Shown in pieces: positions 1 through 64,000 of a stretch of 64,000 nt of DNA. Position numbers and translations under genes: made by a program. The notes beneath the pieces are model-generated. The model searched no databases, had not been told where the DNA came from, and worked only from the letters and a program-made list of their open reading frames with translations. The stretch is from a virus (Duplodnaviria > Caudoviricetes), in the IMG/VR virus record IMGVR_UViG_3300014205_000170, positions 192,001-256,000 of that record; one strand, 5' to 3'. Numbering within the stretch: the stretch's first letter is position 1; each line of letters begins with the position of its first letter.

Positions 1-43
1 TTTGTTCGTCAGAATTATTTTTATCTATTTTTTTTGCCATTAA

Positions 44-286
44 TTATTTTTTATTTTCAGAAGCATCATGTATCATGTTTAAATCAATCTTTAAAGTATC
101 ATATCTCATTGAAATTAAACTATCATTTTTTTTGTAATATTTTTTTACTTCAAAAACGCGATATTTATAATTCCATTTATCAATCCAGGAATTTACAATA
201 ATAGATTTTTCATATGTTTTACATGCTGGTAAAACAAATGTAATTATTAAAAGTATACAAATACGTTTATGAAACAATTGATTCAT
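44..286 (-). CDS. small putative lipoprotein
   Basis: Basic N-terminus, hydrophobic stretch ILLIITFV and lipobox-like LPAC; overlaps the proS stop. Confidence 0.4.
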   Translation of the reverse strand: MNQLFHKRICILLIITFVLPACKTYEKSIIVNSWIDKWNYKYRVFEVKKYYKKNDSLISMRYDTLKIDLNMIHDASENKK

Positions 287-1388
287 TTATTTTTATTTGC
301 GCCCAAGATTCGTTAGATTTATCTTTCATTTCGTAATAGCCATGAAGAATGTTTTTTCCAATCAAATATTTATTACAAACACCAATAATGTCGGCCTCAT
401 TTAATTTTTCTCCAATTCTATTGTTTCTATCATCTAAATAAACACGTACTCCCCTTTGTTTTTGTTCTAAATACAAATTCAATGCAAAATTTAACTGCAC
501 TTCACTTTTAATATCTGCAACAATAATAACAGAATCATATGGTGTAATATCTGGACTCCAATTTAAACAATTTTCAATTCGACCGGCATCAGCCAAAACT
601 TGGGCCAATCGCGATATACCTATACCATAACAACCCATTACAATATCTTGTTTTTGATTATTAGTATCAACATATTTAGCTTTAAGTTGAGAAGAATATT
701 TGGTATCCAATTGAAATATATGTCCAATCTCAATTTCTCCATCACTTGTTTCAACAACAAATTCTTCAGATAATGAACCTCCAATCTCACCAGAATCAGC
801 AGATACTATTTTGTATTTCAATTGAAGTGTGTCAAAAATTGCAATATAGCAATTACGTACTTCATTATATCTTGCTTGTAAATCTTCTTTTGTAGTATGA
901 AAAGAATAAGCATCCATCATTGAAAACTCTTTACATCTGATTAAACCGGTATTACAACGAATTTCATCTCTGAATTTATTATTGATTTGATAAAATGTGA
1001 AAGGTAAATCTTTATGAGATTCTACATATGTTTTTGCAATAGTAGTTACCAACTCTTCATTGGTTCCGGTAAAAACCATTTCTTTATCAGAGCGGTCCTG
1101 TAATTTGAACATTTCAGCTCCATACGTCTCATATCTTCCTGTTTCTTTCCAAATATCGGCGCTTTGCAATTGATTCAAGCCTATTTCCATGCAATCTATT
1201 GCATTCAAATGTTGTTTCACTACTTGTTCAACATTATTTAATACCAAACGCATTAAATGCATTTGTACAAACAACCCTGATTGAACTTGTTTGATATAAC
1301 CAGACTTTTCTAAAAGTTCTGTGGTTGTTAATTTGATATTTTTATCAAATTTTTGTAAATTATACAATTTTGTTTTTGAGAGTTTCAT
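267..1388 (-). CDS. proS: prolyl-tRNA synthetase, short form without INS editing domain
   Basis: Class IIa motifs QINNKFRDEIR..GLIRCKEF, MDAYSFH, EIGHIFQL, GCYGIGISR; C-terminal anticodon domain YLDDR..IGEKLNEADIIG. Confidence 0.93.
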   Translation of the reverse strand: MKLSKTKLYNLQKFDKNIKLTTTELLEKSGYIKQVQSGLFVQMHLMRLVLNNVEQVVKQHLNAIDCMEIGLNQLQSADIWKETGRYETYGAEMFKLQDRSDKEMVFTGTNEELVTTIAKTYVESHKDLPFTFYQINNKFRDEIRCNTGLIRCKEFSMMDAYSFHTTKEDLQARYNEVRNCYIAIFDTLQLKYKIVSADSGEIGGSLSEEFVVETSDGEIEIGHIFQLDTKYSSQLKAKYVDTNNQKQDIVMGCYGIGISRLAQVLADAGRIENCLNWSPDITPYDSVIIVADIKSEVQLNFALNLYLEQKQRGVRVYLDDRNNRIGEKLNEADIIGVCNKYLIGKNILHGYYEMKDKSNESWAQIKINESIVS

Positions 1389-1657
1389 ATTATTTCATCT
1401 AAAAATATATTTTTTCTTTTCTTTTCTACAAGTACGTATCGTCCTGATGGGAACCAAAAATCTGTACTATCTCGATATAATTTATTATAAGTGTTTTGTG
1501 TTAAAAGCTCAAGCGATTGATATAAAAAACAATCATGTAAACTACCTCCTCCATAAAAAGAATCTCGTTGTAAAATATAACCTCCAAAATAGTAAGGTAA
1601 TCCTTGCTCTACATGAATGAGAACATCACCAAATTGAAATGTCGGTTTTCTACTCAT
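1385..1657 (-). CDS. small hypothetical protein with GD-type N-terminus and LxEK tag
   Basis: FQFGDVLI near the start, RYVLVEK near the end; ATGA-coupled to proS. Confidence 0.6.
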   Translation of the reverse strand: MSRKPTFQFGDVLIHVEQGLPYYFGGYILQRDSFYGGGSLHDCFLYQSLELLTQNTYNKLYRDSTDFWFPSGRYVLVEKKRKNIFLDEII

Positions 1658-1904
1658 TTGAGTTTGAAGAAATACATAAAAAATCCATTAAACTTTGAAC
1701 TTCCTCTCTTTTAAACAATTCTCGTTGAATGGTGTAAGACGATTTGCCATCTGTCAACCACCAGCGATTGTTATCTTGAGTATGTCGTATTTCAATTAAA
1801 GAATTATGCTTCTTGCCATCAATCCTATAATGAGCAGCGCCTAAGTCATTTCCCAATTCTTTAAAGCCTTTTAATTTTAAGTATTCTACTGTTATACTTT
1901 CCAT
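1650..1904 (-). CDS. hypothetical protein
   Basis: 84-aa ORF packed between ileS and the next gene. Confidence 0.55.
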   Translation of the reverse strand: MESITVEYLKLKGFKELGNDLGAAHYRIDGKKHNSLIEIRHTQDNNRWWLTDGKSSYTIQRELFKREEVQSLMDFLCISSNSNE

Positions 1905-1905
1905 A

Positions 1906-3873
1906 TCATTTTTTGTTATTTAATACATTTTTGATTTCCATTGAAAGGAATGGTAAAAACGAAAACAACATTTTTTGTAATTCACTTGCTAAAAAGTAAA
2001 ATTCATTTTCCAACGCTATTCTAAAATCATCGTTTATGTCAGATTCGTAAAATTTATTTTTTATATCCTCAGTTAAATATGAAGAATAGCTATTAGTAAA
2101 ATTCACAAAATTTCTTATCGCTTTATTAAGTTCAAAAGCATCTACATCTTTTTGTATTACTTCCTTTACATCTTTAAGTTGTTTTTGCAAATCTTCGCGC
2201 ACATTCAAAACATCATGTTGTTCTCTATGTAAATTATTTACTAGATAACGAACAAAGTTTCTTATTCTAAAATATTGTTTCCCAGCGCTATTCATAGATT
2301 CTTCAGAAAAAACCACATCGCTTTTATAATCTGAGAGCAACACCCATAATCTCATTACATCTGGATTATAAGCTTGATACATTTGTTCTAAAGGTGAATA
2401 GTTTTCCATGGACTTTGCAAATTTTTCACCAAGTTCATTTACGACAAATCCATGTGTCAATATTCTTTTTGTTGGCAATGTATCAACCATAGCAGCTATA
2501 ATGATAGATGTTTGAAACCACCCACGATGTTGGTCTATACCTTCTATGTATAGGTCTGCCGGTCCTTCATTCATTGAAAATACCGTTCCTGAGTCAAACC
2601 AAACATCCAAGATGTCATTGCTATCAGGTATGGTAACGCCCCACTTACGTTGTCTTGATAAGCACCAATCTTTTCGAGAAAACAACATGCTTTCAAGACG
2701 AGTTCTGTCTTTCTTAGAAAGCTTTATTTGTTTTACTGTTTGCTTTATTTTTGTCCAATCAAAATCCAGATATGTTTGTTCTGTAAGAACTTTATAAACT
2801 TTTTCTTTCAATCTCCAATCGATAGGATAAGAATGTGTTAATGGAACACGTTTGTAAACATATTGTTCATCTACTTTAAAAGAATCTATATGTTCTAGCA
2901 ACATTGCAACATCTTCTACAACATTCTTTGGTTCTACTCCATTTTTTACTAAGACATTATAATCCTCATCACCATGTCCTCCTGAAAGATGAACTATTCC
3001 AGTTTCAGAATCAGTTACAAACTCATCAAATAAAACCGGACATTGTTCTCCTTTATGATTTGTATAATGTGTATATTTATTATAATCAACTAAAAAATAT
3101 TTTATTTCATTTTGTATTGCAAATTTCTCACTACAAAACATTCTCAACTGTGCTTTATTTTGGTCAGTTGGATTTGAATATGTTATGCAATATTGTATTG
3201 TAGGATTTAAACAGATAGCTTGATTACCAGATACAGTCCATTCAGTTGTTGTCCACACTAAAAAAGACACATCATTATCAGCTTTCAATTTGAAATACAA
3301 AGACTCTTCAGTTATGTCTTTATATTCTATTTCAGAATTTGCTAATACTGTTTTAAGTTTTGGAGAATACCAAGTAGGTTTATTCTTTTTGAAAATAAAA
3401 CCATTTGCTTTTAAATGATTAAATATGTTTAATTCCCGTTCAACAAAATCATCAGTTAAAGTCAAATAATCATCTTGTGTTGGAAATATTCCAAACAATG
3501 ACAAAGTTTGCTTTTGCTTATCCCTATAAGAGAGTGCTATTTTCTTACAATTTTCAAACAAGTCTCCTTCATTTTGTTTTGCCTTATTTTCTATTGGTAA
3601 CCCATGGCAATCCCACCCAAATCGAACATTGACTTTATATCCATTTGTTAATAGAAATTTTATATAAAAATCTTTGAGGGTTTTATTTAAAAAATGACCT
3701 ATGTGCAAATCTCCATTCGCATATGGTGGTCCATCTTGCAAAAGAAATATTTCAGAATTATTGTTATGTAATTCATTAACACAAGAGTGTATATCCAAGC
3801 AAAATGAAGGCAACAACTCCCTGTTGAGTTTTTGCTCCATATTTGTTTTTGGTAATAAAACTGTCTTGCTCAT
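1906..3873 (-). CDS. ileS: isoleucyl-tRNA synthetase, miniaturised
   Basis: DGPPYANGDLHIGH, GWDCHGLPIE, WTTTEWT, WCLSRQRKWG, DILDVWFDSG, EGIDQHRGWFQ; KMSKS-equivalent is KFAKS. Confidence 0.93.
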   Translation of the reverse strand: MSKTVLLPKTNMEQKLNRELLPSFCLDIHSCVNELHNNNSEIFLLQDGPPYANGDLHIGHFLNKTLKDFYIKFLLTNGYKVNVRFGWDCHGLPIENKAKQNEGDLFENCKKIALSYRDKQKQTLSLFGIFPTQDDYLTLTDDFVERELNIFNHLKANGFIFKKNKPTWYSPKLKTVLANSEIEYKDITEESLYFKLKADNDVSFLVWTTTEWTVSGNQAICLNPTIQYCITYSNPTDQNKAQLRMFCSEKFAIQNEIKYFLVDYNKYTHYTNHKGEQCPVLFDEFVTDSETGIVHLSGGHGDEDYNVLVKNGVEPKNVVEDVAMLLEHIDSFKVDEQYVYKRVPLTHSYPIDWRLKEKVYKVLTEQTYLDFDWTKIKQTVKQIKLSKKDRTRLESMLFSRKDWCLSRQRKWGVTIPDSNDILDVWFDSGTVFSMNEGPADLYIEGIDQHRGWFQTSIIIAAMVDTLPTKRILTHGFVVNELGEKFAKSMENYSPLEQMYQAYNPDVMRLWVLLSDYKSDVVFSEESMNSAGKQYFRIRNFVRYLVNNLHREQHDVLNVREDLQKQLKDVKEVIQKDVDAFELNKAIRNFVNFTNSYSSYLTEDIKNKFYESDINDDFRIALENEFYFLASELQKMLFSFLPFLSMEIKNVLNNKK

Positions 3874-4145
3874 ACTTTCTTCTTTTTTAAAGCTTTTCGT
3901 ATTAATTCACTTGCTTGTGATTTAGTAGGATTTCTAGCATTTGTAGATGGTATTGGATTAAAATTTGTTATTAGTTCATCGTTTTCATAAACACTAGCTT
4001 GTAGCTCTTCTGAATTCCAAGAATCACTTTTATTATTGTTTTTCTCAATGCAAACTTCACGACTTGTTGTGTTGCCATAATGATATTCAACTTTATAATT
4101 TTTTCCTTTGAATGAAAAATATATAACTGTTTTTTCGTGTTTCAT
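3870..4145 (-). CDS. hypothetical protein
   Basis: ATGA-coupled on both sides; weak tag match REVCIEK. Confidence 0.6.
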   Translation of the reverse strand: MKHEKTVIYFSFKGKNYKVEYHYGNTTSREVCIEKNNNKSDSWNSEELQASVYENDELITNFNPIPSTNARNPTKSQASELIRKALKKKKV

Positions 4146-5683
4146 TTTTTAACGTTTGTTTTATCTAAAAGGTTCCTTATTCTCCTAAAAGACTCATTTT
4201 TACCTAATATTTCCATTGTAGTGGGCAAATCAGGCCCTGGAATACCGCCAGTAAGCGCCATTCTGAGGTCTGGGAGGACTTTACCTATCTTTATGGCTAA
4301 CGTTTCGCAAAAAGCCTCCAAATCACTCTGTATGAAATCGGCGGTCCAATCTGATTCCTTATAGGAACTAACCAAAACAGCTTTCATAATCAAAGTAAAT
4401 TCAGTTGGATTTTTTAATGAAATTTCATCTTTTAAAACAACCGGTTCAAAAAAATAGGATACGAACTTATACAATTCTTTACTAAAGACAGCACGTTCTT
4501 TTGCAAAACCAACTATCTTAGTTTTTTGATTATCATTGTAAATATAATTTTGATATTCTTCTGAAACATTTGGTTCAATGTATTGTTTAAACAACAACAT
4601 ATCATTTCTGTTTCTTAAGTAATGAGCATTAAAGTTTTTTAATTTTTCAATATCAAATTTTGCGCCGGAAGTGTTTATTCTTTCCAAACTAAACAAAGAA
4701 ATCATTTCATCTACTGACATAAACTCTTCGTTGTTTCCAGGATTCCATCCTAGTAAGGCCAAGAAATTAATCAAAGCATCCGCCTCAAATCCTTCATCTT
4801 TAAAACCTATTATATGAACAGCTTCACCTTTTTCATTGTGATAATCCCAAGTAATTGGAAAAATAGGAAAGTTATATTTCGCAGCATGGCGCTTAGAAAG
4901 CTTTTTTCCGTCAGGACCAAGAACTAATGGCAAATGACAAAATTCAGGAGCTTCCCAATCGAAAGCTTCATAGAGCATAATATGAAGTGGTGCAGATGGC
5001 AACCATTCATCAGCGCGAATTACATGAGTAATTTCCATCAAATAATCATCCACCACATTTGCTAAGTGATATGTAGGTAATCCATCAGATTTAAATAAAA
5101 CTTTATCATCAAGAGTGTTGGAATTTACAACAATATTTCCTTTTACAGAATCTGTAAATTTAATTTCTTTATCTCTCGGAGTGTTAAAGCGTATAACATA
5201 CGGTTTTCCGGAATCGATTAATTCTTTAACCACAACTGCTGAAAGTGTGTAAGAATTTTTCATCTTTTCTCTGCTTAGATAATTATAACCTAAATTATCA
5301 GCTCCAGATACTTTTAGTTCTTCTCTTAATTTTTCTAATTCTTCTGAAGAATCAAAAGCATAATATGCATGTCCTTTTGAAATTAATATGTCAATATATG
5401 TTTTGTATTCTCTTTGACTTTGTTTGTATTTTACTGTACCATCTGTATTAAAACTATTATCCGGTGTGATACCTAACCAATTCAAAGAATCAATAATGTA
5501 TTTTTCTGCCCCTTCAACAAAACGTGTTTGGTCAGTATCTTCAATACGTAAAAGAAATTCACCATCATGCTTTTTGGCAAAAAGATAATTAAATAAGGCG
5601 GTGCGAACTCCACCGATATGTAAACCACCAGTAGGACTTGGAGCAAATCTTACACGAACTTTTTTATTTTTTAAATCACTCAT
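4142..5683 (-). CDS. gltX: glutamyl-tRNA synthetase
   Basis: VRVRFAPSPTGGLHIGG, RIEDTD, PTYHLANVVDD, KLSKR, C-terminal LRMALTG..GP; ~510 aa as in Bacteroidota GluRS. Confidence 0.96.
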   Translation of the reverse strand: MSDLKNKKVRVRFAPSPTGGLHIGGVRTALFNYLFAKKHDGEFLLRIEDTDQTRFVEGAEKYIIDSLNWLGITPDNSFNTDGTVKYKQSQREYKTYIDILISKGHAYYAFDSSEELEKLREELKVSGADNLGYNYLSREKMKNSYTLSAVVVKELIDSGKPYVIRFNTPRDKEIKFTDSVKGNIVVNSNTLDDKVLFKSDGLPTYHLANVVDDYLMEITHVIRADEWLPSAPLHIMLYEAFDWEAPEFCHLPLVLGPDGKKLSKRHAAKYNFPIFPITWDYHNEKGEAVHIIGFKDEGFEADALINFLALLGWNPGNNEEFMSVDEMISLFSLERINTSGAKFDIEKLKNFNAHYLRNRNDMLLFKQYIEPNVSEEYQNYIYNDNQKTKIVGFAKERAVFSKELYKFVSYFFEPVVLKDEISLKNPTEFTLIMKAVLVSSYKESDWTADFIQSDLEAFCETLAIKIGKVLPDLRMALTGGIPGPDLPTTMEILGKNESFRRIRNLLDKTNVKK

Positions 5684-5685
5684 AA

Positions 5686-6237
5686 TTATTTTTCAATCTC
5701 TATCTTATATATTTTACTTCCCCAATAATTAAAGAAAGAAGTGCTGATAATCTTTGGATATTTTACAACATCTCCATTTTTGGCAGTTGAAAGGTATTCT
5801 AAAAAACTTCCTGAACATAAACCATCAAATTCTTCAAATGGATTTATAAAATAATTTCCTTTATCATTTTCATTGGTCATTGGAGAAAAAGTTATTTTAA
5901 TATTCTTGTTTTGTGTTTGAGGTAAAATACTAATTTTTTCAGGGAATACCTTTAAAAAATAATATTCATCTCTTTGAATTTTTTCCAAAGTTCTCTTTTC
6001 ATCAGGATGGACATTTGCTATAATACAAATAGTAGATTTCTCGGCAAAACCATATTTATCTTTCAAAATTTTATGAAGTTCATGACCAGCTTTTGCATCA
6101 GTATCATGTCCAGAATAATATTCTTTTAAAAGAATAACAGAAAAATTTACAGCTTCATTTACGAAGCAAACTCCATCTTCTGTTTCAGCCACCATTTGAT
6201 ATCCTTGGTTGATAATTTGTTGTTTATATTCTTCCAT
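5686..6237 (-). CDS. hypothetical protein
   Basis: ORF; ATG at 6237 preferred because it lies just downstream of a promoter motif. Confidence 0.55.
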   Translation of the reverse strand: MEEYKQQIINQGYQMVAETEDGVCFVNEAVNFSVILLKEYYSGHDTDAKAGHELHKILKDKYGFAEKSTICIIANVHPDEKRTLEKIQRDEYYFLKVFPEKISILPQTQNKNIKITFSPMTNENDKGNYFINPFEEFDGLCSGSFLEYLSTAKNGDVVKYPKIISTSFFNYWGSKIYKIEIEK

Positions 6238-6242
6238 AATTG

Positions 6243-6271
6243 TTAAACGCAAATTTAACAAAAAAGTTCAA
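6243..6271 (-). promoter_or_regulatory. ECF-type promoter motif TTGAAC-N16-CGTTTAA
   Basis: One of seven exactly spaced copies upstream of genes; overlaps a TAAATTTG element. Confidence 0.7.
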
Positions 6272-6282
6272 ATAAACCCAAT

Positions 6283-6315
6283 AAAAAAGGAGGACCAAAA
6301 TTTAGCCCTCCTTTT
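6283..6315 (-). terminator. intrinsic terminator
   Basis: AAAAGGAGG / CCTCCTTTTTT stem with U tail, just after the 6337..7320 stop. Confidence 0.75.
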
Positions 6316-6336
6316 AGAAAATAGATAAAATGATTT

Positions 6337-7320
6337 TTATTTTTTAACCACTTTTTTAGAGTTCTTCTTTTTTGTCCTATCATGTTCTGCTCTGGAAAAC
6401 TTTGTGTATTCCGGCATTATTTGATTAAAGAAAGTTTGCTCATCTGATGGTAATACATTAGATATTGCTTTACCCTCGGCTGTTGATACTCTAAGGGCTT
6501 TTTTAGCATGCTCTACGATGAATTTAGCTACTCTATCGTAATCTCCATCCATTTCACCTAAAAACATCTTGTAAACGCTTCTTCTTGTGTATGACTTTGT
6601 TACGCAGTCCAAAAGACAAGTACCACCATATGGTTTAGTGATTGCAGATAACTTTTTTTCTGCCTCAATACGTTCTTTGTTACCAAAATTTACATTCCTG
6701 TAACGATATGCTGCAATTTGCATTGGTGTTGTGCCTCCAACAAAGATATGCATAGCATCTTCATTTTTAAGCTTAATACCGGTTGCTGGACTTCTGAATT
6801 TTAAAGCCTTATGCATAGCTTGGTATAAACCATTTTTTACACCCTTTTTTGTTTCGATTGCATATCCAGACATCAAATAATCATTGTTCTGCCAATTGTG
6901 AGAACAATCATTTGCGTCGATAATTAAATCGCGAATATTTTCAATTGTATCTTCCTTAAGTTCTTTGATGATGAAATTAAAACCAAAACCACCTTTAATT
7001 TCATTATCCAATTGTTCAGCAGATGTGAAACGGTGTTGTCCATCCAAAATGAACATTTTATAAGAACCATCCTTAGAAAAAGCGCGAGTTCTGATTACGT
7101 CAATAATGGTTGTAAAACCATTTTTAATCATTTTCAGTTTTAATTTCGCCACATTGGGTCTTGAAATTTTTCTGTTCAACCCATCAAGTGGAATAATACG
7201 AATCTTTTTGTAATCTCGGCTATTCATCACAATATCTCCATCTTTTTGAGGCTTAAATGGATTTTGTAATGTTACTTGTGCTGGTTTAGAATTTACCAAG
7301 GTTTTCTTTTTGTTTTGCAT
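6337..7320 (-). CDS. ParB/Srx-like N-terminal domain protein
   Basis: NRKIS..NV..L and ILDGQHR motifs. Confidence 0.6.
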   Translation of the reverse strand: MQNKKKTLVNSKPAQVTLQNPFKPQKDGDIVMNSRDYKKIRIIPLDGLNRKISRPNVAKLKLKMIKNGFTTIIDVIRTRAFSKDGSYKMFILDGQHRFTSAEQLDNEIKGGFGFNFIIKELKEDTIENIRDLIIDANDCSHNWQNNDYLMSGYAIETKKGVKNGLYQAMHKALKFRSPATGIKLKNEDAMHIFVGGTTPMQIAAYRYRNVNFGNKERIEAEKKLSAITKPYGGTCLLDCVTKSYTRRSVYKMFLGEMDGDYDRVAKFIVEHAKKALRVSTAEGKAISNVLPSDEQTFFNQIMPEYTKFSRAEHDRTKKKNSKKVVKK

Positions 7321-7356
7321 AATAGTAATTTAAGTTAATAATAACGTTAGGAATTA

Positions 7357-7385
7357 TTAAACGAAAAAGTCATAAAAATGTTACA
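7357..7385 (-). promoter_or_regulatory. ECF-type promoter motif TGTAAC-N16-CGTTTAA
   Basis: Exact-spacing copy upstream of 7320. Confidence 0.72.
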
Positions 7386-7593
7386 AAATATTATTTTGTG
7401 GTCTACTTAATCCAAACATAAAAGCACTTTCTGCATTTTTAAATTCAATGACATACTTGACACAATCAACACCACTTGTTTTGTTTATTGACAAAACCAA
7501 TTGATTGTTTTTTAATTTTTCTAGAGTTTTATCCACATCTAAAACAAAATCAGTTCCATAACTTACTTCTATTTTGTTGTTGAACTTATCCAT
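7381..7593 (-). CDS. hypothetical protein
   Basis: 70-aa ORF in operon context. Confidence 0.5.
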   Translation of the reverse strand: MDKFNNKIEVSYGTDFVLDVDKTLEKLKNNQLVLSINKTSGVDCVKYVIEFKNAESAFMFGLSRPQNNIL

Positions 7594-7597
7594 TTAA

Positions 7598-8506
7598 TTA
7601 CTTTGTTCTTCTGATAATTACAGTTATCATATCCATAGTATCTTTATAAGATTCTTTGTGTATAATTGAATATTTTCCTCGGCCTACGGTTTGAATAAGT
7701 TTATTTAACTCACTTAATGTATTATAACCTTTGATTGATACTCTTGTAGAAAGAGTAACCATTATAATTCCACCTTTTTTCAAGATGTCTTTTTGAATTG
7801 CTAATTTTATATCATCTTTATAACTGTTAAGTGTTCCGCAATAGTCTAATAAAAGATGAGCAAATTTATCCTTCTCAGAAAGGTCAATGATTTTACCAAT
7901 TTCTCCGGCAAAAACATACTTTATGAATTTTAAATTATGTTTAGTTCTTTCTTCAAATAAATTTTTTAAAGTTTCCTTATCGTTTTCACATGTCAAAAAA
8001 GTAAAGTTCGGGAATTCTTTATTAATTTTCTTTTCCATCAAACATTGCCATGAACTCAATGTTAATATCAATCCATCTACAATTTTAAATTTCTTATAGG
8101 ATTCAAGGATTTTATAAAGAACATTTTCTCTTACACTTTGCTTTCTGATACCTTTATTAAAATCAAGTTGTTTAGTTACTTTTTCAGGAATTTCAACTCT
8201 TTGAGTATTTGTTTGCTGTAAAGTTGAATTATTTTTTATAACCATTTCAAGTTCATCAACAACCATCGTAATAATTGATTTTAATGTAGGTATTCCCTTC
8301 GATGTGGTTTTTCTTTTTCTTGCAACTGCTGTTAATACGTTTTGATATGAATAACCGTTTGCTAACAGTTCACCAATTTCTTTTTTTGTTGGCGACAATT
8401 GTGAAATATATAATTTCACTTCGCTTGCAATAGCAGCATTAACGTTTTTAAAAAGATTTTTAACTCTAGAATCTGGGTCTACCTTCGAAACTTGTTTAGT
8501 TATCAT
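7598..8506 (-). CDS. hypothetical protein, possible Rossmann methyltransferase-like C-terminal domain
   Basis: FLTCEND, LLLDYCG and LKKGGIIMVTL pattern resembles the class I MTase strand order. Confidence 0.35.
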   Translation of the reverse strand: MITKQVSKVDPDSRVKNLFKNVNAAIASEVKLYISQLSPTKKEIGELLANGYSYQNVLTAVARKRKTTSKGIPTLKSIITMVVDELEMVIKNNSTLQQTNTQRVEIPEKVTKQLDFNKGIRKQSVRENVLYKILESYKKFKIVDGLILTLSSWQCLMEKKINKEFPNFTFLTCENDKETLKNLFEERTKHNLKFIKYVFAGEIGKIIDLSEKDKFAHLLLDYCGTLNSYKDDIKLAIQKDILKKGGIIMVTLSTRVSIKGYNTLSELNKLIQTVGRGKYSIIHKESYKDTMDMITVIIRRTK

Positions 8507-8520
8507 TTTGAGAATTTTTA

Positions 8521-8528
8521 CAAATATA
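8521..8528 (-). promoter_or_regulatory. Bacteroidota-type -7 element TATATTTG
   Basis: Matches TAnnTTTG 14 nt upstream of the 8506 start. Confidence 0.5.
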
Positions 8529-8546
8529 ATACAATTATTTGACTTT

Positions 8547-8900
8547 TTAATTATTTTTATGTCTTTTTGAGCGTTCCCGCAAATCTTCTATGGTCCAAAA
8601 TCTTTCTGTATCATAATCAGCATTGTTTTTGTTGCATTTTTGACACAAAATAATTATTCTAATTTCATTATTGAAACATGGGGTTTTTCTTAAAGGATTC
8701 ATTTTACTATATTTATGTTCTAATGTACATAAATTATCTGGGTTGTATTTTAAAGTTTTTTTACCATTATTAGGGTGTACGTTGAATCCAATTTCTTCCG
8801 GCAATATCATTTTCGTTTTACATTTGGGACAAAATGGATTTTGATTATAAAGCCTTGTGCGTTTCTCTTTTAATCTTTGTTGTTTAGATTTTTTAGACAT
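8547..8900 (-). CDS. HNH endonuclease-like protein
   Basis: CPKC ... TLEH ... LCQKCN zinc/HNH pattern. Confidence 0.65.
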   Translation of the reverse strand: MSKKSKQQRLKEKRTRLYNQNPFCPKCKTKMILPEEIGFNVHPNNGKKTLKYNPDNLCTLEHKYSKMNPLRKTPCFNNEIRIIILCQKCNKNNADYDTERFWTIEDLRERSKRHKNN

Positions 8901-9115
8901 TTCTCTATTAATATTTTTTTTGTATAAATTTTATGTTTCCAATTATATAAAACCTTTTTACCATCTACTAGCCGCCATTTTCCGGCCTCCTCATCATATT
9001 TATTCCACACAACAAAAAATTCTCCATTATACAAATTAAACACAACCTCTCTTACAATTTGTAATTCTTCAAGGTGATTGTGAAAAAAAATTATTTCTCT
9101 TGGAGTAGGGTTCAA
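8870..9115 (-). CDS. small hypothetical protein with LxEK tag
   Basis: KKILIEK; shares NHLxE and W.YDE with the neighbouring ORF. Confidence 0.55.
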   Translation of the reverse strand: MNPTPREIIFFHNHLEELQIVREVVFNLYNGEFFVVWNKYDEEAGKWRLVDGKKVLYNWKHKIYTKKILIEKCLKNLNNKD

Positions 9116-9390
9116 AATTTATATTTTATTGTTTTTTCTAAAATTACACTTTTTACATACACAAACACATCTGCCCACTCCTTCATAAACCGGTCACGAT
9201 TTATCAAATTCCATTTAGAATAAGTTTCATCATATAAATACCACAACTCTTTTTTTTCATTCAAATGATTAACAATAATTGTTCTTCTTATGTTTAAAAC
9301 AGTATAGTCAACATTTGTAATTAAAAAAAACTTATCCTCGTTTAATCTAGGAGCTCTTTTTGGATTTCTTCCCATAATTCTACTGTCCAC
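9112..9390 (-). CDS. small hypothetical protein with LxEK tag
   Basis: KSVILEK near the C-terminus; true start may be ~9375. Confidence 0.55.
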   Translation of the reverse strand: MDSRIMGRNPKRAPRLNEDKFFLITNVDYTVLNIRRTIIVNHLNEKKELWYLYDETYSKWNLINRDRFMKEWADVFVYVKSVILEKTIKYKF

Positions 9391-10259
9391 AAATATTCAT
9401 CAGCACTAACTTTTTTATCAAACATTATATAGTAATGTGTTAAAGGCAAACTGTTTGCCAATAATAATTTCTCAACTCTAGGATTTTGTGCAAGTTTTAA
9501 TTTATATATTTCTTTCAACTGTTCCTTTGAAGGATTATGCTCAACAGTATCGTGCTTATAAAGAAAGCGAAAATAATCCTTTGCTTCTTTTCCTGGCTTA
9601 CGTTTAATATCTCTTAGTTTGTCTTCATCAAATAAAGGAAGAAGACAAGAAGCATTAATGTTTTCCATTTTCTTAAAATACCACCACGATTCTACAGATA
9701 CAAACTGGGCTTTTTTAGTATTTATTGGAGTTCGAGCAAAATTAGAAAGCAAACGTCCTAATTCAGTTTTCCCCTTAGAATAAACATTAATATGATTAAC
9801 TCCATCTGTATTATAATTATATTCCTCTGTTATACTCATAGTAATTGGTTGTTGCTGTTCTAGTCTAAACACTTTTCCTAAAAGATTATGATAATCACTT
9901 CTTAGTGTTTTTATAATTCCTCTTTGTTTTTTTATTAAAACATTCAACTGTTGAACACGTACATCTTTTTTTAGTTCTCTATTATCTTCTTTTGAATTTT
10001 TAGAAGTAATAGTTTTAATTTGTTCATCTTGATTTAAAATTTGTTGTTTTAATGCTTCTATTTGTTTTGTTAATTCAATAACCTGTTCTGCTTCTTTGCT
10101 AACCTGACTTGTTATGTGCCAAACACTACAATGAGGACAAAAATAAGGTTTAGCGTCTTTTTTATTGTCTTTATTTTTAGAAGTTTGTTTTCTTTTATTA
10201 ATATGAAATAAAACATCTTGTTCAGTCGCGAATTTTACTTTACCACATTTCTTTTTCAT
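9342..10259 (-). CDS. Zn-finger/coiled-coil protein with C-terminal NADAR-like (T4 gp30.3-like) domain
   Basis: YFCPHCSVWHITS; coiled coil; DGVNHINVYSKGKTELGRLLSNFARTP...FVSVESWW. Confidence 0.5.
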   Translation of the reverse strand: MKKKCGKVKFATEQDVLFHINKRKQTSKNKDNKKDAKPYFCPHCSVWHITSQVSKEAEQVIELTKQIEALKQQILNQDEQIKTITSKNSKEDNRELKKDVRVQQLNVLIKKQRGIIKTLRSDYHNLLGKVFRLEQQQPITMSITEEYNYNTDGVNHINVYSKGKTELGRLLSNFARTPINTKKAQFVSVESWWYFKKMENINASCLLPLFDEDKLRDIKRKPGKEAKDYFRFLYKHDTVEHNPSKEQLKEIYKLKLAQNPRVEKLLLANSLPLTHYYIMFDKKVSADEYLWTVELWEEIQKELLD

Positions 10260-10813
10260 TAACCTTGCTCAAGCTTATTAATAACGGTAGTTACCACTGT
10301 ATCTAAACTAACATTTCCAATACCGTTTAGAAGAGTATATTCAATTTTATGTTCATCAAGAAATACCTTTACTCTTTCATCTACAAGTTTTGCCCCATTA
10401 GAATCTTGATAACGTCCTTCTTGTTCATAAGGAACATCAGCATCCCTTTGAATATAAAAATTCAAATTATTATATTTATTGAATTCTTTTAAACTTAGAC
10501 CTTTTAAAAAAGGACATTTTTCTTCATCATAAATCGTAGAAAACAATATAGGCGAATCTGTTACAACAACAGACACAGATTCATTTAATGAAAACAATTG
10601 AAATTGTTGTTTTCTAAAAATATAAATTTGATTTTGAGTAACTTTTTTAGCCTCTTCTCTAAATTTTTTTTTGTAATATTCCGGAGATATTTCACAAGAA
10701 ATATATTTTCTTTTTAAAATAGAAAATATTTCATTTGTTAGAATGCTTTTACCAGTACCTGGTCCACCAAATAAATTGACAACGATTGTTTTTTTCATGT
10801 TATAATTTTCCAT
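10259..10813 (-). CDS. NadR/AAA_28-like P-loop kinase
   Basis: VVNLFGGPGTGKS, VVTDSP, YEQEGRYQ. Confidence 0.75.
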   Translation of the reverse strand: MENYNMKKTIVVNLFGGPGTGKSILTNEIFSILKRKYISCEISPEYYKKKFREEAKKVTQNQIYIFRKQQFQLFSLNESVSVVVTDSPILFSTIYDEEKCPFLKGLSLKEFNKYNNLNFYIQRDADVPYEQEGRYQDSNGAKLVDERVKVFLDEHKIEYTLLNGIGNVSLDTVVTTVINKLEQG

Positions 10814-11120
10814 CTACTTTTAATTCCCATTTTTCATTTTTTCTCGCAATGGCTTTAAGTACATCCTCTGCTGTAAAACCAAAACCATCCAAAATACAAA
10901 TAACATTTTGAATGGAGTCAGCTCCCTCATCTAAAATTTCTTGATTAATACTTTCTGGAGTATCTTCAGGCTTCAAAACTTTCCTTCCATTTGTTTTATT
11001 AATAGCTTTAGCTAACTCTCCGCCCTCTTCAAAAAATTTCCCCAATCTCTCCGCAGCAGTTGCTTGGTCTTTTTGATTTATACGACTAATGTCGTTATAT
11101 ATTATTTCGAAATTTTTCAT
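10800..11120 (-). CDS. MazG-like nucleotide pyrophosphohydrolase
   Basis: KFFEEGGELAKAI ... EILDEGAD ... RKNEKW. Confidence 0.75.
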   Translation of the reverse strand: MKNFEIIYNDISRINQKDQATAAERLGKFFEEGGELAKAINKTNGRKVLKPEDTPESINQEILDEGADSIQNVICILDGFGFTAEDVLKAIARKNEKWELKVDGKL

Positions 11121-11554
11121 TGTATATAAATTAATTTTGTATGTATATAATTCTGATTATTAAATAAAATGCAATATTTTGGAGGTAATAGTATATCAGA
11201 GTATACAGTAATTCCTTCTATATATCCCTCTTTTCTAGCTCCATTATGATGTTCAAAATCCTTATCAAATGAAAAAATTTTATGTGTGTAAAATTGTCTT
11301 AACAAAACCTCAACTTCCATAGAAATATATAAAGAATTAAATAAAAATTCTTTTTCCAGCAAAACATTACGGGTATTTAAATGATATTCAAAACAATCAT
11401 CATATTTTAAATTTGATAAATTTTTCAATATTCTTATTAGTAAAGTTTTATCATGTTCTGTTTGAGAAGAAGAACTTTTCCATTCCCAAATTCCCTGTGG
11501 GGTGAATTCGGTATATTTAATTTTATCTTGAATATATTTTAATGTGTGTAACAT
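11117..11554 (-). CDS. hypothetical protein with internal LxEK tag
   Basis: TRNVLLEK. Confidence 0.55.
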   Translation of the reverse strand: MLHTLKYIQDKIKYTEFTPQGIWEWKSSSSQTEHDKTLLIRILKNLSNLKYDDCFEYHLNTRNVLLEKEFLFNSLYISMEVEVLLRQFYTHKIFSFDKDFEHHNGARKEGYIEGITVYSDILLPPKYCILFNNQNYIHTKLIYIQ

Positions 11555-11556
11555 AT

Positions 11557-12291
11557 TTAAGACGCACTAACCATTCTCGCTTTTTTAACCTCACTCATAA
11601 ATTCCTGCACTAATGAACGTTCAATTTTTTTCGTGGTTATACCATGTGGTTTAAAACAACTTCCAACAATACCTCCATCTGCAACTGATAATTGTTCAAC
11701 AACATTTGAAATGTTTAGACCGGCTCCAACAATAAGAGGATGTTCTCCAAGAATATTCCTGAATTCTGTTATTTTTTCAAAAGGAGTTTGTTTACCGGTT
11801 CCTTCACCTGTAACAACAATTGCTTCTGCTAGTTTCATCCCATTTTCAATATCATTTTTCAATACAGAATTAGGAACTGGTCTATAATACTTTGGCCAAA
11901 CGCCACCTAACACAGTTACATCAGGACAAGTAGCTTTGTTTGATAAATATTTTTCCACATCAATTGGATTTCCATTTTTATATGCACCGGCAACATAATC
12001 TATTTGAACGAACTGCGCATTATAAACTTTAGCCATTTCAAATACTTTTTCATAATCATTGGGCAATATATTTAAACCAACCATGATTTTTTCTCTTGCT
12101 TTTTCCTGATTTAAAATGTTCAAAACTGTTGACATATCAGCAACTTCTCCATGGTAATTTTCAATTATACATCCATCTACACCTTCTTGAATAAGAATTT
12201 CGACTTCTTGCATAGCTCTTTCCATAATGTTTGGTCCCACATTACCAGATAAGTGAATCATGCCAAATATAGGTTTTTGTTTAAAATTCAT
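11557..12291 (-). CDS. BtpA/SgcQ family TIM-barrel protein
   Basis: PIFGMIHL, GVDGCIIEN, AIVVTGEGTG, LIVGAG, ADGGIVGSCFK. Confidence 0.85.
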   Translation of the reverse strand: MNFKQKPIFGMIHLSGNVGPNIMERAMQEVEILIQEGVDGCIIENYHGEVADMSTVLNILNQEKAREKIMVGLNILPNDYEKVFEMAKVYNAQFVQIDYVAGAYKNGNPIDVEKYLSNKATCPDVTVLGGVWPKYYRPVPNSVLKNDIENGMKLAEAIVVTGEGTGKQTPFEKITEFRNILGEHPLIVGAGLNISNVVEQLSVADGGIVGSCFKPHGITTKKIERSLVQEFMSEVKKARMVSAS

Positions 12292-13042
12292 AATATTTCT
12301 TTATTAGTTTATAAAATTGTTCTTCAAAAACAACATTCAAAGGTATTCTAAATGCAGCAAAAAACAAAGCCAATTCCTCACTAGAATAATAATTTAAATT
12401 ATTATCGTGACAATTATAAGGACACAGCAATTCTAAATGTTTATTATTATCAGCGAATTCATATGCGCTTTTAATTTCTTCTTTAATTTGTTCTGGAGTT
12501 CTACTAGGATGGGTATCTTTGGTTAAATCTTTAGTGACAATACCAAAACATTGACCATTTAAACCTCTAGGTTTTCCATTTTTCGCTCCAAACTTCTCTT
12601 TACACAGCAACGCAAATCCTTTACCATATCTTCCTTGTGTATTGGTTCCAACTATCGCTATTTGATTTTCTTTTAAAGATAATATTTTACCTTTGTATGT
12701 TCGGTGAATATCCAATTTAGATTCAATGATTTTTTTAATGATAGTGCCATGGCAAGGCTGTGGCATACAATAACACACTAAATTCATATTTGTCCCGGAA
12801 CGAACTTTTTTCCAAATTGAATTTAATTCTTTGCAAACAATAGTATCTTTATTTTTAATTTTTTCATTAAGATACTCGCTAAACATTTTTAAAGACTGTT
12901 CTCTTGAATCACAATGATATTCTGCTTTGGTTTGAACTGTTGCCGGAATACTAGTATAAGGATTTCCTAAAGGAGAGCCTCTACCAATAAACACATCATT
13001 TTCAGTAGGAGTATGTGTTTTTTTATTTACTACGGTTATCAT
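12281..13042 (-). CDS. DUF4326-like domain fused to a macrodomain-like phage domain
   Basis: DVFIGRGSPLGNPY and LVCYCMPQPCHG; C-half IAIVGTNTQGRYGKGFA...GQCFGIVTK. Confidence 0.6.
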   Translation of the reverse strand: MITVVNKKTHTPTENDVFIGRGSPLGNPYTSIPATVQTKAEYHCDSREQSLKMFSEYLNEKIKNKDTIVCKELNSIWKKVRSGTNMNLVCYCMPQPCHGTIIKKIIESKLDIHRTYKGKILSLKENQIAIVGTNTQGRYGKGFALLCKEKFGAKNGKPRGLNGQCFGIVTKDLTKDTHPSRTPEQIKEEIKSAYEFADNNKHLELLCPYNCHDNNLNYYSSEELALFFAAFRIPLNVVFEEQFYKLIKKYYEF

Positions 13043-13430
13043 TGAATTGTTTTAAAGATTGCAATAATAATTCTTGTGTAATCATTTCTACAAAATAAGA
13101 ATAACATTCTGTTGAATTTCTGCGACCATTATAAAAATGGTAATAACCAGTACAATATAAAAAAGTATGTTGATATAATTCATCCAGTTCAGTTACATTG
13201 CATTCATCAAACATAGCCTTTTGATTAAATTGTTTTAAGAGTTTCATCATTATAAATTTGACCATCTCTGAAAGACAACTAATTGCATCTTGGTTAATTT
13301 TTTTTTCTTGTATAGACTGCATAATTGAAATATAAAGAAGTTCTTTAAAATGAACATGAAAAACAGAACGAGAAGTTATTTTTTCAAGCAGAACACTTTT
13401 GTGGTGTAAATATTTTCCTTTCTCTTCCAA
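13023..13430 (-). CDS. hypothetical protein, possibly a degenerate gp55-like sigma region-2 fragment, with N-terminal LxEK tag
   Basis: HKSVLLEK; KELLYISIMQS...ELYQ..FLYC...CYSYFVEMI recalls the xxAYFTxI motif of phage late sigma factors. Confidence 0.35.
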   Translation of the reverse strand: MEEKGKYLHHKSVLLEKITSRSVFHVHFKELLYISIMQSIQEKKINQDAISCLSEMVKFIMMKLLKQFNQKAMFDECNVTELDELYQHTFLYCTGYYHFYNGRRNSTECYSYFVEMITQELLLQSLKQFNDNRSK

Positions 13431-13438
13431 AATTCTTT

Positions 13439-13816
13439 TTAAACAAATTCATGGTAATTTTTATATCGGGTTTGTGCATGATACACAACAACACTTTTTA
13501 TTTCGTTTATTCTTCTATTTATTCCAGTTTTATGAATATCACTTTCAAATGCAATTTTTGTTAGCTCAGAAATAGTTTTAAATTCAGTATAACCATAATG
13601 AACTTGAGTGCAATTATATAAAATACAATCTTTATAAGGAGAATTATGTCTATATTTAATTTCTACAACAAATCCAAACACACCATCATCAACAAAATTT
13701 TGTTCCTTCGATATGTTTATCCTTTTGTTTAAAACAATAAGTTTCATCCAATTAAAAAGATAACCTTTTTTTTCTATAATAACATCTCTTTCTTGTATTT
13801 TTGAAGGGGAAAACAC
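13439..13816 (-). CDS. hypothetical protein with N-terminal LxEK-like tag
   Basis: ERDVIIEK; directly downstream of an ECF-type promoter. Confidence 0.6.
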   Translation of the reverse strand: MFSPSKIQERDVIIEKKGYLFNWMKLIVLNKRINISKEQNFVDDGVFGFVVEIKYRHNSPYKDCILYNCTQVHYGYTEFKTISELTKIAFESDIHKTGINRRINEIKSVVVYHAQTRYKNYHEFV

Positions 13817-13826
13817 TATGTATAAT

Positions 13827-13855
13827 TTAAACGTAAATTTAACAAAAATGTTGCT
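13827..13855 (-). promoter_or_regulatory. ECF-type promoter motif AGCAAC-N16-CGTTTAA
   Basis: Exact-spacing copy, immediately after a terminator. Confidence 0.72.
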
Positions 13856-13857
13856 AA

Positions 13858-13887
13858 TAAAAAAATCCAGATTAATATCTGGATTTT
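13858..13887 (-). terminator. intrinsic terminator
   Basis: AAAATCCAGAT-taat-ATCTGGATTTT hairpin with U tail, after the 13896 stop. Confidence 0.75.
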
Positions 13888-13895
13888 AAAGGATT

Positions 13896-14129
13896 TTAAT
13901 CCCATTCTTCGCGACTGGCATGATATTCAGCTTCGCAATAAATGATGACTTTTTCTCTATAAGTTAAATTACACCATTCTCTTTGATACAACTTAGAAAC
14001 ATACTTCCTCCAATCATGAACTTTTCCAATGTTCTCAAATTCAGTCTTATTCAACAGAGCTCTTTTCATAGGTTTTATCCCAGCATCCTGAAATATCGCT
14101 TGAACAAATTGTATATTTTCTTGTTTCAT
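13896..14129 (-). CDS. hypothetical protein
   Basis: 77-aa ORF downstream of rtcB (VHDWRKYV motif). Confidence 0.55.
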   Translation of the reverse strand: MKQENIQFVQAIFQDAGIKPMKRALLNKTEFENIGKVHDWRKYVSKLYQREWCNLTYREKVIIYCEAEYHASREEWD

Positions 14130-14137
14130 GATTTAAT

Positions 14138-16272
<2,135 letters not shown>

Positions 16273-16283
<11 letters not shown>

Positions 16284-16479
16284 TTTCTTTTTTTAAGTGC
16301 TCTAATCCCGCAAATGCTTCTCTTTTTCTTTCTAACCATTCATTAAATTCTGAGGTATCAAGAAACAATGGTTTATTCACTCCGGTAACACAAATGAATT
16401 TTTTACCAAAATTCTTTTTTGATGACCCGCGTCCTTTTGATTTTATAAATTGCTGTAACCATTTATTAAAAGCGTCCAT
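16273..16479 (-). CDS. hypothetical protein
   Basis: 68-aa ORF between the tRNA and trpS. Confidence 0.45.
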
Positions 16480-16493
16480 TTCATTTATTTTTG

Positions 16494-16577
16494 TGTAGAT
16501 GGGAGGATTCGAACCACCAACCCCAAACCGTTTTGAAGCGGATGAACTACCATTTCTCCATTATAGGGCACATCTAC
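16494..16577 (-). tRNA. atypical tRNA or tRNA-like gene, 8-nt anticodon loop CUUCAAAA (UCA or CAA)
   Basis: Acceptor GTAGATG/CATCTAC, T-arm GGTGG-TTCGAAT-CCTCC, anticodon core CCG/CGG; D-arm irregular; no encoded CCA. Confidence 0.7.
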
Positions 16578-16578
16578 A

Positions 16579-17355
16579 TTATGTTTCACTTCTTGTATAA
16601 CCACCTTTTTCAAAATCATCAATCCAAATCAATTTATAAAAACTTCTATCTTGTCCATAAGGCTGAATACGTATATGGCCTCTCACTTTAAAACCATCTG
16701 TTACAATGATTTTATTCCACAGTGTATTAACTAAAGTTACATCAAACAATGTATCATTTAAAAAATTATTTTCCTTCCCTTTAAATCCAATATCTTTATT
16801 AATTTTTTGAGATGGTTTAATAATAAACAATTCCGGCTCTGTTAATTTTACAAACAGAAGTAATTTTACAAATCTTTGTTTAGCTTCTTCATTTTGATTA
16901 GCATACTGTGTTATTTCCTTTTCTTTCAATAAAACAGCAAAACTTTCATAATTAACCATTGGACCTTTATCACTTTGTGATATAAACCAACGAACAACAT
17001 TAATACGTTCTCCTTTTATAACTTGAAATCTGTAAAATTCAGTTTTACTAATTACATAAGAAGAAATCTCATTTTCCAATTCCTTAAACCAATCTAAGTT
17101 TATTTTATTGATTTTAATTAAATCAGAATGTTTTTGTACGTTTTGACTTAAATAAAACAAATTTCCTTTTTTGGTAGGCGCACAAAGCGAGTGAGCTAAA
17201 GATACACCTTGAACAACATAAAAATTTTGAGCGTCAACACTAGGAATCGCTTGCTTATTTTTTTCCAAAATAGCTTTTTGTTGAGACAAATAGAATTGTT
17301 TCAACATTGGACCATGTTCAAATTGTATAGCCAAATATTCTTTGGATAGTTTCAT
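16579..17355 (-). CDS. conserved phage hypothetical protein
   Basis: C-terminal VRGHIRIQPYG...KLIWI..F.KG motif of a kind common in phage proteins. Confidence 0.6.
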   Translation of the reverse strand: MKLSKEYLAIQFEHGPMLKQFYLSQQKAILEKNKQAIPSVDAQNFYVVQGVSLAHSLCAPTKKGNLFYLSQNVQKHSDLIKINKINLDWFKELENEISSYVISKTEFYRFQVIKGERINVVRWFISQSDKGPMVNYESFAVLLKEKEITQYANQNEEAKQRFVKLLLFVKLTEPELFIIKPSQKINKDIGFKGKENNFLNDTLFDVTLVNTLWNKIIVTDGFKVRGHIRIQPYGQDRSFYKLIWIDDFEKGGYTRSET

Positions 17356-17372
17356 ATAACCAATTGTTAAAA

Positions 17373-17401
17373 TTAAACGTAAAACCAGTAAAAATGTTGC
17401 A
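17373..17401 (-). promoter_or_regulatory. ECF-type promoter motif TGCAAC-N16-CGTTTAA
   Basis: Exact-spacing copy heading the unit that contains the tRNA, trpS and rtcB. Confidence 0.72.
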
Positions 17402-17406
17402 AATTC

Positions 17407-17736
17407 TTAAATCTCTATTAAATCTACCTCTCTAAATTCCATATTATGAATTACAGCACCTATAATCACATGATTTCCATCACCTGTCTCAAATTTAAAT
17501 TCATCCCTTTCGCTTGTAAATCTATAAACATATTTATATTTTTCAAACAAAACCATTCTACTGGTTTGAATACCTTTATAATGCAAAGAGGTAATAGCTC
17601 TGCCATTAGAATTAAATAAAACCAATCGTTTAAATTGTAAACTAGCAAAGTTTAATTTGACCAAAAAAGCATATCCTTTAATGAATGGTGACCTTTTTAA
17701 ACTTATTGTATCACCAAGTTGAAACGTATTTTTCAC
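17407..17736 (-). CDS. GDT..KG family small protein with LxEK tag
   Basis: FQLGDTI, IKGYA, SRMVLFEK. Confidence 0.65.
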   Translation of the reverse strand: MKNTFQLGDTISLKRSPFIKGYAFLVKLNFASLQFKRLVLFNSNGRAITSLHYKGIQTSRMVLFEKYKYVYRFTSERDEFKFETGDGNHVIIGAVIHNMEFREVDLIEI

Positions 17737-17761
17737 AAGCTAAAGATAGTGAAAATTCTGA

Positions 17762-17935
17762 TTATGTTAACTTTTTAAAAGCCCTCCACAATGATTGTAG
17801 CTCTAATTCCTTATTACAGCGATATAATCTAACTGCAATTTCAGAACGAAGCTCTTCCGTGGAATAAAGTTTGTCCGGCTCTAATTTAATGAGGTCTTCT
17901 GTAGGAATGTCTTTTATTGGCTTTGTTTCTTTCAT
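17762..17935 (-). CDS. hypothetical protein
   Basis: ATG at 17935, just downstream of a promoter motif. Confidence 0.5.
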   Translation of the reverse strand: MKETKPIKDIPTEDLIKLEPDKLYSTEELRSEIAVRLYRCNKELELQSLWRAFKKLT

Positions 17936-17942
17936 TATCTTA

Positions 17943-17971
17943 ATAAACGACAAAAAGAACTTTTGGTTACA
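17943..17971 (-). promoter_or_regulatory. ECF-type promoter motif TGTAAC-N16-CGTTTAT
   Basis: Exact-spacing copy. Confidence 0.68.
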
Positions 17972-18006
17972 TTTTTATAATGCAATAAAAAATATATATT
18001 TATAAT

Positions 18007-18225
18007 ATGGAACCAGACATAGGAGATACATTACTTAATACAGAAAACAATATAAAAGGCTTTATTTCAAAACCTATTGGATATAATATGGTAATTGACA
18101 ATACTATAGTAATTAGACTAATGGAACCCAACAACAAAAACAATCATAGAATTGAAATTAATAAAGATTTTTTATTACTTAACACCCGTATTGTTTTGTT
18201 AGAAAAACAGTTTTCCAATGAATAA
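18007..18225 (+). CDS. GDT..KG family small protein with LxEK tag
   Basis: DIGDTL, IKGFI, TRIVLLEK. Confidence 0.7.
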   Translation: MEPDIGDTLLNTENNIKGFISKPIGYNMVIDNTIVIRLMEPNNKNNHRIEINKDFLLLNTRIVLLEKQFSNE

Positions 18226-18916
18226 AAACAAAAATATATTTTATGTTTATGCTTATTTAGACCCACGTAAACCTGGAACATATGTTTATGGAGACTATTC
18301 ATTTGAATATGAGCCGTTTTATATTGGAAAGGGTGGTACTAAACGTCAAATTAAAAGACATTTATTTGAATCAAAAGAGCGTACTAAAAATACTCTCAAA
18401 TATAATAAAATTCAAAAAATAATCAGAGAAACCTCACAAAATCCAATAATATTAAAAATCAGAGATAACATAGTTGAACAAGAAGCTTTTGATATAGAGG
18501 CTTCATTAATTAAAAAAATTGGAAGAATAGATTTACAAACTGGACCATTAACAAACCATTGGGATGGTCATTTTGGAGGAACTGCAAATCCCTCACAGGA
18601 AACCCGTAAAAAATTAGGAGATGCCACAAGAGGAAAAACGTATGAAGAAATATATGGTAAAAAGAAAGCTAAAGAATTAAGACAAAGCAGGGTTGAAAGT
18701 AACAAACGAAGAATACTCTCAATAGAAACTAAGGATAAAATAAGAAAAAAACACGCAAAAAGATTTTGGAAACTAACAAAACCAAATGGTGAAAAAATAA
18801 TAATCAAAAATTTAAATCAATTTTGTTTCAAAAACAATTTAACAATGACTTTAATGTGTCATGTAGCACAAGGAAAACAAACTCATCACAAAGGCTGGGG
18901 ATGCGAATATTGTTAA
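18218..18916 (+). CDS. GIY-YIG-like (LEM-3-like) homing endonuclease with NUMOD-type repeats
   Basis: FYVYAYLDPR...PFYIGKG, EQEAFDIE..LI..IGR...GPLTN; ETRKKL..A.RGK; HHKGW. Confidence 0.75.
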   Translation: MNKNKNIFYVYAYLDPRKPGTYVYGDYSFEYEPFYIGKGGTKRQIKRHLFESKERTKNTLKYNKIQKIIRETSQNPIILKIRDNIVEQEAFDIEASLIKKIGRIDLQTGPLTNHWDGHFGGTANPSQETRKKLGDATRGKTYEEIYGKKKAKELRQSRVESNKRRILSIETKDKIRKKHAKRFWKLTKPNGEKIIIKNLNQFCFKNNLTMTLMCHVAQGKQTHHKGWGCEYC

Positions 18917-20130
18917 AAAATAGTTTCTTGTGAACTTGTATTTTCATACCCAAAAATTCTTTTAAATCTCTCGATATCCTCTGGTTTACCAGTGGCTTTA
19001 TTTAGGTTATCTGAAAGCTTTACAGTACCCATTCCATTGGCCTCAGTTGCCTTCATTACAATTGATAATGGTTTATATCCACAATCATTTGTAAGTTCCG
19101 TACCCCAACCGGCTACTGTCTTAATGTCTTGTCCAAAGTCTAAAGTCAATCCAATCACATCATCCGTCTTTAAACCATCACTTGGAATAAATGATTTTTC
19201 TTGAGTGTTTATATTCAATTTTTGATAAAAATTTAATTGTGTTTTAGCAAATTCTTTTGCTGAACCTGAGTCTTGTCTTAAACCAATCCATTTATGAGCA
19301 CGTTCTTCTCCAAAATCTTCAAAGAAAAATTTAGAACCATAAGTATCAGTTAAAGCTATAGAAAATTTTTCTCCCAAAAGGTCAAACCACATATCTAAAA
19401 TTTTACCATGTGACGAACGAATATCGTCATCAGAATCTCCAAAAAGCCTTGCTCCTACCATCGTAAGTTCATGCGCAGTTGTTCCTATTGGCTTTAATCC
19501 TAATTCTTTTGCTAGTAATACATTTGAAGTACCAACCAATTGTTCTGGTAATTCTTTTTGCAAAGTTTCCAAAACAATTTTCTGCCATTCAAACGAAAAT
19601 CTTCTTCTTGTTCCAAATTCGCTAAATCTTACTTGAGGATAATTTTTTAGTCTTTGAATTTTCTCAACCAATTTTTCTTTTCCAATTACTTCATGGTCCT
19701 TTCCAGTTAAAAAATCCATGTCTTTATAAAACATACAATTTACCGAACTTAATACCATTGTTTCCCACCAGATTGTGTTTTTCCAAAGACCTTCTGTAGA
19801 TATTTTTAATTCATCATTTTCTATTTTTACTTCAACTTTTGGTAAAGAAACTAAAGCTAAAAATCTAATGAATTCTTCTGGGAATACGTTTAAAGATGAT
19901 ATATATGCAAGTTCGTCCTCTTCGTATTTATATGCGCGTCTTATTTGAAATAATTCATAATTAATAGTTTTCTCTAAATGAACTAAAGAAACTCCTTTAG
20001 TTCTGTTTTTAAATTCATACTTTACATGAACATCCGGAAAATATTTCCAAACAAAATATGCCATTGTAAATTTATAAAAATCCACATCCAATGGAGATTT
20101 AATAGATAAATTTTGCATGTATGAATTCAT
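18913..20130 (-). CDS. pncB: nicotinate phosphoribosyltransferase
   Basis: DVDFYKFTM, SEFGTRRRFS, GTSNVLLA, GTTAHE, ALTDTYG, RQDSG, GWGTELTND, KLSDNLNKATG. Confidence 0.92.
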   Translation of the reverse strand: MNSYMQNLSIKSPLDVDFYKFTMAYFVWKYFPDVHVKYEFKNRTKGVSLVHLEKTINYELFQIRRAYKYEEDELAYISSLNVFPEEFIRFLALVSLPKVEVKIENDELKISTEGLWKNTIWWETMVLSSVNCMFYKDMDFLTGKDHEVIGKEKLVEKIQRLKNYPQVRFSEFGTRRRFSFEWQKIVLETLQKELPEQLVGTSNVLLAKELGLKPIGTTAHELTMVGARLFGDSDDDIRSSHGKILDMWFDLLGEKFSIALTDTYGSKFFFEDFGEERAHKWIGLRQDSGSAKEFAKTQLNFYQKLNINTQEKSFIPSDGLKTDDVIGLTLDFGQDIKTVAGWGTELTNDCGYKPLSIVMKATEANGMGTVKLSDNLNKATGKPEDIERFKRIFGYENTSSQETIF

Positions 20131-20134
20131 AAAC

Positions 20135-20416
20135 TTATTTTATTAATTGTAATAAATCATTAGAATAGTGAATGCCAATAACAGTTCCAACAACACTTCC
20201 TAGTGAATAACCCAACCATTGATGTATTGTATCGTCAGATGTAGCAATCTTTTTAATTAACACAAAGTTCGCTGATGCAAATATAAAATCGCTACTCGCA
20301 GCTAATAAAATATTTCCATGAGCCACTGCTCTTAAGTTAATACAAATTATTCCATAAGAAAATATTTGTACTACAAACATGATTAAAAATTCCTTTATTT
20401 TTTTGTGTTTTATCAT
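20135..20416 (-). CDS. small membrane protein
   Basis: Three hydrophobic segments including GYSLGSVVGTVIGI. Confidence 0.6.
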   Translation of the reverse strand: MIKHKKIKEFLIMFVVQIFSYGIICINLRAVAHGNILLAASSDFIFASANFVLIKKIATSDDTIHQWLGYSLGSVVGTVIGIHYSNDLLQLIK

Positions 20417-20910
20417 GTTGTTTTTTCAAAATGACGACAGTATTTAATGTCTGTCCATTTAGCGACAAAGTGTCTTTCTTCTTCTTTTATATAATTTTCT
20501 TTTTCAACCAAAGTAGTCCTAGTTGGAGTATCATATACGATTCTTTCTAAATAAATCCTCGGATAATACCCACTTTGAAAAGTTGCTTTCCAAATTTTGC
20601 CATTATGAAAGATAGCAGCAACTCTTGCCTGTACTGCATGTTCGGTATTAAACCAATCAATTTGTTTATCAGTAGTTGTGTATTTAGCTCCATTATATTC
20701 CCATTGAAAATGTCTTGAAATAAAAAACGAATTTTCCATTCGTTTCCAAACATTCAATCTAATAGATTTTAAATTAATTATTTTGGAAATATTAGTTTTA
20801 TAATCCAAATAACTAACTTCGTTTTTCTCAATTTTAGTAATACGTTTTAGCTTGTGATTTATTTTAAAATAACAATCATCATTCTTTCTATATACTACAT
20901 TTGATTTCAA
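20413..20910 (-). CDS. hypothetical protein with LxEK tag
   Basis: TRTTLVEK. Confidence 0.55.
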   Translation of the reverse strand: MKSNVVYRKNDDCYFKINHKLKRITKIEKNEVSYLDYKTNISKIINLKSIRLNVWKRMENSFFISRHFQWEYNGAKYTTTDKQIDWFNTEHAVQARVAAIFHNGKIWKATFQSGYYPRIYLERIVYDTPTRTTLVEKENYIKEEERHFVAKWTDIKYCRHFEKTT

Positions 20911-21504
20911 TTATTGGCTATCTAAAAACTTCTTTTCTCCTGCTGTTAAACCCTCCATGCCTACTTTACCAATTTTCTCCAAAACAGCGTCAAGGTCATA
21001 TTCAAACTCTCCTTCTTCCTCTTCTTCTTTATTGAAAGCTTCAAAGCCACTATCTGTCACTTCAAGGTTTTCAATCATCTGTTGTGTTTCTTTTTCTCTT
21101 TCTTCCGGAGATAATTTCGAAATACGATTTCTTTCTTGTTCGTCTTCTTTAAATTGTTTTGCAATAACGTCTGAAAATTTATCAACGAATAATCTAGGCT
21201 TATCGGCTAAGGTAAAATACCTTCTTGTATTTCCAACTGATACTGCTAAACTTAAACCAATAACTGCGTTTAATTGTTTTTGAATTTTTTCATGAGAACT
21301 TTTCTTTTCAGAATCAAAAACTTCATCTAGCATTTCATGCGGTTGTAATCCTTGGGCGGACAAACCAAATGAATAATACCACTCATAATCTTCCGGACGC
21401 TTATGTTTTTCCTTAGATTTTGACGCTTTAATTTTCTCTACCAGAGTATCAATCAACTCTTTATGATATACTTTTACTTCTTCGAAACTTATCCTGATTT
21501 CCAT
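20911..21504 (-). CDS. hypothetical protein with C-terminal DUF6576-like helical hairpin
   Basis: LDAVLEKIGKVGMEGLTAGEKKFL after an acidic linker. Confidence 0.55.
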   Translation of the reverse strand: MEIRISFEEVKVYHKELIDTLVEKIKASKSKEKHKRPEDYEWYYSFGLSAQGLQPHEMLDEVFDSEKKSSHEKIQKQLNAVIGLSLAVSVGNTRRYFTLADKPRLFVDKFSDVIAKQFKEDEQERNRISKLSPEEREKETQQMIENLEVTDSGFEAFNKEEEEEGEFEYDLDAVLEKIGKVGMEGLTAGEKKFLDSQ

Positions 21505-21523
21505 AATAATAGTCCTTTACAAC

Positions 21524-21552
21524 TTTAACGATTTTTTATTCTTTTTGTTACT
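21524..21552 (-). promoter_or_regulatory. ECF-type promoter motif AGTAAC-N16-CGTTAAA
   Basis: Exact-spacing copy upstream of the unit containing pncB. Confidence 0.65.
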
Positions 21553-21566
21553 TTTTTATAGACTTT

Positions 21567-23000
21567 TCAATTATCAAATAGCATAAAGTACAATTCATCT
21601 TTAGCTCTACTTACTGCCACATAATGTACATTTTTAGCCTCATAATCATTGGCATCGTCTGGGTCATATGAAACTTGTGCTAAATATTCTTTAGGAATTT
21701 GTAAGTTGTTCTCCTGCAATATGTCAGGTGCTATTGAATTAACAATTACACAAATTGGATACTCTAAACCCTTGGCTTTGTGTATGGTACGAATATGTGA
21801 TTGATTATCTTTATTCGCTTTTATAAATTCAATAACTTCATCAGCATTAGTAAAATGAGATAATAAATCCTTCATTTTATTTCTAGTGGTAACACGTTCC
21901 CTGGCTTTGATTATGTCCTCTATTTCAGCAGCTTTTAAATAATTTTCATAGCGAATAGGAACCTTTAAAATCATTAACCTTTTTTCAAGTTCTCGTATAA
22001 CTGAATTTGTCCTAACCAACACCGCAACATATGGGTTTTGTTTTAATATTTCAACTAAATGTTCAAATAGGATTATTTTTTTATGAACTTTACCGTCTTC
22101 TTTATGAAAAGGAATGGCTTGTAAGTGCGAATGTTTATTTGAATTCTCTACAATAGCTTTAGCACTTCTGAAATTGGTAGAAAGGTTCAATTCCACCGTG
22201 TCTCTACGACGTTTTAACATAGCTTCTATGGCATCACAATTAGCTCCGCTATATCCATAGATACTTTGACTCTTATCGCCCATTAAATAGTAAAACTTTG
22301 CATTTAGACTTAAAAGTATTTGCATTTGTATACTACTGGTATCTTGATACTCATCAATAAAAATATAATCATATTGATTTCTAAACATCCTAAGCCATTT
22401 GTCTTCTTTTAGAGATTCCCTTACTAAAATAAGCATATCCGAGAAATCAATGGATTTGGTTTGTTTTTGAAATGTTTGATATTCTTTTAAATAATCCGGA
22501 ACCTTACATTTGATATTGTCTGCTGTCTGTAATTTAAAGGCTGAAATTTCTGCACTTACATATTCTGCAGTATCATATAATTTTTCAACATCATAATAGA
22601 ATTGTTGAATGTCTCTTTGAGGTGCACTTGATTTAGGTTTATGATGTTCTTTAAACCAATCTATAAAATCATAGAATGTTACAATCTTTCTCATCTTCTT
22701 CATTCTTCCTAACAAATGAGTACAAAAAGAATGGATAGTAGTAATTTTAATTTTATCATTATCTACACGTCTTTTCAACTCTTCTACTGCTGCTACTGTA
22801 AAAGAAAAGAAAATGATTTTTGAAGGGTCTACTCCACTTTCAAGCATAAACTTCAGTTTTTCAACAGCAGAAAAAGTCTTACCTGACCCTGCGCAAGCAC
22901 TCAAAATAATAGATTTTGAATTAACTCCTTTTACTGGATATTCTATAAAGGCAAGTTGCTGTTCGGTCTTACCTTGATTTTTTTTTTCAATATTAGTCAT
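21567..23000 (-). CDS. UvrD/REP-like SF1 helicase
   Basis: ACAGSGKT, FIDEYQD, GDKSQSIYGY, NFRS, TIHKAKGLEY, YVAVSRAK. Confidence 0.92.
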   Translation of the reverse strand: MTNIEKKNQGKTEQQLAFIEYPVKGVNSKSIILSACAGSGKTFSAVEKLKFMLESGVDPSKIIFFSFTVAAVEELKRRVDNDKIKITTIHSFCTHLLGRMKKMRKIVTFYDFIDWFKEHHKPKSSAPQRDIQQFYYDVEKLYDTAEYVSAEISAFKLQTADNIKCKVPDYLKEYQTFQKQTKSIDFSDMLILVRESLKEDKWLRMFRNQYDYIFIDEYQDTSSIQMQILLSLNAKFYYLMGDKSQSIYGYSGANCDAIEAMLKRRRDTVELNLSTNFRSAKAIVENSNKHSHLQAIPFHKEDGKVHKKIILFEHLVEILKQNPYVAVLVRTNSVIRELEKRLMILKVPIRYENYLKAAEIEDIIKARERVTTRNKMKDLLSHFTNADEVIEFIKANKDNQSHIRTIHKAKGLEYPICVIVNSIAPDILQENNLQIPKEYLAQVSYDPDDANDYEAKNVHYVAVSRAKDELYFMLFDN

Positions 23001-23805
23001 TTTTTATTATGGAAGAAACAGGGTTTGTATTAACATTAGATACAAAAACATTAACGTTAGAGTGACAACATTTTTTTAAATTATCAGAAATTACCTGTCC
23101 AGCATGTTTCTCTGATTCGTAGTGTCCTATATCAACTAATATAATATCCTTTTCATCAAAAAAAGTATGATACGTAATGTCAGCAGTAATTAACATATGG
23201 GCATGCATCTTTTTAGCTTGTGATGCCATAAAAGAAGCTGTACCAGTACAAATAGCAATAGTGTCTATCAGAGAAGAATTAAATCCCTTTGAAAAATTAA
23301 TTGGTCCTGATATTTCTAATTTTTTTTGTATAGAATAAATAAAATCAATAACATATTCTTTTTTAGGAAGAACTCCAACAGCTCCAGCTCCTAAAGAATA
23401 AGTTGTATCATTATCTACCATTTTTAATGGTGTAAGATTTTGTAAGCCAAGTTTATCAGCTATTGATTTATTAAGACCCGTTAAAAATACATTATCCAAA
23501 GAAGTATGAGCAGCATAAATAGAAATATTATTTTGTATGGCAAACATAATGATTTTTTCATTATTATTGGTTGAAAGTAAAGTCTTTAAGCCTCTAAAAA
23601 TAATTGGATGATGCGCAACAATAACATTACATTGTTTTTCAATAGCCTCTTCAACTACTTTTAAATTAATATCTAAAGTAGTTAAAATATTTGTAATATC
23701 ATTTTCTGGATTACCAACAATAAGACCACAATTATCATAACTTTCTTGAATTCTTTTTGGTGCCACAGCATGTTCAATAGCTGTAACTAATTCTTTAATT
23801 TTCAT
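22993..23805 (-). CDS. Nif3-like dinuclear metal-centre protein
   Basis: QESYDNCGLIVG, VAHHPIIF, YAAHTSLD, DIGHYESE. Confidence 0.92.
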   Translation of the reverse strand: MKIKELVTAIEHAVAPKRIQESYDNCGLIVGNPENDITNILTTLDINLKVVEEAIEKQCNVIVAHHPIIFRGLKTLLSTNNNEKIIMFAIQNNISIYAAHTSLDNVFLTGLNKSIADKLGLQNLTPLKMVDNDTTYSLGAGAVGVLPKKEYVIDFIYSIQKKLEISGPINFSKGFNSSLIDTIAICTGTASFMASQAKKMHAHMLITADITYHTFFDEKDIILVDIGHYESEKHAGQVISDNLKKCCHSNVNVFVSNVNTNPVSSIIKND

Positions 23806-24169
23806 ATTTTTTTTTCTTTAATTTAATTTTCTCTATAAATACTTTTTTCTTAAACGCATAACTGGTATCAAGTTCAAAATATGGCTTTTCTATAAACCTT
23901 TCTAAGTATGCTAGTGGGTTACTATACATAGCCATTTCTCCAAGATATGAAATAATTTCTGACTTTTTCTTACAATCAAAAAACTGCTTTACAAATTCTT
24001 TTGATAAAATAACATTTCTAATTCTCAAAGTATTGATTCCCCAAGAAATAGATTGTATTTTATTAATTTCAGATTGTAAAGAATCATTTAATTTCTCAAT
24101 GACTTTTTCCAACAAAGCTTCTTCTTTCCATTGTCTTTTACCAGTCAATCTATTTACTTGTCTACTCAC
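23795..24169 (-). CDS. hypothetical protein with LxEK-like tag
   Basis: KKKVFIEK near the C-terminus. Confidence 0.5.
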   Translation of the reverse strand: MSRQVNRLTGKRQWKEEALLEKVIEKLNDSLQSEINKIQSISWGINTLRIRNVILSKEFVKQFFDCKKKSEIISYLGEMAMYSNPLAYLERFIEKPYFELDTSYAFKKKVFIEKIKLKKKKYEN

Positions 24170-24173
24170 TGAA

Positions 24174-24614
24174 TTATTTTTGTCTTATCTGCGAAAAATC
24201 CCTAAGAAATCTTGGTGTTAAAAACGTTTTTTCTATTAAAATATTTCGAGTTTCATCCTCTGCTTTTTTTACTAAAACCTTATGTAACAAAGCTTTATCT
24301 CTTTCAAGTTTTTCTTTTTTTAATTGATTGGTTTTCTCTCTTAAATGTTTTAAAAATAATTTATGCAAAGAATGATATTCTTTTGAATTTACACTCACTT
24401 CAATTGAATTGAAGGTTAAAAAAAAATCTCCATCACAATTACATAAAAGCATTTCACAATCATTGCCACGAAATTTAATTGTATTCATTCGGTCATCAAC
24501 ATCAAATTGAATTCGAGGACAATCTAATCCTTTATTAAAATGATAATCAAGAGTCAAACTTGTAATATCCTTTAGTTTTGTTTCAAATAAATCTATAAGT
24601 GCTCTTTTATTCAT
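24174..24614 (-). CDS. paralog family B protein with LxEK tag
   Basis: KRALIDLFE, FFLTFNS, TRNILIEK. Confidence 0.6.
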   Translation of the reverse strand: MNKRALIDLFETKLKDITSLTLDYHFNKGLDCPRIQFDVDDRMNTIKFRGNDCEMLLCNCDGDFFLTFNSIEVSVNSKEYHSLHKLFLKHLREKTNQLKKEKLERDKALLHKVLVKKAEDETRNILIEKTFLTPRFLRDFSQIRQK

Positions 24615-25056
24615 CTGCTTGTTTTTCTAATAAAATACCTCTTTTCTCTTTATTAACCTTTTGAGAAAAAATTAGGTTTAATAGTTTTTCATCATTTGTA
24701 ACAAGGTCTTTTTTTTCTTCTTCTGAAACGATATTTTGTTTGTTACAATACTTTTGCATCAAAGACCAATATTCTTCTGATGTGAGTTTATAACGAAAAG
24801 AATTGAAACCGATAAAAAAAGAATCTAAAACACCAACAACATACAAAGAAGCTCTTTCATAATTATCATACTCTTCTTGTACTCCATCCTCATTTATTTC
24901 CGGCACTTTAATTGTAATTTCAATTTCAAATCCAGGCAAATCACCAGAATAATTTTCAATTGAATGTTTTAAATAACAACTAGTAGGCGTGCCAACTTCA
25001 CATTGTTCTTCAAATAAATTTATTAAAAAGTCTTTTCTATCCATTTGATTTTTCAA
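24607..25056 (-). CDS. paralog family B protein with LxEK tag
   Basis: KDFLINLFE, FFIGFNS, KRGILLEK. Confidence 0.6.
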   Translation of the reverse strand: MKNQMDRKDFLINLFEEQCEVGTPTSCYLKHSIENYSGDLPGFEIEITIKVPEINEDGVQEEYDNYERASLYVVGVLDSFFIGFNSFRYKLTSEEYWSLMQKYCNKQNIVSEEEKKDLVTNDEKLLNLIFSQKVNKEKRGILLEKQADE

Positions 25057-25408
25057 TTAAAGGTTTTCTAATCTCTCTTTTATTTTTTTCAGCAATATAA
25101 AATGCTAAATCTTCACAATCGTTATTGTGCTCTCTAATACGTTTTTCTTTTAAAATAGTCTCTACTTTAGGTTTTATCATTTCATATATAACTTGATATT
25201 CTTCTTGTAAAATAGGTATTTGAATAGTATTAAACTTAACGAAAGAGTTATATTGATAACCAGAAATGGTTATGATATGTTTATGCTCAGTACCTAAGTA
25301 AACAGAAAAAAATTTATCAGAAATATGCAAACGAGCTTCTTCTGCTATAAGAAATTCACTTTGAAACAATTCCATTAAAACTTTTTTATCTACTTTTTCT
25401 AGTTCCAT
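25037..25408 (-). CDS. paralog family B protein with LxEK tag
   Basis: KKVLMELFQ, FVKFNT, IRKPLIEK. Confidence 0.6.
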   Translation of the reverse strand: MELEKVDKKVLMELFQSEFLIAEEARLHISDKFFSVYLGTEHKHIITISGYQYNSFVKFNTIQIPILQEEYQVIYEMIKPKVETILKEKRIREHNNDCEDLAFYIAEKNKREIRKPLIEKSNG

Positions 25409-28400
25409 TATGAATAAACAAATTGTGATATACCAGCTTCTGCATTTGATAATATATCGGGGTCAGTAATTCCTTGTTTGGTTTTTTGTACTTCAATAAT
25501 ATTATCCACAAAATCTCTTACTTCACTCTTATGAGTAACAATAAAAATGTTTTTGTATTTCGTTTTTAAATAATTAAATACTCCGCTTAATTCCATTAAT
25601 TTTCTATTATCTAAAGTATCAAATCCTTCATCAATTACCTTAAGAGATGGTTTAATTAAAACGCTCACATAATGTAGAGCATCACTTATAGCAGTGCTGG
25701 TAATAAACTTAACAGAACCTGACCCCATATTTAAAGGTAATGTATCAGTCTTATTTTCACTAAAGTAAAATATTTCTTTCACATCGCCATTTGGCTTAAC
25801 ATACATTTCTACCTTAAATGCAACCATTCCTTTTAAAAGACTGTTGATTTTATGATTAATAAAAGGTACTTTCTTTTTAATAATCATAGCCGGAATACCA
25901 TCTTTGCCAACCGCTTGCAAATACACTGAATATTTTTTATAAATCCTATCTGTTTCTCTTATCGAATTTAATTTTTCAGTTAAAGTTTCAATGTTGTTTT
26001 TCCAGGCCCCAATATTACCTGAACTTTCTTTTATTTTAGAATCTACTTGTAAATTTAAAGTCTTATATACTTTAATCTCTTCGTGTAAATTTTGAATAAC
26101 ATTATTAATGGCATCATTCTCAATGATGAACTCTTTGTTTTTTTCTAAAACAACAATTTGTTCTTCTAATTGTTTAATAGTTTTAGCTTTCTCTTCATTA
26201 AGTAATTTTAGCGCATTGACTTGACCTACAACTGCATCTACTTTGGAATTTCCAGAAACAATTTCTTGTTTTTGTATATATTTTTCCAACAAATCAATAT
26301 GAGATTGAAAATCTACATTCTCCTTTTCTTTGTTTTCAATTAAGCTTTTAATCTTTTTTATAGCCGTTGCAACTACATCAATAGAATCATTATGTTTTTC
26401 AATTTCTTCTTTTTGGCCACAAAGCTCAAGATTCGCTTTTAACGTTTGAATGTTTTTATGATGAGCTTGAATTGTAACTTTAAGAGAGTTGTATTTATTT
26501 GTTTCCTTATCATGTTTTGCATTATGTTCAATATTGGTTTTAATAACCTCTAAGGCTTTTTGCGCATCCTTTAAAGCCTTATCGCCTCTCTCAAAATCAG
26601 CAATACATTTTTTCTCTAATTCTAAATTTGGCTCATGGCTAACGTGATTGCAGGTAGGACATTTTTCACCTTTTGCTAACTTTATTTTATCGCTTAATCC
26701 AGCTAAAGCAACGCGAAAATCAGCTATTTTAGTCTCTAACTCTTCTTGTCCTTTTACTGGTGCAATAGGATTTGCTTTCAACCATTCTTCAATAGTGACA
26801 TATGAACTTTTTTCAGAATTAAAAATAGTTTTTTCAGAATTTAATTCTTTTTCAACATCAGCCTTAATTAAAGTAGATAAGTGTTCCGGTAAATCTTTTT
26901 TAAAGTTTTTTTCTAACCAAGATTCTTTTTCTAACAATAATTGTTTTTGAGACTCTATAAATTCTTTACCCTTAACAATATTGTCTTTTAAGACAGCAAT
27001 ATTTTTCTCTTTAATATGAGTTACATCTAAAGAGTTTAATTCTTCTGATAATTCTTTCTTAAAATTTGTTTTAAACCAATTTTCGTGTTCTTCTAAAGTT
27101 TTATTGTTATTTGTTAACTCATTTTTAAGAAGACCAATTTTAGTATTAATGACTGTTTCATCTTTTTCAGCCGGTATTTCTATTTTGTGTAATTTCTTTG
27201 TTGATTCTAATATTTTATTATTAAGATTATCAATCTGTTTATTGTTAGCTTCTTTTTCTTCTTGTAATGTTTTCAAAGACTCATTTTCAAGAGTTGTTTT
27301 GTTTTGAAAATCTGTTATTTGAGCATCTAACTCAACTGGGTCACCTAATACTTTTTGCTTAGACTTAATAGTTTTAAAAGTATCATTAGCCACATCATAT
27401 CTATCACGATAAATTTCCAAACCCAAAAATTTATTGATAAGGTCATTTTTTGGTTGTTGTGCAAGACTTAAATAATGCTGTCCATCACTTTGCATAGCAC
27501 AAACCATAAAGTCTTCATATGTTCCAATATAATCTACAATCAGTTTTTTGGTTTCCTTTTTTTCTGTTGCTGCTTCTTCTGATTCAACATCTACCCACTG
27601 TAATTCAGTTTCTCCAGTTAAATCACTTACAACGTTTTTTGCTTTTTTATATTCAATATTATAACTTACCTCAGAAGTACCGTCTTTTTTCTTTTTAACT
27701 GTTGCTGCTCTATAGGCAAAATATCGAGTACCAGCAATAGTGAAATAAATCTTCCCCCATCCTTTTGGATTGTTGGTGTATAAATTTACAATCTTTGCAC
27801 TTTCTAAATCGCCAGGCATTTTACCATAAGCAATCCAACAAAATACTTTCATGAAATTTGATTTACCATTATAGTTGGGACCAAATATTCCGGTAATACC
27901 TTTAAGTCTATCAAAATCAAAGAATGTAGGCTCTACGGAAAAAGAAAGTAGATTACTTACTTCCATACTATTGAATTCAATCCTTTTTCCATGAGTTGGA
28001 TTTTTCTTGACATTCAATTTTTTATCTATCTCCTTGTTTAATTCTATAACATCATCAGTATTCTCGTAATTATTTTGCTTCAAATATTCAACAAGAAGAC
28101 TTTCTGCACTTTCAGCATTATTTACATCAATAACATCAGTGTCTATTTCAGATTCTTGAACTTCTTTATCAATAGTTTGATAATCTACACTTACCGATTC
28201 ACAACCAAATCTATCTTTAATATACTTTTCAATTTGACTTAACTTCTCAACTGAATAGTTTTCTTTATCATCGTGTATGATAACTTCTACTTTAGTTTTC
28301 TTTCTGTTGAGAGAAAATTTCAAATCTTGCAATCTATCTTCCCATAACTCACCTTTAAAAATATTTAATTTACAATAACCATAATCATTAAGAATAAACC

Positions 28401-28536
28401 GACGTTTATGTTCACATGTATTTAAATTCCAAACTAAATAACCCTTTTCAATAGACTCCCCAAAATTCTGCTGGAGAAGGCTGGATGCATAAGCTGCAGA
28501 TTCAATTTTTCTTCTTATTTTTATTTTTTTTGTCAT
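25408..28536 (-). CDS. C-terminal part of an SbcD/Mre11-like nuclease fused to an SbcC/Rad50-like ATPase
   Basis: Begins with AYASSLLQQNFGES (late Mre11 motif); Walker A GPNYNGKS, CPTC hook, GSGS signature, VIDEGFDTLD, IVTH. Confidence 0.88.
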   Translation of the reverse strand: MTKKIKIRRKIESAAYASSLLQQNFGESIEKGYLVWNLNTCEHKRRFILNDYGYCKLNIFKGELWEDRLQDLKFSLNRKKTKVEVIIHDDKENYSVEKLSQIEKYIKDRFGCESVSVDYQTIDKEVQESEIDTDVIDVNNAESAESLLVEYLKQNNYENTDDVIELNKEIDKKLNVKKNPTHGKRIEFNSMEVSNLLSFSVEPTFFDFDRLKGITGIFGPNYNGKSNFMKVFCWIAYGKMPGDLESAKIVNLYTNNPKGWGKIYFTIAGTRYFAYRAATVKKKKDGTSEVSYNIEYKKAKNVVSDLTGETELQWVDVESEEAATEKKETKKLIVDYIGTYEDFMVCAMQSDGQHYLSLAQQPKNDLINKFLGLEIYRDRYDVANDTFKTIKSKQKVLGDPVELDAQITDFQNKTTLENESLKTLQEEKEANNKQIDNLNNKILESTKKLHKIEIPAEKDETVINTKIGLLKNELTNNNKTLEEHENWFKTNFKKELSEELNSLDVTHIKEKNIAVLKDNIVKGKEFIESQKQLLLEKESWLEKNFKKDLPEHLSTLIKADVEKELNSEKTIFNSEKSSYVTIEEWLKANPIAPVKGQEELETKIADFRVALAGLSDKIKLAKGEKCPTCNHVSHEPNLELEKKCIADFERGDKALKDAQKALEVIKTNIEHNAKHDKETNKYNSLKVTIQAHHKNIQTLKANLELCGQKEEIEKHNDSIDVVATAIKKIKSLIENKEKENVDFQSHIDLLEKYIQKQEIVSGNSKVDAVVGQVNALKLLNEEKAKTIKQLEEQIVVLEKNKEFIIENDAINNVIQNLHEEIKVYKTLNLQVDSKIKESSGNIGAWKNNIETLTEKLNSIRETDRIYKKYSVYLQAVGKDGIPAMIIKKKVPFINHKINSLLKGMVAFKVEMYVKPNGDVKEIFYFSENKTDTLPLNMGSGSVKFITSTAISDALHYVSVLIKPSLKVIDEGFDTLDNRKLMELSGVFNYLKTKYKNIFIVTHKSEVRDFVDNIIEVQKTKQGITDPDILSNAEAGISQFVYS

Positions 28537-29419
28537 ATTGTTTTATCTTATTTAGCAACAAATTTTCAAATTTTTCTTCTTTTATTTCATTTTCCCAAAA
28601 TCTTATTAAATTATATTTTTGTTGTTTAGCTAAATCATTTTTAAATTTATCATTTTTTATATTCATTTTTTGTATTTCATTTAATGATTTGAATATTTTT
28701 GAATTTCCATGCCAATAATCGCCATCAGCTTCAATCAATATATTATTTTTTTCTAAAAAAAAATCATATATTTTATATTCTTTCATATTGAAGAATACAT
28801 AAAAATTCTTCACATATTTTATGTTGTTTTTTTCTAGTATATTTTTAATTATTTTTTCAATATTAGTTTCTTGTGTTTTAAAAAGTTGTATTCTAGCTAA
28901 CTCAAGAGACGATTTTCCATATTTTAAAATTGTTGCTTTTTCTCCTTTTTCTCTTATTTCTTTATTCTTCCAATTGTGGTCTACGCCATATCTGCTCAAA
29001 TTAGTTTCTTTTCTTTTTTGGTTTGAATTATCATCTGTGCCGGGCCAATAACCATTTTTATCTTTAAATTTCTTTTGACCAATTTTTACTCTTTCCTTAT
29101 GTCCATTTTGTTTCCATAACTTTTTTGTTGCTTTAGAACGAATTATTTTTTCATCTTCAGTAATTTTACGTGCAAAACTAGGATTATTTTCTCCAGAATA
29201 TATTTCTTTTTGATGTGTGTCTTTACAATTTCGAGAACAATATTTTTTACCTATTACATTAATTCTATATTCAGTATCTTCAAACATTTCATTACAAAAT
29301 AAACAATTCTTTTTTATTCTTTTTGCTGTTGGTTGTTTATAGCCTTCATATTGACATTCCTCAGAACAATAAACTTTATTGTTAGTTTTTTTATTACAAT
29401 TTTTACATTCTCTTTCCAT
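28502..29419 (-). mobile_element. free-standing Vsr-like/DUF559 homing endonuclease gene inserted in sbcD
   Basis: N-terminal CxxC...YCSxxC repeats; YDFFLEKNNILIEADGDYWHG...KND.A....Y.LIRFWE; lies between the two sbcD halves. Confidence 0.82.
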
Positions 29420-29469
29420 AGTTTTGTTGTTTTCAAATAAAAAGTACAACAAAACTTTTAAGAGCACAA

Positions 29470-30177
29470 TTAAACAGTCCAGCCTTCATTTTTATATTTC
29501 TCCAACTCTGATTCATCTATAAGTTTTTCTTCGATTCTTTCAAAAGCTTGATATTCGTGGATATCTCCAAGCATAACAATGTCAAAATTCTTAAAAGTAG
29601 ATAGATTAGTTAAATCATCGCCTTTCATCTCATATCCATTATCTCCTACACAACCATATATAGGACCATGAAATAATGCTATATATTTTTTGTTCTTTTT
29701 CTTTTCCGTCAAGGTGAGAACGTTACTGTCCCAGCAAGAGTATACGCCATACACAATTTCATCATCAATATCATAGAAAGCCGTATCTCTATAAAAATAT
29801 ATACCGTTTTTTCCATCACTAGGAATGGGAAGAATTGGATTCTCTTTTGTAATGATAAAACCATTATCTAAAAGCTCTATTATAGGCGAAATAGCATTTC
29901 CTTGAGACAAAGATTGCATGTTAAGGTCATGATTACCTAAAATAACATCTACTGGGGCTATTTTGGATAAATTACGTAGGAATTCACCGGCAATCTCAAC
30001 GGCAGTAGGGGAAAGATTGATTTTAATGTGAAATAAATCACCAGTAAATATAATTCGACGCGGCTTTAAGGTTTTAATATCTTCAACTGTTCTTTGTAAA
30101 ACAGTTCTGAATTCATCATGCCTACTACCAAATCGAATATGAATATCACTTAAATGTACTAAATCATTTTTTGCCAT
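29470..30177 (-). CDS. N-terminal part of an SbcD/Mre11-like metallophosphoesterase
   Basis: HLSDIH, TGDLFH, LGNHD, FHG, LGDIH; ATG 30177 preceded by AAAGGAG. Confidence 0.88.
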   Translation of the reverse strand: MAKNDLVHLSDIHIRFGSRHDEFRTVLQRTVEDIKTLKPRRIIFTGDLFHIKINLSPTAVEIAGEFLRNLSKIAPVDVILGNHDLNMQSLSQGNAISPIIELLDNGFIITKENPILPIPSDGKNGIYFYRDTAFYDIDDEIVYGVYSCWDSNVLTLTEKKKNKKYIALFHGPIYGCVGDNGYEMKGDDLTNLSTFKNFDIVMLGDIHEYQAFERIEEKLIDESELEKYKNEGWTV

Positions 30178-30201
30178 GTTTGCTCCTTTAAAAAGATAGA
30201 A

Positions 30202-30209
30202 CAAATTTA
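30202..30209 (-). promoter_or_regulatory. Bacteroidota-type -7 element TAAATTTG
   Basis: TAnnTTTG upstream of the sbcD N-half. Confidence 0.4.
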
Positions 30210-30248
30210 GCAATTTTAACCTGAAAAAATGACTTCTTTATAAAAAGT

Positions 30249-30578
30249 TTATAAATTAGTTTTTCTTCTATATTTTTCTATTACTCGAAGCATCTGTTGT
30301 AAGATAGTGCTATCAGTTAAAATGCGTTGATGAGGGAAACCAACCACTAGGGCCGTTATGCCTAGATGATTTGTTAAAGCTAAAATATGCTCATCAAACT
30401 CTGATTTCATAAAAACAGGAACACCATTTAGTTCACATAATCTTATAAGGCTCGTTTTTACTGGAACACTAATTATAAATTTTTTTTCAAACAAAACATT
30501 CCGATAATAAAAATCATTAATATTATCAATTTGAGGTATAAAAATTTGTTTCAAGGTTGATAATATAAGTTTGAACAA
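30249..30578 (-). CDS. hypothetical protein with LxEK tag
   Basis: YRNVLFEK. Confidence 0.55.
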   Translation of the reverse strand: MFKLILSTLKQIFIPQIDNINDFYYRNVLFEKKFIISVPVKTSLIRLCELNGVPVFMKSEFDEHILALTNHLGITALVVGFPHQRILTDSTILQQMLRVIEKYRRKTNL

Positions 30579-30952
30579 GTTAAAACATAAGAGTAATCTG
30601 AAGGTTCATAAATTTCCAAAACAGTATCTGAGAACATTCTTATTTCTTGTTTGTTACAACATTTACACACATTACTTGTTAAGAACAATGCATTCTCATC
30701 AGTATATTCCAGATGTAAATATTTGAAGGATTCTTTTGAAATTAAACAATTACGTAAATCCTTATTAGTAGTAAAAGACATTTCAAATAACACAACTTTA
30801 TCTTTAACATAAAAAAACACATGTGAATTTTCTTTATATTGATATACATCACATGAATTTATTAATTGCTCAAGATTAAACAAAATATTCTTTTGTGCAG
30901 ATACTCGTTTTTCTAAAAAAACTTTTCTTTGTATTGGAATTCGCAATATCAT
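30551..30952 (-). CDS. paralog family C protein with N-terminal LxEK tag
   Basis: IPIQRKVFLEK; FFYVKD..VLFE. Confidence 0.6.
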   Translation of the reverse strand: MILRIPIQRKVFLEKRVSAQKNILFNLEQLINSCDVYQYKENSHVFFYVKDKVVLFEMSFTTNKDLRNCLISKESFKYLHLEYTDENALFLTSNVCKCCNKQEIRMFSDTVLEIYEPSDYSYVLTCSNLYYQP

Positions 30953-31365
30953 TAATTTGGTGTCATTTTTACCGTATCTGATAAATTTCTAAAAACAATA
31001 CGATATTTATCATCATCTGATAACGAAAATAAATCGGCAATTTTCTGCCGAATCTTAACCTTATTAGAATAGGGTGCAGAATCTAAATGAAACTGCAATA
31101 CAGAGGAATTAAATATTAATTTTTCATCTAAATCACTATATATTTTAAAAATAGTAATTCCATCTTTTTTATAAACAACAGTATGTACTCTTTTATATAC
31201 AAACACCTTAGAATCTTCAAATAATAAATCTACCATAAATTCAACATTTTTCATTGGATGTTTTAATTTCTCAATTAAAATTCTACGCTTTGTATATTTG
31301 AACCTTTTAGGATTTTCAAGAAATTCTTCTATGTTCATTATATGACTTGTATTTTTGTTGCACAC
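30952..31365 (-). CDS. paralog family C protein with N-terminal LxEK tag
   Basis: KRRILIEK; VVYKKD..TIFK. Confidence 0.55.
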   Translation of the reverse strand: MCNKNTSHIMNIEEFLENPKRFKYTKRRILIEKLKHPMKNVEFMVDLLFEDSKVFVYKRVHTVVYKKDGITIFKIYSDLDEKLIFNSSVLQFHLDSAPYSNKVKIRQKIADLFSLSDDDKYRIVFRNLSDTVKMTPN

Positions 31366-31739
31366 TTCTTAACATGAGGAAACGTTGAAATGGAATTAAA
31401 AGAACACCCAAAATCACATTCTTGAATATTAGGAGAAATATATTTAGTAAACATTCTCATAATGTGTTGATGAATTACCGCATTTTGTTTTGCAAAAAAA
31501 CACCTATCTGCTTTAATTGGATTACATAAAAAATTCAAACTATTTTTATGAAATTGAATTTCAAAAATAACTTCTAAATTTTGTACATAAAAATAAGTGT
31601 TATTAAATTGATTTGAATGAAAAATGTTACATCCAGACAATTCTTCTTCAAAAAAAAGCTCTACATTATTATAGGTAATTGTAGTTTTTTCTGTTAACAC
31701 TCTTCTTTGTATAGGGATTTTAATATCATTATTCATCAA
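31338..31739 (-). CDS. paralog family C protein with N-terminal LxEK tag
   Basis: IPIQRRVLTEK; YFYVQN..VIFE. Confidence 0.6.
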   Translation of the reverse strand: MMNNDIKIPIQRRVLTEKTTITYNNVELFFEEELSGCNIFHSNQFNNTYFYVQNLEVIFEIQFHKNSLNFLCNPIKADRCFFAKQNAVIHQHIMRMFTKYISPNIQECDFGCSFNSISTFPHVKKCATKIQVI

Positions 31740-32185
31740 TACTTTTCAGTTATGACATTTCTTTTGCTTACTAATCTGTTTTTTTCAACTTCGCTTATGA
31801 AACGATTATAAACTTTATCAAACTCTTTTTTTGTAATTTCTACAAAGTCTGTTTGTAAATTCAAAAAATGATGCGCACTTTCATTCTCATAAGTAAGAAT
31901 GTGAGAAAAATCTGATTCTGATTTTATTGTTACACCTTTAATTTTTCCAGTTTGCATACAAAGCTCAGAAAAAAATCTGTATTTTATATCATAAGAGTTT
32001 GGCCCCAAATTTTGTTTGAAATATTTTCCAACAAAAGAATTTAAAAATATATTTTCGTTTTTACGTTTTTCATCGTTTATTTTTTGTCTAACCTCTTCCA
32101 ATTCGGCTACGAGAATTGCTTCTTTATCTTTTAAAGCATGAAATCTTTCAAGTAAATTTTGGAATGTTTTGTCTTTTTTAGTCAT
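31736..32185 (-). CDS. hypothetical protein with C-terminal LxEK-like tag
   Basis: N-terminal coiled coil; ends KRNVITEKY. Confidence 0.6.
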   Translation of the reverse strand: MTKKDKTFQNLLERFHALKDKEAILVAELEEVRQKINDEKRKNENIFLNSFVGKYFKQNLGPNSYDIKYRFFSELCMQTGKIKGVTIKSESDFSHILTYENESAHHFLNLQTDFVEITKKEFDKVYNRFISEVEKNRLVSKRNVITEKY

Positions 32186-32200
32186 TTAAATTTTAGTTTT

Positions 32201-33259
32201 TCATTCATTAAAAAAATCTCTGTTAAGTAAATTCCATTCACGCTCAATATATTTTTCATCTATTTTTCTTTTCTTTAAAGCACCTTTCCCTTCCTTCAAA
32301 ATTAAAGAAATAATATATTTTAAATCAAGTTTTCTATGAGTTTTTAAAAGTTCTATTAAACCTTCCTTACCATTTTTTTCATAAAACTTTGCAATGTCAT
32401 CTTTAATTTCAACAAAATAAACATCCAATCCACATTCAACAAGCTTATTATACATATCTATTGAATCTTTTAAGGCATCCTCATCCAAACATAAGATAAT
32501 CTTAGTTTTGTGCTTTACGAGCTTCTCTAAAATAATGTCTGGCATTTCCTTTCCTAATAATGGGAGACAATTATAGAGAGGAAGCATATCAAAAGGACCT
32601 TCTACAATATAAACCGGTAAATCGAAGTTTATATTCAAAGCATTAAAAATAACAGCGCTTTTTGAAGGTTCATCTGGTTTATAATAATTGGGTTTAATCC
32701 AAGGAAGATAAGACCTTGCTTCATAATAATTTATGTCACCATTTTTATTGTAAGATGGAATAATAATTCGAAATTTTCTGGGCCCGGATTCTGTATAGCC
32801 GATTTCATATTTCTTTATTAGCTTATCATCAATACCTCTAGAACGAAGATACTCTAAGGCTTTATAATAATATTTGGAGTTCCACTTCTTTGTTAAAATA
32901 CGATACCCCTCTGGTAGTTCGCATGTAATGTACTCATCAAATTGCTGCTTTTGTTTTTCCTGGTTCTTGTATTTCTTTAATTTATCAGAAGGAACCAGTT
33001 CTTGAATACGAACATAATCATCTTCTGTTCCATAATCTTCAAATACTCTATGAACAAAACCCTTGTAATTACACTTCCAACATCTGAAAATATTTAATTC
33101 AGGAGAAAAATTGAGATTATACTTACCCCTATCGTGTTTACAAGTGTTTGAAGGACAATTGAACTCATACTCATCCAGATTATCAAAGTCTTTCTTGGGG
33201 TCTCTTAAGACCTTTTTAAGCATTGAAATAATAATGGATTTGATGTCAAGTTGATTCAC
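32201..33259 (-). CDS. DNA primase (Zn finger + TOPRIM)
   Basis: CPSNTC...CWKC, YLRSRGI, RIIIPSY, IVEGPFD, LDED. Confidence 0.88.
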   Translation of the reverse strand: MNQLDIKSIIISMLKKVLRDPKKDFDNLDEYEFNCPSNTCKHDRGKYNLNFSPELNIFRCWKCNYKGFVHRVFEDYGTEDDYVRIQELVPSDKLKKYKNQEKQKQQFDEYITCELPEGYRILTKKWNSKYYYKALEYLRSRGIDDKLIKKYEIGYTESGPRKFRIIIPSYNKNGDINYYEARSYLPWIKPNYYKPDEPSKSAVIFNALNINFDLPVYIVEGPFDMLPLYNCLPLLGKEMPDIILEKLVKHKTKIILCLDEDALKDSIDMYNKLVECGLDVYFVEIKDDIAKFYEKNGKEGLIELLKTHRKLDLKYIISLILKEGKGALKKRKIDEKYIEREWNLLNRDFFNE

Positions 33260-33263
33260 TTAA

Positions 33264-33293
33264 CAAATATACAAAAAAGTACTTGTTTTTCAA
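33264..33293 (-). promoter_or_regulatory. Bacteroidota housekeeping promoter TTG-N19-TATATTTG
   Basis: Both -33 and -7 elements with a 19-nt spacer directly upstream of the primase. Confidence 0.65.
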
Positions 33294-33316
33294 TTAAGAC
33301 TAGAATAAAAACTTAA

Positions 33317-33393
33317 CGCACACCCTCCTATGTCAGGGGTAAATCAAATTACCCCCTCCTAGATAAGGGGGTAAAGCTTTTCTTTTATACTAA
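33317..33393 (+). repeat. left arm of ~75-bp inverted repeat with internal hairpins
   Basis: Reverse complement of 34048..34121 with 3 single-base indels and 2 substitutions. Confidence 0.92.
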
Positions 33394-33487
33394 GCTACAA
33401 AAGGATTTTCAAGAAGTCAAACTGCCCTAATTAAGGAGTAATTCGTTTTCTGCAAAGAGTTCTAAAAATTTGGGTTCTAATGTTTTT

Positions 33488-33778
33488 TTAAAATGGGTGT
33501 TCTTCTTTTTCTGTAAGAACCTGTGCTTGTGTTTCAAACCAATTACCCATTTCTACAATTTGATTTGTCTCTCCATCTTCAAATATAGCTTCTAATATAG
33601 AAACAAATTGTAAAGTTGTATCAAAATCTTTAATAATCCATTTTGGATTACGCTCTAAGTTACCATATTTTTTTTTGAAGGCTTTATAGTTCAACATATT
33701 TATGTCCCAAGCTAGAGACATATCAGTTAATTCTCCTGAAAATATTACACCTTTTTTATCTTGAATTTGATATCTCAT
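33488..33778 (-). CDS. hypothetical protein with LxEK tag, inside the inverted repeat
   Basis: QAQVLTEK near the C-terminus. Confidence 0.55.
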   Translation of the reverse strand: MRYQIQDKKGVIFSGELTDMSLAWDINMLNYKAFKKKYGNLERNPKWIIKDFDTTLQFVSILEAIFEDGETNQIVEMGNWFETQAQVLTEKEEHPF

Positions 33779-33915
33779 TTATTTTCTTTTGGTGGATTTT
33801 TAGTTTGTTCTGCTGGAGGGTTGTTAATGGGCTTATCTGGTGATTCGCAAGGTCTTCCTGGTTTCATTGGTCCTTCTTTCGCAGGTTCTGTAAAAATTTC
33901 TTTTCCTTTTGACAT
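33775..33915 (-). CDS. 46-aa Pro/Lys-rich peptide (not in ORF track)
   Basis: MSKGKEIFTEPAKEGPMKPGRPCESPDKPINNPPAEQTKNPPKENK; stop overlaps the next ATG (ATGA). Confidence 0.5.
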   Translation of the reverse strand: MSKGKEIFTEPAKEGPMKPGRPCESPDKPINNPPAEQTKNPPKENK

Positions 33916-34047
33916 TAATAGTTATTTTAATAATAAAATTAAAATTTTAGAATATAAAGTAAAGTACAATCTTAATTTTAACAGAAAAATACATTGTTCA
34001 TACCTCTTAATTAAGGTAGTTTGCTTTCTTGGAAACTACTGTATATT

Positions 34048-34121
34048 TTAGTATAAAAGAAAAGCTTTACCCCTTATCTAGGAGGAGTAATTTGATTTAC
34101 CCATGACATAGGAGGTGTGCG
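34048..34121 (-). repeat. right arm of ~75-bp inverted repeat
   Basis: Partner of 33317..33393. Confidence 0.92.
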
Positions 34122-34125
34122 AAAC

Positions 34126-34401
34126 TTAAACAAAGTTTGCTACTCCATTAGTTATTATATAATGAGACTTACATTCGAATCTATGTGCCAATGATGGTGC
34201 GATTGTTACTTTGCCATCATTTTGAATTAGCGACCATTCTCCTTGCATTATAGGAATATAAACTTTTTGACCACACCCACACAAACAAAGGTGTCCGGAG
34301 CCATGATATTGTTCAGAATAATATATTATATTAGGCTCATAAACTTCTGGCATTGTTTCAACAAGCACTAAATCAACACTTACTTTTTTTAGTGTTTTCA
34401 T
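34126..34401 (-). CDS. DUF6527-like small Cys/His protein
   Basis: HLCLCGCG...TIAPSL...CKSHYIITNG. Confidence 0.7.
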   Translation of the reverse strand: MKTLKKVSVDLVLVETMPEVYEPNIIYYSEQYHGSGHLCLCGCGQKVYIPIMQGEWSLIQNDGKVTIAPSLAHRFECKSHYIITNGVANFV

Positions 34402-34403
34402 TT

Positions 34404-34946
34404 TTAAACTGCTTTTAAAGTTTTCTGCTTAATTTTAGAAACAACATGCGCCATTCCAACCACATAAGCATCAGTAGAATCATAAGTACCTTCAACCAAT
34501 TTACCCATTTTGGTATACTTCCAATTAATAGTCGGTTCTGCTTGCATAACCGCTTCCCATACAAGGTTTTTTTTGTTGGGATGCGATTGAGGAATGGCCA
34601 AATTTGGAAACGTTAACTTCCTGGCTGTTTGAACATTATAATAGATTGGTTCAACCTTATGTTTTCTATATAAAAAGCCAGATATTAAACTATTCATCTG
34701 GGTCAACTTTTGAATTGTTTGAGCATTAGAAAATTTACCTTTAAATCTCAATAATGGCTCTTCAATAACGATTTCTTCAAAATTCAGATTGTATTTCTCT
34801 AAAAATTCGATAAAAATATCTAGTTTTCTAAACAAACTCTTTTCTTTTGCATTGAATTTTAAGTAAGTTAATTCATGTAGTTTATAATTACCATCAAAGA
34901 TGGCTAAACCAATTACAGAAGTGGATATATCTAAGGCTAATAACAT
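34404..34946 (-). CDS. RuvC-like Holliday junction resolvase
   Basis: LALDISTSVIG, IVIEEP, K..V, YDSTDAY; start reassigned to MLLALD. Confidence 0.75.
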   Translation of the reverse strand: MLLALDISTSVIGLAIFDGNYKLHELTYLKFNAKEKSLFRKLDIFIEFLEKYNLNFEEIVIEEPLLRFKGKFSNAQTIQKLTQMNSLISGFLYRKHKVEPIYYNVQTARKLTFPNLAIPQSHPNKKNLVWEAVMQAEPTINWKYTKMGKLVEGTYDSTDAYVVGMAHVVSKIKQKTLKAV

Positions 34947-35014
34947 AATCCTACTAATATAATTAGTATCCTTGAAAAAGGAAATATTAAAGAAATATTC
35001 TTTACCTTTACAAG

Positions 35015-35293
35015 GTGAGTGCAATTTTCATAGATAACAATCAACAGTTGGGTAATACAATTTTAGTTACCGGTTTTATACGACATGAATATATTTCTTT
35101 AAAAGGATATATAAGCAGTATAGTAAACATGTCTAGTCTTCGTACGTTAAACTCCCATTTAGAAATCAATTTTATTGCAAAAAATAAACGTTATAAATGT
35201 GCGCGAGGGTTTAATTCTCTTCTTTTAATAACTAGAACAGTATTAATTGAAAAACAACATAAACACTATACAACAAAGAAAGTGGAACGGTGA
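35015..35293 (+). CDS. array 1 member 1 (GDT..KG family, LxEK tag)
   Basis: LGNTI, LKGYI, TRTVLIEK. Confidence 0.65.
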   Translation: MSAIFIDNNQQLGNTILVTGFIRHEYISLKGYISSIVNMSSLRTLNSHLEINFIAKNKRYKCARGFNSLLLITRTVLIEKQHKHYTTKKVER

Positions 35294-35547
35294 GCCATAA
35301 TACATCGCAAATAGAAAATAATCACGAGTTAGGTAGTACCATATTAGTAGATGGTATTCTTAATCATCAGACTATTTTATTAAAAGGATGTATAATACAT
35401 GTTATGACTAGAGTTGCTGCTGTTTCTTATAATGAAATTTTTTTTGTGACAAAAAATAAAAATTATAAAATTTCACGCGAATTAGATTATTCCTTTAGAA
35501 TAACCAGAACAGTATTGTTAGAAAAAAATATAATAAGAAATGTATGA
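35290..35547 (+). CDS. array 1 member 2
   Basis: LGSTI, LKGCI, TRTVLLEK; close paralog of member 1. Confidence 0.65.
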   Translation: MSHNTSQIENNHELGSTILVDGILNHQTILLKGCIIHVMTRVAAVSYNEIFFVTKNKNYKISRELDYSFRITRTVLLEKNIIRNV

Positions 35548-35785
35548 TATAGGTACTACATTTATAACCCAAGAGAAGAACGGTCCTTTAATAAAAGGAC
35601 ATATAGATAAAATTCAACTTATGCCACACAATTTACATGGTAAATGTGGTTATACTGCAATTTTTTGTATGCTAGGTAAGGATAAATTTACTACATTAAT
35701 ACATAAACATGGGAAAAAACGACCATTTCAATATGCTAAAATAGTATTACTAGAAAAATTATCTTTGAAATACAAAGTAACATAA
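35540..35785 (+). CDS. array 1 member 3
   Basis: IGTTF, IKGHI, AKIVLLEK. Confidence 0.65.
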   Translation: MYDIGTTFITQEKNGPLIKGHIDKIQLMPHNLHGKCGYTAIFCMLGKDKFTTLIHKHGKKRPFQYAKIVLLEKLSLKYKVT

Positions 35786-35798
35786 ACAAACTTTTAAG

Positions 35799-36032
35799 AT
35801 GTTCCAGTTCATTATAAACATATTTGAACGTTTAGATAAAGAAAGAGATGAAAAACTTTATCAACAACGCCTTAAAGAATACTACCACGATGTAGCAATG
35901 TATCACAATAAATGTACAAGAAAAACTTTGATAGAGAAGAACAATAATGAAAGCAATAATAGAATTTTACCAATTATCCATCCTAGTGCATTTAAAGTAG
36001 CTGTTGGCACTCATAATAGAAGAAATAAATAA
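35799..36032 (+). CDS. array 1 member 4 (tag only, no GDT head)
   Basis: TRKTLIEK. Confidence 0.5.
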   Translation: MFQFIINIFERLDKERDEKLYQQRLKEYYHDVAMYHNKCTRKTLIEKNNNESNNRILPIIHPSAFKVAVGTHNRRNK

Positions 36033-36036
36033 CAAA

Positions 36037-36327
36037 ATGACTTTAGGTGATACAGTAGAAATATATTTTATAATACATAGCACAAACCATTTTATAAATT
36101 CTATTAAAGGATATGTTGTTGAAAAAAAAGGTACTGTTGCAAATCAAAATATTAATATAATATGTAACAATCAATTGTTTGGTATTTTATCATATGATAC
36201 TCAATTTTATGTTTATCAATGGCATAAAAACAAAGCTTTTCCAATACTTATTTATTACTATAATACTCCTAAGTTAAATTATAAATATAGTAGTGTGGTT
36301 TTAATAGAAAAAAAATATCGTGTATAA
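36037..36327 (+). CDS. array 1 member 5
   Basis: MTLGDTV, IKGYV, SSVVLIEK; start reassigned to ATG 36037. Confidence 0.65.
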   Translation: MTLGDTVEIYFIIHSTNHFINSIKGYVVEKKGTVANQNINIICNNQLFGILSYDTQFYVYQWHKNKAFPILIYYYNTPKLNYKYSSVVLIEKKYRV

Positions 36328-36652
36328 TTTTCAAATCGGAGATACAGTAGAGATTTTTTTAACTAAAAACAACATGCCTGAATTTTTAAAACATCAGCAG
36401 GGATGTGTTGCGTATATTTTTCAAGATAACGAAGAATCGTTAGATTTACGTTTAGTGAAAAATAATAAAATTTCTTATAAAGTTATAAGAGTTTATATGG
36501 ATACAACTTCCAAGAAAAGAGCAACATGTTTTGAAACATTTTCTGATAATTATGATGTAATTATTTGGAATTGTGAAAATGGTGATTTTTTCACTGTTCA
36601 TGTACAAGGAAAAAGAATACCGTTAATCGAAAAAAGCTTATTATGGTATTAG
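36320..36652 (+). CDS. array 1 member 6
   Basis: FQIGDTV, QGCV, KRIPLIEK. Confidence 0.65.
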   Translation: MYNFQIGDTVEIFLTKNNMPEFLKHQQGCVAYIFQDNEESLDLRLVKNNKISYKVIRVYMDTTSKKRATCFETFSDNYDVIIWNCENGDFFTVHVQGKRIPLIEKSLLWY

Positions 36653-36939
36653 GAAATACAGTTAAAATATCTTTTTTTAACGCAGAGAAAAATTATAAAA
36701 AATCTTTTAAAGGATACATTTTTAAATTACCTAGACATAATAAAGAAAAAGTATGTGATGTTTATTTAGCTTTAAATAACATTAAAAGAATAAGACTATT
36801 TAAATGGCCTTTTGAAAAAGAAGTTTATGTTTTTACGGCTAACGAGGCATATGCCAAAAGAATAGATAAGTTTGATGCTAGTTCTTTTAAAATAAAAGAA
36901 ACAAAAATAGTATTATTAGAAAAATTACGTTATGTATAA
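36643..36939 (+). CDS. array 1 member 7
   Basis: LGNTV, FKGYI, TKIVLLEK. Confidence 0.65.
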   Translation: MVLGNTVKISFFNAEKNYKKSFKGYIFKLPRHNKEKVCDVYLALNNIKRIRLFKWPFEKEVYVFTANEAYAKRIDKFDASSFKIKETKIVLLEKLRYV

Positions 36940-37258
36940 TTTTATAGAAGGAGACACAATACAAATTAGATTAATTAACAGAAGAAAGAAACGTCAGTCT
37001 ATTTCATTTGGTTCAAAAGGATATGTTGTTATAAATAACAACAATGAAGAATGTGACTATACAATAGCAAAAAATTCTAGTAGTCTACATAGATATGTAT
37101 ATTTTAAAGAAAAAAAAATATTTGTTGTATATAAAAGTTGTTGGGATAGAAAACTAAAAAAAGCGACGGTTACGCAAGAAAACTCAGATATATTTAAAAA
37201 TTTCTTTATAAAAATCTCATTAGCAAAAACTGTTTTAACAGAAAAAACATGGCTTTAA
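36932..37258 (+). CDS. array 1 member 8
   Basis: EGDTI, SKGYV, AKTVLTEK. Confidence 0.65.
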   Translation: MYNFIEGDTIQIRLINRRKKRQSISFGSKGYVVINNNNEECDYTIAKNSSSLHRYVYFKEKKIFVVYKSCWDRKLKKATVTQENSDIFKNFFIKISLAKTVLTEKTWL

Positions 37259-37596
37259 ATTGTCAATTAGGCGATACAATTGAAATTTATTTTTTCGATG
37301 AAACTTCAACATTATTGTTAGGTTGTGACAAAACTTACATTGTAAAATGTTCGAACAAATATAGTCCAATAAAAATTTATAATTTTATAAATAAAAAAAA
37401 TTCTTTTATAGTAAGAAACGGATTTACTATTGAGCCCCTTTATCTTTCTGGATATAGCATCAACAAAGCTGATTCGACCCAGTTATTAGGGCTTTTAAAA
37501 TGTACTAATCATACAAAATGTAAATTACATTTCAAAAACATTAGAATGGTTCTTACAGAAAAAGAAGAATCTTTTTTTAAGCCTTTTTATGATTGA
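37249..37596 (+). CDS. array 1 member 9
   Basis: QLGDTI, KTYIV, IRMVLTEK. Confidence 0.65.
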   Translation: MALNCQLGDTIEIYFFDETSTLLLGCDKTYIVKCSNKYSPIKIYNFINKKNSFIVRNGFTIEPLYLSGYSINKADSTQLLGLLKCTNHTKCKLHFKNIRMVLTEKEESFFKPFYD

Positions 37597-37612
37597 GTAA
37601 TACTATCAAAAT

Positions 37613-38776
37613 TTACATCTCTAAATCAATCGTAAAATTGAATAGATTTGTATAAGTCTTTTGGTAAGGCTCTGATAATTTTGCCATAGCAATTAATTCT
37701 CCTAAAGTATTATATAAACCAACAGTACTAATATATACTGGGTCATAAGAAATAATAGTTGAATTCTCATCTTGGGCAGCAATTGCTGCTTCTCTATTCC
37801 AAGTAGAGTTGTTTGAAATGTAAAATTCTTTTGGCAATGCTAAACATACCGCAGTTTGTTTGAAACTCGTATTGATGTCTTCAAATATAAGTTCCGCAGC
37901 CGGCTCAGATGTTATCGTAACACCTGTAAAATAAATTCCTGTTTTACCTGACACTTGACTATCATCAACATAAGGAACAGCATTTTGTGTAAGTCCTGAA
38001 CTCCAAGGAATATTTGAAGTAATAGCACTATGAGTAATAACAGCATATCCTTTATCTAAAACAACAAATCCACAAGGAATATCATAATTATATCCTGGTC
38101 TGTTATTTGGATAAAAGTTTCCAACGTTATTTGAAAAATTAATATTGGTTCTTAAATCGCTTGCTACATTATATGTATCAAGATATCTTTTTACTTCTTG
38201 ATATTGTACTGCAGAAGGTCTCTTTAAAAAATTAGTTGGGTCTGGATTCCAAGTTGTATTGGCTGAGTGCGATATTAACACACCGATTTCATTAATGGTA
38301 TGACCTGTATATGGTTTATTAATAGAATCAGAAAATAAGAAAACAACATTATCTCCAAGTAATGGATTAGTTTCAGACTTTACAATTTTATCACTCGTAT
38401 AAGTACTAGAATATAATGTTATTGCTGATAAAGTTGGAAATGTAGTTCCATTTTGAGGTACATTCATTTCAATGGTACGACCATCAATAAATTCAGAGTA
38501 TTCAGATGCTGGAATTGGAACTATAACGATTCTGTCTACGTTCAATTGTTGCAATTCAGGGTACAATAATGATAAAGTTGAACCTGTTGTTAAATCAGAT
38601 TCTGCTGTTGGCAAATTGAAAGAAACAAAATAGTTTCCTTTCTTATCTGATAGCAAATCTCTATCACATAACGTAAAACCTAAGCTACCGCCAAAGACAT
38701 CTTTAACGTCACTTTCTTCTGTTTGAACGCTTAATACTGAACTTACAGCTTTCGTATATTTTGGGTCTACTACCAT
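37613..38776 (-). CDS. virion tail/baseplate structural protein
   Basis: C-terminal YISTVGLYN..GELIAMAKLSEP..K...FTIDLEM motif typical of tail-collar/fibre attachment proteins. Confidence 0.65.
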   Translation of the reverse strand: MVVDPKYTKAVSSVLSVQTEESDVKDVFGGSLGFTLCDRDLLSDKKGNYFVSFNLPTAESDLTTGSTLSLLYPELQQLNVDRIVIVPIPASEYSEFIDGRTIEMNVPQNGTTFPTLSAITLYSSTYTSDKIVKSETNPLLGDNVVFLFSDSINKPYTGHTINEIGVLISHSANTTWNPDPTNFLKRPSAVQYQEVKRYLDTYNVASDLRTNINFSNNVGNFYPNNRPGYNYDIPCGFVVLDKGYAVITHSAITSNIPWSSGLTQNAVPYVDDSQVSGKTGIYFTGVTITSEPAAELIFEDINTSFKQTAVCLALPKEFYISNNSTWNREAAIAAQDENSTIISYDPVYISTVGLYNTLGELIAMAKLSEPYQKTYTNLFNFTIDLEM

Positions 38777-38792
38777 GATTGATTAATTTTTA

Positions 38793-39209
38793 TTATTGAG
38801 TTGATGTATTTGTTACTGTTGTATTTTGACTTGCAATATTTGGAGGATAAGAAAATATAATTCTAAAAGTTCCAATTTCAGAAGGCTTAATTGATTTTGT
38901 TGCTGTTCCTGTAAAATAAAAATTCATAATTTTTGTTCTACCTCTAAAGTCTTGGGCATATTTAACACCTTCCATAGTTGTATCAACAAAATCTTTCAAA
39001 GCAGTTTTTAAACCATCCTCAAATTGTGTCATTGGTGTCCAAACAGCAGCATCTTGAGATTTAATGGGTTGAACCGCATTATTTTCCAAAGATGTATTTG
39101 GAGGCAATACCGGAGTAGGTCCAGTATTTGAATTTATTTGTTGTTCTGAAAAACTTGAATCGGAAGCCGGAGCTTGAGTAGTTGTTATGTTTACAGTTGA
39201 GTTTGCCAT
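38793..39209 (-). CDS. hypothetical protein in structural operon
   Basis: S/T/P-rich ORF between structural genes. Confidence 0.5.
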   Translation of the reverse strand: MANSTVNITTTQAPASDSSFSEQQINSNTGPTPVLPPNTSLENNAVQPIKSQDAAVWTPMTQFEDGLKTALKDFVDTTMEGVKYAQDFRGRTKIMNFYFTGTATKSIKPSEIGTFRIIFSYPPNIASQNTTVTNTSTQ

Positions 39210-39233
39210 TTTATGTCTTTTTATATTTTATTA

Positions 39234-39980
39234 TTATCCACCAAATCCACTTATCATTGGAGAATTACCACCACCTAATGAATTAGGATTTATATTTGCT
39301 GTTGCAGTTCCAAAATCAGTTACAGAGAATACTGCAGTACTTTTAACTACAACTGGTTTTAATGGCTCAGCTTTTTCAAATTGAAAAGTCATTTTGTTAT
39401 AATTTGAACCTGTTTTTGGAAAGAAAATTCTCAATCTATATCCCGGAACAAACGCAGTTGGTGCTTTAATTGGAATAATTAATTCTTGATTTTGAGATTG
39501 GATTTTGCCGTAATTATTTGGAGTTACATTATAAACACCATCACTAACCAATAGTCCATCAATAAACGTCATTAATTGTTGAGTAACGACTGCTGGAAGA
39601 TTTGCGGTTGCAGTCCCTAAATTCCAAGTAATATCATTATATGTTGTTTTATATTCTACAGTATCAACAGTATCTTTAACTAAAATAGTATCGCCTGGAG
39701 AAATTAAGTTCTCTAGAGTTCTACCTTTTGCTCCTTTAACAGCAGTTTCGTTCTCTCCTGATAAATCCGGAACATCTCCAGAATCTAATTGATAAGCTAA
39801 ACGATAATTTACATCTGAATCACTTAGTGAAAAGCGTTCAATTTGCAATCTATCGATTGTTTGACCATTTGCCAAAGTAATATACCTTGGATTATCATTA
39901 CTATTGAATAAGTATTGTCTTCCAATCTCTGTAAGATAAGCTGTTGCTGTTATTGTCGTTCCTGAAGCTATTGCACCCAT
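39234..39980 (-). CDS. virion structural protein
   Basis: AYLTEIGRQYL...IERFSLSDSDVNY N-terminal motif of tail/baseplate proteins. Confidence 0.6.
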   Translation of the reverse strand: MGAIASGTTITATAYLTEIGRQYLFNSNDNPRYITLANGQTIDRLQIERFSLSDSDVNYRLAYQLDSGDVPDLSGENETAVKGAKGRTLENLISPGDTILVKDTVDTVEYKTTYNDITWNLGTATANLPAVVTQQLMTFIDGLLVSDGVYNVTPNNYGKIQSQNQELIIPIKAPTAFVPGYRLRIFFPKTGSNYNKMTFQFEKAEPLKPVVVKSTAVFSVTDFGTATANINPNSLGGGNSPMISGFGG

Positions 39981-39993
39981 TTTGTTTTATTTT

Positions 39994-42024
39994 TTAAAAA
40001 TCTATTTCTAATTGAAAGGCTAAGAATCGACCCAAACTTTTTCTAATTGGGTAGGTTGGTTTACCTACTGCAACTAAATTACTATCTTGGTCAAGTATTC
40101 CTATTTCTGTTATGTATGTTTGTGAATCTAATTCTGAATCAAATGTATAATTGGTTGTTGAATTCAATTGGTCATTCTTCGCAGTTGCAACAATAGATGT
40201 TTTATAAGTTGTTGCCAAAATACTCACATCGATATTACCATAGAAAATTGCTTCATTACCAAAATATAAAGTTTCAGATGCTCCAGTAAAATTAGAAGTC
40301 AAATTATATGTTGAACCTGAATCAAAATCTTCTTGAGAAACAATAAAATTATAACCTGCCAACTTAAGTGGGTCAATAGTTAAATCGCCTCCTCCAGTTG
40401 TTTCTCCGGAATAAACTCCATTACCTCCAATGCTTTTATCCGATACTCGTTTCCAGTCTGTTGCCGGAACATTACCTTTATTATAAGCTGCTGAGGTTAA
40501 TTGTTCATTAACCAATAATTGAACGCTATTTGCATTCCAGCCGGTTCCGGAATATGAAGAAGATGGTATTGTGTTTGAACTACTTCTTAAATAAGGGAAT
40601 GACCTTGATGGAAATGATAAACTTAAATATTGTGCATTGCCATTTGTATCTGTTTCTCCATTAATTACAACAACATTTTCAGAATGTAATGCTGTACTAT
40701 AACCAAATGATGCTCCTGAAATATAACTTTGATGATTTTCAGGAAGATATGTAACAAAATATGTATATCCGCTTTTACATAAACCGGTTGCTTGAGAAGT
40801 CGTAAGTGGAAACTTAGGATTTGCTACTAAAGTAACTTGTGGTTCTGGTAATGTATAACTTCTGTTTGATTTATAAGATAAAGCAGTCAGTAATTCTTGG
40901 TCAGTTATAACTGCCATCTTTAATTTGTGATATACGCGTCCAACAACTTTACTTGTAGAACCAATTCCATCTCTTAAAAACCTAAAAGTAGTATTAGCAC
41001 TTACATCAAAGTAAGAATCTCCATAATAATCATAGGTTGTAAGACCATATTCAACACCTTGTCCATTATCTGAACCGATGTTGTGCCACATTACTGTTGG
41101 CATTGTCATTATAAATGTTCTTTCTATGAATTGTTCAGCATATGTATTCCCGGAATATTCATTTGTAAAATGGATGATTCCAATTGCTTTTGTATCAGAT
41201 GAAAAACCAAAATAGTGCTTTGTGCCACAATATTCCACAGAACCATAAGTAGTATAACCACTTTCAATATTCAATGTACCTTCAACGTTATTTGTTCGAA
41301 CAATATTCATGTTCCAAACCCTTGTTGCTTGTGTTACAGCAGAACCATAATAAGATTCAACGCCGTTATTTGGATAAAAATAGCAATTAATTTTTTGTGC
41401 TGTGTTAATTGTACCTCCAAAATTTGGTACATTTCTATCTAAAGTAACGTTTAAAGCAGATGTGCTTGCCGAAACACGATACCATAAAGAATTAGTAGGA
41501 TTACCAGAAGCCAACATTGTGTTTGTAACAAATGTTTTACCACTATTTTGAACTGGTTCCCATGGAATAAAAATTAAATCTCCTGTTTGAGCTGTGTATC
41601 CACCGGCATCAAAAACTAATGTATTACCACCATTCAAACTTGTTGAAGCTGAATAGGTAAAAGTTGCTTTTCCTAAATAACGATTTTGGTCTACTGCATA
41701 AGCGTTTGTAGAACCTGTAAAGAAACCAGCAGTTGTTGTTGTAGCCGTTGCTAATTGTCTTGCTGAGGTTACTTGATTGCCTTCTAATAAAAACCCATCT
41801 GAACCATCAAAATTGGTTGCAAATGGTGGTTGAGAATCTTTTGGAGCTAAAACTCTATTATTTGATAAATTAAAAGATGGAGTTCGACCAACAGAATAAT
41901 CCATTTCTCGGTCAGAAAATACAGCTTTTGTAAACACAAGTTTACCCAAAGACAATTGTCTCCTACCTGCATCAGTGAGCTTAATATTTATAAAAGTTTG
42001 TGGCTCGTTTGTTAAAAAACTCAT
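39994..42024 (-). CDS. tail collar/baseplate structural protein
   Basis: INIKLTDAGRRQL N-terminus and YITEIGILD....LVAVGKP..PIRK C-terminus. Confidence 0.65.
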   Translation of the reverse strand: MSFLTNEPQTFINIKLTDAGRRQLSLGKLVFTKAVFSDREMDYSVGRTPSFNLSNNRVLAPKDSQPPFATNFDGSDGFLLEGNQVTSARQLATATTTTAGFFTGSTNAYAVDQNRYLGKATFTYSASTSLNGGNTLVFDAGGYTAQTGDLIFIPWEPVQNSGKTFVTNTMLASGNPTNSLWYRVSASTSALNVTLDRNVPNFGGTINTAQKINCYFYPNNGVESYYGSAVTQATRVWNMNIVRTNNVEGTLNIESGYTTYGSVEYCGTKHYFGFSSDTKAIGIIHFTNEYSGNTYAEQFIERTFIMTMPTVMWHNIGSDNGQGVEYGLTTYDYYGDSYFDVSANTTFRFLRDGIGSTSKVVGRVYHKLKMAVITDQELLTALSYKSNRSYTLPEPQVTLVANPKFPLTTSQATGLCKSGYTYFVTYLPENHQSYISGASFGYSTALHSENVVVINGETDTNGNAQYLSLSFPSRSFPYLRSSSNTIPSSSYSGTGWNANSVQLLVNEQLTSAAYNKGNVPATDWKRVSDKSIGGNGVYSGETTGGGDLTIDPLKLAGYNFIVSQEDFDSGSTYNLTSNFTGASETLYFGNEAIFYGNIDVSILATTYKTSIVATAKNDQLNSTTNYTFDSELDSQTYITEIGILDQDSNLVAVGKPTYPIRKSLGRFLAFQLEIDF

Positions 42025-42171
42025 TATTAGATTCTTTTTGGATAAATATACTTTAAAAATAAAATTAAGTAAATTCTAAACCATATTTTACCTATTCAAC
42101 AATCTTAAAAAATACCTGAATTAATTTTACTTTGCTTTTTTTTGGTTGAATATTTACATTAAACCAATATT

Positions 42172-44733
42172 GTGGCTGAAGTTCTAATAAATACCGGAAA
42201 TACACTATCTATTTTTTCTAGCCCAGGACAAGATAAACGTTTTCCAATCACAAGTTCTGATTCTGTATTCACATTTGGTGATTTTAGAATTGAACGTCCA
42301 AACATTTTTGATAATCTAGAATTATCATCAAGTGCCGTTTCTTTTTCTAATTTTTCAACTTTAGATAACTTCTCAGGAGATACATCCACAGAGATTCAAC
42401 CTTTCGGAACAAGTGAAAATGAACTTAATCCAGATGTAACCAATCCACAATCTTACGCTTATTTTGGTAGTTTTTACACAAAGGTTTCAAGAGCTATCAA
42501 TACATTAATAGAAACATTTCCTTACGCTATATTATCTTATACTAGTGGTTCTTCAAATACAGTTTTTGGATATACAACAGATACAGTAGCCGGAACTTCT
42601 ACTTTTAAATTAGCTTTATCCGGAATTTCAAATCAAGGCAATGTTATATTTGCTTCCGGAGTAACAGAAACAGACACAAAAACCTTATACAACAATTATA
42701 ATACGTATGGTATACAGTTTAGCGGAACTGCCAATACTCATACATATAATATAATAGGGTATCAATATACTACTGGTACAACCGGATATATGCAATTTAC
42801 TGTTGAGGGGTATATTTTCACAGGAAGTACTTCTGCAACCACAGAACCAATTTATGTTCGACCAACAGTTAATGATTATAGTCAATATCAACGAACCATA
42901 TCAAATTTAGAGTATCAATTGGCTTTTGATGGAACATTTAAAATTCCAGATATAGACAATGAAACTTTATCCACATATGAAACATTTACATGGCCAAGAA
43001 GTATCGATGGATTCAATTTAGATACATATGGAGATGATTATGATGATTATGTAGAATCAATTTTATTAGCAGCAACAAGAGTAGATGACGTAAAAACCTC
43101 TTGGATGACTCGAACCATGATTCCGGAACAATTCACGGAATTGGATACAGATACTCAAATTTATCAAAAATTAATTTCGACATACGCAGAAGAATTTGAT
43201 AGCATCAAAGGTTATATCGATAACCTTGCTTTTATGCATACTGTTGATTATGATAGAATTGAAAGTGTTCCTGATAAATTCATGTACAAGCTCTCAAGGT
43301 TATTAGCTTTTGATTTTCATGATGCCTTTACAGATACCGAAATCTTTGATTACTTTTTAACAGAAGATGAAGATGGTAAAACCCTACAAGATTACAACTT
43401 CGAATTGTGGAGAAAGATGCTTGTAAACATTGTATGGCTTTATAAGAAAAAAGGAACAAGAGATGCCATCATGTTCTTATTTAAATTAATCGGTGCACCT
43501 GAATGTTTGGTTAATTTAAATGAATTTGTTTACGAAATTGTAAAAACTGCTAGTGCACAAAATGCAGAAGCAATAGACCCTGCTTCGGCAGAACAAGATA
43601 CTCTTAGTAACAAAATAGATACTGATGGATATATTAATTTTGATGCTTCAAAATATATTTTTCAAGAAGGTGGGATACACAGAGGTAATGGTCAATCATA
43701 TTTAGACCAATGGAGTCCTGAATTTACTTTAAAGAAAATAGTTGATAATGTAAAAGTTTATACTGGAGACACAGAATTTGGAACAAGAAATTTAGTAAAC
43801 TCTAAAGAAGTCGATTTGTCTTTAAATCCAGCTTCTGCTATTGAATGTGATGTAAAAGATTGGTATACTTTAGGATTTGGACTTTGGAGTTGGGGCACAA
43901 CCGGTTTAACAGCAAGTCCATTTACAGTATTGGCTTTCTCTGGAATGACAGTACCATTCGAATGGACTCCAGACCCATATTCTATACTTAATATTCTTCC
44001 AAATAGCATTACTGCTATGACTATCTCACAGTGGATTGATTTTCTTTATGCTTCAAACGTAGACCCTACAAATCGAAAGACGGTCAGTAACTATTCCAAT
44101 CATATGGGACAATATATGTCTTTGAAAAAGATTTATATGACTTATATGTTATGGACCAATAACCAAGAATCCAATAGATTAACTTTTGGAAAAATGGAAA
44201 GGTTATTGGAATTGTTAGAGAGAAATTTCTTTGGTTATATGGAAGATTTTGTTCCAGCCACAACCATTTTAGAAAACATTTCTACTGTTTATAGAAATAC
44301 AGTTTTTGAAAGACAAAAATTTATCTATCCTACTGGCCTCAATGATGGGTCTGAATTTCAAAAAGAATTACCTCCTGAGCTTGAAAAAACTCTTGAAGTT
44401 GCTATTGTACAATCAACAGTTAATAATAATATTCAACCACAATCTCTTATTTTTTCAATAGAGAATTCAGTTGTTAATAATATTATTGCGCAAAACCCGG
44501 CAAATACTGTTGTGGCCACAACAGCAGCTCCGATAAACCCAAGTAATTTTAGCTTTACAGTAGTTTCTAATTTTTATCCTGAGACTGACCAGGATTTTAC
44601 AACAGCAAATATGTACACAACGCAAATTAGTAATTATTTCTCCGGAAATACAGTAGTTGCGTTTTATGGAGAAAACTCTATATTTAACACCGGCCTTACT
44701 ATAGGCTCAATAGCAATAGATAATATATCATAA
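42172..44733 (+). CDS. baseplate wedge-like protein
   Basis: IVWLYKKKGTRDAI.FLFKLIG motif; FVPATTI. Confidence 0.65.
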   Translation: MAEVLINTGNTLSIFSSPGQDKRFPITSSDSVFTFGDFRIERPNIFDNLELSSSAVSFSNFSTLDNFSGDTSTEIQPFGTSENELNPDVTNPQSYAYFGSFYTKVSRAINTLIETFPYAILSYTSGSSNTVFGYTTDTVAGTSTFKLALSGISNQGNVIFASGVTETDTKTLYNNYNTYGIQFSGTANTHTYNIIGYQYTTGTTGYMQFTVEGYIFTGSTSATTEPIYVRPTVNDYSQYQRTISNLEYQLAFDGTFKIPDIDNETLSTYETFTWPRSIDGFNLDTYGDDYDDYVESILLAATRVDDVKTSWMTRTMIPEQFTELDTDTQIYQKLISTYAEEFDSIKGYIDNLAFMHTVDYDRIESVPDKFMYKLSRLLAFDFHDAFTDTEIFDYFLTEDEDGKTLQDYNFELWRKMLVNIVWLYKKKGTRDAIMFLFKLIGAPECLVNLNEFVYEIVKTASAQNAEAIDPASAEQDTLSNKIDTDGYINFDASKYIFQEGGIHRGNGQSYLDQWSPEFTLKKIVDNVKVYTGDTEFGTRNLVNSKEVDLSLNPASAIECDVKDWYTLGFGLWSWGTTGLTASPFTVLAFSGMTVPFEWTPDPYSILNILPNSITAMTISQWIDFLYASNVDPTNRKTVSNYSNHMGQYMSLKKIYMTYMLWTNNQESNRLTFGKMERLLELLERNFFGYMEDFVPATTILENISTVYRNTVFERQKFIYPTGLNDGSEFQKELPPELEKTLEVAIVQSTVNNNIQPQSLIFSIENSVVNNIIAQNPANTVVATTAAPINPSNFSFTVVSNFYPETDQDFTTANMYTTQISNYFSGNTVVAFYGENSIFNTGLTIGSIAIDNIS

Positions 44734-46292
44734 TGGCAATAGAAAAATACATAACTTCGAGAACTTCCGGAAGTGGTACTAGCATGTCACAGGTTTTTTT
44801 ATCTAATACCATTGTTAAACATAATGAAGTTGTTTCTTCGCCATTCAATTTTGATGTTCCTGTTTACTCTTTAAATGGAGCCACATTTAATTATTACCAA
44901 CAAACAACAGATGGTATATCAGCAAGTTTAAACAATATAAAGACGGTTACATTTTCAATATCTGCAAATACTAATTCTCTTACAGGTACAACAAAAATGA
45001 AACACGATATCTATAAAATAGATTATGAAATTTATACAGCATTCACATCCAATCCAACTGTTTTAAGTTCAACTACAAATCCAACTATATTTTCGAGCGC
45101 AACTTTGAGTCAAGTTATATCTCCAACACTTGTTGTAAGTACTGGGACAACATCTGCTTTAACTCAAGCGACAATTAATATTATTTCGGCAGTTACAACT
45201 CCATTTTATACAGTTTATGAAAACGTAACAGGAGCTACTTTTTTAATAGTTTCAGCACACACCTTAACTTTACCTCAAAAAATTAAGCCTGTTGGACAAT
45301 ATACACAAGATTTCTTTTTAGATAAATCACAATATTTTATTGATTCAAAATTTGTCTTTGAAACAAATGTTAATCAAACAATTGGAGATATACAAAGATA
45401 TAGTGGAGACCAAATAGTACAAATATATGACATGCCATATAGTGCTACCACATATTTGGAATCTGCTTCTGCTACACATACAATAACTGGAGGAACGTTT
45501 AGTGGTGTTACTATTAGTGGGGCTACATTTACTTATTTTGTACCACCAAAAAAATCTGATATTTTTGTTGTAGATGGTCAACCATCAGTCCAAGGAACTT
45601 TAAATACCTTTGCTCCCATTTTTAGTTTTAAAAATGTAGAAGATGGTGATTATTATAAAGTACAAGTAAATTATAGTACAGGAGACACAACTTTCACAGG
45701 TGAAACAACTGTTTTTAAATTTCAAAGACAACTTGGAAATGCTGAATATGTAAGAACGGTTGCAGCAGCTCTAACTCCAAATGCAGATTTTATTTACAGG
45801 ATTGGAAATACAAAAGAAATAATAAATCTCTTTAATATAAAGCAAAATGTAACCACATGGAGTGAATTTACATATGCTAGAACTTCCAATGATGGAACAT
45901 TTACACTATCTGGTCATACATGGTTAAATCAGATTAACGGGTCTCCAGTTCAAAATGTTATATTAACATTAACAATTTTATCTACTAATTCAACTGTTGA
46001 CCTAGGCTCAGACACTCCAAATGACCCAAACACTATAAGTGAAGTGACAAATCCATTAGGAGGAGGAGTTGGTTCTACAATTACTATAACATCAGATGCA
46101 AATGGGTATTTTACATTTGGTAAAATAAATGGTGGACAATATACATTAACTGCTCAACACACAGACCCTTTAAATTTCCCAACGCAAACATTTAACTTTT
46201 TTTTAAGTACAGATACTAATATTGATATTGTTTTCAGTATTTTATGGGGTAACACTAATATTGACTTTCTTCAACCATATACATTCCTATAA
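44733..46292 (+). CDS. structural protein with beta-sandwich (carboxypeptidase-regulatory-like) C-terminal domain
   Basis: TITSDANGYFTFG.I.GGQYTLTA; S/T-rich. Confidence 0.55.
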   Translation: MAIEKYITSRTSGSGTSMSQVFLSNTIVKHNEVVSSPFNFDVPVYSLNGATFNYYQQTTDGISASLNNIKTVTFSISANTNSLTGTTKMKHDIYKIDYEIYTAFTSNPTVLSSTTNPTIFSSATLSQVISPTLVVSTGTTSALTQATINIISAVTTPFYTVYENVTGATFLIVSAHTLTLPQKIKPVGQYTQDFFLDKSQYFIDSKFVFETNVNQTIGDIQRYSGDQIVQIYDMPYSATTYLESASATHTITGGTFSGVTISGATFTYFVPPKKSDIFVVDGQPSVQGTLNTFAPIFSFKNVEDGDYYKVQVNYSTGDTTFTGETTVFKFQRQLGNAEYVRTVAAALTPNADFIYRIGNTKEIINLFNIKQNVTTWSEFTYARTSNDGTFTLSGHTWLNQINGSPVQNVILTLTILSTNSTVDLGSDTPNDPNTISEVTNPLGGGVGSTITITSDANGYFTFGKINGGQYTLTAQHTDPLNFPTQTFNFFLSTDTNIDIVFSILWGNTNIDFLQPYTFL

Positions 46293-46349
46293 AAAGAATG
46301 AGTATGGGTTAATTTTTATTAAGATATTTATACAAAAAAGCATTAGATA

Positions 46350-48299
46350 ATGGCAATTGGAGAACTTATTTATGGAGTAGACACCTTGAATCAAGGTAGA
46401 ATAAAGATTAATAATTTTTATTCCGGTCAAACTATTATTTGGTCTTCAAGTACAGGAACTTATTCTGTTATAAGAAATAATGTGGCTGAAAATTTAAATA
46501 ACGCCGCATTAGGATTTAATTCATTCGCAGCTGGAGCTTCTAATACAGCATCAAATAATTTTAGTATAGCATTTTGGGGAACAGGAAATACATCATCGGG
46601 TTATTTTTCTAGTGTTTTAGTTGGTAAAAACAACACAGCGTCAGGAAATTTCACAACTATTTTAGCCGGTACAAACAATACAACAAATTCAACTGCAGTA
46701 TATTCTGTAATCATAGGAGGTTCTGGAAATACTATTTCCAATGGTGGAAGTTATGCTACAATATTAAACGGAAGACAAAATAGTGCATCCGGAAGTGATT
46801 CTTTAGTATCTGGTATAAAAAATACTGCTACAACAACAAATTCAGCCATAATTTCAGGACAACAAAACGTTGCCTCCGGTATTCGTTCATTTATGGGGGC
46901 TGGATACTTAAATTCAGCTGCAACATCTACAAATATTGCTATTTTAGGTGGAACAAGAAATGTAATTTCTGGCGCATCAGCAGCATATTCAGTAGTTATT
47001 GGTGGAGTACAAAATAATGCTACCGGACCATCTTCAGTAGTGTCAGGTGGTTATAGAAATAGCGCAAGAGATAATAGAAGTTTTGTAGGTGCTGGTAGAC
47101 AAAATTCAACCGCTAGTGGTGCTATAAGTTCTGCAATTTTAGGAGGTAGTGGAAATAGTATTTCTACTACTTATGCAACAATTGGAGGTGGACAAACAAA
47201 CAGAATACAATCTAATGGTAATTATGGTTTTATTGGAGGAGGAAAAAATAATTTAATTAGCTCAACTTATGGTGTCGGCTCATCAGGTATTGTTGGTGGT
47301 AGTGGAAACACAATTAACTCTTATGGTACATTTAGTTTTATAGGTGGTGGACAAGGAAATAGAAGTGCAAATAATCGCGGTGCGATTGTTGGAGGTTCTA
47401 CCAATTATATTGGCGGTTCCAATGCTGGTATTCTTTCTGGATACAGAAATAGAGCAGTTGGTAGTAGTAGTGGTGTAATAGCCGGAAAAGGATGTTATGC
47501 AGCAAATGCATATGCTGCTGCAATGGGTGGAGGTGCACAAACAAGAGCATCTTTCTCTTTAGTTATTGGAAATCAAAATACCACAACTCCAAACGTAGCA
47601 AATAATACAATTTCATTATCAGGTAGTGTTGGATACGTTGTTGCAGAAGGTGGTTTTCAAACGGCAACTGCCGATTATGCCGAGTATTTTGAGTGGGAAG
47701 ATGGAAATCCTTCTAAAGAAGATAGACGCGGATATTTCGTTTCTTTGGTTGATGATAAAATTAAAATTGCAAATGATGATGTACTAGGAATTATTTCATC
47801 AGCTCCTGGATTTATTGGAGACACAGCTGAACATCGCTGGTCAGGTATGTACATTAAAGATGATTGGAATAATACAGTGTTTGAAACATATACAAAATAT
47901 GATTGGTTAAGTGAAGATAAAGAAATAAACTACATAGTATTCAAAGATAAAGAAGGAAATTTATATAAAGAATATCCACACGCTTCCTTTCCTAAAGGTT
48001 TGATTTTTGAAGGAGTGGTTCCTGAAAATGCTAAAGTAGAACAAATTATGGTTCCAAAAATGAATCCTGATTATAATCCATCATCAGAAGCATATATATC
48101 TCGTGCAAACAGACCAGAATGGTCTCCAGTAGGTTTATTAGGAAAGTTACACGTAAGAACCGCAGAACCTATTACAAGTAAATCTATTGATGTGAATAAA
48201 AAAGGTTTAGCTATAAACGGAACTAAATACAGAGTTTTAAATACTATTAGACCTCATACCGAAAGTCAATATGGTATAGTAAAAGTTTTCTTTAAGTAA
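46350..48299 (+). CDS. tail fibre/spike with Gly-rich beta-helical repeats and C-terminal autocleaving chaperone (peptidase G2-like)
   Basis: Many (S/A)xIxGGxxN repeats; ADYAEYFEWEDGNP...RRGYFV...RANRPEWSPVGLLGK. Confidence 0.82.
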   Translation: MAIGELIYGVDTLNQGRIKINNFYSGQTIIWSSSTGTYSVIRNNVAENLNNAALGFNSFAAGASNTASNNFSIAFWGTGNTSSGYFSSVLVGKNNTASGNFTTILAGTNNTTNSTAVYSVIIGGSGNTISNGGSYATILNGRQNSASGSDSLVSGIKNTATTTNSAIISGQQNVASGIRSFMGAGYLNSAATSTNIAILGGTRNVISGASAAYSVVIGGVQNNATGPSSVVSGGYRNSARDNRSFVGAGRQNSTASGAISSAILGGSGNSISTTYATIGGGQTNRIQSNGNYGFIGGGKNNLISSTYGVGSSGIVGGSGNTINSYGTFSFIGGGQGNRSANNRGAIVGGSTNYIGGSNAGILSGYRNRAVGSSSGVIAGKGCYAANAYAAAMGGGAQTRASFSLVIGNQNTTTPNVANNTISLSGSVGYVVAEGGFQTATADYAEYFEWEDGNPSKEDRRGYFVSLVDDKIKIANDDVLGIISSAPGFIGDTAEHRWSGMYIKDDWNNTVFETYTKYDWLSEDKEINYIVFKDKEGNLYKEYPHASFPKGLIFEGVVPENAKVEQIMVPKMNPDYNPSSEAYISRANRPEWSPVGLLGKLHVRTAEPITSKSIDVNKKGLAINGTKYRVLNTIRPHTESQYGIVKVFFK

Positions 48300-48501
48300 T
48301 TTGTGCATCATAATATTTTTCAAACAACACTATTTTTGCAGGAATAATTATTTTTCCTTCGTGAAAAAATAAAAACATACTTTCAACTTTTTTTTCTTTT
48401 AATACATAAAAATGTATATAAGCAAAACTAATACGTACACAAAAACCTTTTTTTGACTGCCCTATATTCGTGTTAATTATATATGTAGAACCTATATTCA
48501 T
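48292..48501 (-). CDS. array 2 member (GDT..KG family, LxEK tag)
   Basis: IGSTY, KKGFC, AKIVLFEK. Confidence 0.62.
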   Translation of the reverse strand: MNIGSTYIINTNIGQSKKGFCVRISFAYIHFYVLKEKKVESMFLFFHEGKIIIPAKIVLFEKYYDAQIT

Positions 48502-48695
48502 AAATAACTTTTCTCAAACAACACAATTGTACAATGAACATATTGTAATTCAATTGCATAAAATATTTCTTTTTGATTTGGTCTCATTACAAAAAGTTCA
48601 AATGGCTTCCCTTCATTAACAACGAATCCTTTTCTATTTTCTTCTTTAAAGCGACATATCGTATCTCCGATTTTTATAGAATAATTATAACTCAT
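48498..48695 (-). CDS. array 2 member
   Basis: IGDTIC, RKGFVV, TIVLFEK. Confidence 0.65.
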   Translation of the reverse strand: MSYNYSIKIGDTICRFKEENRKGFVVNEGKPFELFVMRPNQKEIFYAIELQYVHCTIVLFEKSYL

Positions 48696-48704
48696 TGAAT
48701 TTTT

Positions 48705-48953
48705 TTAAAACGGAACAACATTCTCTTCTGAATATACTACTTTTTCAAATAAAACTATTTTACTTGGTATAAATAAATAAGGACTAGAATTAATGGTGTT
48801 ATTACCGCTAGGTGAAATGACTGACAAATTATAATTACTTGTACAATCTACTACAATTCCTTTTATTGCTTTTTTATATATTGATACATATATAGACGTT
48901 GGAGAATTACACACAGTGTCTCCATTTTTAAATTCAAGTTTCATCGAGGCCAT
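48705..48953 (-). CDS. array 2 member
   Basis: NGDTVC, IKGIVV, SKIVLFEK. Confidence 0.65.
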   Translation of the reverse strand: MASMKLEFKNGDTVCNSPTSIYVSIYKKAIKGIVVDCTSNYNLSVISPSGNNTINSSPYLFIPSKIVLFEKVVYSEENVVPF

Positions 48954-49141
48954 CTAAAAGTTTTTTCTATTAAAACCATTTTACTTAATTTGTAATGCGC
49001 TTTATAAGTATTAAGACACAATTTAATATTTGATTGAATGTATTCCACAAATGTGTCATTGCATTTTAAAACAAAGCCTTTACATTCTCCAATTTTGGTA
49101 CAATCATAAACATTACAAATTGTATCACCTATCTCAAACAT
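48941..49141 (-). CDS. array 2 member
   Basis: IGDTIC, CKGFVL, SKMVLIEK. Confidence 0.65.
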   Translation of the reverse strand: MFEIGDTICNVYDCTKIGECKGFVLKCNDTFVEYIQSNIKLCLNTYKAHYKLSKMVLIEKTFRWPR

Positions 49142-49353
49142 ATTTTTTCTATTAATACAATTCTAGCATTTATGAAATTTACATCTGGATTTCTATTATT
49201 ATGAAACTTCAATTTATGTCCTATTAAAATTAATTCTCGTGTTTTAATTCCAGTAATTAAATCTTTCATATTAAGAATAGCAAGTACATAACCTTTAATA
49301 CGTTTCCGTGTAAATCTATCAAATCCTATTACTGTATCACCTAATTTAAACAT
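49129..49353 (-). CDS. array 2 member
   Basis: LGDTVI, IKGYVL, ARIVLIEK. Confidence 0.65.
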   Translation of the reverse strand: MFKLGDTVIGFDRFTRKRIKGYVLAILNMKDLITGIKTRELILIGHKLKFHNNRNPDVNFINARIVLIEKICLR

Positions 49354-49355
49354 AT

Positions 49356-49583
49356 TTAAAAAACTACTATTCGGTCCTCTAATCTAGGTTTATGTTTTTC
49401 TAACAAAACAACAGAACTAAGAAAATAAATTCTATTATATGAATTAATCACTGTTTTTATGTTAGTTTTAATTAAAGAAATATTATCAAAGTCACAATAA
49501 ACAACAAAACCTTTATCAAATCCTGGTTTATTATGAAGGTAATCAAATTCACATACTGTATCTCCTATTTCAAATTCAATCAT
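49356..49583 (-). CDS. array 2 member
   Basis: IGDTVC, DKGFVV, SSVVLLEK. Confidence 0.65.
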   Translation of the reverse strand: MIEFEIGDTVCEFDYLHNKPGFDKGFVVYCDFDNISLIKTNIKTVINSYNRIYFLSSVVLLEKHKPRLEDRIVVF

Positions 49584-49640
49584 TAAATTCGTTTTTTAAT
49601 ATATCTTCGTATCCCAATATTAAATGAATTAGACATTTTT

Positions 49641-49973
49641 TTACCAAGGATATACTAATTTTTCAAAAATCACAAATGAATTTTCAATAGATTCATATTG
49701 TCTATCCTGAAAATAATATTTATCTATATCTACTTGTAATTTTTCTTTTGAAATAGATATTTTTTCATTTAAAACAATTCTTCTATTCTTTATTTTTCTA
49801 ATTTGTATCCAAGAATAAATTTGTCCATTATTAGACAAAATATCCATATTATAATTAAGTCCAGTTGGTCGCAAGGAACTTTGCGTTTGAAAAATGTTTA
49901 AAAGAATACCCTTTATTGTTTCGCCTTGTGCATTTGGCAAACCATGATAAGATATTGTATCTCCAACATTCAT
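49641..49973 (-). CDS. array 2 first member
   Basis: VGDTIS, IKGIL, RRIVLNEK and a second copy SFVIFEK. Confidence 0.65.
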   Translation of the reverse strand: MNVGDTISYHGLPNAQGETIKGILLNIFQTQSSLRPTGLNYNMDILSNNGQIYSWIQIRKIKNRRIVLNEKISISKEKLQVDIDKYYFQDRQYESIENSFVIFEKLVYPW

Positions 49974-49977
49974 TGGA

Positions 49978-49985
49978 CAAATATA
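49978..49985 (-). promoter_or_regulatory. Bacteroidota-type -7 element TATATTTG heading array 2
   Basis: TAnnTTTG 4 nt upstream of ATG 49973. Confidence 0.5.
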
Positions 49986-49987
49986 AT

Positions 49988-50018
49988 AAAAAAAGGGATA
50001 CCTTTTTATGTATCCCTT
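49988..50018 (-). terminator. intrinsic terminator
   Basis: AAGGGATAC / GTATCCCTT stem with U tail after the 50040 stop. Confidence 0.75.
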
Positions 50019-50039
50019 CTCTTTAATTTAGACCGTATT

Positions 50040-51338
50040 TTAACGGCTAATAATGATGTTTTTTGTCGTTTTAAACGTATTTGATACTACTTCTAATATG
50101 TAATAACCATTTTGTAAATTAGAAACATTTAAAGTGATTTTATTCATATTAGATTCAAAATTTTGTGAAAGAATTTTTCGTCCATCTAAAGAATAAACAT
50201 TAATGATAGCACTTGAATTATCATTTAAATTTTTAAATTCAATATTCAAATTATCATTTGCTGGAACCGGATAAACACTATTAATAATATCATTAAAAAG
50301 TTTATTATCTAATCCAGTACAAATACTAACAACTTGCGTAAACAAAGTTGATGCAGTACAGGTATTAGCACTTTCTCCAATAACGGTATAAGTTGTATTT
50401 GAGGTAGGACTTACTGTGTATACATTAGTGCTTGGACCGGCAATCCAAGTATATGTATTGGCACCAGAAGCAGTCAAAGTAGAAGAAAATCCTGAACATA
50501 AAACAGAGTGACTTGAAACGGCAGAAACCACTGGAACTGTATTTACAACAACAGCAATGGTGTTGGAAACAACAGAACCACAAGCATTAACAGCCGTTGC
50601 ATAATAATTACCGGAATTCATCGCAATAGACACTGTACCATTTTGAGCATTACTCCAATTAATAGCCGTATAGCTTGACGCAGCTGCATTCAAACTAACA
50701 CTTCCACATCCAATGGTAGACCCAGAAATAGCTATTGTAGGTGTTTGAATTTGAGTAATAGTAATTGTGTTAGATAGAGTAGTACCACACACATTCGTCA
50801 TTTTTAAATAAAAATTTCCTGGAGCATTCACAGCTATTGTTGAAGTGGTCTGACTATTACTCCACGAATACGTTCCTACACTACTAATGGTTGAAGTAAG
50901 TTGCACACTTGTAGAAGGACAAATAGAATTTGAACCAACAGATGAAATTGTTGAAGTTGGTATATTTAAAACATATATGGTGGTATTTGAACTATTACCA
51001 ACTGCAATTGAACTATGTTTAACAAACATATAATATGTACCATTTGGTACAGATGGTACTGTGGCCACAATAGTTCCTTGAGAGCTAATAGAGTGCCAAC
51101 TAGTTGTTAATATAGTTGGTGTTATAGGTGCAGCTGTACCTATTGTAGGTCCAAACCAAACAGCATAATTTCCATAAGGAGCCACTGTTCCTGTACCAGT
51201 AACATAAAAACTCATAGTAACTTGAGCTCCCACACAAACAGTGTTTGGCGATACAGGACTTGTGTGCATAAATGCTTGCCCATTAATAGCGCCAAAAGCG
51301 AATAAACTAAGAATTGTAATTAAAATTGACTTTTTCAT
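50040..51338 (-). CDS. secreted Ig-like repeat protein with type IX secretion (T9SS) type A C-terminal sorting domain
   Basis: Sec signal MKKSILITILSLFAFGAINGQ; Ig/PKD-like repeats (YSWSN..T, YTVIG); VYPVPAND.LNI...YSLDGRKI...LQNGYYILEV...K.III. Confidence 0.88.
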   Translation of the reverse strand: MKKSILITILSLFAFGAINGQAFMHTSPVSPNTVCVGAQVTMSFYVTGTGTVAPYGNYAVWFGPTIGTAAPITPTILTTSWHSISSQGTIVATVPSVPNGTYYMFVKHSSIAVGNSSNTTIYVLNIPTSTISSVGSNSICPSTSVQLTSTISSVGTYSWSNSQTTSTIAVNAPGNFYLKMTNVCGTTLSNTITITQIQTPTIAISGSTIGCGSVSLNAAASSYTAINWSNAQNGTVSIAMNSGNYYATAVNACGSVVSNTIAVVVNTVPVVSAVSSHSVLCSGFSSTLTASGANTYTWIAGPSTNVYTVSPTSNTTYTVIGESANTCTASTLFTQVVSICTGLDNKLFNDIINSVYPVPANDNLNIEFKNLNDNSSAIINVYSLDGRKILSQNFESNMNKITLNVSNLQNGYYILEVVSNTFKTTKNIIISR

Positions 51339-51362
51339 GTTTTTTTGTTTTAGTATATCTAC

Positions 51363-51391
51363 TTAAACGGTGTTTTGGGCTAAAAGTTACA
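51363..51391 (-). promoter_or_regulatory. ECF-type promoter motif TGTAAC-N16-CGTTTAA
   Basis: Exact-spacing copy upstream of the T9SS-domain gene. Confidence 0.72.
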
Positions 51392-51440
51392 ATAAAATTT
51401 GGATATTTCAAAATTCTTTATTGGCTATTTATGTGTAAGC

Positions 51441-52850
51441 ATGAATGGTATAGATTTTGAGAACAGAAAAGGTTCAAATTTAGGTGACCCCAAATTTGGA
51501 AAAGATGCTGTTAATTTACAGACTTTACAAAGATATGTTGCCGTAATTTCAGGGAATACAGTTTCAGCCGTTGTTTCAGGAATAACAGCTGGAAATAATA
51601 TTGCCATATCAGGAACCACTTCTGCTATTACAATCAGTTTAAACCCAACTATAACAGTTAATTCCATTAACTCCGGAATAATGTTATCTGCCGGAACCAA
51701 TCTATATAACATATTCTCTACTACTGATAATAATGACCTTACTAGAGTACGAAATGGTATTAACACTTTTACCGGTGGAACCGTAAATGGTCCATCTGTT
51801 AATATCACAGGTCTTTCAATTAACAATTTAACAGTTTCAGGAGATACATCTTTATCAGCGACAACAATTAGTTCATTATCTGCTTCTACAATATTTAGTG
51901 GAAGCACAAATCTATATTCTATATTTCAACAAATAGGAGGTGGTTCTCAAACAGCAGTACAACCAGGAACAAATATCACAACGGCTGGAACAATATCAAC
52001 TCCAATAATTTCAACAGTTGACTCTCCAGCATTTAATAATTTATCAACCTCTGGAACAAGTATTTTTAGTGGAAATAGTACAAATGAAATTTTTGTTATT
52101 AGAAATCCTGATGTTTATCCATCAGGTCAAGATAGTTTTCAAGTTTGGGATGGTACAAATGCAAAGCAAATATTTATTGATAGTTCAAATCAAATTGGTT
52201 TTACTGCTGGCACAAATGGTCCACTTTATTTTGGAACATTCGCCAATCCATCTGCTGGATTAGGTGGATTCAGTTCTCCTAATCAAGTTATAAATTGTTA
52301 TTCTGTTAACACCATAAGAATGGGTGTTGGAGGGTCTGGTTCATATTTTGCAACTACTGAACCAAAGGCACTTTTTGAAGCAAGAGGTAAAACTGACGAA
52401 ATACAATTAATTGTTCAAAAAAATAATTCACAAACTGAAAACATAATAGAAGTTAGAGATTCTTCCGAAGTTCCTCTATTGATTGTGGATGCTACGGGCA
52501 AATTAACAGCTTCCACAGCAACAATTGTAGGTCTTTCAGCAACTACACTAAGTGGTGGTACTGCTAGATTAGCGGAAAATGTTGGAACTGTTATATATTC
52601 TGCTGGAACTGATTTGTATAATATTTTTTCTGTAATCAGTAGTGGTATAAGCTCTTTTTTTTCGACACAAATTTTAAGTGCTAGTAATATAACTACAATA
52701 ACACATAATTTAGGTACGAAATTTATCACTGTTAATTTATGGAACTCTAGTGGTGATTTAACAGAAGCAACAATAAACAGAACCGGAACAACGTCAGTAA
52801 ACATAACAGTGGCAACAACTGATACATATGACATAGTTATACATGGATAA
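51441..52850 (+). CDS. tail fibre-associated structural protein
   Basis: NLGDP...DAVNL N-terminus, three S(A/G)xT(N/D)LY(N/S)IF repeats, C-terminal ITHNLGT; start reassigned to ATG 51441. Confidence 0.65.
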   Translation: MNGIDFENRKGSNLGDPKFGKDAVNLQTLQRYVAVISGNTVSAVVSGITAGNNIAISGTTSAITISLNPTITVNSINSGIMLSAGTNLYNIFSTTDNNDLTRVRNGINTFTGGTVNGPSVNITGLSINNLTVSGDTSLSATTISSLSASTIFSGSTNLYSIFQQIGGGSQTAVQPGTNITTAGTISTPIISTVDSPAFNNLSTSGTSIFSGNSTNEIFVIRNPDVYPSGQDSFQVWDGTNAKQIFIDSSNQIGFTAGTNGPLYFGTFANPSAGLGGFSSPNQVINCYSVNTIRMGVGGSGSYFATTEPKALFEARGKTDEIQLIVQKNNSQTENIIEVRDSSEVPLLIVDATGKLTASTATIVGLSATTLSGGTARLAENVGTVIYSAGTDLYNIFSVISSGISSFFSTQILSASNITTITHNLGTKFITVNLWNSSGDLTEATINRTGTTSVNITVATTDTYDIVIHG

Positions 52851-52865
52851 ACAAATTAAAAGAAA

Positions 52866-55800
52866 ATGAAACCGTTTGAAAGTGGTATAAATATAAGACC
52901 GTTAACATCTGATACATATAGTATCTTAGCTAGAACTTCTGGAAATACGGATGCTTTTGCTGTATTTTCTAATGGGACAGTAAACATTGGTACTGCGACT
53001 ACAACTAGTCAACGCTTATTTAGAGTTGGTCAAGATACAGCTTTTGTAGATATAGGTAGTTTAATAGGCGCACCATCCAATGCTGCATTATATATGAATG
53101 CTGCAACTCCTTCTTCTATAAATTATACGATTAGAACCAATACTTCTGATACTTATTTTAATGCCCAAGGTTCAATTTCTTCTAATGCGAGAATACAAGT
53201 TAGTGGCAATGATAGAATTTTTGTTGGCGGGGCAAATCAAAATCTTAGACGTTTTGAGTTTAGTCCTGCAAATCAAACATCTAACGCAGCTTCAACAGAA
53301 CTAAATGGATGGCTATATAATAACTACACTAAATCTTATGTAGTTGGAACAATGCCTATTATAAGAGAAAATTATTGGAAGAGTACGTTAATTGATTTTA
53401 CAGCTCCTTCTGTTGTATCTAATGCTTATGCTAATTATTATGAAGCTTTAAGTGGAACTACCGCAGTAACATTTACTACAAATTACGTTGCTGGATTTAA
53501 TGGCGGAGATGGTATTAGTATTAGTGCTCAAACAGCTTCTCAAACTTCAATTCAAGCATTGGTTGGTACACCAACACAGCCTGCTTTATATTTAGGTGTT
53601 GCCAATCCATCATCAACTAACTATACATTAAATTGGGATGGAAATATAAAATTAAATTCTCAAACTTCAACGAATGGTATTATATTGCTTGCAGGTGGTT
53701 CTGCTAGATTAACTATTAGCAGTAGTGATAATAGTTCAAGTGATTCTTTTTCATTCACTCCGAGGGCAAGAACAGGTATACCAACTGGAACTAATACAAA
53801 ATTATTCAGATTAGTTACTTCAACACAAACTTGGGCAGGAGGAAATGTTGACGTTATATCTAGCGCTGTTTTTGAAGCGCCGACCATTGCTTTTGCATCT
53901 GCATCTACAGCTACCAGCGTTTATAATTTAATGGTTAATAGTACTATTGCTGGTTCTAATGCATTTATTCAAAATAATTTTGCTGCTGGATTTGTTGGCG
54001 ATGTTAGTATAACAGGAACTACTACTACAACTGGACTTTCTGTATCTGCTTTAACTGCGAATACTTTATATATAAAAGGAATAGATACTTTATCTTCTAC
54101 TACAAATACTCAAATTACAAATAGTGGTAATACAAATATTGTTAGAATTTTTAATAATGCTAATGTTCTTATTGGTACTGGCTCAACTACTAATCAACGT
54201 ATTTTAAGAGTTACTCAAAACACAGCTACTTTAGATATTGGTTCTTGGGTTGGATTAACAGCTAATCCAGCATTATATTTTAATCCCACAACTCCAGATG
54301 GTAATAATTATGGATTAGCAGGCTCAAATACAATTACCTATCTAAATGCTCCGGTATTATCTGGTAGCGTAATTATGCGTGTATTTGGTAATGACATTAT
54401 TGTTGGAACAAATACTGGACTTACATTCACACCAACAGTAACTAACACAGGTGCTGTTACCAACTTTACATTTACAAAACCTAATAACACTTTCCAAAAC
54501 ATTAGTACGCCAATTAATGGATTTTTATACAATTTAGGAACACGTTCATGGTTACAAGGAAATATTACATCCAATCAAAGTGAAGTTTATTATACACAAC
54601 CTGTTTATTCATTTGGTGGAGTAAGTACAGCAAGCAATGTTTCTACAATGGCTATTGCAGGTGCACCATCAGGTGCTTCTAACACTTCTTTACTTGCAAC
54701 TAGTGCATTCTTAATTGAAACTGGTGTTGTAGGAACAGGCGTTACGACTTCATATGGTGCGTTCATCAATGCGCAATCAGGTGCATTAACAAATATAGCA
54801 CTAGCAGTTAGTGGAGGAACATCTTTTTCTTCAAATACTTTAACAGGATTTACTGTTACTGGCCCTACTGCAATACCAGCGTTTGTTGTAGATACAAATG
54901 TTTCAAGAGTAGGTATTGGCGGTATTTATCCTGCATTTGCTTTAGATGTTATTGGAAAATCAACAACAGATGTTGTTGGAAGATTTGTTGGTGATAGTAA
55001 TAGAGGCTCAAGTTTAAGACTCACAAGAGGTGCTTCTTATGAATGGGCATTAGGATGTGGTGGTGGAACTGGAATTATTCCTGCCTCATCATTTGGTATT
55101 CACGATGTAGGTTTAGTTGCTACAAGATTTTTCATTGCTCATTCAACAGGACTTGTTGGAATAAATACAATTGGACCAATTGAAAGATTAGATGTTAATG
55201 GTAATGCTTATATACGTAGTGGAATAACTGCAACAACATTAACTATTAGTGGAAACACCATTATTAATAATTCTAATGCTACATCTGAATTGTTTTTAGT
55301 AAAAAGTGGAACAAACTTAACTATTAGAAATACTGGAGCAGGTGCAGCAATTTATACTGATACTGTAAGTCTTGGATTGGGTTCAAATAGTACGGTTATT
55401 TTTTCTTTGCAAACTAATGGTAGTACAATGCAATTTGCAGATGCAAAGGACATAGGGTTTAATGCAACTACTGGTACTAAAATTGGACTTTCCACAACAC
55501 AAAAATTTGCTTTTTGGAATAATACTCCAATAATTCAACCAGTAAGTGGAACCTCTATTAATAAAGTATTAAGTGAGACTGGTTTAATTGCTACAGGTTT
55601 AACTTCGTATTTTAGTCATCCACTTGGAGTTGGAACTTCTGCACCTAATGGACAATTACATGTAAGTGGAAATACAAGCGGTACGCTTTTTAGAATAACA
55701 AATTCTGCTGGTAATAATGGTTTTGTAATGGATAATGGTGATTTAAAATCACAATTTTATGGTGGTGGTGGAATTAGTTATCCATCAGTTTGTTCAACAG

Positions 55801-56267
55801 CATCAAATCAATTTGGAGTTGGATTTTCCAATACAGGTGTTGCATTAGTAGCAGCTTCAGTTGCAAGGTTAGTGTTAAGTGGTTCTAGTGGTATTTTATT
55901 AAATGGAAATCAAAATGTTGTTGGTGGAATAAATGTTTATTTTACTGGTAATACTGTCCTTGAAAATCTAACAGCAACAACTGCAAATTTCACTGGCCTT
56001 ACTTTAGGATACAGAGAATTAAATTCTGATTATGCGATTACAGCGAATGATTATACAATGAATATTACTGCTAATACAATTACAGTAACATTACCAACAG
56101 CAGTTGGTGCAACTGGAAGAATTTATAATGTAAAAAATATGGGCTCTGGAACTGTAACATTAAGTGGTACAAGTAGTCAAACTATAGATGAAAACACAAC
56201 ACAATCAATTATAAAACCTAATTCAATTAAAGTTCAAAGTACTGGAGCAAATTGGATAATAATATAA
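52866..56267 (+). CDS. long tail fibre protein
   Basis: 1133 aa G/S/T/N-rich; VGI.T..P...LDV fibre motifs; C-terminal ITVTLPTAVG..GR.Y.VKN module. Confidence 0.75.
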   Translation: MKPFESGINIRPLTSDTYSILARTSGNTDAFAVFSNGTVNIGTATTTSQRLFRVGQDTAFVDIGSLIGAPSNAALYMNAATPSSINYTIRTNTSDTYFNAQGSISSNARIQVSGNDRIFVGGANQNLRRFEFSPANQTSNAASTELNGWLYNNYTKSYVVGTMPIIRENYWKSTLIDFTAPSVVSNAYANYYEALSGTTAVTFTTNYVAGFNGGDGISISAQTASQTSIQALVGTPTQPALYLGVANPSSTNYTLNWDGNIKLNSQTSTNGIILLAGGSARLTISSSDNSSSDSFSFTPRARTGIPTGTNTKLFRLVTSTQTWAGGNVDVISSAVFEAPTIAFASASTATSVYNLMVNSTIAGSNAFIQNNFAAGFVGDVSITGTTTTTGLSVSALTANTLYIKGIDTLSSTTNTQITNSGNTNIVRIFNNANVLIGTGSTTNQRILRVTQNTATLDIGSWVGLTANPALYFNPTTPDGNNYGLAGSNTITYLNAPVLSGSVIMRVFGNDIIVGTNTGLTFTPTVTNTGAVTNFTFTKPNNTFQNISTPINGFLYNLGTRSWLQGNITSNQSEVYYTQPVYSFGGVSTASNVSTMAIAGAPSGASNTSLLATSAFLIETGVVGTGVTTSYGAFINAQSGALTNIALAVSGGTSFSSNTLTGFTVTGPTAIPAFVVDTNVSRVGIGGIYPAFALDVIGKSTTDVVGRFVGDSNRGSSLRLTRGASYEWALGCGGGTGIIPASSFGIHDVGLVATRFFIAHSTGLVGINTIGPIERLDVNGNAYIRSGITATTLTISGNTIINNSNATSELFLVKSGTNLTIRNTGAGAAIYTDTVSLGLGSNSTVIFSLQTNGSTMQFADAKDIGFNATTGTKIGLSTTQKFAFWNNTPIIQPVSGTSINKVLSETGLIATGLTSYFSHPLGVGTSAPNGQLHVSGNTSGTLFRITNSAGNNGFVMDNGDLKSQFYGGGGISYPSVCSTASNQFGVGFSNTGVALVAASVARLVLSGSSGILLNGNQNVVGGINVYFTGNTVLENLTATTANFTGLTLGYRELNSDYAITANDYTMNITANTITVTLPTAVGATGRIYNVKNMGSGTVTLSGTSSQTIDENTTQSIIKPNSIKVQSTGANWIII

Positions 56268-56288
56268 AATAAAAAAAAAAAAAAAGAT

Positions 56289-57257
56289 ATGAGTTATTTT
56301 GGAAATTTATACGATTCAAATTTTGAAAAAAATGTTGATATAAACCAATTCAGAGGTTTAAAAACATACGAGGTTATACGTTTAGCAGGTTCTAATCTAG
56401 CTGGCGCTAGTGGTAGTTTAGATGTTGGTACTTGGATAACTGGTGGTACCAATAATGGAGCACCATATCTTAGTGGTGGTCAAGTTACTTTCCAAACAAA
56501 TACTACTGCAAATGGAAGTGCTAGTCTAAGAAGTGCAAAAATAGCAAGATTTGTTGGTGCATCTGGAAATTTTTTTAGAGGCGCAATGAGATTTGGAGAT
56601 ACTGGAACCACTAATAACTGGAGAAAATTTGGAGCTTATGATATTGATAATGGTTTTTATTTCTTTTTATCTGGAACAACTTTTGGCGTAGGCTCTAGAA
56701 AAGGAACTATTGACACTCATGTTAATTCAGGAAGTTTTAATGGATTATATGGAAATTCATATAGTATAGACATTGGAGTGCATACTTATGAAATACATTA
56801 TTCAAATACTTTTACTTATTTTTTATTCGACAATAAATTATTACACAAATTATCTTCAAGTGGTACTACCAATATTAATACAGGACATTTATATATTACA
56901 GCTGAAAACGTGAACACAAATGGTTCTACAACAAATGTAATAATGGATGCTAGAGCTATGACAATAAATAGAGCGGGTGTTGAAAATACAAAACCCACGT
57001 TTTATAATATTGCGACAAACGAAACAAGAGTTCTCAAAACAAGTCCAGGTACATTACATGTCATCAATGTAAATAGTAAAGGTTCAGGAGGGGGTTCAAT
57101 AGCATTTTATGACGGATTAAGTGCAGCTGGCACAGCTATTTGTTCCATTGATACAACAACAGTACAAGGATACTTTGAATATCATTTAGATTTTAATTCA
57201 GGTTTAACTTATGTATCAACATCAACTCTTGGAAACGTAACTGTAATTTGGGAATAA
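56289..57257 (+). CDS. structural protein with lectin/ConA-like beta-sandwich
   Basis: FG..D.DNGFYF, HTYEIHY....YF.FD. Confidence 0.5.
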   Translation: MSYFGNLYDSNFEKNVDINQFRGLKTYEVIRLAGSNLAGASGSLDVGTWITGGTNNGAPYLSGGQVTFQTNTTANGSASLRSAKIARFVGASGNFFRGAMRFGDTGTTNNWRKFGAYDIDNGFYFFLSGTTFGVGSRKGTIDTHVNSGSFNGLYGNSYSIDIGVHTYEIHYSNTFTYFLFDNKLLHKLSSSGTTNINTGHLYITAENVNTNGSTTNVIMDARAMTINRAGVENTKPTFYNIATNETRVLKTSPGTLHVINVNSKGSGGGSIAFYDGLSAAGTAICSIDTTTVQGYFEYHLDFNSGLTYVSTSTLGNVTVIWE

Positions 57258-57262
57258 TAATA

Positions 57263-58144
57263 TTACGTAGCCAATCCTTGACTTACAGAAGCAAAATCTT
57301 GATTTAAATTAATGATACTACGTTGTTCACGTATATCAATATTTCCCTCACCAAATTTCTTTTTAGTAGTATATAGATTATATTGTCTGTAAATACGATT
57401 TTGGTCATCAAAATAACTTAATATAGAAGTTTCTAAATCTCTAGTTGAATTTCCAAAAATACCAAATCCTAAAGTTTTAATTGTCATATCAGTCATTTCA
57501 ACTTCCATACATACTGGGTCAAAAAATGTATTAGACATAAGAATTTTTTGACCTTTTTGACCAATATCAACAGTTGCATTAGAAGAAATTATACTTGGTT
57601 CATCTGGAGTTAACGTTAAAAATAAATTAGTTCCGCCTGGGTCAAGTGTATATGCATTTGCACCTTGATTTATAGTATTGTTATTAGTAGAAATAGAAAC
57701 TAATTCAGATGAAGTTACTATTCTATGAAGATTTTTAATCTTAACATCATTTTTGTCAAAATACTCTATTTGATATCCAACAATACTTCCTGCTTTTTGA
57801 AATTGTGCAGAAGGTATTACTATACCTTTTTTAGAAATCTTTATACTATTATCATCACTTGATACAACATATGAACAATCTTGAATAACCGTCTCAATAG
57901 TTTTAGGTTTAATCAATATTGAATAAAATCCAATTTGATTGAATTTTTCAGCTGGTAATCTTAACTTATATATACCATCAGCACCTAATAGTTTTTTTAA
58001 ATCAGCATCAGTAATATTAGAAAATAAAGGTTGAAAAGCTACATCTCCCAATTCTTCTCTACTAGCACTAAAAGCATATAATACGTCAACTTCATCGACA
58101 CCTACACTTGAAAGGGTTTTAGTTCCAAAAATTCCTATACTCAT
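57263..58144 (-). CDS. probable virion structural protein
   Basis: GIYKLRLPA..F...GFYSI.IKP; NTFFDP; structural context. Confidence 0.5.
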   Translation of the reverse strand: MSIGIFGTKTLSSVGVDEVDVLYAFSASREELGDVAFQPLFSNITDADLKKLLGADGIYKLRLPAEKFNQIGFYSILIKPKTIETVIQDCSYVVSSDDNSIKISKKGIVIPSAQFQKAGSIVGYQIEYFDKNDVKIKNLHRIVTSSELVSISTNNNTINQGANAYTLDPGGTNLFLTLTPDEPSIISSNATVDIGQKGQKILMSNTFFDPVCMEVEMTDMTIKTLGFGIFGNSTRDLETSILSYFDDQNRIYRQYNLYTTKKKFGEGNIDIREQRSIINLNQDFASVSQGLAT

Positions 58145-58164
58145 AATATTAAATAGTTTATATT

Positions 58165-59853
58165 TTAAAAGTTTTGTATTGGAAACGGTGCAAAAAATTG
58201 ATTTAACGTTTCCAAAATTTGTAATGTTTGAACAGAATCAGTTGCATCAAAAGTTATGGTATCATATCCTCTAACAATATATTCCGCCTTTTTTTGCTTT
58301 GATTTAGAAGGAGGACTAAACGTAACATTAAAAACAAAATCAAGTGCAGAATTAGCTGCTTTCATTACGACTACACTACCAGAAGGTCCACTTTGAGACT
58401 TGATAGCATAACCAAGTTTCAACAATAAAGCATATAAAGTGTTTTTTGTTATATCAAATGATGATTGCGATGTTCCGGAATGCTGTTTTGGAGGAGGAGG
58501 TATAGGAGGCGGTGGTGGCGGAGAAGCAACTACCAATCCCGGAATAGCTCCAGAAGTAGATGGATTTAACCAAAATTCAGATTCGCTATCATTAAAATTA
58601 AGATTAACAAAAGACTGTAAAAATATTTGAGGTGATATCTTATGATTTACCTTAACATAATCAATAGAAGTATTAACGTTAAAATCTAATGTTGCAGATT
58701 GTTCAGAAATTATTTTAAACGTTTTTTCAGAAACCGTATATAATTGTAGGGGAGCATACTGATTAAAATCTAAATTACATTGAGATAATAATTTTAAATT
58801 TATTTCTAAATTATTCATCTCCATCAATCTTTGAGATTTCAATTCAACAATAGCATTAATTGAGGTTTGACCTGAGTTAATTACAAAATTTTTAAAAACT
58901 AAATTTTGATTATTGCCATCCACTAAAGATATTTCACTTCCAATAGAAGCAGGCATGCTTTTACCAGTTCCAGAGTAAGCATTATCAATACCTGTTGGCG
59001 TTTCAGCAGATGCATCACTTCCAAAAGCTGATTCAATTAACAGTTGGAAAAATTGTCCATTTATAGGAGCTGCTTTATCAAACACAATCTCTATTGGAAT
59101 AAATTTATTCATATTATTTTTTTTAATAATATGTTTATCTTTTTTAAATTGTATTTTTAATTTAGTGTCATTAAATGGTAGTGGATATAAAGGAAAATAA
59201 TCATCAAAAGAATTAGTATTAATGATTACATTAGGATTTGATATTGTAGTTCCTTTTTTTACAGCATATCGAAATTGCTCCGCTGTTTCAGCACTTACAG
59301 TTGGTCCTAATGAATCTCTTCTGTATTTATCATAATTAGAATTATCTAATATATTTGAAGAAGTCCAAATAGGAACATTAATATAATAACTATCTCCAGT
59401 ATTATATCCAAGTACAACTGTAATTTTTTTATTACTTCTTAAAGTAGGTGTAACAAAAGTCGTATTTGTATATGTAATCGCTGTGGTTGCAGTTAATTGT
59501 AATTTTGCTGCTGATAATGTTGGTTTTGTATTTTTATTAATTATTTTATCATAATAATCATTAAATACATTTGCTAACTTTGTATTGTTATAATACAGTT
59601 CATTAAATTCAGGTTTAGAAAAATTGCTTTGTAAATAATTAAAGAACTGAACAGCTATATTTTCATTATTAGGATTATCTAAAAAATCCCTTACAGTAAA
59701 TTCATTAACCGTACCACCACCTATAGAGGATGTGTAAACTAAATAACCACTTCTAAGCTTTAGTTCACTATCATCAATTTCTGTTTGTCCAGAAAACTGT
59801 GGTATTATTCGTATTTCATTAGTTCTTAACAAATTTTTATTTATTAATATCAA
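58165..59853 (-). CDS. probable structural protein
   Basis: Long ORF with a polyproline linker in the structural operon. Confidence 0.5.
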   Translation of the reverse strand: MILINKNLLRTNEIRIIPQFSGQTEIDDSELKLRSGYLVYTSSIGGGTVNEFTVRDFLDNPNNENIAVQFFNYLQSNFSKPEFNELYYNNTKLANVFNDYYDKIINKNTKPTLSAAKLQLTATTAITYTNTTFVTPTLRSNKKITVVLGYNTGDSYYINVPIWTSSNILDNSNYDKYRRDSLGPTVSAETAEQFRYAVKKGTTISNPNVIINTNSFDDYFPLYPLPFNDTKLKIQFKKDKHIIKKNNMNKFIPIEIVFDKAAPINGQFFQLLIESAFGSDASAETPTGIDNAYSGTGKSMPASIGSEISLVDGNNQNLVFKNFVINSGQTSINAIVELKSQRLMEMNNLEINLKLLSQCNLDFNQYAPLQLYTVSEKTFKIISEQSATLDFNVNTSIDYVKVNHKISPQIFLQSFVNLNFNDSESEFWLNPSTSGAIPGLVVASPPPPPPIPPPPKQHSGTSQSSFDITKNTLYALLLKLGYAIKSQSGPSGSVVVMKAANSALDFVFNVTFSPPSKSKQKKAEYIVRGYDTITFDATDSVQTLQILETLNQFFAPFPIQNF

Positions 59854-60154
59854 TTCTGTATAATGGAGCTTTAGTCACAATATTATGTGCTCCACTAGTA
59901 CTAGCTGAATAAGATTCTATATTCTCAAAAAAACCATAATCCACAAAATAAGGATTCACTAATTGTCTTGGCATAAAAGTTCTGAATGGGTCTAAATAAG
60001 TATAAACATAATCATCAACTAAACTTAAAGTTCTATTCAATGGAACAGTAACATACCAATCACTATGATTTTTAGTTTTATAAGTACCATCAGGTTGTAA
60101 AATACCCAAATCCCTTTTATCTAAAAACAGGCTTATTTTATATATTGGTTCCAT
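59837..60154 (-). CDS. hypothetical protein
   Basis: 105-aa ORF with TATTTA upstream. Confidence 0.5.
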   Translation of the reverse strand: MEPIYKISLFLDKRDLGILQPDGTYKTKNHSDWYVTVPLNRTLSLVDDYVYTYLDPFRTFMPRQLVNPYFVDYGFFENIESYSASTSGAHNIVTKAPLYRIDINK

Positions 60155-60182
60155 TTAATGTATAAATATCAAAATCTAAATT

Positions 60183-63107
60183 TTATAATTGTTTAAAAGG
60201 TATCCTCACTGAATTACTATTTGTACATGTATATATTATATCTCCAGATAATGGAGTAAAATATCCGCGTCTAAATGAGCTTTTAGAATTAGGAAGCAAA
60301 ATACCTTTTATGGACACATCTGTCAATTGAATGTGACCATTATATGAAAAATCCACTGAAGAACAATCAACAGTAGCACCGGTAGAAGCAACGTTGCTTA
60401 ACACTCTTGGTACATACATCTGGTTATATTCAGTGACTGCATAATATTCTGGTATTCCACTTAATGCTCCTGAACCTAAGTTATTTGTTGCTTCGAATGT
60501 CATTGTCATTGGTGCTCCTGACAACATACCGTTTGGAGAAAAATAAGAGATATTTTCAAGAGATAAAATGTAATTAGAAATAGTAAAAGAAGAATTTGAT
60601 TTTTTATAAGATTCATTTGTTGGTAAAACAATGGAAGATTTATTTAAATCTTGATTAAGTCCTCTAATAAAATATTTTTCTCCTGGATTTACAGTAGTAC
60701 CAGAAATTGTAACCGGTATTTCTCCATTATTCAAAACAGACAACATCATAGTTTGTCTTGTGTTTTGAGATGTTTGATTCCATTTAAAAAATCCAATATT
60801 AGATTTGTTATTTGTACTATCTAATTTGAAATTGTTATATGAATTCGATAACTTAACATTGGATTGTGGATATATATCTCTTAAATTAACTTTAATATAG
60901 TTGAATTTATATGGTGGTCCTGGCAATCTACCAAATCCAAATGATAAAAATTGCGAACATGCTACAGATACTATACTATCTTCAAAAGTGGTTTCTATAA
61001 GACTGTCTTTAGTATTTGGAGCCGGTATGACATTACTACTAAGTGAATTATTAAATGGGTTATACCCCATAAAAATTAAATTATTAGTAAAAGCTTCTGT
61101 AACTTTGTCAAAAAATGCATTGTTTTGTCCTAAAGTATTTAATGTACAGGCACTATTAAATTTATCATAGTTTAAATAAAAATTCTTTAATTTAGTAGTT
61201 AAATAATATTTTTTACTTCCAGAAGGTCCAGAGTCTTTTTCTGATTCAAAAATTACATTAGAATAAGTGTATTGAGTGCTTACGCTAAATCCAACAGTCT
61301 GAGCCGGTTGTAAAGAAAAAGTTTCCTTTGTAGAAAAGAAAAATGAGTATCTTGCCTTTGAATAACTTTTGTTTGGTTTACTAAAGTTTTTGTTTGATGG
61401 TAATTCAATTACAATATCAGATAAAGGTTGAGCTGAAATAGTTATAGCAGTTAAAGGATTATTTTTTAAAATTAACTTATTATTATAAACGACAGTATCT
61501 CCTTTGTTGACAATAGTAAGGTGATACATTCCCACATTTGGAGAAAATCCTTCTGTAGCATCTAAATTCCATTTATATACATTTCCATATCCTTGGGTAG
61601 TTTGAACTGATTTTGGTGATTTGTTTGCCTTAACAGCTCCAATTTTTTTATTTTGATTATTCATCAAAATAAAAGAACTAAATTTAGTAATTAAACTATC
61701 TTGAATATTTATTCTTGAAACTGGACCTAAATTTGGTACTGCTCCGACATTGCTTAAAGCAATATTTTGTGTAGGAGATTTAAAAGCCAATTCAACTACT
61801 TTCTCTAAATCATAAACATCATTATCTAAAATAGTTACAAATGTAGAGCCTGAAATATCTCCCTCTTTAAATGTTAATGTTATTTCAGAAGATGTTGTTG
61901 TTGTTTTATTTAAAATATAATCTGTTCCTACTACCGCTGTACTATTAGATGTTGCATATAAAACAATAGATTGTCCTGGAACTTCTATTGCTTTATCAAA
62001 GAAATAAGAAATAAGAACTCCAGACTGATTGCTTTTTAAAATAACCGCATCAGAAGTAAATTGTATTTTAGAAGGCACATCGTTATCAAAAATATTAACT
62101 GTCAATTTTGAATCTGAATCACTTTTTGGTGCACAAAATTTTAAGTCAGTTAATTTAAAAGAAAGAGTTTCCGCACTTTCTACAAATTTATCATCAAAAA
62201 TATTTAAATTAACAGTTTTAACCTGCTCTCCAATATTCCATTTGATATTTTGAGCAGCATAACTAAAATCTGAATTTGGATTACGAATAGTATTATCTAC
62301 ATCTAATACAACAGAAACTTCTTCAAGTCCATATGCACTAGGTTCATCTAACGTTACATCTATTTTAACATTCCCGTCTGTTTCTTGGAGATTTAAAGTA
62401 GTTTGAGGAAAAGATACTGATAAAGGCGCTTTTAAATCAAAATATTTTTTTATCCAATGTCTATCGTATAAAAACGGAAAATCATTATCAATTTCTATAA
62501 CATTTCCATCATCATCAACATCTGCTGTTTGAGAACCAAATTTAACAATATTTCCATCTAAATCATAAAATAAATAAGGAACTCTTTGAACAAATAAAAT
62601 ATTACGTTCAGTATCTATTGTACTAAAATCAATATATCTAGTTTTTGGTACTCCATTATTTTGTCTAATTAAACTATCTGATTGTTCTAATTCAGATTTA
62701 TTAACTTCAAACATAAAAGAATAAGCAGATTTATTTTTACCATATAAATTTCTAGACATTCCATTTGATTTTTGTGTCATTTCAAATGTTTTAACAGCAA
62801 ATGTTTTTCCAGTTACATTATCATGTGATATTTTTGGTAAGTTTAATGTCAATCCTTCTGACTCTTTAATATCAAAAATAACATTTTCTGTATTGACAAA
62901 TTTAGATTCAACTAATCCAAAAATACAAAACTTTAAAGAGTCTTGACGCTCTTTATTATATTGTTCTGTAATATTGAATATATTATTAATTCGCTCATTT
63001 TTTATATCCTTTGAAGTTCTACTTAACTCAATAGATATAAATACATCTTCATCATTTGCTAGTGCAAATGAACTTTTAGGTAATAATATTTTTCTATTGT
63101 TATACAT
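60183..63107 (-). CDS. structural protein with Calx-beta domains
   Basis: VSF.....QE.DG, W..GEQ.KTV...I.DD..VE..ETL, TV.I.DND; second copy GTDY...TF.EG. Confidence 0.7.
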   Translation of the reverse strand: MYNNRKILLPKSSFALANDEDVFISIELSRTSKDIKNERINNIFNITEQYNKERQDSLKFCIFGLVESKFVNTENVIFDIKESEGLTLNLPKISHDNVTGKTFAVKTFEMTQKSNGMSRNLYGKNKSAYSFMFEVNKSELEQSDSLIRQNNGVPKTRYIDFSTIDTERNILFVQRVPYLFYDLDGNIVKFGSQTADVDDDGNVIEIDNDFPFLYDRHWIKKYFDLKAPLSVSFPQTTLNLQETDGNVKIDVTLDEPSAYGLEEVSVVLDVDNTIRNPNSDFSYAAQNIKWNIGEQVKTVNLNIFDDKFVESAETLSFKLTDLKFCAPKSDSDSKLTVNIFDNDVPSKIQFTSDAVILKSNQSGVLISYFFDKAIEVPGQSIVLYATSNSTAVVGTDYILNKTTTTSSEITLTFKEGDISGSTFVTILDNDVYDLEKVVELAFKSPTQNIALSNVGAVPNLGPVSRINIQDSLITKFSSFILMNNQNKKIGAVKANKSPKSVQTTQGYGNVYKWNLDATEGFSPNVGMYHLTIVNKGDTVVYNNKLILKNNPLTAITISAQPLSDIVIELPSNKNFSKPNKSYSKARYSFFFSTKETFSLQPAQTVGFSVSTQYTYSNVIFESEKDSGPSGSKKYYLTTKLKNFYLNYDKFNSACTLNTLGQNNAFFDKVTEAFTNNLIFMGYNPFNNSLSSNVIPAPNTKDSLIETTFEDSIVSVACSQFLSFGFGRLPGPPYKFNYIKVNLRDIYPQSNVKLSNSYNNFKLDSTNNKSNIGFFKWNQTSQNTRQTMMLSVLNNGEIPVTISGTTVNPGEKYFIRGLNQDLNKSSIVLPTNESYKKSNSSFTISNYILSLENISYFSPNGMLSGAPMTMTFEATNNLGSGALSGIPEYYAVTEYNQMYVPRVLSNVASTGATVDCSSVDFSYNGHIQLTDVSIKGILLPNSKSSFRRGYFTPLSGDIIYTCTNSNSVRIPFKQL

Positions 63108-63109
63108 TG

Positions 63110-63988
63110 TTATTTATAATATCCATGATACTCTGATAAGTCATCACCATATTGTTCAAAGAACATATTGGTTACTTTATTATCTTTATCTCTATATGTT
63201 GTTCCGTTATAATCAAAATCTCTACTAATACCATCATGCACAACACCTTTGTCGCCGCCTTCGCCTTCTGTTCTTACCCAATATGTAGGAATGCCTGTAT
63301 CTGCTCCAACAGAAAAATAAAATTCATAATTACCACTTCCGTTATTAACCGGTGCATCTTTATAAGATACATTAAAAGTATAATTAGCAACTGTGTATCT
63401 ATTCAAGTCGGTATTGAATGCAGCATTACCTGGTAAAGTTAAAGCTACTCCCCACAACATTCCAGCGACATTACTACTAGAATGTTCTCCATCTCCATTT
63501 AAAAATATAAGTTTTCCAGGATGTAGTTCTATAATTTCATTTCTCTCTGCATATTTTACATTACTATCTTTATCATAATAATACATACCAGCTCCAAATC
63601 TATTTTTTAATTTTACGGGTATTTCACCATCATTTCTCAAACGAACACCATAAGCCAAAGGTGCTCTGTTGATTTTCAAACGTGCATATGTTGGAATAAC
63701 AAAATTATAAGGTTTAACGATATTTTCATTACCCGATTTCATAATTCTGTATATATCAAGTCCACCTCTTTTGATGAAATTTTGTGTACCTAATGCTAAA
63801 GATAAATTTTGATTATCAATATTATATATATCATTAAACCAATCTTTTGGTGTATACATATCTCCTACCATTCCTTTAGGAGTAATTCTAGGACTAGACA
63901 CAGAATTTTGCCCATTTTGAATATCTTGTGTAGGAATATCTGCACCCCAAGGAGCACGAACATATCTTGGCCATCCTTGTGGTTTCAT
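63110..63988 (-). CDS. C-terminal part of a probable structural protein (may extend beyond the window)
   Basis: Shares a LP.N..FN......V.NY pattern with the C-terminal region of 60183..63107. Confidence 0.5.
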   Translation of the reverse strand: MKPQGWPRYVRAPWGADIPTQDIQNGQNSVSSPRITPKGMVGDMYTPKDWFNDIYNIDNQNLSLALGTQNFIKRGGLDIYRIMKSGNENIVKPYNFVIPTYARLKINRAPLAYGVRLRNDGEIPVKLKNRFGAGMYYYDKDSNVKYAERNEIIELHPGKLIFLNGDGEHSSSNVAGMLWGVALTLPGNAAFNTDLNRYTVANYTFNVSYKDAPVNNGSGNYEFYFSVGADTGIPTYWVRTEGEGGDKGVVHDGISRDFDYNGTTYRDKDNKVTNMFFEQYGDDLSEYHGYYK

Positions 63989-64000
63989 AAAATAACCATA

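Follow-up and report, generated by a model that had tools for sequence, protein, structure and literature searches.

An eight-residue peptide, with the consensus [T/S]-R-x-V-L-[ILFT]-E-K in a logo of its sites, recurs in about one fifth of the proteome of an uncultured, T4-related phage with a 519-kb genome. Judged from sequence, this tag behaves like a portable address label on small, fast-evolving proteins that are otherwise dissimilar, and it may be a much expanded form of the T4 signal by which internal proteins are loaded into the capsid. We found no published description of the tag in the literature.

Occurrence and form of the tag

Occurrences were counted with a strict motif, [RK]-x-[VI]-[LF]-[LIFT]-E-K, and with a position weight matrix built from its matches, for which a score of 11 or more was the cut-off. 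In ORFs of the window (the whole 64,000-nucleotide stretch analysed), the strict motif occurs 24 times, always in small ORFs, and 33 of 86 ORFs reach the matrix cut-off compared with 0.36 (maximum 2) in 100 within-protein shuffles. All of these carriers lie within positions 1385-49973, and they comprise 33 of the 50 ORFs of up to 170 amino acids and none of the 36 larger ones. Together with two borderline ORFs (1385-1657, GRYVLVEK; 20413-20910, TRTTLVEK), they recover the "about 35" tagged small ORFs of the first-pass annotation (Table 1). Genome-wide, the strict motif has 111 in-frame matches against 0.95 in shuffles (maximum 4 in 200), and 181 proteins score at least 11 where 4.6 would be expected by chance. 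Both comparisons that the annotation had proposed, of small ORFs with shuffled and larger ones and across the whole genome, thus reveal enrichment, and the KQLLLEK string in an SbcC-like protein, which it had suspected of being background, falls under the cut-off with a score of 8.4.

Conservation is confined to the tag itself, as the 20 residues on either side show none in the logo. Glu and Lys are invariant: variants with either residue substituted occur at background frequency only, Asp replaces Glu once (also background), and Lys is never Arg. Read as a protease site, the tag has a strict Glu at P1 and Leu, Ile, Phe or Val at P3 (222 loose-motif sites), and both faces of the tag, taken as an extended strand, carry conserved residues. 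At each position, the synonymous codons for the residue are used in the same proportions as in the genome background, so selection acts on the peptide, as had been argued earlier from the variety of codons. In one relative, five of six array members have the variant VLLEFxK; Lys is therefore not tied to P1'.

Placement is variable, in keeping with the earlier description of tags at the C-terminus in some proteins and at the N-terminus or internally in others. Genome-wide, 58 of the 181 tags are N-terminal, 82 C-terminal and 41 internal; the window has 22 or 23 C-terminal tags (with 1-17 residues following Lys), 7 N-terminal and 4 or 5 internal ones. The N-terminal tags begin at residues 1-35, after unconserved leaders, and only two carriers end exactly at Lys, the other tails consisting of 1-20 unconserved residues. 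The tag does not behave as a domain of fixed position, given its variable location outside homologous cores and the lack of conservation beyond eight residues. Two window tags are proline variants (ORFs 25037-25408 and 36320-36652).

Table 1. Tag carriers in the window and the gp21-family protease encoded elsewhere in the genome
Coordinates	Strand	Length (aa)	Tag	Location of tag	Score	Remarks
1385-1657	-	90	GRYVLVEK	C-terminal (DNA 1421-1444)	10.9	borderline
3870-4145	-	91	SREVCIEK	N-terminal, residue 28	14.4	
8870-9115	-	81	TKKILIEK	C-terminal	17.4	
11117-11554	-	145	TRNVLLEK	internal, residue 61	22.5	no Pfam family
13023-13430	-	135	HKSVLLEK	N-terminal, residue 10	15.1	
13439-13816	-	125	ERDVIIEK	N-terminal, residue 9	11.8	
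17407-17736	-	109	SRMVLFEK	internal, residue 59	22.2	
18007-18225	+	72	TRIVLLEK	C-terminal	23.2	
20413-20910	-	165	TRTTLVEK	residue 130	10.8	borderline
23795-24169	-	124	KKKVFIEK	C-terminal	15.4	
24174-24614	-	146	TRNILIEK	C-terminal	20.8	paralogue of 24607-25056
24607-25056	-	149	KRGILLEK	C-terminal	16.7	
25037-25408	-	123	IRKPLIEK	C-terminal	12.3	proline variant
30249-30578	-	109	YRNVLFEK	N-terminal, residue 25	21.2	
30551-30952	-	133	QRKVFLEK	N-terminal, residue 8	17.8	one family with the ORFs at 31338 and 30952
30952-31365	-	137	KRRILIEK	N-terminal, residue 26	18.1	
31338-31739	-	133	QRRVLTEK	N-terminal, residue 11	20.6	
31736-32185	-	149	KRNVITEK	one residue after K	14.3	
33488-33778	-	96	QAQVLTEK	C-terminal	11.9	weak; between inverted repeats
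35015-35293	+	92	TRTVLIEK	C-terminal		GDT..KG small beta-barrel
35290-35547	+	85	TRTVLLEK			GDT..KG family
35540-35785	+	81	AKIVLLEK			GDT..KG family
35799-36032	+	77	TRKTLIEK	internal		outlier within the 35015-37596 array
36004-36327	+	107	SSVVLIEK			GDT..KG family
36320-36652	+	110	KRIPLIEK			GDT..KG family; proline variant
36643-36939	+	98	TKIVLLEK			GDT..KG family
36932-37258	+	108	AKTVLTEK			GDT..KG family
37249-37596	+	115	IRMVLTEK			GDT..KG family
48292-48501	-	69	AKIVLFEK			GDT..KG family
48498-48695	-	65	CTIVLFEK			GDT..KG family
48705-48953	-	82	SKIVLFEK			GDT..KG family
48941-49141	-	66	SKMVLIEK			GDT..KG family
49129-49353	-	74	ARIVLIEK			GDT..KG family
49356-49583	-	75	SSVVLLEK			GDT..KG family
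49641-49973	-	110	RRIVLNEK; SFVIFEK	residue 64; near C-terminus		GDT..KG family; two tag-like sites
genome 358997-359665						gp21-family protease

The carriers and their relatives

The 181 carriers fall into more than 20 BLAST families plus 96 singletons, with the tag as their only shared feature. Fifteen of those in the window form one GDT..KG family, a small beta-barrel whose last strand leads directly into the tag. This family spans the arrays at 35015-37596 and 48292-49973; the earlier report that both arrays are tagged was correct, but comparison shows them to be one family rather than two.

Close relatives of the phage also carry the tag. No tag occurs in about 1.7 Mb from relatives that have a capsid protein of at most 82% identity. 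Two tag-less relatives contain homologues of only 10 of the 181 carriers, whereas for untagged proteins of similar size the share is 21-41%. In 7 of these 10 carriers the tag lies outside the aligned core. In Tad3, Acb3, capsid-protein fragments and other carriers with untagged homologues, too, the tag is added beyond the conserved core. By these comparisons, the carriers are lineage-specific accessory genes, with the tag usually a terminal add-on where a homologue exists. Two carriers elsewhere in the genome, Tad3 and Acb3, are known immune inhibitors, and the carriers are small and soluble and probably serve host takeover and anti-defence. Their basicity does not exceed that of other small proteins. 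When promoters are assigned by a crude scheme, carriers account for 6 of 64 genes in late-box units versus 74 of 278 in host-type-box units, and the roughly 97 terminal ORFs of the genome, which form a promoter class of their own, include no carrier.

Head machinery and candidate readers

The genome encodes a gp21-type protease (Peptidase_S77; PF03420, E 2.9e-32), a gp23-type capsid protein (PF07068, E 3.5e-76) and, between their genes, an acidic 491-amino-acid scaffold protein. The match of the tag to the gp21 rule, (L/I)-x-E, which the first-pass annotation had pointed out, holds in that L, I or F occupies P3 ahead of the invariant Glu. The presumed maturation site of the capsid protein, HMLNE/V (the slash marks the cut, placed by analogy with T4), shares Leu at P3 and Glu at P1 with the tag. 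This site lacks the tag's Arg (P6), Val (P4) and Lys (P1') and does not vary between relatives with and without the tag; thus, the tag probably encodes more than gp21 specificity. Because tag-less relatives have orthologous protease, scaffold and capsid proteins, these proteins alone cannot explain why the tag exists, and in the protease only three substitutions are clade-specific.

Two gp21-like proteins lack the catalytic His, one tagged (291960-292424) and one untagged (270303-270773). The untagged protein has a clear orthologue (E 2e-28) in the relative G001, which has no tag, so its presence does not track the tag. ClpP is encoded at 172443-173189 and also in G001. We found no Hsp70 and no 3C-like or trypsin-like protease in the genome, the 3C search having been run without a positive control.

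Discussion

Our tentative first choice, made by analogy and at less than even chances, is that the tag directs both capsid targeting and processing in the manner of T4, as an elaborated relative of the T4 capsid-targeting sequence (CTS). The tag, which mostly extends lineage-specific accessory proteins at their N- or C-terminus, would dock each carrier on the core of a prohead under assembly. Cleavage by the gp21-family prohead protease behind the invariant Glu (V-L-x-E/K) would follow, freeing the carrier inside the head, to be ejected with the DNA. In favor of this reading, the tag is real and selected as a peptide, and a T4-type head protease, scaffold and capsid protein are encoded. Strict P1 and P1' together with conservation on both strand faces would be the pattern of a highly specific protease site. 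In addition, in 21 environmental homologues of the window beta-barrel family the tag is nearly invariant while the domain has diverged. T4 itself offers parallels: gp21 cleaves after Glu in I/L-x-E (PMC12991175), Asp at the Glu position of the targeting sequence blocks processing (PMC9026906), and the internal proteins are diverse, counter host defences and have only the targeting sequence in common (PMC3012670). C-terminal propeptides occur on T4 Alt and gp21 (PMC9026906), and therefore C-terminal tags have precedent.

Several observations do not sit easily with a T4-type signal. The model leaves Arg, Val and Lys unexplained; cutting at the 41 internal tags would split the protein, and only 58 of 181 are N-terminal; carriers are scarce in late-box units; and the VLLEFxK variant and the unremarkable basicity of carriers also count against it. 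Moreover, with about 180 packaged species this virion would go far beyond all those in the cited literature, such as SPN3US with roughly 50 head proteins (PMC7411985). The wider claim, that one address code routes a fifth of the proteome (approximately 180 small, lineage-specific proteins, including Tad3 and Acb3) into the capsid and is kept fixed across related environmental phages by a dedicated reader, is one we hold as doubtful. If true, the whole anti-defence and takeover arsenal would be injected along with the DNA.

Alternatively, and in our estimate rather unlikely, the tag may be a docking handle for a hub outside the prohead: one abundant protein, of the phage or of the host, would take the tag up as an additional strand and would collect or regulate carriers that stay uncut, candidates being an adaptor, a catalytically dead gp21-like protein or a conserved host protein. 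Such binding would suit conservation on both strand faces, a Lys never replaced by Arg, and the VLLEFxK variant, which keeps Glu and Lys on the same faces, as well as a tag that functions at either terminus or internally; its strong conservation across diverged phages is what a slowly evolving reader would produce. The two gp21-like proteins without the catalytic His would be candidates, but the untagged one is shared with tag-less G001 and the tagged one looks like another carrier. Hsp70 is not encoded, and no binding partner was found.

An unlikely reading is that the tag is a timing switch or degron, by which the late head protease or the phage ClpP would cut or degrade tagged early proteins in the cytoplasm, activating or removing them with no packaging. 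Late in T4 infection, gp21 does cleave a host protein that is soluble and cytoplasmic, at a loop of the I/L-x-E type (PMC12991175), most tags lie near a terminus, and the carriers lie mostly in non-late units, with none in the terminal promoter class. However, the encoded ClpP is also present in tag-less G001, loss of 3-17 C-terminal residues would rarely alter activity, and Arg, Val and Lys are again left unexplained. Unlike ssrA-type degrons read by ClpX, the C-terminal tags are not at the very end of the protein, and many tags are N-terminal or internal.

We consider it improbable that the tag has no reader and is either a strand with a structural or self-association role or all that can still be recognised of one huge paralogous family. 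The 15 beta-barrel carriers, with the tag directly after the last strand, and the tandem arrays, which indicate duplication, would fit, but the tag takes all three locations in proteins with no detectable similarity, its flanks are unconserved, and it lies outside the cores of Tad3, Acb3 and the other carriers with untagged homologues. Finally, LxEK-like strings have a background in an AT-rich genome with K/E/I/L-rich proteins, and shuffles contain 31 matches to the loose motif. The reading that a DNA or RNA signal or a composition effect merely reads as peptide nevertheless has a negligible chance and is ruled out by frame, shuffle and codon tests: the strict motif has 0 matches in other sense frames, 3 antisense, 3 intergenic and 0 when reversed, against 111 in frame and about 1 in shuffles, and synonymous codons are at background frequencies.

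Comparison with known systems

Encapsulins are cellular compartments whose cargo-loading peptides, of about 10 residues, are terminal, are found on unrelated cargo, stay uncleaved and are thought to bind the inner face of the HK97-fold shell. Like the tag, they are short peptides on unrelated proteins; their consensus differs, and cleavage is not involved. The sites of TEV NIa and picornavirus 3C, which separate the domains of a polyprotein, resemble the tag in their seven to eight residues, strict P1 and P1' and conserved P3, P4 and P6, whereas the tag is a single site per small, independent protein.

The known gp21-type sites (I/L-x-E in T4; S/A/G-x-E in phiKZ and SPN3US) share with the tag a hydrophobic P3 and a strict Glu at P1. 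They have "very few determinants" (PMC9026906), whereas the tag fixes five to six positions, which the presumed capsid-protein site of this phage lacks.

The T4 CTS occupies the first 10 residues of its protein, whereas the tag is mostly C-terminal or internal at a variable distance from the end, and its N-terminal minority (58 of 181) does not follow the CTS pattern of lying within the first 10 or so residues after the initiator Met. The tag, for which packaging and cleavage are predictions, also fixes Arg, Val and Lys and has about 180 carriers against a handful in T4. Thus, of the earlier interpretation, the portable label on diverse small proteins and the I/L-x-E match stand, but a plain CTS does not fit tags that are mostly C-terminal or internal. 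Several features are shared with T4: gp21-, gp22- and gp23-type head genes are present in both phages, T4 has terminal propeptides at either end (Alt, gp21) as the tag occurs at either end here, and both peptides contain I/L-x-E with a strict Glu. Like the tag, the CTS of IPI, IPII and IPIII, which gp21 removes, is a short peptide common to diverse, fast-evolving and partly anti-defence proteins (PMC3012670, PMC9026906).

The tag and the proteins that carry it

The virus record is a 518,809-bp genome with direct terminal repeats and a G+C content of about 30%, of which the window takes in bases 192001-256000, and its sequence places the phage among the relatives of T4. The nearest cultured relatives of its capsid protein are those of Flavobacterium phages, at 35% identity. 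Segments of window DNA had no matching record in the phage collection, and a tblastn search with one carrier returned no match. In the protein database the genome is represented twice, by contigs of 518,809 and 518,834 bases that are apparently near-identical assemblies. Our ORF set, obtained by greedy choice under the standard bacterial code, comprises 853 ORFs that cover 94% of the genome.

The first-pass annotation had proposed that one short tag is shared by about 35 small ORFs of the window, and this is borne out by a weight matrix, with 33 ORFs over the cut-off against 0.36 expected and 2 more borderline. All of these 33 belong to the 50 ORFs of 170 aa or fewer, and none of the window's larger genes, for enzymes and structural proteins, carries the tag (0 of 36 ORFs). 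Genome-wide, the matrix identifies 181 carriers where 4.6 would be expected by chance. The enrichment holds against shuffled sequences: the strict motif [RK]-x-[VI]-[LF]-[LIFT]-E-K has 111 in-frame matches in the genome, compared with 0.95 (at most 4) in within-protein shuffles, and it occurs 0 times when reversed or in the other sense frames, 3 times in antisense and 3 times between genes.

Information in the logo is confined to [T/S]-R-x-V-L-[ILFT]-E-K, with none in the 20 residues on each side. Some positions tolerate replacement (R by K; V by I, L or M; L by I, M or F). Variants with the Glu replaced are at background (13 against 10.9 expected), as are those with the Lys replaced (9 against 7.5), and neither D for E nor R for K is accepted. 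Because synonymous codons at every tag position follow the genome's own usage, selection acts on the peptide, as had been suggested from the window. The varied placement noted there likewise extends across the genome, the tag being C-terminal in 82 carriers, N-terminal in 58 and internal in 41. One array member (window 49641-49973, minus strand) has two tag-like sites, RRIVLNEK in mid-protein and SFVIFEK near the C-terminus.

Positions of phage features in window or genome coordinates
Feature	Frame	Position (strand)	Remark
Aminoacyl-tRNA synthetase-like genes, class II and class I (n=4)	window	267-1388, 1906-3873, 4142-5683, 15543-16283	
RtcB ligase	window	14138-15532	
NAPRTase	window	18913-20130	
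Inverted repeat	window	33324-33440 / 34001-34115	imperfect, about 115 nt
Beta-barrel array	window	35015-37596 (+)	
Beta-barrel array	window	48292-49973 (-)	
ClpP homologue	genome	172443-173189 (-)	E 1.8e-62
gp21-like protein, no catalytic His	genome	270303-270773	untagged
gp21-like protein, no catalytic His	genome	291960-292424	tagged
gp23-type major capsid protein	genome	355857-357416	
Acidic scaffold-like protein, 491 aa	genome	357450-358925	adjoins prohead protease gene
Peptidase_S77 (gp21-type) prohead protease	genome	358997-359665	

The synthetase-like genes, RtcB and NAPRTase make up a translation and repair cluster at window 267-5683 and 14138-20130. Other large untagged genes of the window encode a UvrD-type helicase, NIF3, SbcC/SbcD-like proteins, a primase-like protein, a GIY-YIG protein and a Peptidase_G2 tail-spike-like protein. 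The arms of the inverted repeat are complementary at 79% over 73 nt and at 94% over 32 nt; the 560-730 bp between them, which include ORF 33488-33778 with its weak tag and, on the opposite strand, a hydrophobic ORF of 96 aa, may be invertible or mobile.

Genome-wide, BLAST groups the carriers into over 20 families and leaves 96 as singletons. They are soluble, and their charge and pI are those of other small proteins, with no excess of basic residues. Pfam searches with 20 window carriers gave sub-threshold matches only and no family. The two arrays in the window are one family, with an N-terminal G-D-T and K-G signature, modelled by AlphaFold (pLDDT 80) as a small five-stranded beta-barrel in which the tag follows directly on the last strand and has no regular structure; Foldseek found only generic SH3/Tudor/L19-like matches to this model, with E above 0.03. 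The remaining window carriers are a pair (24174/24607), a trio with N-terminal tags (30551/30952/31338) and singletons. For the N-terminal-tag family no homologues turned up in other genomes, and its model (pLDDT 41) is too poor for use. Among 20 larger carriers outside the window are a Tad3 Thoeris inhibitor (E 2.7e-27), tagged at the very C-terminus, and an Acb3 CBASS inhibitor (E 6.2e-37), with the tag just past the domain. Some small tagged ORFs match fragments of capsid protein, and one carrier is a gp21-like protein that lacks the catalytic His.

Distribution among relatives

Judged by homology, it is the carriers that make up the lineage-specific portion of the genome. A homologue in two tag-less relatives exists for only 10 of the 181; the rate is 4% for carriers against 21% for untagged proteins at 101-170 aa, and 12% against 41% at 171-300 aa. 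Seven of these 10 bear the tag on an N- or C-terminal extension beyond the aligned core; it is thus an add-on module.

A DNA-pattern search yielded 82 matches in the phage's own genome, where the control pattern gave 0. Tags are also present on contigs with 89-90% capsid-protein identity, which contained 2 and 4 matches in 37 and 41 kb (control 0), and eight relatives with capsid identity of at most 82%, about 1.7 Mb together, had no more than 2 each, the same as the control. A de novo motif search with a reduced alphabet recovers the tag in the phage's own genome (218 against 35) and found no other tag in two tag-less relatives, G001 and G003, which were fetched whole (232 and 372 kb). The best alternative candidate in G001 was rejected as noise.

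A profile of the array family found 21 homologues in other metagenomes, falling in separate 50%-identity clusters; 20 of them retain [S/T]-[RK]-x-V-L-x-E-K close to the C-terminus, and the remaining one reads E-R. On a soil contig, T-R-x-V-L-x-E-K ends all 7 complete array ORFs. These homologues indicate that the tag is not confined to one genome. Tagged relatives, all of them uncultured, come from samples SRR21686410, ERZ923668 and SRR28520272. On a syntenic relative contig (L096:4539-5532, Logan SRR21686410), where the array adjoins a Peptidase_G2 gene as it does in the window, five of six members carry [RK]-I-V-L-L-E-F-x-K and the sixth SRIVLFEK. In this concerted variant the Lys has shifted by two residues, and on an extended strand it would still point to the same side.

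Promoter classes

Ahead of genes at 0-46 kb and 516-519 kb, and nowhere else, stands a strong promoter-like motif, GTGTAAC-N17-CGTATAGTAC, with 46 intergenic copies (genome 1-46000 and 516000-518800) that often stand exactly 13 nt before the ATG. It looks like a separate promoter class of about 90 genes, almost free of tags; among the roughly 97 ORFs up to 40 kb there is not one carrier. Another box, CTATTTAT, lies upstream of the gene for the scaffold, at a distance of 13-40 nt, and likewise of other large genes that are likely structural. This candidate late promoter looks like a T4 late box read backwards. By an approximate and crude assignment of promoters from their motifs, carriers account for 6 of 64 genes in CTATTTAT-box units and 74 of 278 in units with a TAnnTTTG box, which we take to be the Bacteroidota housekeeping promoter element.

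Candidate readers of the tag

Our analysis favors, tentatively, capsid targeting of the T4 type, the best-supported concrete model. Several observations count against it. The presumed maturation site of the capsid protein, HMLNE|V, whose place was taken from T4 by analogy, is the same in tagged and tag-less relatives and lacks the R, V and K; the majority of tags are not N-terminal; in the tagged clade the protease differs from those of 23 tag-less relatives by three substitutions only (V52K, K108E and K125R); scaffolds of tagged and tag-less lineages are alike in size and charge; and late units are poor in carriers. The extra fixed residues imply a reader more specific than generic gp21 recognition. 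A complex prediction with the active protease (residues 1-185, 26-row alignment) and the carrier at window 35015-35293 (16-row alignment) had a score of 0.06 and a mark of 0.32, values that speak neither for nor against binding.

It is conceivable, if rather doubtful, that a non-proteolytic hub binds the tag. Against this, the untagged gp21-like protein without a catalytic His has an orthologue in the tag-less relative G001 (E 2e-28), so its presence does not track the tag; among other candidate readers, no Hsp70 is encoded and no trypsin-like protease was found. A late cytoplasmic switch for cleavage or degradation is unlikely: gp21 does cleave a soluble host protein (PMC12991175), and the phage encodes a ClpP homologue besides its gp21-type head protease, but ClpP is found in G001 as well. 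That the tag is a structural or ancestral remnant is improbable.

Discussion

We found no paper in the literature that describes this tag or a comparable proteome-wide phage label. New here are its phylogenetic limits, its environmental conservation, the variant with a shifted Lys, the strict retention of E and K, the tag's add-on architecture, the depletion by promoter class and the test of a dead protease as candidate reader. If the tag is an address label, a single peptide makes a functional class of most small proteins that otherwise could not be annotated, and because two carriers are already immune inhibitors, it could lead to new proteins of anti-defence and takeover. Should it instead load proteins into the capsid, the handful of internal proteins known from T4 becomes a system of about 180 cargo types, and phage engineering gains a packaging tag that is short and position-tolerant. 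A reader of any other kind would be an undescribed hub in the biology of giant phages.

The capsid-targeting model draws on a precedent. In T4, internal proteins of diverse kinds enter the scaffolding core by means of a short propeptide, the capsid targeting sequence, which is removed afterwards (PMC9026906, PMC3012670). The gp21 protease cleaves after the Glu of I/L-x-E (PMC12991175), processing is blocked when Asp replaces that Glu, and Alt and gp21 have C-terminal propeptides too (PMC9026906). The tag would be a targeting and processing signal of this kind, and its extra fixed residues may reflect a docking step before cleavage or an altogether different partner. Like the T4 sequence, the tag includes L-x-E, in which the Glu is invariant, and the phage encodes the same head machinery. 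In diversity the carriers resemble the T4 internal proteins, and two of them do so in function too.
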